DNA of 64,000 nucleotides from Stegostoma tigrinum (GCF_030684315.1 NC_081365.1:60938481-61002480), one strand, 5' to 3'; counted from the first letter of the stretch, positions 1-64,000 are shown. The notes: generated from the sequence alone by a model not told the origin. Numbers and translations are program-made.

Positions 1-33
1 GCTGATGTTTCGGGCCTAGACCCTTCATCAGAG
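1..33 (-). mobile_element. Family A Penelope end with hammerhead core (cut by the window edge)
   Basis: Minus strand reads CTGATGA-AGGGTCTAGGCCC-GAAAC-ATC (31 to 4). Confidence 0.7.
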
Positions 34-165
34 ACTTCTGGTGTTATGCAGCTTGAGTTCTGTTGCACTGTTGAACTTAAAGGCATTGCCTTTGCAATCA
101 AAGGTAATGGAAAAGCAAAGAAAATTTAAAAAAAAATTTATACAATGAAATAATTCACATTTTAC

Positions 166-222
166 CTGCTCATCCAAAACGGGGAGCGACAAGTCTAAAA
201 ATGATTCTTCTACTAATGTAAC
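166..222 (-). CDS. USP16: USP16 exon ([19 protein letters not shown])
   Basis: cag acceptor, gtaaaa donor, 57 nt. Confidence 0.93.
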
Positions 223-3200
223 CTGAAAAATAAATACAAAGAGTTTTTTCTTGGTAATTTATTGCTGAACCTATAGTCTAAGCAATAACATTTGCCCTTC
301 CTGCAGCTGCCAAAGTAGTTTCTTGTCAGGGAGAGCTCTCTGATATCTGACCTTAACGTTTTACCACATAGAATGTTATAGTTACGAATATATGAATATG
401 AATGAGGAACAACAATAGGCCCCTAGAACAGGAGTGCAGTGGAGGCCAGGACGTTAAATGTCTTCAAGGCAGAGATCAACAAATTCTTGATCTCACAAGG
501 AATCAAGGGCTACGGGGAGAGCGCAGGGAAGTGGAGTTGAAATGCCCATCAGCCATGATTAAATGGCAGAGTGGACTCGATGGTTTCAAATGGCCTTACT
601 TCCACTCCTATGTTTTATGATCTTATGGTTACAGATCACCAACCTACAAAATCATATGCAAAATGAAATATTTTAAACTTGTGCACATCCAGAAAAATCT
701 TAAATCCAGTCCAGATAATAGGCTGTGTTCTAAGTTGTTAGTGATAATGGGAACTAAAAACCAATCAAAATAATCAACTCTAAACTGACAACAAAAGTAG
801 TGCATTAGTTTCAAATTTAAGTTCCAGTTTTCAAAAGAACATATTTCAGTGTCGAGCACTTAGTAAATTTAGACACAATGTAATCTTTTAAAATGATATG
901 CGCCACGCAAAAAAACTTACAAAATACAGATAACATTACTAAATGCACAAACATATTAGTAGGTATTAACTGAACACCGAGTAAGAGGCACATCCAAGTG
1001 TACACGATACAAACTATGTGAACTTTCAAAGCTTTCAGGCAAGCCTTTCTTACGCATAAAATAATTTAACAAATGGACACAAATTGCCTCTCAAAATTTA
1101 ATCATCAGTGTACAACTGAGTACTAGACAGAGACAGTGAACAATGACAGTTTATATTCAACTTAGGGATTTGAGGAATAAGACAGGAGCTTGAATGTTTT
1201 GTATTGGGTCACTGTACTATATAAATTCACAGAATCCAAGGTTCGATTGCGAACCTCTTTTTAATTGGTTGGCCTCAGTCAGCTCAAGTGGAAGAGCTAC
1301 AATTTGTCTAAGAGCCAATGAGTTTGGAAAAATGAAAAGCACTCAGGTTCTTTAGTGGATGTCCATTGGTGCTGATATTAGGATTGGACTTAGATACGAT
1401 GCTCCTCTATCCAGTTAACATCCTAATGAAAATTGAAGTATTCAGTATTAGAGGATACCTGGCACTATGGAATTGTAAGTAACATGAAGTCAGCATCACA
1501 AGACCGAAGGAGAGGGAAAAACTCTTTGAGCATACTGAGGCAAAACAATTTACTGGCACATTAATTTAAACAAAATTACACATCATATACAATAGTGAAC
1601 TATTTTACATCCCTTATATATAACATGATCGTTACAAAATCATTTTCCGCCATCAACATTTTGTACCCATTCTTTTCGATTGACTCGTGTCAATCTATCT
1701 CACCATTTTACACTCCTCACACATGATTGTACTTGTCATTGTGCCACCAAACACCCGGTCAACGAAGTTCAGCATGGAGCCCTCTTTTTCATATGCTAGT
1801 ACAAAGGAGAAAATCCAAGTGTAAATCATTTTGCTTTATCTAGCATGGAATTACTTCTTACCTTGTGACTAAAATGAAAAACAGGCCCTTTCAATACTGC
1901 AGTAGTATGCCAGCATCCACAAGAGGCTGCTAGAGAGCTGAGTAAAAATTGTCATCAGCAATGCCTGTCATCAGCTCATTTGGCTAGACTGTAGGTTTGT
2001 GATGCAGAGTGATGCCAACAGCATGGACTCAAAAGGCACTGGCTTAGGCTATGAAGGCCCCCTGCTCAAGGCATGGAAACCCTCAGGTTAACGTCACTAC
2101 CAGTCGTCTCCTTTTAATGAGAGCAGCCAATAGTAGTCTAGGACTGTGGTGACTTGACAGTTAACATGAATATCACCCAATAATTCTGAAAAATCTTTAC
2201 ATGTAATTCAGAGCTTAAGCCAAGGAATTCACAATTGCTGATACTGAATATTTATTATTAATACCAAAATTTAAGACCTTTATAACGGTGCGAGCAGAAG
2301 ACTGATGATATAATGGTAACATGACTGGACTTGTAATTCAGAGACCTGGTTAACATTCCAGGGTAGAGTTCAAATACCAACATGGCAGCTAGTGGAACTT
2401 AGAATTAGATATAAAATTCTATTGATTAATAAATACAGAATTCAAAATTAGTTTCAGCGATGGCAAATGTTGTAAAAGCACCTTTGGGGAAGGGCATCTA
2501 TTTGTCATTCTTTCTTGGTCTAACCCATGGTTAACATTTAATTGCCCAATGTGATAGCCGAGCAAGACAAAAAGATGTTCTAAAACACTACAGAAAAGTC
2601 AAACCAGATACAGAGGTTCACAACGTCAAGGACAAACAAGAATGGGCAACAAATGTTGGCCTTGCCAGTGATGTCTACATTCCACAAAAGAGTAAAGAAA
2701 AATCTCTAAGCAAGTATACCTGTTTAACACTCAAATAGACCAAATGCCCTGAATGTACCCACATATTTGTCACTAAAAACAGTAAAACAATAAATATCTG
2801 TGCTAATGGAGAACCTTTTTCAAAGCTCAATTAAGCTACCTACAAATCATGCTGCTGTACTGATAACTCAAACTGAAACACAACTCATTACCAGAATGAG
2901 TGTAAAACGGGTTCACAGAAATAGATTAATGCAAGGAACGTCCCTCTTTCACTAGAAGTGGGTCAGTCTTTCAGAAGGCCAAACTGTCTGCTGTACAGAA
3001 TATCCTCCCTTGCCTAATAATGTCAACAGAAAATTTACAAGTTTCCTAAAGCAATGTTGGTCTGAATTCTTTATATGTGCAGTTAGTACAGTATTCAGTG
3101 TACTAAAACTGTAGCTCCAGTGACGTGCTATCCAAACCAACACCAATTGTAATGATAAAATCAGGAGCAATGGTTTTCTGTGCTGCACATTCTGTTAGTT

Positions 3201-6200
3201 TTGATGTGTTCACAAATTTGAATAGCTCAAAATATTACCAGTCTTATTGGCCCATGGCTCTAAGGTACAACTGTAAACTGCGGTTAGGATTCCCACGTAT
3301 TCCTTCAAAAGGTTATCGGCCAATTTCCTTCAAAATTCTCACTTTATCTTGTGTTTCTGTCTCAGAACAGACCCAGAGGCTTAAATGGTCCTTTTAACAG
3401 GATGGTCAGCTTTATCCAATTGGATCTCTTGAGCTTCAGTTTTACCTTTGTTTACTCTTAATTCAGGAACACCCCTTAACAACTGGAACTCTGGTGTTCC
3501 ATCTCTCCCTCAGCACACCTCAGAAAATCTAGACTATCTACAGTAGCTCTGCCACCCATTCAAGATTCCCTTTGATTTATATTCCTCAACAGTACCCCAG
3601 GCAGTACATTTACCTACTGAGTTACAGGTACAGTCCCCCTATTCGCTATATTCAAAGTAAGTGGCGGTACTATGAAATTACCTTTCATGGTTTTCTTGGA
3701 TTCTTCATTTTCCATCATCTCTGAAGTGTAATTCAAGGCTTTTAAAATACCAGCACCTATGCGCTAAGAATCAAATACAATGAAACGTGCTTTTAGAAAA
3801 TATATTTTTTTGATTACAAGACTTGATGTACAGAGTTTCAATTGCCCATCAGTAAATAATGGAGAAATATAGAGCTGATTCTTCACTATGTAATCCACTA
3901 CATTTTCAACATACAATCCCCACTGCTTACAGTGAGCACACTAGTGTCAGTGGTATAGAGGCCAATAAAAATCTCGTAAAAAGTTTGGAGAGACTTTTCA
4001 TTCTCTTTGCTTCAGTCTAAATATCCTATTCTTGTTCTGCACATTGCATAAATAGCCTTAACACATTTTCAAACAAAATTTGATAGAGGATAAAACAGTG
4101 AGCGATAAAATGTCTTTGATCAAAATTATGAACTTTGAATGGTAAGCAGATCAAAAAAGGGAATCTTATCAGTATATTGTTGGGAGAGGCATTTTTGTTC
4201 CAGAGATGTGTCAAACAAGCTTTAATTCTGAAATGCCACTGATTGTGGTAGTCTTGCGCAGTTCTACTTCTCACGTGACTGAAGTTTTACTGAAACTTTT
4301 AGAAATCACCAAGCACAGGGTGTTAGCTTGCTAACACTTGAATAGCTAACTACATTAACACTTTACTGCTTCTCCTGCAAAACTCTTGACAAAATATGTA
4401 CAGAAGAGTGTACTATACAGTTGTGATAGCAACAAGATCTATTGGCTATCAAACGTTTAACAGTTTCATGCTTCTCTGCCAGAATCATTATCAAACCTAA
4501 CAAACAAATTAATGAGATAACAAGGTGTAGAGCTGGATGAACACAGTAGGCCAAGCAGCATCAGAGGAGCAGGAAAGCTGACATTTCAGTACTAGACCCT
4601 TCTTCAGAAATGGAGGAGTGGAAGGGGATTCTGAAATTAATAGGGAGAGTGGGGGAGGCGGACAGAAGATGGACAAAGGAGAAGTTAGGTGGAGAAGAGA
4701 CAGACAGGTCAAAGAGGCGGGGGTAGAACCAGTAGAGGTGAGTGTAGGTGGGGAGTTAGGGGCGTAGGCCAGTTCAGAGAGGACAGACAGGACAAGGGGG
4801 AGGGAGGAGGCTGATAGGTAGGAAATGGGGGTGGGGCTTGAGGTGGGGGGAGGGGATAGCTGGGAGGAAGGACAGGTCAGGGAGCCTGTCCTTCCTCCCA
4901 CCTATCCCCTCCTCCCACCTCAAGCCCCACACCCCTCTCCTATCTACCAGCCTCATCCTGCCCCCTTGACCTGTCTCTCCTCCCCTCACTCCCAACCTAC
5001 ACTCACCTTTACTGGCTCCACTGCCACCTCTTCGATTTGTCTGTCTCCTCTCCACCTACCTTCTCCTTTATTCATCTTCCATCCGCCTCCCCACTTCCCT
5101 ATTTATTTCAGAATCCTCTTCCCCTCCCCCATTTCTGAAGAAGGGTCTCGACCCAAAACGTCAGCTTTCCTGCTCCTCTGATGCTGCTTGACCCGCTGTG
5201 TTCATCTAGTTCTACACCTTGATATCTCAGATTCTTCAGCATCTGCAGTTCCTACTATCTCTGAAACGATTAAATTAGGACATTATTCTTTTAAATCATT
5301 GCTGCTTTATTTTAATGATGATTTTAAATTTGGACAAGAGATCAAATGAAACTCATTATGATAACAGGTGAATACAACAACCAAACACCCTGGGAATTAA
5401 TGATAAGTAAACATCATTTTTTGATATGTACACCTTTGTAATTGAGGTTACAGTGCTGGTAAAACAGATGGTGCCAATTTTCCAATATAGGTGCAAAAAC
5501 AAAGTTGCTGGAAAAGCTCAGCAGGTCTGGTTGCATCTGTGAAGGAAAAAACAGAATTAACGTTTCGGGTCCGGTGAGCCTTCCTCAGAACTCAGTTTTA
5601 AACTCTGCATCCGCAGTTATTTCGGTTTTTATTCTGATATAGGTGGCTGTTCAGAATAAATAGGCATGGAGCAAGTGAGTAGACTGTACTTACAACATCA
5701 TACGCAAATTAAAATAACACAATATTTACATTGATCAGATAACTAAACTGTGCAGATAATTTATTTTAACTCATTTCCAAATGGATAATGCACCACAGAT
5801 AAATATGAACTATTTAGATGCACTTAGTACTGTTCACTGTATACTCTTGAAAATGTGCATGGAGTATTATATACCATTTTTGTATATTTACTTGCATTGC
5901 ACGAAGTTCAGGAGAGGTTCACTGGATTGATTCCAGAGAAGAAGGGTTTGTCTTATGGTGAAAGATTGAGCAGATTAGACCTATACTGTCCGGAATTTAG
6001 AAGAGAGGTATACAAGAGGGTGCAGGGGATTGACAAAGTGAACATACAGCAGACGTTTCCACATGTGGGGCAATCTATAACGAGAACTCATAGTTTTAGG
6101 ATAAAGGGTAGCTGAGGAGGAATTACTTCTCTCACTGGGTCATAAAACTGTGGAATTCACTAACCTAGTGTGAGATAGATGCTTGCACATTGAGTAAATT

Positions 6201-9200
6201 TAAGGACGAGATAGACAGATTTTTAAATTATAAGGGTTTGAAGGATTATGAGGAATGGGCAAAAAGTGGAGTTGAGGCCAAAATGAGATCAACTATGAAC
6301 GTATTAAATGGCAGAGCAGGCTCAAGGGGATGAACTGCCAATCCTGCTCCTCGTTCTTATGTAACATTCCTATATAAAAGGCAAAAATTACCTCAAACTT
6401 CTCATTTAAAATAAACTCTCCCTCCCTTAAAATCCACTATCTCATACATGGATTCACCCATCATGGTACCCAGCTATATTTTAAATTAAGCTAATATACT
6501 TATTCTGAGGAAGGGTCACTGAACCCGAAACGTTAACTGTTTTCTCCTCCACAGATGCTGCCGGACCTGCTGAGCTTTTCCAGCAATATTTGTTTCTATT
6601 ACAGAGTTTAGGTGATTATTCAAAACATTTATCGCCGTTTGAATATTGAAAGATGTCCTGATATTTGTTTCCTTACTTTTCACTACTTATGATCCCACTT
6701 TCCTGGTTTACTTTAGTATAACAAATAAATCAAACTCAGATTAATACAATGAGGTCATCCCTTAACTGTTTACTTGCTTGTATCATCAAATTTTATCTTT
6801 TCCCAGTCCATTCTAGACATCTCCTTCATGCTTAGAATCAGTTTGACTGCTCAAAGCACAAATTTTAACTTCAATGCTATTTTTTTGTACCTGTCCAATT
6901 CCTGCGCTTTTTCAAGGTGTAAAAATCAAAACTAGTCACTAAATTTAAGGTGGAGTAGCACTGTCCTGGCTATATGTTCCAGCATCCTACTAGGTTTTAT
7001 AAATTGCTCTGCCATATTGGCCAGGCAATGAAAGTTGAGTGTCACACCTAGTTTTAGTCACTATTAAGGTATGGCCCATGTATTTTGGGCTGTGTAGAAT
7101 TTCTCACACTTATCGTGTTAAGATGCTACTTCGTAAAAGCTGGAACAAATCCTCGCAATTTATTGTTAAATTTAATTCTAATATACATCCCTCAGCTCAC
7201 TGTCACTCATCTGGTTTACATTTCAGTTTAATAGTTACAAACAGTTGCTGAAAACCACTGCAGTACACTTACTTTGATCTCCTCAGTTCTCATTCCATCT
7301 AATAAGTAACGAAGCAACTCCTGGCTATCCTGCTGCTGGAATCCTTTAAATCGTACAGCTCTAAGGAACACATTTGAAGAAAAACATGTAAAAGGTCCGC
7401 ATTTACAAAACAGATATTCTTCACACGATTCATCTCTTTTTATGTCTTTCAATGAAAATCACTGTTAGTGCAGTACGTAAGCATGACTACACTATTTTGG
7501 GTTAAATTTTAAACCAAGGTTCTACCTGCCTTCTCAGGCATACTTAGAAGTTTCTAAAGCAATTGTGAAAGAACAAAAGTTCTCCTAGAGTCCTGGCCCA
7601 CACTTCACTTTCTTTACTGTCATTTGTAGGTTATTTATTTCATTCCTTTCTACTTAATTGCTTGTTGGCAGCCACATTTCCTACAACGGTGACTACATTA
7701 AAACAAAACTTAAGGAGTTGAAATGTGCTTTAAAATGCTGAACTTATGAGAAGCAGCAAATTAAGGCAAGTATCTCTATTCATTTTACTGCTGGTTATAA
7801 CTTAATTGTAGAAGAAATTTAATAAAATTGTAGTGGAATGCTATTGTTACTGAAATCGTTATCAGGTCACGATAGACAATTTGCTAAAATACAAATCAGC
7901 AAAATTTGTTTGCAAGTGAGTGTTTCAGGAAAAAAAAATGACCTAGTCAATGTAAATTTTATTATAAAAAAAAATTATTCACAAGGCAAACAGTGATAAT
8001 TTCAAACTGTTGTGTTTGTTCTGAAAAAACACTGCAAGATGTTTTGGTCTAATTATTATTGATATCATACTTACATATTGATGATTGGTGATACTCACTT
8101 TTTACAGACCTGAGCGAACAGCTCCTTTGGAGTGACAACATTTTTTTTGGTATCTTGGAATTCAAGAAGAAATTGGCACATTGCTGATGACAATGGTCCT
8201 GGTTGATCAAGGTGAATCTCTAGCTGTCCCTGATAATTTAAAGTAAAATTCATAAAGCTCTAAATTCAAAAGAAGTCATATTGGAGTAGAAGGGTTAGCT
8301 CTGCTTCAATTTCCATGGAGGCTGCCAGATTGGCTGAGCATATCCAACACTTGCTGTTTTACACATCAGAAGCATCTGCAGTACTTTCATTAAAATATTT
8401 TTGAGTCTAGGAACAAACTTTAAAAACATACTATGAAGTATGAATCCCTTTGAGCTGTATTTACTTATAAGGTACATTAGGCCATTTCCGACACTGTTGA
8501 GCTTTAGAAAATTTCTAATTTAAATATGAAATCTGCAGCGAAGCAGGTGTTTAAAGATAAGAGAAGCTAATAGGCCAAAACATTTGCTTTTAACGAAAAT
8601 GCATCAAATGTGAGATTTTGAGATTAAAAGAATTAAAACCACATAAGCAAATATGGTGATAATTAGATAATATCAACGTCTGATCCTTTAGTGGGATGTA
8701 CAACAGGATCTGGCTGGGCTCAGTTGATCTTTTCTGATTAAAGCCACTAGATTTTCATGATCCTTGTACGAATATGGTGAATTAGGAGCTGAAAAGCTAC
8801 TACATAAAGTAATCCCGAAGTCAAGCCCGAATTGCCAACAAACATAATTATACAATTTTTAGATTTGCATTCAACTAAACATTGTGACTTTGCAACATTC
8901 TAACATTTTAAAAGAGAAACTGAGCTGCAACTGAATGATTACTTACAGCTAACGAACATTCTTACTAAGATCAGAAGTTGCAATTCATCTTGTGCAAGGA
9001 GTTAAATATATTTTAATGTTTGCAGATACTTTGCCAATTCACAAGGAAATCTTAACAAACAATTTTTTTTTGCTAGCTTTCCTGACAGTGCGCAACATGT
9101 TCGTTAGGCATCATTGACAGCAGAGAATAAATTATTCAAAGCTTTAAAAGATACAAGGATAGAAAACTAATAAATATTCAAAAGAATGGGTGATATTTTG

Positions 9201-12200
9201 TATTATAATTCATTTATTACAATGGGTTAAACGCAATAGATCACAAGGTATAAACTGTAACACTTCCAAGTAAGTCATCACCTACCAAATTTAAAGAATC
9301 AGGTGTCACAATTGTCAGTGTAGTTTCATTCATTTTTAACTGCTGAATCAACTCATGCAGTACATAGGTCTGTGATAAGATCTGAATGAATAAACAAAGA
9401 TAAAGAAAGTCTGTTCTTTTCAACTGTTGGAAAATATTTTTTAAAAACTCTAATAAAACAAAACAAAAACTCAGATAATCCTCAAATATTTCCATAACAA
9501 GTCTTAAAACACAACAGCACCGCGGAAACAGGGATAGAAAATACAAAATAGTATTTGGCTTCTCAGTAAATGGCTGCTTACAATTATAGACTTCAAATGC
9601 AAGAAATCTCTAATAAGGTTTAACGTCTGCAATTTAAATGGTCAACTAAATGGAAAACATAAGCCAGCTAGTTGATACATTGGGCTTTTAGATTACTTGA
9701 TAGTCACCTGCATGACAGCATTAAAAAAACAAGTATTGCCAAGATTGCTGAGTCCTTTCACTGGTATCTGTTGGTTGATTTGCGCCACAGACTTTTCTTT
9801 CTCATGTTTCCCAGTTTCTGTAGTATTATCTTCCTTTCCCTTAATTTTTTCATTTGTTTGAGCCATCATAGCTGAAATTAGAAATACAGGCAATTTAAAC
9901 TACATGCATCTTTGCTCCACACATTAACCATTCATCATCTATTACCATCTATAACATTCCATCATCTATTACCACCACACCCACTACAACAGTAAGTTAA
10001 TTGAATGCCACAGGTGCCAGTTATACCTAGTGCACACATACACATTTCAGATGGCTTTCGTCAAATAAGCTGTCTATTTTTGTTCTGCAGACTTAGTGGA
10101 AAACAATAAATCATTTGTTAATTTGTACATCTGTTCCCATTTAGTCTACGGAGAACAGCAACTTCCAGCAGTCTGCAGTAACTGCAACTTAATACTCAGC
10201 AACATAGGAATAAGTTGTAGTAAATGACATTTATATTTATAAATGACAATTATACACTTATACAACAATTATTTAATTTGAACTACCTTCTGGATAACTC
10301 ACCTCCTTTTACACATTTGTCAGCAGTCTTTTTTTGGATATATGCTACAAATTGACCTAACTGATCTTTGACTTCATAATGTATTTCGTCATCACACAAG
10401 TAGCACCTGTAACAAAATAATGAAGAATTAAATCAAACTAAACTCATATTATGTAAATATTTTATCTTAAATTTACGACCATTCTTTCCTATCTTTATTT
10501 TGTTACAGCAGTACTCTTTCTCTTTAAACACATGCTTAGATAGCTGCTCGACAGCTCCATATCACTGCAAATTCCTATAATCAGAAGAATAAATTGCCAG
10601 TTCTGCAAATTTTCCCCAAACCATTGTTAACACCACTTCATTACTACTATACTTACAGCAAGGTCATACAACAATCTTTCTTGGCTTATACCTTTGTGGG
10701 ATTGCGACTGTTGGAAAACAATTCTGAAGTTCAACATCTGACCTTGGTGGTTAATCTCCACAAGATCCAGCCTTGTGCAGTTATTTTCCAGAAAGAATCA
10801 GACACTTCAAAAACCTTTTTGCAAGTGCTGGATTCTTCAGTTTTTCATAAGTACTAGGTTTCTGACAGTTTAAGGACAGGTTTTTCTGCTCCTGCATTGC
10901 TTAATCAAGATCCCACAAACATTTTGCAATTCAGCATCAAAACTGATTTTAAAATGGATATAGTGCAGCACTATTTACAGGTCATAATACATGACTATGC
11001 CACCATTCATGCAATGTTGAACCTACCATGCAGTCCAACAGTCCAAATTAAGAACCACACAATGTGGTTCCGAATGCTGCTTCTCATGATGTTTAAGGGC
11101 GTGTTGTTCTTCTGAATTCCTTCCACAACCCTAAAAATACAAATCATTCACAGACGTTTGTGGAATGAAGAAAATCATCATATACTACATCAAAGAAACA
11201 AAAAAAAAAGCACCACCTGGAAGTTTTCTCTGTATTGTAGGTTGCATGCGTATAACTTTAACTGAAATACTGTCACAAAGTAGAATTATGTGTAGAGTGC
11301 ATGGCAGCTCTCAACAATGGTAAAATTAAAAAAACACAGGCACAAGATATCTAAATATTGATGTAATCCTTCAAGTTAAACTATTACGTTGAAATAACTA
11401 ATAGATTGTGTTAAAAAACGAGTAACTTCACAAAATTACTCCATATAAGGTTCAACATGCTGCAAGAGAGTTGTTAACAAACTTCAGCTGCTGAATATAT
11501 TAACCTACACACTGAAAACTTCAAAATTTAACCAGGACAATGTAAATTTCAAAATTGAATATTTTGTTTATTCAGTAGCTCCTTAAACAATACAACTGTG
11601 ATGTGATACTCAAAATTACATTTGTTGCTTTTGTTACGATTTAGAAGAATCCAATCTGTGACAGTTAGTTACCAGTTTAAACATCATTAATTATACATAT
11701 TGAATCTATTAATGCATTACTCAATTTATATGCAGTTTAATAAAACAAATTAATCATTTAACACAAAGTAATCATAAAGCCACTTTTGTAGAAATGAACA
11801 TAAATTTCAGTACTCCTATCACACTTAAAATATTGTGCTATAAGCTACAAAAGTGAACTAAACATGCAACATATTTGCCAAATTTGAAGTTCCTTGGGCA
11901 ACATGATCAAGTGAAGAAAACTAATAGCCTGAAACAATTGGCTCAGAACACAAGTGGAATGAACTGCCAGGGGAAGTGGAAGATGCAGGTACAGTTACAA
12001 CATTTAAAATTCATTTGGACAGGTATATGAATAGGAAGGGTTCACATGGATATGGGCCAAACACAGGCAATCAGGACAATTGTAGTTTAGGAAACTTGGT
12101 AGGCATGGATGAATTGGGCCAAAAGGTCTATTTCTGTGTTCTGTATCTTTATAACTCTGGGACAAGTTTGCATAGATCTTAGGATATTTCAGAGTATTTC

Positions 12201-15200
12201 AGTCAAACGGCAATTTACCTGATGACCACATTTTAAGCATAACCAGACTGCTGGATGGTCATCATGTTTCTCCTCTGTTTTGCAGTCTTCACAAACATTC
12301 CAACAGCGCTGATGTAACTGTTTCTTAATCTGGTTTAGATTCACTCCCTTACGAACATGTAAACATTGTGACACTGTAATGAATTCAAAAACATAGCAAA
12401 ATGTAGTTTAAGACGTGAATTTGGTACTGAATTGCATGTGCTTCATTATTGATTTTAATACATTTTTGTTCTGAAGCAAATAGTGTAATGCAAGATTTAA
12501 TGTGAATTGGTGCTTCAAGACTAACAACGTTCAACACAAGTACATGACGTAAAACACTAAACGAATGTGTTCTTACATTAATTTGGAGTAATCCTAAGCA
12601 TGGGCAGAAAGTCACAGCAGTGTCCTCCAGCCAATAGCAGAATTTATTAATATATCTTTATGTTGGATTTAGGAGGATAGAAACTGATACTTGCAAATTC
12701 TCATTGAGTTCTTAATCTTTGCTAGGTGCAAGAAGAACTGAAAAAAAAAATTGCTGGCCTGGATTGTGTTTGTTAAAGACAATTAAACCATCAGTATTTG
12801 TTACTGTTATAAACTCTCAAACAGAGGGAGAGCATTCCTGCCAAATGTACACGTGCCATTAAACATGGACATTGCTATCAGTGATTGCCTGCTCCTCTGC
12901 TGGATGAAGCTATCCACTGCTGGAAATCTTAGAATTAACAAGAATTGATCTTAACTTCCGTGTTTTATACCATGTGTTTCGTAAAAATCCCTGAAGCAAT
13001 ACCATACTGAATAAAGTGTAACTTCGATTTTAAACAGCATACTTTATCATTATTACTGAACAATCCCCCAACTTGAAAGATGTATTTATATTTGTGGAAT
13101 GTCAAACACCATCGTGATGGTGGAAACGTTGATGTTCCTGCTCCTCAGATGCAGTCTGACCAGCTGTACTTTTCCAGCTTCACATTTATTGACAGCCCCT
13201 TATGAGAGCTGGTTACAGCACAATTTAAATAATCAAATGTACACAATCTGCTTACCTTGCTGTCTGAGTTTTAAGATGCAGAGTGCAATTTGGAGCATTC
13301 AGGCAGTTTTTTTTTAAAAATCGATAATGCATGGCCTCACATTTTGTCTACAATTACATTTTCCCACATTTTGTCAGACAATAAAACATCTTCTACAAAA
13401 CACATTAATATTGTCATCAATCTTAATTCAGGGATAGAAACCTAAACCCCTGAAATACAAGCCTGTGTTTTCAAGTTCTTCTCCAAAAATAAGCTGATGC
13501 TTCAAAGTATTGTGGGAATGCTTCACTGTCAGAAGTGCCATCTGCTTATGAGTTATTAAACAATTTCCCTTTCGTTTGTTCAGGTGGAAATAAAAGATTT
13601 TATAGTGTTATCTGAAGAACAGGACTGTGCTCCCAAGACTAATAGATTCCCTGGTTATTTATTACATTGTAGAAGCTTGCTGTGCTTGAACCGGCAGATA
13701 CTTCTGCCTGCAATGGCTACAATCCTAAAGTACCTCTTTGGTAGTGAAGCACTTTGGAGATGAGATGGGTGCTACCAAAGTTCTTTTTGCTTTACAATCA
13801 CATTATGCTTTAGGAATTCATGTCGCCGGTCACTGATATAGAGAGAATATATAGTGCAGATATAGTCAATTCGATCCAAACAGGCCAAACTGGTTGTCAT
13901 GCTCCATTGCATCTCTTTCCATCCTGCCTCATCCATCAGCATTATCTTCCATTTCCTTTGTTCTCATTATTAGATTGCTACCCATATACATCTCTGCAAT
14001 TTGCCTCAACTATTTCCTATTCCTATTTCCTAAGATACACATTCTCACTCAGCTCGCAGTAAAGAATGCTTTTTTTCCGAATTCCCTTGTATTTCTAGGA
14101 AACTCAATATTGACACAGTCTAGTTTTGCTCTTCTCCAAGTATAAATAATTTGTCTCTACTTTCAAACCCTTTCATAATGTTAGAGGCCCCTCTGGTGTC
14201 AACCTTCGGCCTTCTCTTTTCAAGAGACCAAGTACATTTCAGTACTGGTAAATCTCTCTTGCACCCTCCCAGTATCTCCATATCCTTTTCAAAATATAGG
14301 AGATAAAACTACACACAGTACTCCAAGTATGGCTATGCTGAGTAACCATACAGGCTTTTAGGATAATGTTTCTATTTTTCATTTCAAAAACCCAGTATTT
14401 AATTTGTATCCTTTAATTGCCTTATCACCGTGTGCTGCAACCTTTATTGGATTTTTTATTTGCACTGCCAGATCCCTTTTCTGTTCTACCTCATTTAGAT
14501 TCTTATTTCCTCAGTAATGTGTGACCCTTTTTAAAACATAATACCGCATACTTCATTACACTGAAATTGGGCAATATCGTGTCACTCTGTAAAGTTATCA
14601 ATGTCTTCTTGTAATTTGTTCCAATCTTCCTAAGCATTGACTCTCAATTTGGTGTTGTCCATAAATTTAGAAATCTTTTGTTTAGAAAGTTCTGTGGCCA
14701 GGGTACTAACTGTGATCACATCAATCCTTGTTTCAAAATTGTGTACAACGTATACTATCTATTGCACAAGGAAAGCACAATGATGCTGCTCCATCTAATG
14801 TGGATGTCTCCAGAATCTGTTATATTCAGTTGTGTCTATCGACCAAGCAACAAGTTTATTACATAAAATACTCAATTCACTTTGAAACTCTATAGCAGTA
14901 ATGAAAACCAACTAAAGATGCCTTATATTGATGCCTATTTAGATAACAGCAAATACCTATCGTAAAATAAACATTCTAACCAAATGTAACTTCAGACCTT
15001 TGTAATTTTCTTTTTAACAATAACTATTTTGAGGTTTGATAATCCATTTATTTGACCTTAAATTACTTGAAATGTAGTTCAATGCACAAAATAGATTTTA
15101 CCAAAAAGAATTTTAAAAATTTGAAAAAAAAAAGCACTTTGTAGGATTTCAAGTTCACAGAACAGTCCAGCACAGGGCAGGCCATTCGGCCAATCATGTT

Positions 15201-15335
15201 TGTGACAGACCTTCCTTGCTGTTAAGTCTCATTTCCCTTCATTACAATCTGTAAGTGAAGAGGCATTTTCTTACCATAGCTATCAGAGGTTTCATCATCC
15301 TGTGGAGAATTCTGTCTTTCCTTTTTCTTTCCCAT
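166..15335 (-). CDS. USP16: Ubiquitin carboxyl-terminal hydrolase 16, N-terminal 378 codons in 11 coding exons (gene continues beyond the window start)
   Basis: Exons 15275-15335, 12219-12373, 11027-11130, 10303-10406, 9708-9871, 9286-9381, 8099-8229, 7273-7360, 3682-3763, 1704-1795 and 166-222 all have GT-AG boundaries with consistent phases (1134 nt). Protein has MGKKK start, ZnF-UBP domain ([23 protein letters not shown]), Cys box ([16 protein letters not shown]), [15 protein letters not shown] and [10 protein letters not shown]. Neighbouring RWDD2B and LTN1 favour USP16 over its paralogue USP45. Confidence 0.95.
1704..1795 (-). CDS. USP16: USP16 exon ([30 protein letters not shown])
   Basis: tag acceptor, gtgaga donor, 92 nt; FVDRxFGG and CxxC motifs. 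Confidence 0.93.
3682..3763 (-). CDS. USP16: USP16 exon ([27 protein letters not shown])
   Basis: tag acceptor, gtaatt donor, 82 nt; phases fit both neighbouring exons. Confidence 0.88.
4514..5263. mobile_element. Fold-back Penelope-derived element, family A (two inverted 3' ends, 8-nt loop at 4877-4884)
   Basis: 4514-4876 is an imperfect reverse complement of 4885-5228; same terminal sequence as 61869-62230; hammerhead-like core at 5135-5162 with GAAA changed to AAAA. Confidence 0.85.
5494..5636 (-). mobile_element. Family B Penelope-derived element with hammerhead core
   Basis: Minus strand GAGTT-CTGAGGA-AGGCTCACCGGACCC-GAAACGTT-AATTC (core 5588-5559); flanking ATATAGGTG at 5485-5493 and 5637-5645. 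Confidence 0.8.
5880..6362 (+). mobile_element. Degenerate CR1 LINE 3' fragment (similar fragments at ~430-630, 11955-12160, 13850-14700, 24830-25355, 26520-27120, 43085-43330, 47360-47730, 52350-52720)
   Basis: [27 protein letters not shown]; CR1 3' UTR-like ggcagagcaggctcaagggg...ctgctcct. Confidence 0.75.
6503..6597 (+). mobile_element. Family B fragment with an intact hammerhead core
   Basis: CTGAGGA-AGGGTCACTGAACCC-GAAACGTT at 6505-6534, followed by the family B tail cacagatgctgccggacctgctgagcttttccagcaa. Confidence 0.8.
7273..7360 (-). CDS. USP16: USP16 exon ([29 protein letters not shown])
   Basis: tag acceptor, gtaagt donor, 88 nt; USP QQD box. Confidence 0.95.
8099..8229 (-). CDS. 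USP16: USP16 exon ([21 protein letters not shown]...[14 protein letters not shown])
   Basis: cag acceptor, gtgagt donor, 131 nt. Confidence 0.93.
9286..9381 (-). CDS. USP16: USP16 exon ([32 protein letters not shown])
   Basis: cag acceptor, gtaggt donor, 96 nt, phase 0/0. Confidence 0.9.
9708..9871 (-). CDS. USP16: USP16 exon with catalytic Cys box ([18 protein letters not shown])
   Basis: cag acceptor, gtgac donor, 164 nt; canonical USP Cys box. Confidence 0.95.
10303..10406 (-). CDS. USP16: USP16 exon ([26 protein letters not shown]...)
   Basis: cag acceptor, gtgagt donor, 104 nt; completes the WCYxCD motif. Confidence 0.92.
11027..11130 (-). CDS. USP16: USP16 exon, ZnF-UBP part 2 ([35 protein letters not shown])
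   Basis: tag acceptor, gtaggt donor, 104 nt. Confidence 0.93.
12219..12373 (-). CDS. USP16: USP16 exon, ZnF-UBP part 1 (SQCLHVRKG...WLCLKCGHQ)
   Basis: cag acceptor, gtaaat donor, 155 nt; matches ORF 12189..12374. Confidence 0.93.
13500..13790 (+). mobile_element. Degenerate DeuSINE-like fragment (similar at ~53110-53400 and ~7560-7770)
   Basis: cactgtcagaagtgccatc...ttcaggtggaaataaaagat...tgaagaacagg core recognised by eye only. Confidence 0.45.
15275..15335 (-). CDS. USP16: USP16 first coding exon, [20 protein letters not shown] (exon acceptor near 15361)
   Basis: ATG at 15335-15333, donor G|gtaag at 15274, phase 1; resembles the vertebrate USP16 N-terminus MGKKR... Confidence 0.85.
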
Positions 15336-16089
15336 TTCAATGTTGCTGCTGCAATACTCAACTATAGGGTTTGCAAAAACAGAAAGACAAATAAAAAATT
15401 AATCAGGTGTAAAACTGTGGTTTTACACAATCGCTTCAGGACAGATCTTGTAGCACAGTGGTAATGTCTCTCCCTCTAAGCTAGGAGGCCGGGCTTTAAG
15501 TCTGACCTGCCCCACGGTTGTGTCATAACATATCTGAACACGGTGATTAAAACGATGTCTTCATTAACTTCAGGTTCATTGTGTTATCATGTTAAAAATA
15601 ATTTCACAAACATGTACCACACAAAACACAAAAGGTCTGCAAGAAAAAATGTTGAATATTTCAGAATATTCAGCAGTGCACAAAATTCACATTCATGATT
15701 TCCTTCCCATCTCCCTCAAGTTATATTCTGTAATATTCCAAATCTCACCGCATTAATCATTCATTTGAAGGAAAAAAATCTCTCCCTGGTTTCTCACAAA
15801 TTCACCCTTAAGCTCCTAACTCCTTTGGTGCATTGTCTGTAGCTAAGAGAAATGTATTTTTGCCTCCAAGTCAGAAATTGTCTTATCCCACGAAAGAGAG
15901 CACAAAACCTACATTCGCATTTCCACACAGTACTGAATTGTGCAAAACCAATCTTAACTGAGATTCCATATGCCTCTTGGTCGGATGCAAAAGATTCCAG
16001 ATCACTGTTACAATTTACTTGCTGCCCTGAGAAACATTCACATCTCAACCAACACAACAAAGGACAGATTGACAAAAAATTTTGTTCGT

Positions 16090-16685
16090 GGAACATAGAA
16101 ACATAGAAGACAGGAGCAGGAGGAGGCCACTTGGCCCTTCAACCTTACTCTGCCATTCTTCATGATCATGGCCGATTGTCCACCTCAATAGTCTAATCCT
16201 GCTTTCTCTCCATAAACTTTGATCCCATTCTCCCAAAGTGCTATATCTGGTCACCTCTTGACTAGATTAAATGTTTTGGCATCAACTACTTCCTGTGGTA
16301 ATGAATTCCACAGGCTCACCACTCCTTGGGTGAAGAAATGTCTCATCTCCGTCCTAAATCGTCGACCCCAAATCCTCATTGTGACTTTTGGTTCTGGACA
16401 TTCCCCCCATCGGGAACATCCTCCCTGCATCTACCCTGTCTAATCCTATCAGAATTCTACAAGTCTCTATGAGATTCCTCCCTCATTCATCTGAACTCCA
16501 GCGAAAACAATCCCAAGCTAGTCAATCTCTCCTCATACGTCGAACCCACCATCCTGTTATCAGCCTGGTAAACTTTTGCTGCACTCCCTTGAGAGCAAGA
16601 GCATCCTTCCTCAGAAAAGGATACCAAAACTGCATACAATATTCCAGGTGTGGTCTCACCAAGGCCCTATACAACTGCAACAACA
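16090..16685 (-). mobile_element. CR1 LINE 3' fragment
   Basis: [27 protein letters not shown]; gaacatagaaacatagaa tail. Confidence 0.88.
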
Positions 16686-18455
16686 ATGTTGTGTCCAAAT
16701 GGTGTATTAAGTTTCCTTCAACACTGACTATAACTTCAGACCATTTGATTAGCTGCAAGGCAGACTGCAACACTTCTCAGGTTTGGCAAAATGTTATACA
16801 CAGGTAAATCTTTCTCTGGTTCTCAACCATGTCTAATACTACTGATTTGCAAAATTGTTACTTTCTCTATGCTGCTGATGCTCATTCCTGACGATTACTC
16901 ATCTCCTTTCATTGCTTCCATTTGGAGCACAGAGGAGTACTCCAAGTTCAGAAGAGTGAAAACTCAAGCAAACAGAGAATACACGTTCTAGTTCACCAGA
17001 TCTCACCTAACCGTATAAGAAAGCTACTAAACCATTCTGGAGAATTAATGTAACCAAAGACATCGAATAGGAGGAAGCAGACAATGAGAAATAGGTATTT
17101 TGAAGAGACTGCAGTATCTGCAGAATATTGCCTCTTCAAAACACCTATTTCCTATTGTCTGCTTCCTCCTATTCAATAAAGTATTTTCATCTACAAGATT
17201 GAGAGTTGCTATGAAATGGACCTTACTACTACTTCCCCCAGCTTTGCACTCAGCTGTCCTGATGCTCTGCTATTCTGCTTTTTTTCAATCTCTCAATGCT
17301 ACTGCACTCTCTCTCAGTTTATTGATAAAAAACAAAAGATTGGAATAACAGAAATATATGCCTTGCTGTACCTTTTTGGGAGTATTTAAGATGATTGATT
17401 TTTGGTTTATTTTGATTTTGTTGGTCATATCAATTTATACTTAATATCGAAAATATTAGCAGGAATACAGGAGCAGTTCAGGAAATAATCACAGACAAGG
17501 AAACCTAAAGAATGCATACGACATCCAGTGAACCATTTCTAGAAGGTAAGAATGCAAACCTAACTGACTGCATTTCAAAATAGCTGAGTTTTTTGGGAAT
17601 ACTTTTGCTATTGGGAAAGATGAATTAAAAGTAACAAGTGCAGATCTCAGAGGCATGTAAACTAAGCAATAACGATGTACAGAAACAAGATTGGAAAGAA
17701 TTAGAGACCATGGCATCACCTAACGGGGAAATTATCCAACTGTGTTCAAAGGGTTGAGAAAACAGGACTTGAAAGGTCTTTGGAAGATTAACTTTGGTGA
17801 AGCAGGGAGGGGAGATCTGGTAAAAGCTAAAGGAGTTCAACTTTAAATTTAAAGACACCATACTCATAGAGACTGCTATGTTATATGTGAGAGATGTGGG
17901 GTTTTCTGACATGCTAAGAAGTTAGAGGGCAATACCGTTTCTGTAGTTTAGCGAATTGGTTGCCCAGTAAGAAATGTTTAGCCATGTTGATTTTAGATTA
18001 TCACAGTAAAACTTTCAAATCGATGTAATCCTTTTGTATTGTCACTGGAGAACTCATTTTTTAAAAATTAATGATCTGTATGGTGATCAAAAGATGGAGC
18101 ACAAACAGTATTATTTTCCATAATCCCAAACCTCCAAGAGTTCAGACTCAATTTATTTAGTTTTAGCAACAGATGAGCTCTTTTGCTATCATCTATTCCT
18201 CCATTAACCCTTCAGCTTCATTGTTGTCCTTTAAGATGCTGCTTGAACCTTTGTCTTTCATTAAGACTTCTGCCCACATATCTGAGGTGGCTCAGCATCA
18301 TTTATTTCGGAATGCTTCCCATGAATTGCCTGCTAATCTATTATGTTAAAAGTACAACGTAATCAAAAGAAGCAAAATGTACAATGTAGGAGGAGGAGCA
18401 GGTCATTAAATGAGAGAAAGATGACACTTCAATCAAATAAATCAGGAATCTGTCA

Positions 18456-18651
18456 CAGAGACAGCAGGAACTGGCAATGCTGGAGAATCTGAGATAGCAC
18501 GGTGTGAAGTTGGATGAACACAGCAGGCCAAGCAGCATCAGAGCAGCAGCAAAGTTTGATATTAAGGGTCTCGACCCGAAATATCAAACGTTCCTGCTCC
18601 TCTGATGCTGGTTGGCTTGCTGTGTTCATCCAGCTTCACACCGTGTTAACT
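18456..18651. mobile_element. Short fold-back family A element with 12-bp target-site duplication
   Basis: AGGAATCTGTCA at 18444-18455 and 18652-18663; internal inverted arms. Confidence 0.85.
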
Positions 18652-18909
18652 AGGAATCTGTCAGATAATTAGTTGAAACATGTGACTTCTTGTCCCGCCT
18701 CCCCCCCCCCCCCCAGTGGCCCTTCTCCTCCCCTTTTCTCCCACATTCCCATTATGCCCTAGCCCTATTCCCATATGATCCCCAAGGCACTTCCCCTACA
18801 AAACCTGTTGTCCCCACCCATGGGGATCCTTCAACTATTCTCCCCGACCTCCCATGTCGACCCACCCACGGGGGCCCTTCAATTTTTCCCCCTGACCTCC
18901 CAAGTCATC

Positions 18910-21900
18910 CCCACCCACAGGAGCCCTTCCCCCCGCCCCACCTACTGTGCCTCCCCCACCCACAGGAGCCACTCCCCACCACATCCTGTGCCTCCCCCAT
19001 CCACGGGAGCCCCTCCCCCCCACCTCCTGTGCCTCCCCCATCCACGGGAGCCCCTCCCCCCCACCTCCTGTGCCTCCCCCATCCACGGGAGCCCCTCCCC
19101 CCGACCTCCTGTGCCTCCCCCATCCACGGGAGCCACTCCCCCCACCTCCTGTGCCTCCCCCATCCACGGGAGCCCCTCCTCCCCCCCACCACCTGTGCCT
19201 CCCCCAATCCACGGGAGCCGCTCCTACCCCCACCTCCTGTGCCTCCCCCAACCACAGGAGCCCCTCCCCCCCACCTCCTGTGCCTCCCCAATCCACGGGT
19301 GCCCCTCCCCCCCACCTCCTGTGCCTCCCCCATCCACGAGAGCCCCTCCCCCCCACCTCCTGTGCCTCCCCCATCCACGGGAGCCCCTCCCCCCCACCTC
19401 CTGTGCCTCCCCCATCCACGGGAGTGCCTCCCCCATCCACGGGAGTGCCTCCCCCAACCACGGGAGCCCCTCCCCCCCCACCTCCTGTGCCTCCCCCATC
19501 CACGGGAACCCCTCCTCCCCCCACCTCCTTGCCTCGCCCCCCCCACGTCCTGTGCCTCCCCCATCCACGGGAGCCGCACCTACCCCCACCTCCTGTGCCT
19601 CCCCCATCCACGGGAGCCCCTCCCCCCCACCTCCTGTGCCTCCCCCTCCACGGGAGCCGCCCCTCCCCCCCCACCTCCTGTGCCTGCCTCCCCCCCACCT
19701 CCTGTGCCTGCCTCCCCCCCCCCCACCTCCTGTGCCTGCCTCCCCCCCCCACCTCCTGTGCCTGCCTCCCCCCCCCCACCTCCTGTGCCTGCCTCCCCCC
19801 CCCCACCTCCTGTGCCTGCCTCCCCCCCCCCCACCTCCTGTGCCTGCCTCCCCCCCCCCCACCTCCTGTGCCTGCCTCCCCCCCCCCACCTCCTGTGCCT
19901 GCCTCCCCCCCCCCCACCTCCTGTGCCTGCCTGCCTCCCCCCCCCCACCTCCTGTGCCTGCCTGCCTCCCCCCCCCCCACCTCCTGTGCCTGCCTGCCTC
20001 CCCCCCCCACCTCCTGTGCCTGCCTGCCTCCCCCCCCCCACCTCCTGTGCCTGCCTGCCTCCCCCCCCCCACCTCCTGTGCCTGCCTGCCTCCCCCCCCC
20101 CACCTCCTGTGCCTGCCTGCCTCCCCCCCCACCTCCTGTGCCTGCCTGCCTCCCCCCCCACCTCCTGTGCCTGCCTGCCTCCCCCCCCCCACCTCCTGTG
20201 CCTGCCTCCCCCCCCCCCCACCTCCCCCACCTCCTGTGCCTGCCTCCCCCCCCCCCACCTCCTGTGCCTGCCTCCCCCCCCACCTCCTGTGCCTGCCTCC
20301 CCCCCCCCACCTCCTGTGCCTGCCTCCCCCCCCCCACCTCCTGTGCCTGCCTCCCCCCCCCCACCTCCTGTGCCTGCCTCCCCCCCCCCACCTCCTGTGC
20401 CTGCCTTCCCCCCCCCCACCTCCTGTGCCTGCCTCCCCCCCCCCACCACCTCCCCCACCTCCTGTGCCTGCCTCCCCCCCCCCACCTCCCCCACCTCCTG
20501 TGCCTGCCTCCCCCCCCACCTCCTGTGCCTGCCTCCCCCCCCCCCACCTCCTGTGCCTGCCTCCCCCCCCCCACCTCCTGTGCCTGCCTCCCCCCCCCCA
20601 CCTCCTGTGCCTGCCTCCCCCCCCCCACCTCCTGTGCCTGCCTCCCCCCCCCACCTCCTGTGCCTGCCTCCCCCCCCCCACCTCCTGTGCCTGCCTTCCC
20701 CCCCCCCACCTCCTGTGCCTGCCTCCCCCCCCCACCACCTCCCCCACCTCCTGTGCCTGCCTCCCCCCCCCACCTCCCCCACCTCCTGTGCCTGCCTCCC
20801 CCCCCCCACCTCCTGTGCCTGCCTCCCCCCCCCCACCTCCTGTGCCTGCCTCCCCCCCCCCACCTCCTGTGCCTGCCTCCCCCCCCCCCACCTCCTGTGC
20901 CTGCCTCCCCCCCCCCCCACCTCCTGTGCCTGCCTCCCCCCCCCCCACCTCCTGTGCCTGCCTCCCCCCCCCACCTCCTGTGCCTGCCTCCCCCCCACCA
21001 CCTCCCCCACCTCCTGTGCCTGCCTCCCCCCCCCACCACCTCCCCCACCTCCTGTGCCTGCCTCCCCCCCCCACCTCCTGTGCCTGCCTCCCCCCCCCCA
21101 CCTCCTGTGCCTGCCTCCCCCCCACCACCTCCCCCACCTCCTGTGCCTGCCTCCCCCCCCCACCACCTCCCCCACCTCCTGTGCCTGCCTCCCCCCCCCA
21201 CCTCCTGTGCCTGCCTCCCCCCCCCCACCTCCTGTGCCTGCCTCCCCCCCCCCACCTCCTGTGCCTGCCTCCCCCCCCCCCACCTCCTGTGCCTGCCTCC
21301 CCCCCCCCACCTCCCCCACCTCCTGTGCCTGCCTCCCCCCCCCACCACCTCCCCCACCTCCTGTGCCTGCCTCCCCCCCCCCACCTCCTGTGCCTGCCTC
21401 CCCCCCCCCACCTCCTGTGCCTGCCTCCCCCCCCCCACCTCCTGTGCCTGCCTCCCCCCCCCCACCTCCTGTGCCTGCCTCCCCCCCCCCCCCCACCTCC
21501 TGTGCCTGCCTCCCCCCCCCCCCACCTCCTGTGCCTGCCTCCCCCCCCCCCACCTCCTGTGCCTGCCTCCCCCCCCCACCTCCTGTGCCTGCCTCCCCCC
21601 CCCCCACCTCCCCCACCTCCTGTGCCTGCCTCCCCCCCCCACCACCTCCCCCACCTCCTGTGCCTGCCTCCCCCCCCCCACCTCCTGTGCCTGCCTCCCC
21701 CCCCCACCTCCTGTGCCTGCCTCCCCCCCCCCACCTCCTGTGCCTGCCTCCCCCCCCCCACCTCCTGTGCCTGCCTCCCCCCCCCCACCTCCTGTGCCTG
21801 CCTCCCCCCCCCCCACCTCCTGTGCCTGCCTCCCCCCCCCCCCCACCTCCTGTGCCTGCCTCCCCCCCCCACCACCTCCCCCACCTCCTGTGCCTGCCTC

Positions 21901-22870
21901 CCCCCCCCACCACCTCCCCCACCACCTCCCCCACCTCCTGTGCCTGCCTCCCCCCCCCCACCACCTCCCCCACCTCCTGTGCCTGCCTCCCCCCCCCACC
22001 ACCTCCCCCACCTCCTGTGCCTGCCTCCCCCCCCCACCACCTCCCCCACCTCCTGTGCCTGCCTCCCCCCCCCCACCACCTCCCCCACCTCCTGTGCCTG
22101 CCTCCCCCCACCACCACCTCCCCCACCTCCTGTGCCTGCCTCCCCCACCTCCTGTGCCTGCCTCCCCCCCCCCCCGCCTCCCCCCCCCGCCTCCCCCACC
22201 TCCTGTGCCTGCCTCCCCCCCCCCCGCCTCCCCCCCCGCCTCCCCCCCACCTCCTGTGCCTCCCCCATCCACAGGAACCCCTCCTCCCCCCACCTCCTGT
22301 GCCTCCCCCCCCCCCACCTCCTGTGCCTCCCCCCCCCCCACCTCCTGTGCCTCCCCCCCCCCCCCACCTCCTGTGCCTCCCCCCCCCCACCTCCTGTGCC
22401 GCCCCCCCCCCACCTCCTGTGCCTCCCCCCCCCCCACCTCCTGTGCCTCCCCCCCCCCCACCTCCTGTGCCTCCCCCCCCCCCCACCTCCTGTGCCTCCC
22501 CCCCCCCCACCTCCTGTGCCTCCCCCCCCCCCCACCTCCTGTGCCTCCCCCCCCCCCACCTCCTGTGCCTCCCCCCCCCCCCACCTCCTGTGCCTCCCCC
22601 CCCCCCCACCTCCTGTGCCTCCCCCCCCCCCCACCTCCTGTGCCTCCCCCCCCCCCCACCTCCTGTGCCTCCCCCCCCCCCCACCTCCTGTGCCTCCCCC
22701 CCCCCCCACCTCCTGTGCCTCCCCCCCCCCCACCTCCTGTGCCTCCCCCCCCCCCCACCTCCTGTGCCTCCTCCCCCCCCCCCACCTCCTGTGCCTCCCC
22801 CCCCACCTCCTGTGCCTCCCCCATCCCTCCCCCATCCACGGGAGCCCTTCCCCCCGACCTCCTGTGCCAC
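18910..22870. repeat. ~4 kb C-rich minisatellite, core CACCTCCTGTGCC(TGCC)0-2 T(C)n, with ~42 bp units at the edges
   Basis: More than 100 directly visible tandem units; degenerate GGGCCCTTCAACTATTCCC-type repeats flank both sides (~18820-18900 and ~22880-23930). Confidence 0.97.
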
Positions 22871-24039
22871 CCCCAGCCATGGGGCCCTTCAACTATTCCC
22901 CCACTCTCCTATTCCTCCCATTTCCTATCCAACTCCCCTAATCCTGCCCCCATCCACAGGGCCCTTCAACTATTTCATCTGCCCTCCCCCATCATTCACA
23001 TCCACGCATGCCTTCAACTATTCCCCTCGCTCCTATTCTTCCCCCACTAATCCACACGGCCCTTCAACTATTCCTGCCTCTCCCTCCCCAATCCACGGGG
23101 CCCTTCAACTATTCCCCACCCTTCTCCCATCCCTCCCCTGTCCATGGGATTTCTCCCCCATCCACAGGAGCCCTTCCACCCCCTCTCCTATTCCCCCCCT
23201 CCACGCGAGCCCGCACCCCCGTTCCACCCCTCCACGCAAGCCCGCACCCCCATTCCCCCTCTCCTATTCCCCCCATTCCTCCTATTCCCCCCCATCTGCA
23301 CAAATCTTTCAACTATTCCCCTCTCTCCTATTTCTCACCCATCCACATGCGCTCTTCCCCTCTCTCCTATTCCTCCCCTACACCTATCACACCGCCCCCT
23401 TACATCAGCCCCTTACCTGATCATTCTCCAGCCGCATGGCAGGCCCCTATTCCCGCCGTGTCCCCACCACCCCACACATCCACAGGTCCCATCCCCCACC
23501 CCAGCCATGGGGGGGCATGCTCCTATCCCATCCACCCCCCACCTCACACACACCCACCACCCCATCGAAAGGCCACTTCCCTGTCATTCCCACACAACTC
23601 ATGCATGGGGCTCTTCTCCTGTCAATCTCCATCCACAAGGCCCTTCCTTTATTCCCTACACCCTGTCACCATCCCATCAATGGGGCAGGCATGCCCCTAT
23701 CCCATACCACCCCTCATCACAACCTCCCCATTCATGGGGCATACCCCTATCCCATGTGCCGCTAATCCACGGGGCCCTTGCCCTAACAAACCGCCCCATC
23801 CACGGGGCCCTTCCCCTATCATCACCCCTCGTCTCACGTCCACGTGGCCCTTCCCTTATCATCATCATCATCATCACCTCTTCTCCTGCCCCCCTCAATA
23901 TCCACGGGGCCCATCCCCTATCCCTTACCTATGGGTCCCTTCTCCTCCCTCTCCCCTTTCTACTCCCCCAGGTGATGGTCAGTGGGAAGGTGAGTAGCTC
24001 TCCCTCCTGGTGCCTGTTGCCTCCCCTGCGCCGCATTAC

Positions 24040-24100
24040 CTGCCGGTCTCCGGGGAAGGCCGCTGCCTCGCCGGATCTCCTCGCTGGTCAGCAGCGTGCA
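24040..24100 (-). other. USP16: Probable non-coding first exon of USP16 (5' end uncertain)
   Basis: Minus-strand donor CAG|gtaatg at 24040/24039 inside the CpG-rich island; the ATG-bearing exon has an acceptor upstream of its ATG, so a 5' UTR exon is required. Confidence 0.55.
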
Positions 24101-24119
24101 GCATGGCGCATGCGCAACC

Positions 24120-24206
24120 GGTCGGTACGGACGGTGTCCGGGAAGTGCCAGGAATGAGCAGCGGTTCCGGGGGCCGAGAGGCTCGGGGACGGAGTGTTTC
24201 AATCAG
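24120..24206 (+). other. RWDD2B: Probable first exon of RWDD2B (5' end uncertain; contains an upstream ATG at 24154)
   Basis: Donor CAG|gtactg at 24207; next clear RWDD2B acceptor is ttttcag| at 31150. Confidence 0.5.
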
Positions 24207-25659
24207 GTACTGAACACCGCTCCATTTCATGTAAAAATGGCTCATAACTGACCTGTCAGGCCATAGGCAGGTATTCCATCCCTTCACTAAATTAGAACAA
24301 GTTTAACTTGTCCGGACATACTTACATTTAACTTCCATTTAAGTTAAGCTTTGACCAGGTCTTTTATAGCCGTCGTGTGTGTTTATTTATGTGTGTAAAT
24401 GCTCCGTAAAATGTCATTTATGGCCCTGTACTTTGGTCTTTGGGACTTTAATGGAACATTTATACACATCGGTCAAAGCTTTCGTTTCCTTCCGAAAGTA
24501 CGATGACATTTTTTGACAATGACAGTAGAGACTGAAGAAAGTGCAACGACAATGGTGTCATTTGTGATGGCAGTTCACTGTTAAATACAGTATCAGATGT
24601 GTTCGTAAATTCGTTCAGCAATTTTTGAAGAACTAAGAAGCATAGGAAATGTGAAATATTTAAATGGAGAGAAACCGCAGAACCCAGACACAGAAGAACC
24701 TGCTAGATGAATCACAAAGCTTGAATGGGGTATAACAAATGATTCAAGTCGAATTAAACTTTGTCCGTTACTGCAAGGTGAATGGAATATACAAATAGGG
24801 AAGTTTTAGCGCATTGCTGTGTTTAATGAAACCACAACAGAAGTACTGTGTACGCTTTTGATCTTCCTACCTCGGGGACAGAATTGCATTAGAAACAGTT
24901 CATCAAATAGTCGTTCAGTGTATTACTGAGATGGATGTCTTAAGAGGAAACGTTGACCAGGTTGGGCCTTCACTTATTCGAGTTCGAGTGGTGATCATAT
25001 TGAAATATGAAGGAACTTAATAGGCTGGATGCTACAAGGATGTTTCTACTAATGAGCAATACAAGAATTTGAGGTGTGTGCAGGGACAGACTGTTTAAGA
25101 GGAGGTCAGGACTGAGACGAAAATATTTTTTCACTTAAAGGTCAATAACTTGTTAATTTGCTTCTGTACAGTAGTGAGCCTGGTACACTGAGTATATCTA
25201 AGGCTAAGTTAATAGCTTATTGATTGAGAGGGGAGTCAAGTGTTTTGTGATCCGACAAAAAAATGAAACTGAAACCCTATTCAGATCAGTCATGATCTTT
25301 ACAAGTGGTGAAGAAGGCTCAAGGGACCGAATAGCTTTTGACTGCTCCTAATTCACAGGTTTGCGGGTATGCCTGGAAATATTCAGTTTCCAATTGAGTG
25401 GAAGAGTATGTTTTAACTACAGAAAGAATAGCAGCTTTGATAACAATCTCTTCAGTTGAACTTTTGAGAGGTGGAATGGCTGAAGCAATTCATAAAGACA
25501 TTGTTAGGATAGCTCTTAAAAAATAGCACCAGTTAAGCTTACCTTTAACTCTTCGTCTTAGGTGTTGAACAAATGTTCATTGTAAATCTATCATAAAATC
25601 AGTCACTTTTCATCCACAAGTGTGATCTCCATCTAGAACAGGTCAATTTGTGACGATGC

Positions 25660-25834
25660 AACAAAGAACTGTGGATGCTGGAAATCTGAAAAAAAAACAG
25701 AAATTGCAGAGAAACTCAGCAGGTCTGGCAGCATCAGAACTACTCTGAAGAGGGGTAGTTGGACTTGAAAAGTTAACCCTTTTTTCCCCACAGATGCTGT
25801 CAGACCTACTGAGTTTGTCCAGCAATTTGTTTCA
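25660..25834. mobile_element. Short fold-back family B element
   Basis: aaactcagcaggtctggcagcatc / gatgctgtcagacctactgagttt arms; degenerate CTGAAGA...GAAAAGTTAAC in the loop. Confidence 0.75.
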
Positions 25835-28800
25835 AGCTGCGAGAATTTTTTTTTAGTTTTATGATTAAGCCAAAAGTCTCTCCCTTTTTCATAGAAATAA
25901 AAGTTTAGCAGCAGAAATCTAGAGTAACAAAAGTATTTCAGCATGCAATATGGTGTTTGAAGTGCGAAGAGTTCGGTGTATAAATAGTGTTAGTGAACTT
26001 TAGTGTGTTAATTGGATCAGGCGTGTGTAAAGTTTGGCAATATCTGTGACAATTGTGGGACTGAGGATGGGAGGACTTTTATGACCATTCATATCATGTT
26101 GTACCTGAAGGAGGAAGTACTCTATATCTCACTCAGTCAACTTGCAGAAGTCATTAATTTGCAGATGGTGCAAAAGGTGGCCCTGTGATTTGAGAGTAAG
26201 GAACAATAAGCTAAGAGAAGATACCAATGTATTTGTAAGGTGCACAGATATTTCATTAATTGAACATCAGTTGTAGTTGCATCCACACACACTGGTATGT
26301 GTGCATAGTCATGTCCATACTCAGCGAAGGGTGTACACACAAGATATTATCTCACACATCTGTATGTGTACACAAAAACATTATCAGGACACCTGAGGGG
26401 GTACACACTGACACGTCCATACACGTCCATACGTGTGCACAGTTATAAACACACTTTCCATAGACCTACATGCATGATTAAATGCAGAAGAACCATGAAA
26501 TAAAGAGACAAGATTGCATAAGGAACATAAAAAGTTAGCATATGGCCAGTAATTAGGAAAGCAAATGAAATATTGGGCTTTATTACAGCAACATTGGAGT
26601 ACAGGAAAAAATACGTCTTTTAACAGGGCTTTTCTAAGATCACAATACTAGGTATTCATTCCTGGGATGAAGGTGGTTGTTCTGTGATTAGCAGCTGAGT
26701 AAATTGGGCCTACAATCTCTAGGGTTAAGAACAATGAGTGGTGAACTCCTGAAATAAAAGTTACAAAATTTTGAAGGTGCTTAATAGTGTAAATCCTGAG
26801 AGATTGTTTCTGTGATTCAAGGCATCTAAAACATGAACACATTCTTAGAATAAGGAGCCTATCATTTAGAATTGGCATGAGGAGAAATTATTTAATTCAT
26901 AAAGTTTTGAATCTTAGGAATTCTCAATCCCAGAGTCTTGTGGATGTTCAATTGTTGAATATATTTAAGGCTGAGATAGATTCATTGTCTCAAGGAGTTA
27001 GGGATAGGGGCAAGGGTGAAAATGTGAAGCTAAATTCCAAGCTAAATAAATGGTCTCGGTAGAGCAGGCACAGTGGTCCAAATGATCTGGTCCTTCCCCT
27101 ATTTTGTGTACTCTTGTGTTCTTTTATCATACCACCACTGGAGTGGATCAAAACTTTGCAGCCTTGCAACATTTAGTGTGAGTGGTATTACACAACTAAA
27201 ACAGCTAATCTGAGAAGGAACAGGAGGCTCCATAAATATCCCCATTCTCAATGACCCATTACATCAGTGCAAAAGGTGAGGCACTTGTGACCATATTCAC
27301 CCAAACAAGTGATGTGGATAATCCATCTCGGCCTCATGCTGAGATTCCTAATATCATAGACATCAGTCTTCCACCACTTCAGTTCACTCCAAGGTGAAAT
27401 TAAGAAATAGCTGAAGATGTTGGAAAGTCTACGGGTGCTGACAAAATTATGGCTGTATTACTAAATATGTGCTCCAGAATTGACTGTGTCCTTAGCCAAT
27501 ATGTTCCAGAATAGCTATAACATTGGCATCTATCTGACAAAGTAGAAAATTACCCAGGGACTATCTACAAAAGGCAAGAACTATACAATCCAGCTGTCAG
27601 TTTATCCTCAATCATCACAGAGTGAGGGAAGATGTTGTAGACAAAGCTATCAAGTGGCATTTTCTCAACAACAACCTGCTCACCAATGCTCAGTTTGGCT
27701 TCTGTCAAGTCATTACAGCCTAGGTCCAATCATGGAGAAAGCTGATTTTCAGACGGGAGGTCGGAGAGATTGTCTTTGACATTAAAACAGCCCAAGCAAA
27801 ACCGAAGTGAATCAAAATCAGAGGGAAATTCTCCACAGGTTGGCATTATACGCGGCACAAAGGATGATGATTGAGATTGACAGCTATGTTAGTCTCAAAC
27901 ATCACTGCAGGAGTTTCTCAGTGCTCCTACATAACTCTCCAATGTGTTGCAGTTTTGTGAATGCATAATTTCAATCAAGTCGAAGTTTAACACAGAAACT
28001 GTGCACAGTTTTACTTGCATGCAATTATATATGTAGAAAAAGTGCTTGCAGCGAGGTGACTGAAATGTTATGGGCAATGTGTCTTTACAGTCATATTGTG
28101 GTCGACAGATCAGTGATAATGGCAGTAATGAAAATAAGATGGTGTATATTAAAGGCAGCAAATAAGCTGATGCCCTTTTTGTGCTCCTGCTCTAGGTAAA
28201 CTCTAAGGAGAAGAAGGAGCCAAAATTGGAGGAGTACATTGATCATAAAGTTTGTGGAAATAATTGAAGTCTCAAGAAGAGTTTTTGAGTAATTGAATTG
28301 AGAGATCGTGAAAGTGCAGATGAGCACATGTTAGAGCAGGGCAGTGCTGTGCAGCTACAAATTGGTAGTTTTGGTGAAGGAGTGGAAGTACACTGCAGAT
28401 ACTTTGAGAATATTGTTAGAATTGGACCATAATAGTTAGACACACAGATCACTTTTATTCACTTGTGAGATGTGGGCCTTGCTGGCATCCATTGTCCGTC
28501 TCAAGTTGGCCTCAAGATGGTGTTGTCAGCTGTCTTCTTGAACTGCTGCAGTTTATATACTATAGTTGGACTCACAATAGTTAGAGGTAATTCCATGGTT
28601 TTGACCCAGTGACACTCAAGGGATGATAATATATTTTCAACTCAGGGTCGTGAGTGGCTTAGCGGCAAACATGCAGGCGGTGTGGTTGTTAGCGGTTGGA
28701 GATTTGGAAGTACAGTCCAAGGATCTTTGGTGAATTTCTGCAGTGCAATAGTGGTGGAGTGACTGAATACTTGTGGATGTGGCACCAGTAAAGCAGGCTG

Positions 28801-29145
28801 TTTTGTCCTGGATTGTGTCAACCTTTTTGAGTTTTGTTGGAGCTGTGCTCATTTAGTCAAGAGCAGAGTATTCTATCACACTCCTGACTCATGCCTTGTA
28901 GATTGTGGACAGGCTTTGAAAAGACATTTAGGTAAGTACATGAATAAGAAATGTTTGGAGGGATCTGGGCCAAGTGCAGGCAGATGGAACTAGGGATTAT
29001 GGTTGGCATGGACTGGTTGGACCGGAGGGTCTGTTTCCATGCTGTGTGGGTCTATGATTTTATGACTCTAAGTCTGAAGGTGAGTTATTTGCTGCAGTAT
29101 TTTTGGCATCTGACCTGTTTCTGTAGCCACTATGTTTATCTGGCA

Positions 29146-30082
29146 GGGTCAGAAATCACAATACCAGGTTATAGTCTATCAGGTTTATTTGAAATTGATT
29201 AATACATACATGTAAGTCCCTGAATTCTGTTGAAGTCACGGTCCTGAGTCGACTAAAGAAGAGGTGACGTTTTGGGTCAGACAATGCATGTTAGGTGTGA
29301 GGCCTTGGTTCGAATCAGTGGTGAAGGACATTCGGCCTTGGATCTTCGGGTAAATGTCCTCCAAGATGGACTTTAGGATACACAACAATGCAGCGTTGCA
29401 GAGGCTGATAGCCAAGTTTGATACCCAAGAAGACGGTCTCAACCAGGATCTTGGGTTCGTGTCGCACTACAGGTGACCCCACCACACTATACATTCTAAC
29501 ACTCACACACATCCTCTCTCATTCACACACTGCCTCTCTCTCTCCCCCACACGCACACACTCACTCACATTCTCTCCCTTTCCTTCACACACATACGAGT
29601 CTATGAGGTGAATTTGCATTTGTAGAGATTTTGTTCGAAAAGCACACAAATTATAGACACTCAGTCACTGTGGTGCTTTATAAGTTCCTACTTTAGAAAT
29701 AAAACCAGTCTGACTCTAAACCAAAATACAAACCAATTCTAACCTAAAATGTCACCTTTTCTTTACACTGATAAAACCTTGAGTTCTCTTAAGACTGTGA
29801 CTTGAAAAGAATTTGGGGATTAATTTGGTTAATTAATTAAAACCTTTTAACTGAATAAAGATTTAACAGCCTCTTAAGTTTGTTTAGTACATCTTTGTAA
29901 CAGTGTGAATCTTTGATCTCTGACTTACAAATTGTATGTCTGATACTACCTCTCTCATTGACACCTGAAGGAGGACTGAGGCTCCAAAAGCTTGTGTTTT
30001 CAAATAAACCTGTTGGACTGTAACCTGGCGTCATGTGATTTCTGACTGCGTCCACCCAGTCCAACACCGGCACCGCCACATC
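29146..30082 (+). mobile_element. Penelope-like element, family C, with short inverted 5' cap and 14-bp target-site duplication, nested in an older LINE
   Basis: ATGTTTATCTGGCA at 29132-29145 and 30083-30096; GIY-YIG C-terminal remnant HSALDLRVNVLQDGL*DTQQ../RLIAKFDTQEDGLNQDLGFVSHY (~29329-29470); 29148-29193 inverted relative to ~30000-30046; decayed hammerhead CTGAAGG-AGGACTGAGGCTCC-AAAAGCTT near 29965. Confidence 0.8.
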
Positions 30083-31187
30083 ATGTTTATCTGGCAAGTC
30101 CAGTTCAATTTCTAGTCAATGGCAACCCTAAGATGTTGATGGTGGGGGATTCAGTGATGCTAACGCCACTGAATGTCAAAGGGAAGTGGGTTATTTTCTG
30201 TCTTATTAGAGATGGTCATTGCCCTGCATTTTGGTGGCATGAATGTTACCTGCCACTTTTCATCCCAAACCTACACTTGTTGCTGTAACTATGGTAGACT
30301 CAAAGTTGTAATAATGAGTCAGACTTTACTGGTTTTACCTTTTCTGGCAGATAACTGTAAAGTATGAGCTGGAACATTCAGAACTGTTGCTGAGATTTTA
30401 CAATTGTCGTCCAGAAGAAAGAGCTTTGCCACAACTAACTTATTACTATCCCATCATAATTTTAAACATGTCGATTAAATCGTTCTCTCAACCTTAGAAA
30501 TGCAGGGCATACAAGTCACATATATGAAAAATGGCTGAATATTTCAACCTTTTAAACCCTGATATAATTCAGATAAATCTGAACAATAGCCCTAACAAGG
30601 CCTGAGGCCCAGTGGCCAAAATAAAATGCTGTACTCCAGACAGGATTTGATGAAAGCTGTACAACTGAAGTTTTACTGCTTCACTTACTTATTCAAGTGC
30701 TTTGAAATCAAAGGCCTTTCTGATTACTTTTTGTACTTGTGAACTCAACTTGGTGATTTTGGGATGTAGACTCAGCTGTAGCAAGGCCATGGAAGCTACA
30801 AATCCAATTAGTAATGACATTTCAGTGCACTACGGTGTGAATAATTTTATTGAATTTAGCTTGGAAGACTTCAAATTTTTTTGCATTGCCAATTCACTGC
30901 AGATGATGAGCTTGATTATGCTTTAGATAAAATGAATGCACTTAGAAAATAACGTACTGTATTTCCAATGATGTCCCGACTATTTACTTACTTGCAGTTA
31001 CATCAGGAGTTAGGTAACTCCACACATGGACACCTCAATGCATATTGTAGGAAAGTTTTGGAGAAATTTCCCTTGAGAAATGTAATATCACATTTACATA
31101 ATTGACAATTGATATGCAGAATGTTAACTTCCTTTTTTTTATGTTTTCAGTTGGGTACTCAGACTTTTCAAAGCCATACTTTGAAAA

Positions 31188-38087
<6,900 letters not shown>

Positions 38088-38172
38088 ATTTTTTGTGCAT
38101 TTGCAACATTCTATATTTATAACATGAAAACAATTGTTTAAATGTGCCATGATATGCTGAGACTGTTATCCA

Positions 38173-38178
38173 AATAAA
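38173..38178 (+). terminator. Candidate polyadenylation signal AATAAA for RWDD2B
   Basis: First AATAAA after the stop codon (~85 nt downstream); usage not demonstrable from sequence. Confidence 0.4.
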
Positions 38179-39189
38179 TATTACAATCTACAGTTACAAC
38201 CATTAGAAGTCTGGTTACATTAAAAATTCTCCGTTTTGAATCATCGGGTACAGCAGAGAAGGATGCCATTCAGCCTGTTGTGCCTTTGCCAGCTCCCTTG
38301 AGATGATAACTTTATTCAACTGATTTACTCAACTAGCTACTTAATATTTTTGATTGTACTGTATGTTGCTTTTATTTGTTTTGTATTAATTTAGCAATCT
38401 TATGATTCCAATCTTTAAGCTATGATTATACGTATCTAGTCATGATTATGGTAGATGTTTGGTTAATTAATCAATACCAGAGAAAAGCTACACGTATTGA
38501 AAACACTAACTGTAGTTTCTACCAAAGATAACCTGTCAAAAAACAAAGTTAAATTAATCAATTGTGATAATTTGCAAAACCATTTAGCAGTAATATCTTC
38601 AATTAATTTACATTGAAGACAGTAATATTCTGAATGGTAATGATTGGAAAAGAAGCTGTATTGATCATAGCAAGTCTTTTAGATTCATCACCTGGAAAAC
38701 TTGATTAGGTTAAGAGGCTTGCTATACTTATTGTGTTTCAAAAAAGCATTATTTTTATTATTTACCAACAATTCAACATATGGCCCATAATCATAAACTG
38801 CTTGGAGAGGATACATGTTAATAAACTGACAGTATTCAAACAACAATTTGAATATAATGTTGAGCTCCCATAACTTACAGGGCTACAGGGCAAGAGCTGG
38901 AAAGTGGTATTAGGCTAGATAAATCTTTTTAACCTAGTTTAGACACAGTGGGCTGGAATTTCCAGAAATTTCTGTGCCATAAATTTTCTATATTTCTATA
39001 TAGAAACATTTTGTAATAAACGCAATGCTTAATTTTCTTTTTGCATTCTCAAGAATAATTTGTTTCAATTGACTTTGTTTGTTGTGTGCTTCCAACAACC
39101 CAAATCCCTCAATTTGTTTTTTTCTTCTCCTCATAATTAGTTGTCTGAACACACCTTTCAATTCCCAATCTTTACCTCCCACTCATTTC

Positions 39190-39390
39190 AGTGAGTTGGT
39201 TAGCTCAGTTGGTTGAATGGCTAGTTTATGATACCAAAGCATGGGTTCAATTCCTATCTGGGCTGAGGTTACCACGAAGGACTGTCCTTTTCAATCTCAC
39301 CCCTTGCCTGAGGTGTGTGACTCTGAGATTAAATCCAACACCACTTGACTCTAATAAGAGAGTAACCCATGTCTTCTTGACTTTATAACT
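39190..39390 (+). mobile_element. tRNA-derived SINE; a related copy lies at ~1965-2155
   Basis: tagctcagttggttgaatgg A box and gggttcaattcc B box; body shared with the 1965-2155 copy. Confidence 0.65.
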
Positions 39391-40211
39391 TAATTGCCGG
39401 GCTTTGATTATCTGCCAACAGCTCCAAAATGTTTCTTAAGTGTCAGTTTCAGCAGGTGCCAACAGACTCTGGCTGTAGACTTCAACTGCTGGCTTTCTTG
39501 CCACCAGGTCAGTTTGTTCATGTGTCCAGTTGCCAGGTAGGAAATGGTTTTAGAAAATGATAATCAAGTCTCACCATTAAATTCAGAGGAATATTCCCAA
39601 ATAGGTTCCCTATTGTGCTACAGTGCACCCCTATTCCCTTAGATTTCAGTTTGTTTTGGTGACTTTACTGCTACAGTAATCACCTGGTTACTTCAATCAC
39701 AACACTAATGGTTCAAGAACTTAAAAGCAAAACAAATCACTTTTCTAAGTACACAGTTTTCACAAAGACAAGAACAAGAGCAGCTCGCATTTACTATAAA
39801 TAGATTAAAAATAAACTATAATTTTCATAAAATATCAAATGGGAAATACCCTTGATTTGTTAAGCTCAGATTAAATGGATTCATTGTGAGATAGTCCTCT
39901 AACATTTTAGAATTAAGCCTTGTTTTGAAGTATATTTCATGACTGAAGTGTATAGCTTGTGGAGTTATTTTGGGCTTGGGATGGTTAGGGTAAAATTAAT
40001 TGTCTGCTCCAGGCCTCTCAGTTGGGACCATTATTGTTGTTAATTTATACAAATGACCTGGATTCAGAAACTGATAATGAAGTGGGCAAATATGCAAAGC
40101 ATACCAATTTACAAGAAACAGTAGAATCTGAGACGTTACCTCAGAAAATGCAGAAATGAGTTGGGCAAATGAAATAAGCAATAAACTGGCAAATAGATTT
40201 TAATGAAAATC

Positions 40212-40418
40212 AAAAGAGTTGTGGACGCTGTAAATCAGAAACAAAACAGACATTGCTGAAAAAGCTCAGCAGCTCTGGTATCATTTGTGCAGAGAAATCA
40301 GAGTTAACGTTTCAGGGCCAGTGACTCTCAGAATTAAGGAAGGGTCACTGGACCCAAAACATTAAACTCTGATTTCAATGATGTTGCCAGACTAGCTGAG
40401 TTTTTTCAGCAATTTCTG
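40212..40418. mobile_element. Short fold-back family B element
   Basis: Inverted arms with two degenerate hammerhead halves (aacgtttcagggccagtgac / gggtcactggacccaaaacatt). Confidence 0.78.
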
Positions 40419-40667
40419 AAATACAATTTAACACAGTCAAATATAAAATATTTTACATAGGAAGTAAAATAAACCGGTTTCGGAGCACCAGCCTAATATA
40501 TCGCTTGTTTGGCTGATGTTGCTTCCTTTAAGCAGTTTAGGTGTTTAGTCGACGTTAATCATACTATACGTGCAAGTTGTGTATTCTAATGCGCATTCTT
40601 GCAAATTCATTATGAATCAAAGACCTCAGTGGGGTTTAAGAACCAAAACAAAAAATGGACCTTGTTT

Positions 40668-40825
40668 CAGAAATAGTAGGAACTGCAGATGCTGGAGAAT
40701 CTGAGATAACGAGAGCTGGATGAACACAGCAGGCCGAGCAGGAAAGCTGACATTTCGGGCCGAGACCCTTCTTCAGGTTTCTGCTTGGCCTGCTGTGTTG
40801 ATCCAGCTCTACACCTTGTTATCTC
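40668..40825. mobile_element. Short fold-back family A element upstream of the LTN1 promoter
   Basis: Inverted gagctggatgaacacagcaggcc / ggcctgctgtgttgatccagctc arms; minus-strand CTGAAGA-AGGGTCTCGGCCC-GAAATGTC. Confidence 0.8.
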
Positions 40826-40899
40826 AAAAATCGAAATTCCCTGGAGTACAGCGTCACCTAGATTTCTCCCAGACTTTGCACCGTTCCAGCCACTTCCCA

Positions 40900-41300
40900 C
40901 CTACAAATCATTGCAAAATACCGCCGCGTCTGTCTCGTGAGGATTTCGCTCTTTGGGGATGTGACACAAGTTGAGAGTTGTTGTTTCTGGCCGGTTGGTT
41001 CGAGAGAGGAGCACACGGGGTGCCTCGGCGCAAGCGCAGTGAGGGGGAGGGCGAGTTTCGGGGAATGTGGAGTGTCGTGGCTGTTTGAAAGTAACGGAAG
41101 TGCCGCGAGGCGGAGAGCGGGCGCGCGATGGGTGGGAAAAACAAACAGCGAACGAAAGGCAATGTGCAGGTAAGGGAGGGGGAGGGGGAGGGGGAGGGGG
41201 ACGGGGAGTGAATGTCGTTAGCGGTGGGCGGTGCTGCCGGTTGTTGCTCTGGACAGGACTCCGACGGAAGTCTTCCTGAAATCATGCACACTTTATACAG
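40900..41300 (+). promoter_or_regulatory. CpG-island promoter of LTN1
   Basis: CpG cluster around the ATG; ETS/GABP-type CGGAAGTG at 41095-41102; (GAGGGG)n G-run just after the exon 1 donor (~41175-41206). Confidence 0.7.
41128..41169 (+). CDS. LTN1: LTN1 exon 1 coding part ([14 protein letters not shown])
   Basis: gcgATGG start context, CAG|gtaagg donor. Confidence 0.95.
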
Positions 41301-44300
41301 CGCACAAAAACGGGGTACTCGGCCGCATGTCGCTGCCTTGTGTCATCTCCTTGGAAAGAGCCATCCCATTCGTCTCAATTCCCACGTACCCCTGTTACGT
41401 TTTGTCCCCCTTCGAGTATCTAACTCGTTAACCACTTTACAATTCGTGTGTTTTTTTTAAAATAAGGTTTTACCTCTGTTGCTCTTTTACGACCCTGGGA
41501 CGTTCCCAAAGCGCTTTAACAACCAGTGCAATGTTTTGGGAGTCTAGACACTGTTTTAATGTTGCAAAGTTAAGAGTCATAGAAATGTACAACACGGAAC
41601 CAGACCCTTCGGCCCGAGTCGTCCATGACGATCCGATATTCTGCAATAATCTAGTCCCATTTGCCAGCATTCGGCCCATATCTCTCTCTCACCCCTTTTC
41701 TGATGAAGGGTCTAGGCCCGAAACGTCAGCTTTTGTGCTCCTGAGATGCTGCTGTGTTCATCCAGCTCCACGCTTTGTTATCTCTCTCTCTCTAAACCCT
41801 TCCGGTTTACATATCTAACCTTATTTGAGCACAGCAGGAACTCTCCCACCAAATAACCGAGTGATAATGGGTTTTTAAATGTTGGGGAGGATTAGCGCCT
41901 GTCAGGACTCTAGAAGGGCTAAAATAAGCCACAACTGTGGATGCTGGAGGTCGGAAACAGAACCAAAAAAAAACAAATTGCTGCAGAAACTCAGCAGGTC
42001 TGGCAGCATCCATGGAAAGAAGGCAAGGTGAACGTTTCAGGCTCAGTGACCCTTCTACAGAACTGAAGTCACGACTCAAAATGTTAACTTTGCTTTCTTT
42101 CCACACATGTTGCCAGACTTGTTGAGTTTCTCCAGCAATTTCTGTTTTTGTTTATTCCAGGAGGACTTTGTTGCTCTTCAGAGATGCTGTAGGATTTTTT
42201 AATGTTCACTTAGGAGGGCTGCACCTCTAACTTTGCAGCTAGTTTCTGTATTCAGTACTCTGGGCAGCATTTAACACTGCCATTGTCCACTTTCAAATCT
42301 GAAAACATTGCTTTTAGAGGCACTGAAATTGTGAAATTCAGTGTTGTGCTCTGAAGGCTGTGAACGGCCTTAATTGTTCCTCTAATTTGTATTGGATTTC
42401 AATGAAACACAGCAACAAGCTGAGAACAGACATGCCAATGTGAGACCAAATGATACATTGAAATGGAAAGCAACTGGAAGCTCTGTGTCATTCTTATGGG
42501 CAGAGCTAATGTAAATCAATCTGCATTGGTCTTGCCAATGTAAAGAAAGCCACATTCTGTGAAGACAGCAGCCTAGATTGAAAGATATAAAGTAAATTTT
42601 TGCTTGAACTGGAACATGTATTTAGGCCCTTGGCCAATGAAAAGAAGGAAATAAAAAGGCCAGCTTTAGGAGATTCAGAGATAGTAGGAAATGCAGTTGC
42701 TCGAGAATATGACATAACAAGGTGTAGAGCTGGATGAACAAAACAGGCTAAGCAGCATCAGAGGAGCAGAAAAGCTGACGTTTTAGGCCTCGAACCTTCT
42801 TCAGAACCGATACGTCAGCTTTCCTGCTCCTCTGATGCTGTTTGGCCTGCTGTGTTCATCCAGCTCTACACCTTGTTATCTAAGTTTTGGGAGTTGCCTG
42901 GGAAGGTACAATGAATCAAGTGAGGAGATATTGTTATTGATGGAGAAGTAGACCAGGTGTCACAAAGGAAGCAATCTGTTTGGTCTGCTGACAGTGGAGG
43001 GGAGGAGATGACGTTTGATTGTCGTGACCTCCTGAAGATAATGCTTAGGTTGGCGGGGTGGAAAATGTGAACAAGGAGAACCTGGAGACAGTCCAGAGAA
43101 AATTCACTAAGTTGATCCTGGGCATGGAGGGATTGTCTCATGAGAGTTTAAGTACGTTTAGCTTGTACACATTGAAGTTTTGGAAGGATGATATTTCACC
43201 TTATTGAAACATTCAAGTTTCTTAGGAGACTTGACAAGATAGATATACAAAGGTTGTTTCCCGTTGTAGGAATATCGAGGACCAGAGGGCATAGGCATTA
43301 CCAATTTAAGACACAAATGAGGAAATGGAGTCCTAATGCCATCCTTATGGAGGATGGATATCTAGAGGGATTGCATGCCATAATGGAGAGGAGGTACTGA
43401 GGCCAGGAAACTGTAAATTGTGGGGTCAACGTAATGTGTTAGAAGAATCATGTGTAAGTGGGAAGAGACTGGATGAGGTCACAAAAATAGAGCCAATGTG
43501 GAGAGAAACAAGTTTAATGAGGCAGGAGCAGACTGAAATAATGGATCTAACAGGGTGGTCCTGTTTGGAGCAAAAGCAGAATATCCTGGAAAATCTCAGC
43601 AGGTCTGACAGCATCTGCAGAGAAATCAGAATTAATATCTCTGGTCCAGTGATCGTTCTTCAGAACTGATGGTAGCCAGGAAAAGGAAAGTTTTTGCACA
43701 GAAGAGAGGAGAGGGGAGTAAACAATAGGTGCAGATAGAGCCCAAAGAGAGCGAAAAACAGACAGACAAAGGAGTGGTTGGAAGTCAGTTTGGTGGAATG
43801 AGTAGTTGCTAATGGGGAGTGTGGGGATGGGGGAAAGAACAGGGAAAGGTACTCAAGCCCTAAAATTGTTGCTATTAAATCCAGAAGGCTGCAGAGATTC
43901 TAGACTAGACTCTAGTCTACTGTGTTTGACCACAATGTGGTCACCAGTATATTGGGGGAAACAAAATGCAGATTGGGTGACCACTTCGCAGAACACCTAC
44001 ATTCTGCCTGCAAGAAAATCCCTGAGCTTTCACTTGCCTGCCACTTCAACACCATGTTCTCTGGCCAACGTCTCTGTCTGAGGCTCGCTGCAGTGCTCCA
44101 GCAAAGCTCAATGCAAGCTGGAAGAACAGCACCTAAATTTCCACTTCTGCAGCCTTCAGCTCTTAATATTGAGTTCAGCAATTTTGGGGCTTGAGCACAG
44201 GGTGACAGGATATACTGGGTAGAGGAGCAGAGACATGAAGGCAGCGTTTTCAGTCTTGCGATGCTAACATTTCTGTACCAGGCCTGGTGCAGTGCCCCAG

Positions 44301-47300
44301 TGAAGCGTGACACAAGCTGGAGGAACAAAGCCTGGTTTTTCAGCTGAACCACTTTATAGCCTTTAAGACTCAATGTTGAGCTGAGCAAATTCAAAGCATG
44401 AACACGGTCTTTATTTTGATTGCCCTCCTACCACCATAGTATCTCCTGCCCTCCACCACATGCTGTCTTGTTTGCTTTCAGTAGAACTGATTTATTTTCT
44501 TCTTTCAACATCTACTGTTAATACTGTGAACAACTATTTTTCATAGGTCACACCTGTGCTACCATTAACATTCCTTTTTGCCTTTTACTCTGGGCACCCT
44601 CACCATTTCTTGTTCTCCCTTTGTCCATAGCAGTAAAACAACATTTCCACCCCTCCTCAATTTAGAGTAAGTGTGTACTGGAGTTGAGAAGCATTAACTC
44701 TGTTCTCTATCCACAGCTGCTGCCAGCCCAGCTGAGTTTCTCCAGCAATATTTGTTTTTATTTTACATCTTCAGCATTCATAGTACTTTGCTTTTATTCC
44801 AGTATTCCTGGTGTTTGCCAAGTCTGCACGTCTGCACAACCCTTGTTGTGCAATAAAAGTCATCTCCTTTTAGAGGCGGTGCTTGGATTCTACTGAAGAA
44901 CTGCATAGAAGCAAAATTGGTTAGACACCTCCTGCCTAATTGCTATAAGCAGATCTTACAGGTGTAATGCACCAAAACCAGAAAATAGTTGTGGAACATT
45001 GCGATATCTTCTTGTTTTTCAGTGTACTTGTTTCAGAACATAGAACATAGAACATTACAGCACAATACAGGCCCTTCGGCCCTCGATGTTGTGCCGACCT
45101 GTCATACCGATCTCAAGCCCATCTAACCTACACTATTCCATGTACGTCCATATGCTTGTCCAATGACGACTTAAATATACCTAAAGTTGGCGAATCTACT
45201 ACCGTTGCAGGCAAAGCGTTCCAGTCCCTTACTACTCTGAGTAAAGAAACTACCTCTGACATCTGTCCTATATCTTTCACCCCTCAATTTAAAGCTATGC
45301 CCCCTCGTGGTCGCCGTCACCATCGTAGGAAAAAGGCTCTCCCTATCCACCCTATCTAACCCTCTGATTATTTTATATGTTTCAATTAAGTCATCTCTCA
45401 ACCTTCTTCTCTCTAATGAAAACAGCCTCAAGTCCCTCAGTCTTTCCTCGTAAGACCTTCCCTCCATACCAGGCAACATCCTAGTAAATTTCCTCTGCAC
45501 CCTTTCCAAAGCTTCCACATCCTTCGTATAATGCAGTGACCAGAACTGTACACAATACTCCAAGTGCGGCCGCACCAGAGTTTTGTACAGCTTCACCATA
45601 ACCTCTTGGTTCCAGAACTCGATCCCTCTATTAATAAAAGCTAAAACACTGTATGCCTTCTTAACAGCCCTGTCAACCTGGCTGGCAACTTTCAAGGATC
45701 TGTGTACGTGAACACCGAGATCTCTCTGCTCATCTACACTACCAAGAATCTTACCGTTAGCCCAGTACTTTGCCTTCCGGTTACTCCTACCAAAGTGCAT
45801 CACCTCACACTTGTCTGCATTAAGAGACAATCTAACCACTCCATATTCAATTGTGTCATTGAATCCCCCACTATCAACATCCTGGGGGTCACCATCGATC
45901 AGAAAGTGAACTGGGCTCATCATTTAAAGACAGTGGCTACAAGAGCAGGTTAGAAGTTAGGAATACTGCAGCGAGTAACTCACCTCCTGACTGTCTAAAG
46001 CCTGTCCACCATCTACAAGGCACAAGTCAGGAGTGTGATGGAATACTCCCCACTTGCCTGGATGGGTGCAGGCCCAACATCACTCAAGAAGCTTGACACC
46101 ATCCAGGACAAAGCAGCCGCTTGATTGGCACCACATCCACAAGCATCCACTCCCTCCACCATCGACGCTCGGTAGCAGCAGTGTGTACTGTCTACGAGAT
46201 GCACTGCAGACTTTCATTAAATATTTTCTGTCTTGAAACATTCCACACAGTTCGTCATATACATAATTATTTGTTCTGATTTCTCTACCACTTTCTCATT
46301 CCAAGGCACGTGATTTTTCTGGATGCTACCACTTGTGTGCTGAACAATTCCAACATTTGTCTGCACTGCAGTCCATTTATTTGTGGATGGTTTTTGTTAA
46401 AATTGCCCAACTTACTTCCACGCTACAAGCCTTCGGCTTGGTAGTAGCCCTCCTTTTCTCTACTGTCTGGAGAAATTGTATCCTGCATTTATAGAATCTC
46501 AGAATGGGAACTTGATTGTGCAAAATGTTTCTGAGGATTAGTGCCACTAGATTTATCGTTGGAACTTTTTGGTGATTCTGTGTGCTACAAATGTTGATGT
46601 AGTTTCATTGCAACTTTTTTTTTTAGGTGTTCTCCAGCTATTTCTCCCGAAGTCAGAATCAGATACCATGCAGACCTCATTTGACTTCCAAGGAAGTTTG
46701 CATAAATGACTGTGAAATGCTTTTTTTTTTAAACAGCCATCTAGCAGTGGTAAAGCAGCTGAGCTGCTGGCTAAAGACAAGGGAACAGTTCCAGGCTTCA
46801 TTGGATTTGGAGCCAGCCAGAATGAACTGGGTTATGTTCCTGCAGTCCAAGGATTTGAAGAAGTGGATAGTTTGGTGGATGCTGACTTTCGATTGGTTCT
46901 ACGCAAAATGTCGAAACGAGATACAACAACAAAATTAAAAGTATGTTTTGCTGTCATTTTCAACAGAAGCTCATTTTTGTAGTTGAATTCATTGTTAGGG
47001 AAATTGACTTTGTAAGCTGATCTGTAACATTCTGTTTGCGACTGCAGATGAGAAACCTCTTAGTGGGGACGGTAGTGGAGTAAGAGATTCTGCTACTGTT
47101 TCCACCATTTTTGTACTAATGCTTTGTTTTGTTGAGGATAGCAGTTAATTCAACTGAGTCTATTAATGATTGTTTTTACAGACAGAATTTATCTGTTCCC
47201 TTTTACTGTCCATGATCAGAATGTTTGTTTATACATAAGAGGCATATGTTTCCTTGCCCTCCACTTGAGTGTTCCAACTAAATAATCCATCTGAAAGCAT

Positions 47301-50300
47301 TTTAAGTTTTAGGGTAAGTTACTACTTCTCCCTCATTTATCCGAAAAATAATGTGATATACCTCTTTGGCAATAAGAAGGCTAAGAGTAGATCTGATTGA
47401 GGTTTTCAAAATCATGAGTAGGCTAGACAGCGTAGATAGAGTGGAGCTATTTTGGCTTGTAAAAGATACAAGAATGAGGGCATGGATTTAAAATTATGTG
47501 CAAATGAAGCAGGGATGAAATGCAGAAAAACTCTTTTAGGCAGTGAGTTGTTAGGATATTGAACGTTCTACCTGGGAATGTAATGGAAGTGAGTTCAATT
47601 GAAACGTACAAGACAGTATTGGATTTTTTGGATAGAGTAGTTCATTGAGGTAAGGGGGAGAAGGCTGGAGATTGGCACTAAGTAATAGAGCTGGTGCAGG
47701 CACAATAGACTGAATATAGAGTGTTTCTGTGATTTCAGTTGCATGGCATGTGCATCCATATATGCTTACACACAATCAGTGTAGGTACTGATCAAGGTAA
47801 ACCGTGATTGCAAGGTGTAGAGCTGGATGAGCACAGCAGACCAAGCAGCATCTGAAGAAGGGTCTAGGCCCGAAACGTCAGCTTTCCTCCTCCGATGATG
47901 CTCCTTGGCCTGCTGTGTTCATCCAGCTCTACACCTTGTCATTTTAAAGCAAAGTTGCATCCAGATTTCCTTTGTGGCAGGCAGGTGATTTCTTAGATGA
48001 CATTGAAGTTTTCAAGTTGAATTGAAGGTCTGTTGAAGCAAAGAATTCTTAGTTAGATACGAAGCATCCAGGAGGATGGATCTCAGATGAACTTGAAAAT
48101 TGCAGTAGTTTCAAGGCAGTCCTTCGCTCAGCTTGGATCTCCCACTTTGAAGGCATTGTTGATTATTACTTTCATGGTTTGGATGACCTTCAGTGAATTC
48201 AGTGGCTTTGTTTGAGGGAATTGTATTTGCAAACTCTGTTTTTTTGCTCTGATCAAGAGCAGACAACAAAATTGTTCCCTCATTGTATGACTTCCACACA
48301 TTTAAAATCCTTTTTTCCCCAAACATGGGATTGTTTGTATATTGATTAAAATTATCCCGTTTTGATTTGTTTTGATACCTTGAGAGCTTGAGGCAGTTGA
48401 GGTCTTTTGTTTGTATAACCCATTTAATTTGACAATATCCTTTTGGATTAGCTTCAGGAAGCACATAGATTCAGCATCAGTGTGGATTTTCTTTATTTCC
48501 AAGTCATTTCAATCCACAAAAGAAGTCAGATGACCTTTGGATGGCCATCTTTTGTTTAACGATTCAGCAAAGATCTGTAGTTTGGGTTGCAGTTGGAGTT
48601 GTTGGTTGGTTCACTGAGCTGACTTGTTTTCATGCAAACGTTTCATCTCCCTTCTAGGTGACATTGTCAGTACCGTGTAGCTTCCGTTGAAGCACTGTTG
48701 TTCTGTCCCGGTCTGAATTTATATGGACCAGACTGTCAGGGTAGGCAGTCTTGTTTCCAGTTTTGTTCCCCAGCTACATATGACTGCGGTAAAAAGCCAG
48801 AAACAAGATTGCCCACCATGACAGACCAGACCATATAAAGTCAGACCGGGACAGAACAATAGAGTTTCAACGGAGGCTACACAGCATTGATAACACGTTT
48901 GTATGAAAATCAGTCAGCTCGGTGAACCAACCAACAACTCTAGCCATCTTTTGTGTTCAGTTTTAATATATCAAGATTTATTTTGAAGTTCAGATTCTAC
49001 TGGGACACTATACTACCAGGATAGTGATATCAGCGAGAATCACTGGGGAGGTGATGACCTAGTGGTATTATTGCTGGATTGTTAATCCAGAGACTAGACA
49101 ACACTCTGGGGACCCAGGTTTGAATCCTGCCATGGCAGATGGTGGATTTTAAATTCAATAAATATCTGGAATTAAGAATCTAATGATGACTGTGAATTCA
49201 TTGTCGGTTGTTGGAAAAACCCATCTGGTTCACTAGTGTGCTTTAGGGAAGGAAACTGCCATCCTTACCTGGTCTGGCCTACATGTGACTCCCGACCCAC
49301 AGCAATGTGATCGACTGTTAATGCCCTTTGGGCAATTAATGCTGCCTAGCCAGCGACGCCCTCATCCCAAGAATGAATAAAGGAAAAAAAGTTTAACTCA
49401 TTCCTTATTACGGTTGTGATGGAAGTATTATCCCAAGCAAGTGTTTTGGAATTTGGACGCTTGTATTTTAATTGAGAGTTTTGTTTTGTGTATCTTGGCA
49501 CCTTTATTAATAGTTGGTCAGTGTTTTGTAATAAAACTTCAATATTAAATTGACAAACATTTATAAAGAAAATAATATTTGAGAGAAATTAGATGCTTTT
49601 ATAAATTGCAAATAAAATGTTACAATTTTTCTTATTTATTTTCAATAAATTATATGAACAAAATGAGTACTGTGCCCTGTATTCAATTGTAAAAATTCAG
49701 TATGCTGAATTTTGATTAAGTAAACATTACAGCTTCTGATATGTTTGAAACACCCCAGTGTTGCCATCCTGTTATGATCCAATAGACCAAAATATTTTTA
49801 AAAAAGAATTCAAACTTTCAATTAGTAACTGAAAGGCTGACACTTCAGGGTTTCACATATTAAGATGTTTATTGTAACAGACTCAAAATACGATTGCGTA
49901 AATGCTACCTTTGTAAAACAACTTGCACTTCAATCTGCAGAGTGGAATACCCTTCCTTCTTTCAGTTTGGCTTAAAAAACATTCTTCACAGTCATGCTTC
50001 ACAACATGCTTTATGTAGACGTACAATTCTCTAAGATTTATTCCAAAATGGTTCTTAGCTCCCAGAGCTGGTAATTTACAATCTTAGTCTTTTACGGTGA
50101 GGTGACTCTTTCAACTTTGTTTTAATCCCTTCTGATTTTTGTCTTTTCAGTGTAAACACAAGCTTCTACCTGTACTCTTGCATAATGAGCCATTAGGCCA
50201 TTTTTGTCCTCTAGTTACTCCTTTGCACCTAATCCAAGTAAATTTAAAAAGTGATATTCTCGCTAAGCCTGGCTTTTTCTGCATCCTTTCTCTTGACCAT

Positions 50301-53300
50301 GTGAATCACAAGGGCCTGTGTCAAGGCAGAAATGCTAATTATTTGTGAATGATAGCTCAACTCCCTTTTATCTTCAGGCTAAAATGACAGTTAAAATAAA
50401 CTACTAGAGATCTTACATTCTCAACATCCTTTTGGGTCTTTGAGAACTCATAGACTCTACTGGTAACACACAGGTTACTACAATTGTCTCCAAGTTGAAA
50501 TAACTTGGCACTCTTTTCCCAGTAAAATAGTCTGTGTTCCTTTGCTAACAATCAAAGCACCAGGCTCACTGTCAGGCAAATATCCGACCAGGTCGTGGGG
50601 GGGCCCCCTTTTATTTGACTCTAACTCTAAAACTATTACTATTTTTGACATTTCTTTATATGAATGAAGCTAGTTATATGACCCTCTCTTCCCCCACTCC
50701 TCTTGTCCTCCTCCACCCACATCTTCCTAAATAAGCAATCTTGGAAAAGCAAAAACCTCAATCCAACCTCATTGTGATCACTGGACTAACAAGCATAATT
50801 AAGAGTATTGATTAAAATTGAGAAGAAACCGAGCTAAGTGTGAGCATAGTGCAGTACCAAAATTGCATGTTTCAGAGGATTGATGATACTCTGTGATTGA
50901 AGGTAGCCTGTGATTTTCATCTTGTCTGTTTATAAATTTGTTGCCATAATAAGTGTTTCTGTATATTCCTGCCATAGGAGTTTTCATACACTTAATTCTG
51001 TACACCTATTACAAAACTGTACAAACCACTTGTCAATAATAATATATTTTCGTGTAGAGAAATATTAGTTACTATTTTAGCATACTGAATTTTGAGATTC
51101 TTACTGTGTACGTTATTCTGATGTCAAAAGTGAATCCAAACAACTATAAAAGAGAAAAGATGTTTGACGTTATTTGCAAAGGTGCTATCAAACTAATACA
51201 TATTTAATACATTTTTAAAAAACTTTGGTCAATATTGGATGTGGTCTGCAACGTGGTCACCCAGTCCACATTGGTGTCTGTCTTTCAGATTTTGAGCAGA
51301 GAATAGAATATGCTATAGTAAAAGAATCACTGCGGAGATAAGCTGCTGGGGACATGGACAGTGAGAGGAACTAAATGAGCTGATACTGCATCTCCTGAGA
51401 TTGTATAGAAAAGGGAAGTGATGTTGGGTTTGAGGGATAGTCAGGCCTTTATGGAGGGAATGTTTCTCCCCTTGTGTTGAAAGGAGATATGCGGGGAATG
51501 TGGGTTTGGTGACGGCAGTACTTGGAAGTTGGTGGAACTGGAGAAAAATCAATCATTGATTATGAAGATGAAAAAGTGGAAGTTGAGGACAAGCACTATC
51601 AGTGTTCTCAAATATGTGAAATAGAATGAACAACTGAGAGCCCTGTCAGCCAGAGTGTAGGGGGAGATCCCTTAGTTGAGGGGGGAAAAGGAATGCATAA
51701 CCAAAGACATGGTATGCAATGTTACATCGTCAGAATAGCTGTAAGTCGGAGAATGAAATGGAGTCTTTGCAGAAGTGGTATAAGAAAGTATGGTGATGGT
51801 AGCTATTGAAGTCAATGATCTTATTAATGAATGTGTGCTCATTGCCTATTGCAAGAAATTGAGACAGAAATAGAAAAGAAGTTCATTGTTGGAGCAGGGC
51901 AATGTAAAGGTGAAGGGAAGGTGAAATTGGAACCGACGTTAATGAAATTTCAAACTCGGGGTGAGAACAGGAAATGCCATAAATGTTCCACATATTCCAC
52001 AAGTGGGTAGGCATAGCAAAGCCCCATATGGGTAAAAATGATATCATCATTTATTTGGAAGAAATTATTGGAATTAAAGGAGAACTTGCTTCCTCTGAAT
52101 CACAAAGCTTTGCATTGGCTTCTAGTGTAGCACCTACCGCCCCCCCCGCCCCCCCCCCCCCCCCCCCCCCCCATCCCCCCATCCCCAACCTTACACTTAC
52201 TTAAAACCTGTTATATTTCTAATGTTACCTTGTTCTGATTAAGGGTCTTTGACTTGAAACATTAATTCTGTTTCTCACTCCACTAATGCTGCTTGATGTG
52301 CTGAGCATTTTCTGTTTATATTTCTGCTTTTCAATGTCCACAGTATTTTGCTTTTGCCTCATAAAAGATGTATTGTCCTTGGAAAAGTATACAGTGCAAA
52401 TCCACTAAAATGATAACAGGATGTAAAAAGATTAAATAATGAGATGTTGATCAAATGGAGGTGCTTAATGATTCAGTACATACAGAGAAGCTGGGTGCAA
52501 TCTTAAAATCAGCACTTTGCCATTTACAAGAGAAATATGGAAACATTTTATTGTGCAGAGTGGAAAATGAGTATGGACATTGATATAACCAGTATGAAGG
52601 TTGACAAATTTTTAAAGAGTATCAAATAACATTGAACATAAACGGTTGGGAGTTGATGTACAGATCACCTGTGAGCTAATTGATTGGCACAATTGGCTGA
52701 GAGCTGAACAGCCTATGTCTGACCCGTGTAGCTAAATGTGCGGTCGTATCTTCTCATTCAAAAAGTTTCATCTGTTAATACGTTACTTATTGCCTGAGCT
52801 AAGCATCTGGAATGTGCCTTGAAGCCATGTAAAAGGTTGCAGGAAGCATTCTCCTACCAAGTCAAACTGCCACAAACAGGGATCAAATTTGCTGTGTTTT
52901 GATTGGTATGACTGAATTACAGTAGCAGACCTTTTTTTTAAACAAACTGTGATGAACTGTTGGACTATTTTACCAGGTAACATTGAGTTTTGGATGTGAA
53001 CTTTCAGCCTAACTGATTGTCAGACTTGTTTTTTTTATGGCTCTGATGCTCCTAAATTAGAAAATTGGGGGTTCAGTGTATTCTTCAATTAAGCACATTT
53101 TCTAGACACTGAGGGAATGCTGCACTTGTTCACATGAGGAGTTAAACTGAGAATTGTCTGCTCATTCACATGGATGTGAAAGATCTTGTAGCATTGTTAG
53201 TGGAAGAGTAAGTGACTGCCTTGAATAATACTTATCCTTCAACCTACCTCCCTTAAAAGTCATGGATTATTTTGATACTTATTTCGTTGCTCTTTTTGGG

Positions 53301-56300
53301 GACCTACTTTTTGCCATGAGTTCCAACATTACAAAGGTAACCTCAGTTTAAAAAGTGAACTTCACACATCAAAGCAATGTCTTGAGGCTGTTTTTTTAAA
53401 AGAAAATGCAAATCTTTCATCTTGCAAATTTGATTTCACTGGTACCCTATAAACTGGCACTCTTGATTGGCACTCAGCCCAGTAAATCGATCAAACCAAA
53501 CTTCCATCTTTCCAGCTGCCTCAGGAAAGAAACCAACAAAGATCCCTCCCACCTTGATTATACTCTGTTCCACTTTCTTTTGTCGGGTAGAAGATAGAAA
53601 AGTTTGAATATATGTACAAACAGATTCAAGACAGCTTCTTCCCATATGTTATCAGACATTTGAACGGATGCCTCAAATATTAATGTTGATTTTTCTCTCT
53701 CTGCACCTTTCTCTGGCTGTAACACCGTATTCTGCACTCTGATGTGCTACCCTGAATCACTTTGTTTGTTATGATCTGCCTGCATAGCATGCAGAACAAC
53801 ACTTTTCAGTGTATCTCGATATATGTGACAACAATAAATTTAACTTAAATTCATCTGATAAATAGGGAAAAGTTATATCTTTCATATTGTGAAAAGCTTA
53901 CTTTGTAATTCTGTCCAGTAATAGTTTTTTAAAATTTATTTACATCACTGTAAATATTCTTGTTCAATCAACATTCAAAGTATGAACAGTTGATTCAATT
54001 TCAAGTCAGTTCCTCCACAAATAGTGCAACCTGCTGCAATGTCCAAGCAGTCATTTGAGGGTGCAAGTGAGAAGACTTTTACCTAGAAGCAAAGTTACAT
54101 TATAATTTAAGTTTTTTTTATGTTGAAAATAAAATATAACAGATCGGTTATACTCCCTGCATTTTGTTTTTATTACTTAATGTGAGATTATGTGCCTTTT
54201 GATTATCCGGAATATTTGACTACACTCCTGGTCCCATAGGTGTTGATTAATAAAACTTTTGCTTTTCATTAAATTTCATTTTCTGTGATACATTTTGAAC
54301 CTTGAATGGCACATTGAATATTACAGTATTGCTATATTTAGTTGCCTGGTTTAGCTTGTTTTAGTCATCAATGTCGACTAACTATGTAATTGTAAGTTAA
54401 GCTCTCTGTTTCAAGCCACACTAAGATTACTGGTTAGCCAGATTTTTAGAAATGCACCCTATAATATGTAGAAATCAGTTAAATGCAAAGTGGGAAATTG
54501 TATTTGACGAAGTACTGATTGCATGAATGTTGTTGTTTGGAATTATGAAATTATCTTGCTTTTTTCAGTGCGATGTTTCATTTTTCACTGCTCAAATTGC
54601 TCACTAAATTTTCACTCACTTTCTTCTAAGGCTGTCCAAGAGTTTGGGACAATGTGCAAAGAGAAACACCTTGAGAATATTAAAGGAGTTCTTCCTTATT
54701 GGTCAAGAATTTACTGCAAAATTTCTTTGGTAAGCTTCAGTGTGCTAATGTTTAAACCGATTGGATGCAAGCAAATAAATCAAATCTACAGCGACAGAAT
54801 TGAGACATTGGTCTAGCATTTACAAGGAAGCAAAGAAGGTATGGCAATGTGAAGGAAAGCAGCAAAGCCAATGATGCAGACTTTCTTCTGTATTTAAATG
54901 GCAACTTCTCATCAAAATTTGAATTCACTTCAATTTTAGGCCTGGCAATGGCTCAGTCAGCTGTTGAGTGGGAAAACCAGCAGCAAGTGACTGTCGCCAT
55001 TGACCCTTTGAGACAATTCAGTTCTGGACATTTGCAACGGAGGGGAGTGAGAATTTGGCCTGGGGAGGAGAAAGACCATGGATAGAGAAAGGTCACATGA
55101 GATTTGGGCTTGGAAAGGGGTGTTTGGCAGAGAGAGAGAGAGACCAAAGATTTTTCAGTTAGGGTGTTTAGGCCTTCACGAGCTTGAAGCTTTCACTTTT
55201 TCTTTGCTTCACAGGGAAACCAGGTAGCAACTGTTAAATTGACTTGCATTGAACTGTTGGAATCTGACAGAAATATACTAATGAAGTGACTTATCTCTCC
55301 GTTTTGAATTTTTCATTCAATACAAGGCCTGCTGTTGTAAACCTATTGAAGGACTCATTGAGTCTGCAAATCAATAACATTATTTTTTAATAGAAGCAAG
55401 ACAAATCATTTTTTAGTGTTATCATAGTTCATACCCCCCTTCAAAAACGATTGTTATAATCCAATTCAAAAGCAGTAACTACATTGTTCCTTTTTTCAAA
55501 TATGTTACTCATGTTACATTTCTTAATATTAATTAAATTTAATTGTAGTCCTCTTCATTGAGGTTATCAGACTGCCTCAATTTGAGCATGATGTTTACTC
55601 ACTGAATTTCTGCCATGGTTTTCATGACTGAACAAGAATCTGATTCTAGTACTGTGGCATATCAGGATTTCACAACATAACTACGTATATATAACAACAA
55701 TTTCTGTAACTTTGGAAATATAGCTTTTTGTTAAAGACCGTTAACCAAATGCTGTCTAGGTACAAAAGCAACACTATGAAATTTATTGTTTTCATTATGG
55801 ATCAAACTATTTTAAATTTTCAGAGCTTAAATTTTCCACAGTTCAGTTGAGTCTGTTGGATATAGATATTTGTAGCTAAAATAGATCTGTTTTAATGTGA
55901 TTTCGACTCTCATTGGATTTAATTTATTGGAAAGAAGGCTCTTAATTTTCTTCATTTGAGTTTATTTTGGTGTGAACTTTTAAACCATTTCCATGCATTT
56001 TTTTTTGGTCCTCATGTTTTCAGTCTTCCATTCCTTCTGGTCCAAATGTCTTTTCTTCAGTTGACATTCTGTTCCCCTTTCCCTGTAAATAACTGCCATC
56101 CTCTCATTGTATAGATAGTTGATATGTTTTTCAGCTTCCACCAGTATTACTATCAAAGACTGTATCCTTCTTTAGTTCAATAATACTCACATCTACGCAA
56201 TTGTATGCTCACACCACCAACAGTGAGGTTGAAAACTACCACCCCTCCAAGATTGACACTTAGGTTTTCAATAAACTTTAAAATTACTTTGGCTGATACA

Positions 56301-59300
56301 GTATTTTTGCAAATTAATACATTTAACAATTATCATTTTCTTTATACAAATAAGGATGTCCCCTTTACAAATAATTGGCTTTTGTTCCTTTATTAACAAT
56401 TTCAAACTATGCCTCATTCATTTTTCATGTGCATGAGCAAGCGACCTGCTGCCAGAACCTTGCTATTGAGCCAATCGTAAGGAGATGCATGACTATGCTT
56501 CCAATAATTCACTCAGGCTGTGTTTATTACTGTGTTTTTGTTCAAGCATCTTTCACACATTCTCTTTCTAAATTGGGAATTTCCTTTCATAATATACAGC
56601 TTGTGAGAACATGACAAGTAAAAAGCCATGACCATACCTTGCCACTCCTCTTAATAACTCTCTGTAAAAAATAACTCTTTCACTTCCTCTTTCATTCTTC
56701 TAGGTTGAACCCTCTGCTTGTGCCTCCTTGTAACATTTTACACATTCACCTAGAAATGATTTTTGTTTTAATTTTTATTACCATTATATGGTCAGGTTAC
56801 TTTAAGAAAGATTAAAATGTAGAGTAGGACATTTCAGTCAGAATGCTGCTGAGATTGGTACAAGTTAAGGGTACTTTCCTATTGTCTCAAAACTAATGGA
56901 TTATATGTATGTTTTGGAACAGTTCAGACCCTCTTGCTAAAATTGGCTTCCCTTCATTATATATGGCTGAGGGATTTTGCAAAGCTGGCATTGTAATTGC
57001 CTTGATCTCCCACAGAAAGAGGTTTGAATTTAGATTTTACACTAGCCTCAGAGTTATGGAGGACCATAGGTGATGCAAATATGGTGCAATCAGAAATCTG
57101 GTTGTCTGATCAACTGGAGAAAGACTGAGGAAACTTACAACAGTGTGGGGAAAACAAGTTTGCGCTTATTAAGGAATCCTAATTGAGTTTAGCCCATAAC
57201 TAAGAAAACAGATTTGCGGCTTCTTATTTTACATGGCAATTGGTGTGACATGAAATAGACATTTCTCACTGGTTAAAGAGATAACAAGGTGTAGAGCTGG
57301 ATGAGCACAGCAGGCCAATCAGCATCAGAGGAGCAGGAAGGCTGGCATTTCGGGCCTAGACCCTCCTTCAGGCTTCCTGCTCCTCTGATGCTGTTTGGCC
57401 TGCTGTGTTCATCCAGCTCTACACCTTGTTATTTCAGATTCTCCAGCATCTGCAGTTCCTACAATCTCTTTCTCACTGGTTGTTCATTCACCCACTTAAT
57501 GTAAAATGAACCAGTTTGTGGATTGGCCTTAACTCACTCAAATTCTTTTCAGTTTGTCTTCCGAAAAGATTAAGAGAAAGTGTGTGCCAATGAAAGGGGA
57601 AATGGAGTTTTTAATGTACACAAGTAATCTATTACGAAGATCCCAACCAGGGATTAAAATAGTTTCTTTTCAAGGGCTACTTTTTTTGATTTGCAGGGGC
57701 TACATTTTCATTCTTACCAGTTGATTTGTTAGATTATGTGGTCACGTTACCTAATGTATTAATGTTCATATTTGGACTTGCATAGAACAGAAGTAGTATA
57801 ATTCTGCAATCGACTTTCCATTAAACTTAAATCAACTGCATTAGTTTCTTAGTACGGTATTTAAATTGGTACAGGGCAACAGGCATAAGTTAACAAATTT
57901 TCTCTCGAAATAGCTGATTTTCTGACTCTCAAAAAGCCGTCATGCTAAACACATCTTCAGGAAACTCGTCAGGTCACAGCTTCTATGGCAGCTGCTCAAA
58001 GCTGTATCATTTTAAGCAGGCAGTTATAACCCCATTGACTCCATTGGATTTCAACTCAAATTTAGCAACTGGCACACTTTTTTGTAACAGGATCCAATTT
58101 TTTTGACCAACTATTGTAGCTACTGAAACAAGGTTAATTTATATTAAAGATTCCACAGAGGTTCATTGCTTCAATAGTTACAAATTTTATTGGATCCTAG
58201 TTAGCTGAGCATTCCTTTCTTGATAGATTTAAAATTGTTGTTTCTGCATTTCAGCCTCCTTTTTACAGCTTGTACCTCTTACAGTCTCCTACCCCACTCT
58301 GCAGCCCCCTACTCCCTTCAAGCCTGTTGCCGCCTCCTTCCACTCCCTTGAAACCTTGTTGCCTCCTCCTTCCACTTCTTTCTGTCTTGCAGCCTCCTTT
58401 TACCCTCTACACTCTTTGCCACCTTTTCTCTCCAATTCTCTTGCAGCCTCCTTTTCCTCTTCCACAATGAACCTAGTAGACAGAACACCTGCACTCCACA
58501 AAAGATTCTTTCTCACAGCAGCTGAATGCAACTTTTTGTCCTCGCTTTCGGAAAAGGTGTCATGTAGCTCCCCATCCTGACGTGAGCAAAAAGCACCCTC
58601 AATTCAGTAGTGAACCTATTAGTAACTAGCGTGGGGGAGAACCAGCCCTTATTGGGTTGACTGGTTGGTCACCACTTCCTTCCATTGTATTTGCAGAGTT
58701 ACATTCCTTAGGTTGTCATGAGTGAAATTTTGCGAATATTTTGGGACCTCTTGTGAGTGGATTCACCTTCTGCTTCTGTGTATTTTGAGCATTGATCCCA
58801 ACATCATGTTAATATTTAACAAGAATTTGAGCAGGAACAAAAACAAAAGTCGCTGGAAAAGCTCACCAGGTCTGTCAGCATCTGTGAAGAAAAAAATCAG
58901 AATTAACATTTCAGGTCCCTTCCTCAGAACTTAACCAGACCTGAAACGTTAGCTCCGATTTTTTTTCTTCACAGTTGCTGCCAGAACTGCTGACCATTTC
59001 CAACCACTTCCGTTTTTGCTCCTGATTTACAGCATCTGCAGTTCTTTTGGTTTTTATTTAAGATATTGGGCAGTTTCAGTGCTCCCCTGATCTGTGGAAT
59101 GTGATGTTCAGTAATGTTAAATTATAGACCTTATTAAATAGAACATTGAGCTTAACAGTTTCCCAAAATGCTTCTCATCTGAGACAATGTTGATTGGAGT
59201 AGAATGTTTTTTGTAATTATAGTAGTCCCAAAACCTACACAAATTGAAGCTAGAAAATCCACATTCATTTTCAAGGAATTCTTTACCTCAGTGATTTGAA

Positions 59301-60961
59301 GTTATCTTGGTTCCCAGTTAGATATTTCATTGATCATGTAAAACTGTTCGCTGTCTTTCTCTTTCCCTTTCCTCCAATCCTCTCTTGCAAGGTTCTTCTT
59401 GCAGCACTTCTTCCCTAACTTCTCACGACTATCCCTTGCACCCCCCTCTTTTTGCATTAAAATGCAAAATGCCCTTCCCTGATCCTGAGCCCCAATTTCC
59501 ATGTCATTTTTTTTGTGATTGCAGCCTTTCACTCTTGGTCTCACATTTGGAAATCTTCACTGTATCTTTTCTGTGTCTATAATATCTTCCATATGATAAG
59601 ATGTCAATAGTTGTATTCCAACATTACTTATACTCAATGTGCTAGGCACGATACCTTGGATTCATTTGTGGGCACTTACAATTTAAAAGATTTATGCTAC
59701 TACTTCTTATTATCTTTCTGTCATCACTATAAGAATTATAACTGTCGCAGTTAAGGCCATTTTGAAATTGACTGTGTTCTGTAAAGGAAATTTTGCTTAA
59801 AATGCTGATATTTTTGACATGCATTGTGCATTCCAAAACCAAGATTTGTTAAATTCTAGTAGACAGTTTCCTTGGAATACAATTTTTGCTGCTTTGCTGA
59901 TTGATTCAAGTGAATAATGTGTCTGCTGTCTTCGTGGGTCTGGTTTAAAAAGTGAAAAGTGCAAAATGAGGAGAGTGAGAAGTCAGAGGCAGATAATACT
60001 GCATGGGCATCTTGTATAATTTTATCATATTTGGTTACTTTTATTTTTTAACACTTAAATTTGACCCATTACTTTTCTGCCTTCCCATTTTCTTCTGAAA
60101 GTATAGACTTGTTATGCTGACAGTATTCCATTGGTGTCTGCCAGTTTTTTAACACTTAAATTCAATAGCAAAGAATTTCCACTTAAACATTAGATGTGTT
60201 TAACTTTGGGTATCGTGGTTCAGTCTAATCCTGACATTGACATTGCACTTTTGCAACAGTCTTACCAAGTTAGTTATCAAACGTGACAATCTTGAATAAT
60301 TTCTGCCGTAGCTAAAACTGGGCTGCTGAAGCCAATTAAAATGTCAATTGAGCACCCTTCATAAACGACAAGTTATATGTGAGACGCTTCTCTTTTGTAT
60401 GGATCAGTTGCCTACTGAATAAACTTCCTGACCTATTGAGAGGGGTGCAGGGGAATGAATGAATGAAATTGTCCAATTAATAGCACCGCTTCTATTAATA
60501 TTTTCATATGTTATGTTTTCGGTTGGTTCATGAAGTGTAGTTTAAATGTTTTATAATGTCCAAGTGTAGTAAATGCATCCTAAAGGTTAGCTAAAGGCTA
60601 AGATACAGAAGAAGCCGTTAATCTTTTGTTTACTGCCAACCTTCATTCGTTGTTCGTGAGTAACGTGGGGTAATCCTTTTAATGACAGATTATTTTAATT
60701 GCTAATTCCCTCCTCCCAATCCTACTCCAGGATCATGATCGTCGGGTTCGAGAAGCAGTACAACAGGCATTTGAAATACTTGTCCTTCAAGTGAAGCGGA
60801 ACTTAGCACCTTATTTGAAGATTATTATGGGACACTGGCTTGTTGCTCAGTGTGATACCTACAATCCAGCAGCCTCAGCAGCAAAAGTAGCATTTCAAGT
60901 TGCATTTCCACTGAACAAACAGCCAGAAGCTGTGGCTTTTTGTAAAGAAGAAATTATGAAT
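41128..60961 (+). CDS. LTN1: E3 ubiquitin ligase listerin, first 192 codons in 4 exons (gene continues beyond the window end)
   Basis: Exons 41128-41169, 46737-46940, 54631-54729 and 60731-60961, all phase 0. Protein [39 protein letters not shown]...[23 protein letters not shown]...[25 protein letters not shown]... is the conserved listerin N-terminal domain. Confidence 0.96.
41690..41785 (+). mobile_element. Family A fragment with an intact minimal hammerhead core, inserted in a CR1 3' end
   Basis: CTGATGA-AGGGTCTAGGCCC-GAAACGTC at 41700-41727. Confidence 0.8.
41931..42152. mobile_element. Short fold-back family B element
   Basis: aaattgctgcagaaactcagcaggtctggcagcat / atgttgccagacttgttgagtttctccagcaattt. 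Confidence 0.78.
42676..42881. mobile_element. Short fold-back family A element
   Basis: ataacaaggtgtagagctggatgaaca ... tgttcatccagctctacaccttgttat inverted arms plus a one-sided tail. Confidence 0.85.
43570..44800. mobile_element. Degenerate composite Penelope (family B ends flanking GIY-YIG remnants, inverted junction near 43900)
   Basis: ORF 43922..44194 [34 protein letters not shown]; 43850-43897 resembles the reverse complement of 44146-44198; family B termini at 43570-43670 (-) and 44660-44800 (+). Confidence 0.7.
45036..45822 (-). mobile_element. CR1 LINE 3' fragment (RT C-terminus, 3' UTR, (ATGTTCT)n tail)
   Basis: ORF 45171..45923 [11 protein letters not shown]...[18 protein letters not shown]...[16 protein letters not shown]; agaacatagaacatagaacat tail. 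Confidence 0.92.
45830..46210 (+). mobile_element. LINE RT C-terminal fragment of a second family (CR1/L2 group); related pieces at ~27145-27930 (+) and ~28455-30270 (-)
   Basis: [26 protein letters not shown]; ...[21 protein letters not shown]...LDTIQDKAA. Confidence 0.75.
46737..46940 (+). CDS. LTN1: LTN1 exon 2 (68 aa)
   Basis: poly-T aaacag| acceptor, AAA|gtatgt donor, 204 nt. Confidence 0.95.
47811..47940. mobile_element. Short fold-back family A element with an intact hammerhead core in the loop
   Basis: caaggtgtagagctggatga / tcatccagctctacaccttg arms; CTGAAGA-AGGGTCTAGGCCC-GAAACGTC at 47852-47879. Confidence 0.85.
48556..48942. mobile_element. Fold-back Penelope-derived element, family D, with 12-bp target-site duplication
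   Basis: GCCATCTTTTGT at 48544-48555 and 48943-48954; arms ~48596-48770 and ~48788-48940 inverted; minus-strand decayed hammerhead CTGACAA-TGTCACCTAGAAGGGAGAT-GAAACGTT. Confidence 0.8.
49046..49390 (+). mobile_element. tRNA-derived SINE with LINE-derived tail; a more diverged copy lies at ~2303-2703
   Basis: A box ctagtggta, B box ggtttgaatcc, tail gccagcgacgccctcatcccaagaatgaataaa followed by an A-rich end. Confidence 0.75.
53500..53845 (+). mobile_element. Rex1/Babar-like LINE 3' fragment
   Basis: [19 protein letters not shown]-type C-terminal motif; 3' end acttttcagtgtatctcgatatatgtgacaacaataaa. Confidence 0.6.
54631..54729 (+). CDS. LTN1: LTN1 exon 3 ([33 protein letters not shown])
   Basis: ctaag| acceptor, TTG|gtaagc donor, 99 nt. 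Confidence 0.95.
57275..57468. mobile_element. Short fold-back family A element with 13-bp target-site duplication
   Basis: TTTCTCACTGGTT at 57262-57274 and 57469-57481; inverted arms plus 3' tail agattctccagcatctgcagttcct. Confidence 0.88.
58250..58470. repeat. Degenerate pyrimidine-rich tandem repeat (ttgcagcctccttttacc-like units)
   Basis: Recurrent gcagcctcct / gcctccttcc units. Confidence 0.55.
58836..59059. mobile_element. Short fold-back family B element
   Basis: cagcatctgtgaagaaaaaaatc / gattttttttcttcacagttgctg arms; tail tttacagcatctgcagttcttttgg. Confidence 0.8.
60731..60961 (+). CDS. LTN1: LTN1 exon 4 (DHDRRVREA...FCKEEIMN)
   Basis: ctccag| acceptor, AAT|gtaagt donor, 231 nt. 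Confidence 0.95.
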
Positions 60962-61868
60962 GTAAGTTTTCTTTTGAAAAGATCTTTCTCACTGGTACTT
61001 TGAATAATTATGAAAAGTTGTATTACTTTTCAAGTTTGTTTAAATTTGCCCTATAATTTAGCCAGAATTATGAGCTTGAAGTTTTATCATTCCCTTTCTG
61101 AGTAACTTACAAACTTTCTACCACAGGCCAGTGATTTTCTAGTTTTGTTGTATCCAGTTATCAACTATCACTCTTTACCAGCTGTTTATACTCATTGCTC
61201 ATTTTTACTTGATTCTAATGGATACTGTATGAACAAAGCCATTAAAGTAGCAAATTGACCTAACTATTGAACATGGGCAGAGCATTTGCCCTTTTAATCG
61301 ATCCCAAAATTAGGTTGACAATTCCACAATGATAAACAGGGCGGTGTGCCGTGGAGGGAGTGGGGCAACAGCACTAGATTGTGCAGTGATCTAGCGTATT
61401 GTCTTTAATTTCTGGTACGTATGTTTGAATTCAACACATACTGGTGGGATGAAAACCTTCTTTCTCTTTTGACAGGCAAGGTCTGATACAAAAAAGGTTT
61501 GTGTACTGACAACTTAAGGTCCTGTGGGTGTGATTTACAAATTAGTCTTAAATTATGAATCTTAGGGAGACTGGAGGGGGAAAATTAAAAGCAAAAATAA
61601 CTTCGTTGTAGCAGACTATTCTAATGTGATTCAGTTAATAGCACATTCTAATGACAGCAAGAATTTTTATGACCATCGAAGAGTACTATAGTTGACATGA
61701 AAGTGAAAAATCCTGACATATTACAAAAGTTAGAAAATACTGCATTCCCTGAACTGATACCCTTTATAAAAATCTCAAATATTTTTAGATTTTCTGATTA
61801 AAATTGACATTGTTTTGTATCCAATATATGTAATTTTGCTTTACGTTAAACTGTTTGCTCTTTTTCTA

Positions 61869-63037
61869 GTGATAATGGGAACTGCAGATGCTGGAGAATC
61901 CAAGATAACAAAGTGTGGAGCTGGATGAACACAGCAGGCCAAGCAGCATCTCAGGAGCACAAAAGCTGACATTTTGGGCCGAGACTCTTCGTCAGAGAGG
62001 GGCATGGGGAGAGGGAACTGGAATAAATAGGGAGAGAGGGGGAGGCGGACCGAAGATGGAGAGAAAACAAGATAGGTAGAGAGGACGGTATAGGTGGGGA
62101 AGTAGGGAGGGGATAGGTCGGTCCAGAGAAGATTGACAGGTCAAGGAGGCGGGATGAGGTGGTAGGTAGGAAATGGAGGTGCGGCTTGAGGTGGGAGGAA
62201 GGAATGGGTGATGGGAAGAACAGGTTAGGGAAGCAGAGACAGGCTGGGCTGGTTCTGGGATGCAGTGGGGGGAGGGGAAGAGCTGGGCTGGTTTTGTGAT
62301 GCAGTGGGGGGAGGGGAAGAACTGGGCTGGTTTTGGGATGCAGTGGGGGAAGGGGAGATTTTGAAGCTTGTGAAGTCCACGTTGATACCATTGGGCTGCA
62401 GGGTTCCCAAGCGGAATATGAGTTGCTGTTCCTACAACCTTCGGGTGGCATCATTGTGGCATTGCAGGAAGCCCATGATGGACATGTCGTCTGAGGAATG
62501 GGAGGGGGAGTTGAAATGGTTCGCGACTGGGAGGTGCAGTTGTTTGTTGCGAACCGAGCGGAGGTGTTCTGCAAAGTGGTCCCTAAGCCTCCGCTTGGTT
62601 TCCCCAATGTAGAGGAAGCCACACCGGGTGCAATGGATACAATATACCACATTGGCAGATGTGCAGGTGAACATCTGTTTGATATGGAAGGTCACCCTGG
62701 GGCCTGGGATAGGTGTGAGGGAGGAGGTGTGGGGGCAAGTGTAGCACTTGCTGCGGTTGCAGGGGAAGGTGCTGGGTGTGGTGGGGTTGGAGGGGAGTGT
62801 GGAGCAGACAAGGGAGTCGCGGAGAGAGTGGTCTCTCTGGAAGGCAGACAAGGGTGGGGATGGAAAAATGGCTTGGGTGGTAGGGTGGATTGCCGATGGT
62901 GGAAGTATTGGGGGATGATACGTTGTATCCGGAGGTTGGTGGGGTGGTATGTGAGGATGAGGGGGATCCTCTGGTGGCGGTTGTGGCGGGGGCAGGGTGT
63001 GAGGGATATGTTGCGGGAAATGCGGGTGACGTGGTCA
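61869..63037 (-). mobile_element. Penelope-like retroelement, 5'-truncated: GIY-YIG endonuclease region plus 3' end with degenerate hammerhead (left arm of a fold-back)
   Basis: ORF 62432..62851 (-) NVVYCIHCTRCGFLYIGETKRRLRDHFAEH...HF; upstream CxxxxCxxC linker; hammerhead-like CTGACGA-AGAGTCTCGGCCC-AAAATGTC at 61995-61968. Confidence 0.9.
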
Positions 63038-63040
63038 GTG

Positions 63041-64000
63041 CATCCGCCGCATCTGCTCCTAGGATGAGGCATTCCACTCCCGCACATCCCAGATGTCCAC
63101 GTTCTTCCAGGAGCGCAACTTTACCCCTTCAGTGGTCGAGAATGCCCTTGACCGCGTCTCCCGCATTTCCCGCAACACATCCCTCACACCCTGCCCCCCG
63201 CCACAACCGCCACCAGAGGATCCCCCTTGTCCTCACATACCACCCCACCAACCTCCAGATACAACATATCATCCTCCGACACTTCTGCCATCTACAATCC
63301 GACCCCATCACCCAAGCCATTTTTCCATCCCCACCCTTGTCTGCCTTCCGGAGAGACCACTGTCTCCGCGACTCCCTTGTCCGCTCCACACTCCCCTCCA
63401 ACCCCACCACACCCGGCACCTTCCCCTGCAACCGCAGCAAGTGCTACACTTGCCCCCACACCACCTCCCTCACACCTATCCCAGGCCCCAGGGTGACCTT
63501 CCATATCAAACAGATGTTCACCTGCACATCTGCCAATGTGGTATATTGTATCTATTGCACCCAGTGTGGTTTCCTCTACATTGGGGAAACCAAGCGGAGG
63601 CTTGGGGACCGCTTTGCAGAACACCTCCGCTCAGTTCGCAACAAAGAACTGCACCTCCCAGTCGCGAACCATTTCAACTCCCCCTCCCATTCCTCAGACG
63701 ACATGTCCATCATGGGCCTCCTGCAGTGCCACAATGATGCCACCCGAAGGTTGTAGGAACAGCAACTCATATTCGTCTTGGGTACCCTGCAGCCCAATGG
63801 TATCAAAGTGGCCTTCACAAGCTTGAAAATCTCCCCTAACTCCTACTACATCCCAAAACCAGCCCAGTTCTTGCCCTCCCCCACTGCATCCCAAAACCAG
63901 CCCAGCCTGTCTCTGCTTCCCTAACCGGTTCTTCCCATCACCCATCCCTTCCTCGCACCTCCATTTCCTACCTACCACCTCATCCCACCTCCTTGACCTG
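63041..64000 (+). mobile_element. Penelope-like retroelement, RT C-terminal/thumb remnant plus GIY-YIG region (right arm; runs off the window)
   Basis: IRRICS*DEAFHSRTSQMSTFFQERNF...; NVVYCIYCTQCGFLYIGETKRRLGDRFAEH; reverse complement of the left arm from 63149 onward. Confidence 0.9.

Follow-up and report, generated by a model that had tools for sequence, protein, structure and literature searches.

During LINE-1 twin priming, both target strands prime one RNA and the inverted piece is joined by microhomology. For Penelope-like elements (PLEs), an inverted copy, a one-sided tail and minimal hammerheads on opposite strands are published features. EN+ PLEs of the Neptune clade run from RT through a Cys-rich linker to GIY-YIG, carry a minimal hammerhead in the pLTR, and insert with 5′ truncation, an inverted partial copy, a 30-40 bp one-sided tail and a short variable target site duplication (TSD) (PMC8557442, PMC3846280). 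The minimal hammerheads of metazoan PLEs, as given by Cervera and De la Pena (2014, PMC4209133), have an extra base between 9 and 10.1, a G10.1-C11.1 pair, a palindromic zero-loop helix III and a short helix I; most are solo, with thousands of such motifs on record, and some form opposite-strand pairs separated by 100-700 bp. For the Anolis Poseidon element, Frangieh et al. (2024, PMC11167929) describe a predicted dimer that cleaves and extends both strands from two internal start sites, which bound the tail near the RNA 5′ end; the protein needs RNA 3′ of these sites and copies uncleaved RNA. The origin of the inverted and tailed PLE insertions has been called unresolved (PMC8557442, PMC11167929).

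Here we describe 18 such insertions in one 64-kb stretch of Stegostoma tigrinum DNA (NC_081365.1:60938481-61002480), hereafter the window. All of the Neptune-clade features listed above recur, the difference being that most insertions consist of terminal sequence alone, with a fixed inner boundary at the hammerhead. The hammerheads share the four listed traits of the metazoan set, together with its opposite-strand pairs and mostly solo occurrence, and differ from it in a stem II of 4-5 bp and, in family A, a helix I of just 2 bp; arm boundaries and tails, mapped here, do not appear in the Results and Discussion of PMC4209133. Two RT starts bounding the tail, priming of both strands and an uncleaved template are also what we propose for this locus, and the tail of family D is AC-rich as in Anolis Poseidon. 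Unlike that element, families A-C appear to belong to another clade, and run-off inserts and a rule of one tail per insertion are not described in the available part of PMC11167929. Animal non-LTR retrozymes are likewise pLTR-derived, non-coding, equipped with a type I hammerhead and found in a chondrichthyan, but they form head-to-tail tandems with same-strand ribozymes, whereas the copies here are head-to-head or solo (bioRxiv 10.64898/2026.07.22.740005).

Census of the insertions

A preliminary description of this DNA had assigned one hairpin design to more than 15 sites. A PLE terminal arm is present at all 18 listed coordinates; the fold-back, in which two inverted 5′-truncated copies are joined 5′ to 5′ with their 3′ ends outward, is found at only 14 of them. 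These belong to family A (4514, 18456, 40668, 42676, 47811, 57275, 61869), family B (25660, 40212, 41931, 43570, 58836), family C (29146) and family D (48556). Among the remaining sites, one (5494) is two-ended with arms that do not overlap, and three (1, 6503, 41690) are solo arms. Three further PLE insertions (8267, 13123 and 51200-52355) bring the total to 21. The features are as follows, with arm ends counted relative to the hammerhead core.

1..34 (-): solo arm of family A, truncated at the window edge, without partner arm; core starts at 31, 5′ end 3 nt ahead of it
4513..5264: family A long hairpin; left arm 4513-4876 (-) untailed, right arm 4880-5264 (+) tailed; arms extend to -250/-255; upstream of the core, TATA-like box (-35) and initiator-like A (-4)
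5494..5636: family B two-ended insertion; untailed arm 5494-5593 (-) and tail-only piece 5607-5636 (+); TSD 9 bp
6503..6592 (+): solo arm of family B without tail; its minimal hammerhead core, at 6505, is perfect
8267..8388 (+): solo tailed arm of family B, degenerate and newly listed; E 8e-12
13123..13185 (+): newly listed solo arm from a related family, starting near the GAAA box; E 5e-8
18456..18651: family A (third subfamily) hairpin; left arm tailed; TSD 12 bp; 14 bp arm overlap in hammerhead stem II; 7 derived bases common to both arms
25660..25822: family B hairpin; left arm short and tailed, right arm begins at the core
29146..30082: family C; inverted untailed arm ~29147-29310 with internal deletion; second copy 5′-truncated and tailed; candidate endonuclease C-terminal remnant ~29317-29473; decayed hammerhead at 29965; TSD 14 bp
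40212..40418: family B hairpin; tailed left arm; core reached by both arms
40666..40826: family A hairpin; left arm tailed, ending at core position 0; right arm from +49
41691..41784 (+): family A solo untailed arm of the 61869 subfamily; perfect core at 41700; 12-bp TSD of low complexity
41933..42152: family B hairpin; tailed left arm, ending ~6 nt short of the core
42675..42881: family A hairpin; left arm tailed, ending at -2; right arm from ~+15 to +24
43405..43566 (-): PLE RT remnant, profile positions 385-439, directly adjoining the untailed end of arm 43570L; 12.4 bits against at most 2.4 in controls
43567..44800: family B long inverted pair; GIY-YIG remnant 43952-44185 (+); tailed right arm; taken together with the adjoining RT remnant, readable as inverted copy, pLTR and deleted ORF
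47811..47938: family A hairpin; both arms untailed; right arm from -1; perfect core at 47852
48556..48942: family D hairpin; AC-rich tail of 40 nt on the left arm; TSD 12 bp; decayed core at 48670 (-); TATA-like box at -55; without coding remnant
51200..52355: old B-like insertion, newly listed; RT/EN traces (-), tailed arm (+); core at 52235 with at least 50 nt of sequence upstream
57277..57468: family A hairpin; left arm untailed, to core position 0; right arm tailed, from +26; TSD 13 bp
58836..59054: family B hairpin; untailed left arm as far as -4; tailed right arm
61866..64000: family A long inverted pair; tailed left arm (-) extending to ~63036; right arm (+) from 63042, continuing past the window edge; remnants of RT thumb, Cys-rich linker and GIY-YIG in both arms, interrupted by stops or frameshifts

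Hairpins of 130-750 bp had been put at one per 3-4 kb; 11 hairpins are no longer than 750 bp, about one per 5.8 kb, and one per 3.0 kb is reached only by counting all 21 PLE insertions, hairpin or not. In families A and B, short copies outnumber long ones 14 to 4. The A+T content of the flanks is 66%, against a background of 61%.

Coding remnants and clade assignment

The arms are the 3′ ends of RT+GIY-YIG PLEs, putatively so in family D, which upholds the PLE origin proposed earlier. The physical link of families A, B and C to GIY-YIG remnants differs in strength among the three. It is strong for family A, in which RT and GIY-YIG lie in one ORF with the terminal arm downstream of the endonuclease, although no intact ORF is present in the window. 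The family A remnant resembles proteins of whale shark (86% identity) and zebra shark (84%) and aligns with the C-terminal part of RT+GIY-YIG proteins of ~900 aa; a full-length shark PLE protein was not found among 97 matches of 822-2345 aa. For family B the link is weak but above controls, with profile scores of 13.6 bits (EN) and 12.4 bits (RT) against 2.4 for the best of 60 control windows. Family C scores 2.6 bits directly against 2.0 for the best of 200 shuffles, and only its whale shark homologues P0142 and P0144 (33.9 and 16.3 bits, profile positions 823-896) suggest, by transitivity, that it is joined to the endonuclease C-terminus. Pfam recognised neither the family B nor the family C remnant. 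At the 48556 locus of family D there is no PLE coding remnant, and structure, tail, TSD and hammerhead alone fit. A candidate EN remnant at 42432-42665 was rejected at 2.0 bits, within the control range, despite a tblastn E of 2e-4.

The translation of family A contains a linker C-x4-C-x2-C between RT and EN. By this motif, family A may be assigned to EN+ PLEs of the Neptune clade as a Neptune-like member, and families B and C probably belong there as well; Nematis also has a linker motif (PMC8557442).

Tails, target site duplications and junctions

An extra tail on one arm, part of the design first proposed, is borne out. Among the 14 two-ended insertions with both ends inside the window, 13 have exactly one tailed arm, 47811 is tailless, and none has two tails (one-tail excess, binomial p=0.0009); this one-tail rule is absent from the preliminary description. 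Perfect TSDs were detected at 6 of 18 insertions tested (9, 12, 12, 12, 13 and 14 bp; null p<=0.013), with no clear TSD at the other 12, and their variable length agrees with the RNA-mediated insertion that had been suggested. The hairpins are short, palindromic and dense, as MITEs moved by a DNA transposase would be, but this explanation is contradicted by their unequal ends and variable centres, by the variable length of the TSDs and by their direct continuity with RT/GIY-YIG sequence, and we give it almost no weight.

Each two-ended insertion consists of two 5′-truncated element ends placed head to head, with one TSD where detectable. The junction is different in all six family A hairpins mapped and no junction is common to two copies, as expected if the hairpin forms anew at each insertion, which the preliminary description had also suggested. 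Each arm of 57275 holds sequence that the other arm is without, which calls for two priming events. The tailed piece of 5494 ends where the other arm begins, and this is the geometry of LINE-1 twin priming; unlike there, the second site would here sit at a fixed distance of ~35 nt, and in most insertions the arms overlap to give hairpins.

A single cDNA that folds back and is copied as a DNA hairpin would explain why both arms have derived bases in common at 18456 (7), 41931 (5) and 58836 (3), and why the 18456 junction falls on the palindromic stem II. A common source RNA explains these bases equally well, however, and at 57275, 58836 and 5494 the tail and the far 5′ end lie on different arms; thus neither arm templated the other. 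This explanation, which is contradicted for three copies and could still hold for 40668, 42676 and 41931, seems very improbable overall. The arms of one copy differ by 6-13% (family A) or 16-38% (family B), within or near the between-copy range. The arms of one insertion decay independently, and neither homogenisation of the arms nor selection for pairing was seen.

The fixed 5′ boundary

The longest arm ends between -9 and 0 in 13 of 18 family A/B insertions, a clustering improbable under exponential truncation nulls (P<=0.0006) and missed in the preliminary description; boundaries were partly read by eye, 8267 and 41690 are uncertain, and without 8267 the count is 12 of 17. The misfits include 18456 (+6) and 52234 (-50 or more). 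Since solo arms account for 4 of the 13, arm-to-arm microhomology is not the whole cause. Ribozyme cleavage was rejected as the source because the predicted cleavage site, at about +29, lies ~29 nt downstream of the boundary; only the second arms of 57275 and 42676 and the solo arm 13123 start near it. A splice acceptor was rejected as well: it suits family B but not family A, and the short copies are without common upstream exon sequence.

Four of six A/B long arms carry A at -4 or -5 within an initiator-like motif (1.3% per position in the background), and all three family A long arms have a TATA-like box at -35/-34. No TATA-like match is present in 43570L or 44700R, 52234 matches at other positions only, and 61869L has no initiator at -4; in family B the initiator-like motif coincides with the strand of stem I and can be read as a splice acceptor too. 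These motifs suggest that the transcript may start at the boundary.

The hammerhead motif

The arms have the anatomy of a minimal type I hammerhead, with CUGANGA, the GAAA-N-N'-UH core and stem II, as first described. A strict descriptor found three perfect cores in the window (6505, 41700, 47852; two of them in the three solo arms) and none in 20 shuffles, and seven one-mismatch motifs against 1.25 +/- 1.2 (maximum 4). The motif CTGANGA-hairpin-GAAAC-GTH, reported for all families, does not extend to family C, which has G-C at 15.2/16.2 and a decayed core; in family D one arm carries G8A and the other a stem II deletion. Rfam covariance models gave no match in the window at gathering score and no hammerhead among 86 matches at E<=10.

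Across 17 arms, stem II is 86.8% paired and helix I 56.7% paired, and the covariation score is equalled by 25 of 500 shuffles. Conservation of the core beyond its flanks, set beforehand as a refutation test, showed no significant excess within families (14/204 vs 216/1934 at non-CpG sites, p=0.058; all sites, p=0.25). Paired ribozymes occupy opposite strands, so that a single transcript holds one sense ribozyme only, and folding predictions hide the cleavage region in the arm duplex in most hairpins. The predicted dimer of 6503 uses the helix III palindrome, and those of family A adopt inactive pairings. None of the 21 tandem-repeat rows in the window contains a hammerhead.

Origin of the short copies

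We consider it probable, with some reservation, that all these copies are insertion products of autonomous RT+GIY-YIG PLEs made by two-site priming and run-off, with no separate replicating class. The element endonuclease would nick both target strands 9-14 bp apart, and each 3′-OH would prime reverse transcription on one PLE RNA. The outer start site would give the arm with a 35-40 nt tail and the inner site, ~35 nt away, the untailed arm. The far ends of the two cDNAs would then be joined through microhomology or a few filler bases, which would make each junction different. Where priming falls on the terminal repeat at the transcript 5′ end, the enzyme would run off the RNA after 95-135 nt, leaving short arms with a strong-stop-like boundary just ahead of the hammerhead core; priming on the downstream repeat would yield long, randomly truncated, ORF-bearing arms. 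The hammerhead would be a passenger of the terminal repeat, uncleaved in the copied template and decaying after insertion. The lizard data concern the Poseidon clade, which counts against their transfer to the Neptune-like family A.

The preliminary description instead read the short copies as an RNA-mobilised, non-autonomous ribozyme mini-element class. Solo or hairpin copies would in that case be transcribed from a promoter of their own, inside the copy, and moved again in trans as SINEs or retrozymes are. The fixed 5′ end would then be the start of a short master element, and the hairpin would still form at insertion. The excess of short over long copies and the fixed boundary itself speak for this reading, as do the sufficiency of pLTRs for trans-mobilisation in rotifer (PMC3846280) and the known non-autonomous PLE derivatives and retrozyme monomers (PMC8557442; bioRxiv 10.64898/2026.07.22.740005). 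Against it, junctions are never common to two copies, and short family A copies span three subfamilies, two of which also have long copies in the window; 41690 and the ORF-bearing 61869L have 6 diagnostic bases in common. No structure or private mutations common to the short copies were found in this small sample. The opposite strands of the ribozymes, their sequestered cleavage region, the non-significant core conservation and the absence of tandem hammerhead arrays are further contrary points. The short copies also end at the tail, without the downstream RNA that the lizard protein requires (PMC11167929). Lacking both an upstream TATA-like box and sequence 3′ of the tail, most of them are probably dead on arrival; pLTRs alone can mobilise DNA in trans (PMC3846280), so perhaps not all are dead. 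We judge a SINE-like class unlikely. A new class of mobile ribozyme does not hold up, nor is the structure a novelty (PMC4209133); the fold-backs look less like a new mini-element than like by-products of an already known kind of jumping gene.

The short copies might also be post-insertional, an inverted pLTR plus pLTR-ORF-pLTR losing its ORF by direct-repeat recombination, as in solo LTRs. This would yield the fixed 5′ end with the TSD kept, solo pLTRs have been ascribed to recombination or deletion (PMC3846280), and 43570 has an internally deleted ORF next to a pLTR. Yet none of the 18 A/B insertions is a surviving full-length copy and four are long but truncated, the homology is just 95-135 nt, and the tail-only partner at 5494 is unaccounted for; we regard recombination as improbable.

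A narrower form of two-site priming, which we put forward tentatively and hold to be less than an even chance, is that the short copies are the PLE equivalent of retroviral strong-stop DNA, captured in the genome. A dimeric RT/EN would prime both target strands from one RNA at two fixed sites in the 5′ terminal repeat, most events would run off at a transcription start coinciding with hammerhead helix I, and longer insertions would require either a tandem transcript or a switch to the 3′ repeat. If so, one mechanism would account for pseudo-LTRs, for the inverted copy with its one-sided tail and for the many solo minimal hammerheads of animal genomes. The fixed start point and one-sided tail hint at how PLEs are copied, and both the fixed 5′ boundary and the one-tail rule yield predictions that can be counted in genomes and for which an in vitro PLE system exists. 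Such hairpins are open to misannotation as MITEs or microRNA precursors; dozens of miRNA matches below the Rfam gathering score are generic hairpin matches.

Census and architecture of the insertions

Self-BLAST, reference mapping and profile searches of the window identified a terminal arm of a Penelope-like element (PLE) at all 18 sites of the preliminary description, confirming its coordinates, and revealed three further PLE arms at 8267, 13123 and 51200-52355. Fold-backs account for fourteen of the 18 sites, each formed by two 5'-truncated element ends with a 5'-to-5' joint and outward 3' ends. The two-armed design proposed for the whole set does not extend to the other four sites, named here by start coordinate:

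5494, two-ended, arms without overlap
1, 6503 and 41690, solo arms

The suggested density of one copy per 3-4 kb fits all 21 PLE insertions (1 per 3.0 kb) but not the 11 fold-backs of at most 750 bp (about 1 per 5.8 kb). Perfect target site duplications of 9-14 bp flank 6 of the 18 insertions tested (sites 1, 61869 and 51200 were left out) and are unclear in 12; among 300 random position pairs, no more than 1.3% scored as high as the perfect ones. The nested cluster at 42150-43566 holds an old family B element on the minus strand, with reverse transcriptase (RT) and possible endonuclease traces, which appears to have been struck by hairpins 42676 and 41931 and by a LINE fragment. A near-perfect 116-bp palindrome at 17062-17177, without a hammerhead core and unrelated to the four families (A-D), is possibly a MITE or other fold-back insertion.

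Coding links of the four families

Physical linkage to GIY-YIG endonuclease (EN) remnants had been claimed for families A, B and C; it stands for A and B and is largely indirect for C. At 86% identity to a protein of the whale shark and 84% to one of the zebra shark, the family A remnant (63163-63750) marks the window as cartilaginous-fish DNA. The remnant aligns with the C-terminal part of approximately 900-residue proteins with RT and GIY-YIG domains, and possesses a Cys-rich linker, a Neptune (or Nematis) trait according to PMC3846280 and PMC8557442. Against a profile built from 86 RT and GIY-YIG proteins, family B yields two remnants, one of EN (43952-44125, 13.6 bits) and one of RT (43405-43566, 12.4 bits) next to the left arm of 43570, the best of 60 control windows reaching 2.4. 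Insertion 43570 is therefore a textbook case of inverted copy, terminal repeat (pLTR) and ORF, and no mini-element. Family C scores only 2.6 bits directly; two of its four short homologues reach 33.9 and 16.3 bits at the profile C-terminus, and the other two 6.0 and 2.6 bits. No coding remnant was found at the family D locus. That the hairpins are MITEs is hardly credible. In the long family A pair, a 39-bp unit is repeated 2.9 times at the ORF end of the left arm (62243-62356), and the right arm has fewer units.

The hammerhead motif

The proposed hammerhead motif was recovered in part. A perfect core together with stem II is present in three arms (0 in 20 shuffles), and seven cores carry one mismatch (shuffle mean 1.25). 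An Rfam search of the window found no hammerhead. The motif shares the minimal anatomy described in PMC4209133: an extra base after A9, G10.1-C11.1, a palindromic loopless helix III and a short helix I. Pairing across 17 arms drawn from all four families amounts to 86.8% in stem II and 56.7% in helix I. Support from covariation is marginal: the score, obtained with family C misaligned by one column, was reached in 25 of 500 shuffles. Within families the core is not significantly better conserved than the 3' flank: differences in core versus flank are 7/112 versus 74/1051 in family A and 11/103 versus 142/883 in family B (pooled non-CpG p=0.058), as expected of dead, decaying copies. Among the predicted folds of 8 hairpins the arm duplex dominates and the active fold does not appear, and none of the 21 tandem-repeat rows in the window contains a hammerhead. 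The two motifs of one hairpin lie on opposite strands, a pairing already published (PMC4209133), and retrozyme-style double cleavage of one transcript is therefore impossible.

Replicating class or repeated by-product

As previously noted, junctions differ between copies, in all six family A hairpins mapped. The arms either overlap by 3-14 bp or are separated by 3-4 bp of filler; the overlap at 18456, of 14 bp, resembles the 15-bp one in PMC3846280. Short copies split into three subfamilies: 41690 shares six diagnostic bases with the left arm of ORF-bearing 61869, while 40668, 42676, 47811 and 57275 group with the 4514 type. Divergence between arms of one copy approximates that between separate copies, and derived bases common to both arms in three copies point to one source RNA. 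Judged from the sequence, junctions, subfamily placement and arm divergence favour repeated production of fold-backs by autonomous elements. Two points count against this reading: pLTRs can mobilise DNA in trans (PMC3846280), and non-autonomous pLTR derivatives exist (PMC8557442 and bioRxiv 10.64898/2026.07.22.740005). Short non-autonomous master elements are nevertheless unlikely, and recombination between direct repeats slightly more so. The new class of RNA-mobilised ribozyme mini-elements is not supported; the repeats are real, PLE-derived and ordinary in kind, and inverted copies with a one-sided tail are already described in PMC8557442 and PMC3846280.

Fixed 5' boundary and single tail

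The longest arm ends 0-9 nt upstream of core base C3 in 13 of 18 family A and B insertions, four of them solo arms; in the remaining five it stops at +6, at -50 or more, at -255, at about -750 and at about -1150 relative to the core. The boundaries were partly read by eye, and their clustering has P<=0.0006 if truncation is taken as exponential with a mean between 30 and 400 nt. The ribozyme cleavage site, at about +29, is ruled out as the boundary. In long copies an initiator-like motif, with its A at -4 or -5, falls on the boundary in 4 of 6 arms and is absent there in 52234 and the left arm of 61869; a TATA-like box lies 30 nt upstream in 3/3 family A arms, and no clear TATA was found in family B.

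Of the 14 two-ended insertions whose ends both lie in the window, 13 carry exactly one tail, an extra 30-45 nt, and none carries two (p=0.0009 against independent choice per arm). In 5494 the tailed piece consists of nothing but the tail and stops at the start of the other arm. In 57275 and 58836 each arm holds sequence missing from its partner, which rules out simple self-copying. A self-primed fold-back is very improbable. The tails of families A and B start with a pyrimidine-rich tract and then AG, much like a splice acceptor, at the inner RT start site (5225-5250, 25665-25700, 61880-61905).

PMC11167929 describes a lizard PLE protein that nicks and extends both strands, starts at two internal RNA sites bounding the tail, needs RNA to +172 and uses uncleaved RNA; its start sites lie 111-118 nt into the ORF, hence near the 5' repeat. 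From these data and the arm anatomy in the window, we infer a mechanism for repeated production by autonomous elements. Both nicked target strands would prime a single RNA, using the two start sites. The cDNA from the outer site would either displace the inner one, giving overlapping arms, or stop behind it, giving the 5494 form. cDNAs primed in the 5' repeat would run off at the transcript start, and cDNA ends would be joined by microhomology. LINE-1 twin priming is analogous to the double priming, and retroviral strong-stop DNA to the run-off products. Lacking the TATA-like box and downstream RNA, most short products would be expected to be inert. The statistics on boundary and tail offer a modest, testable clue to the insertion mechanism of PLEs.

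Host sequence around the insertions

Host exons lie within the window. Pfam detects RWD and Prp3_C domains at 33066-33473 in one of them, and the gene is presumably RWDD2-type:

31150-33476, exon sequence of the RWD-domain gene
37820-38090, exon sequence of the RWD-domain gene

Exon-like segments at 41131-41170, 46730-46940, 54630-54730 and 60735-60960, without a Pfam match, we take to be LTN1 (listerin); several PLE hairpins lie within its putative introns and just upstream of the first exon. Many fragments at 45030-45820, 45850-46200, 28460-28920 and 49040-49380 resemble CR1-type LINE 3' ends and SINEs and are unrelated to the PLE arms. A 4.4-kb C-rich minisatellite (18813-23264; 19-41 bp and ~27-bp units) lies immediately upstream of GC-rich sequence at around 24000-24200, which has the look of a bidirectional promoter region.
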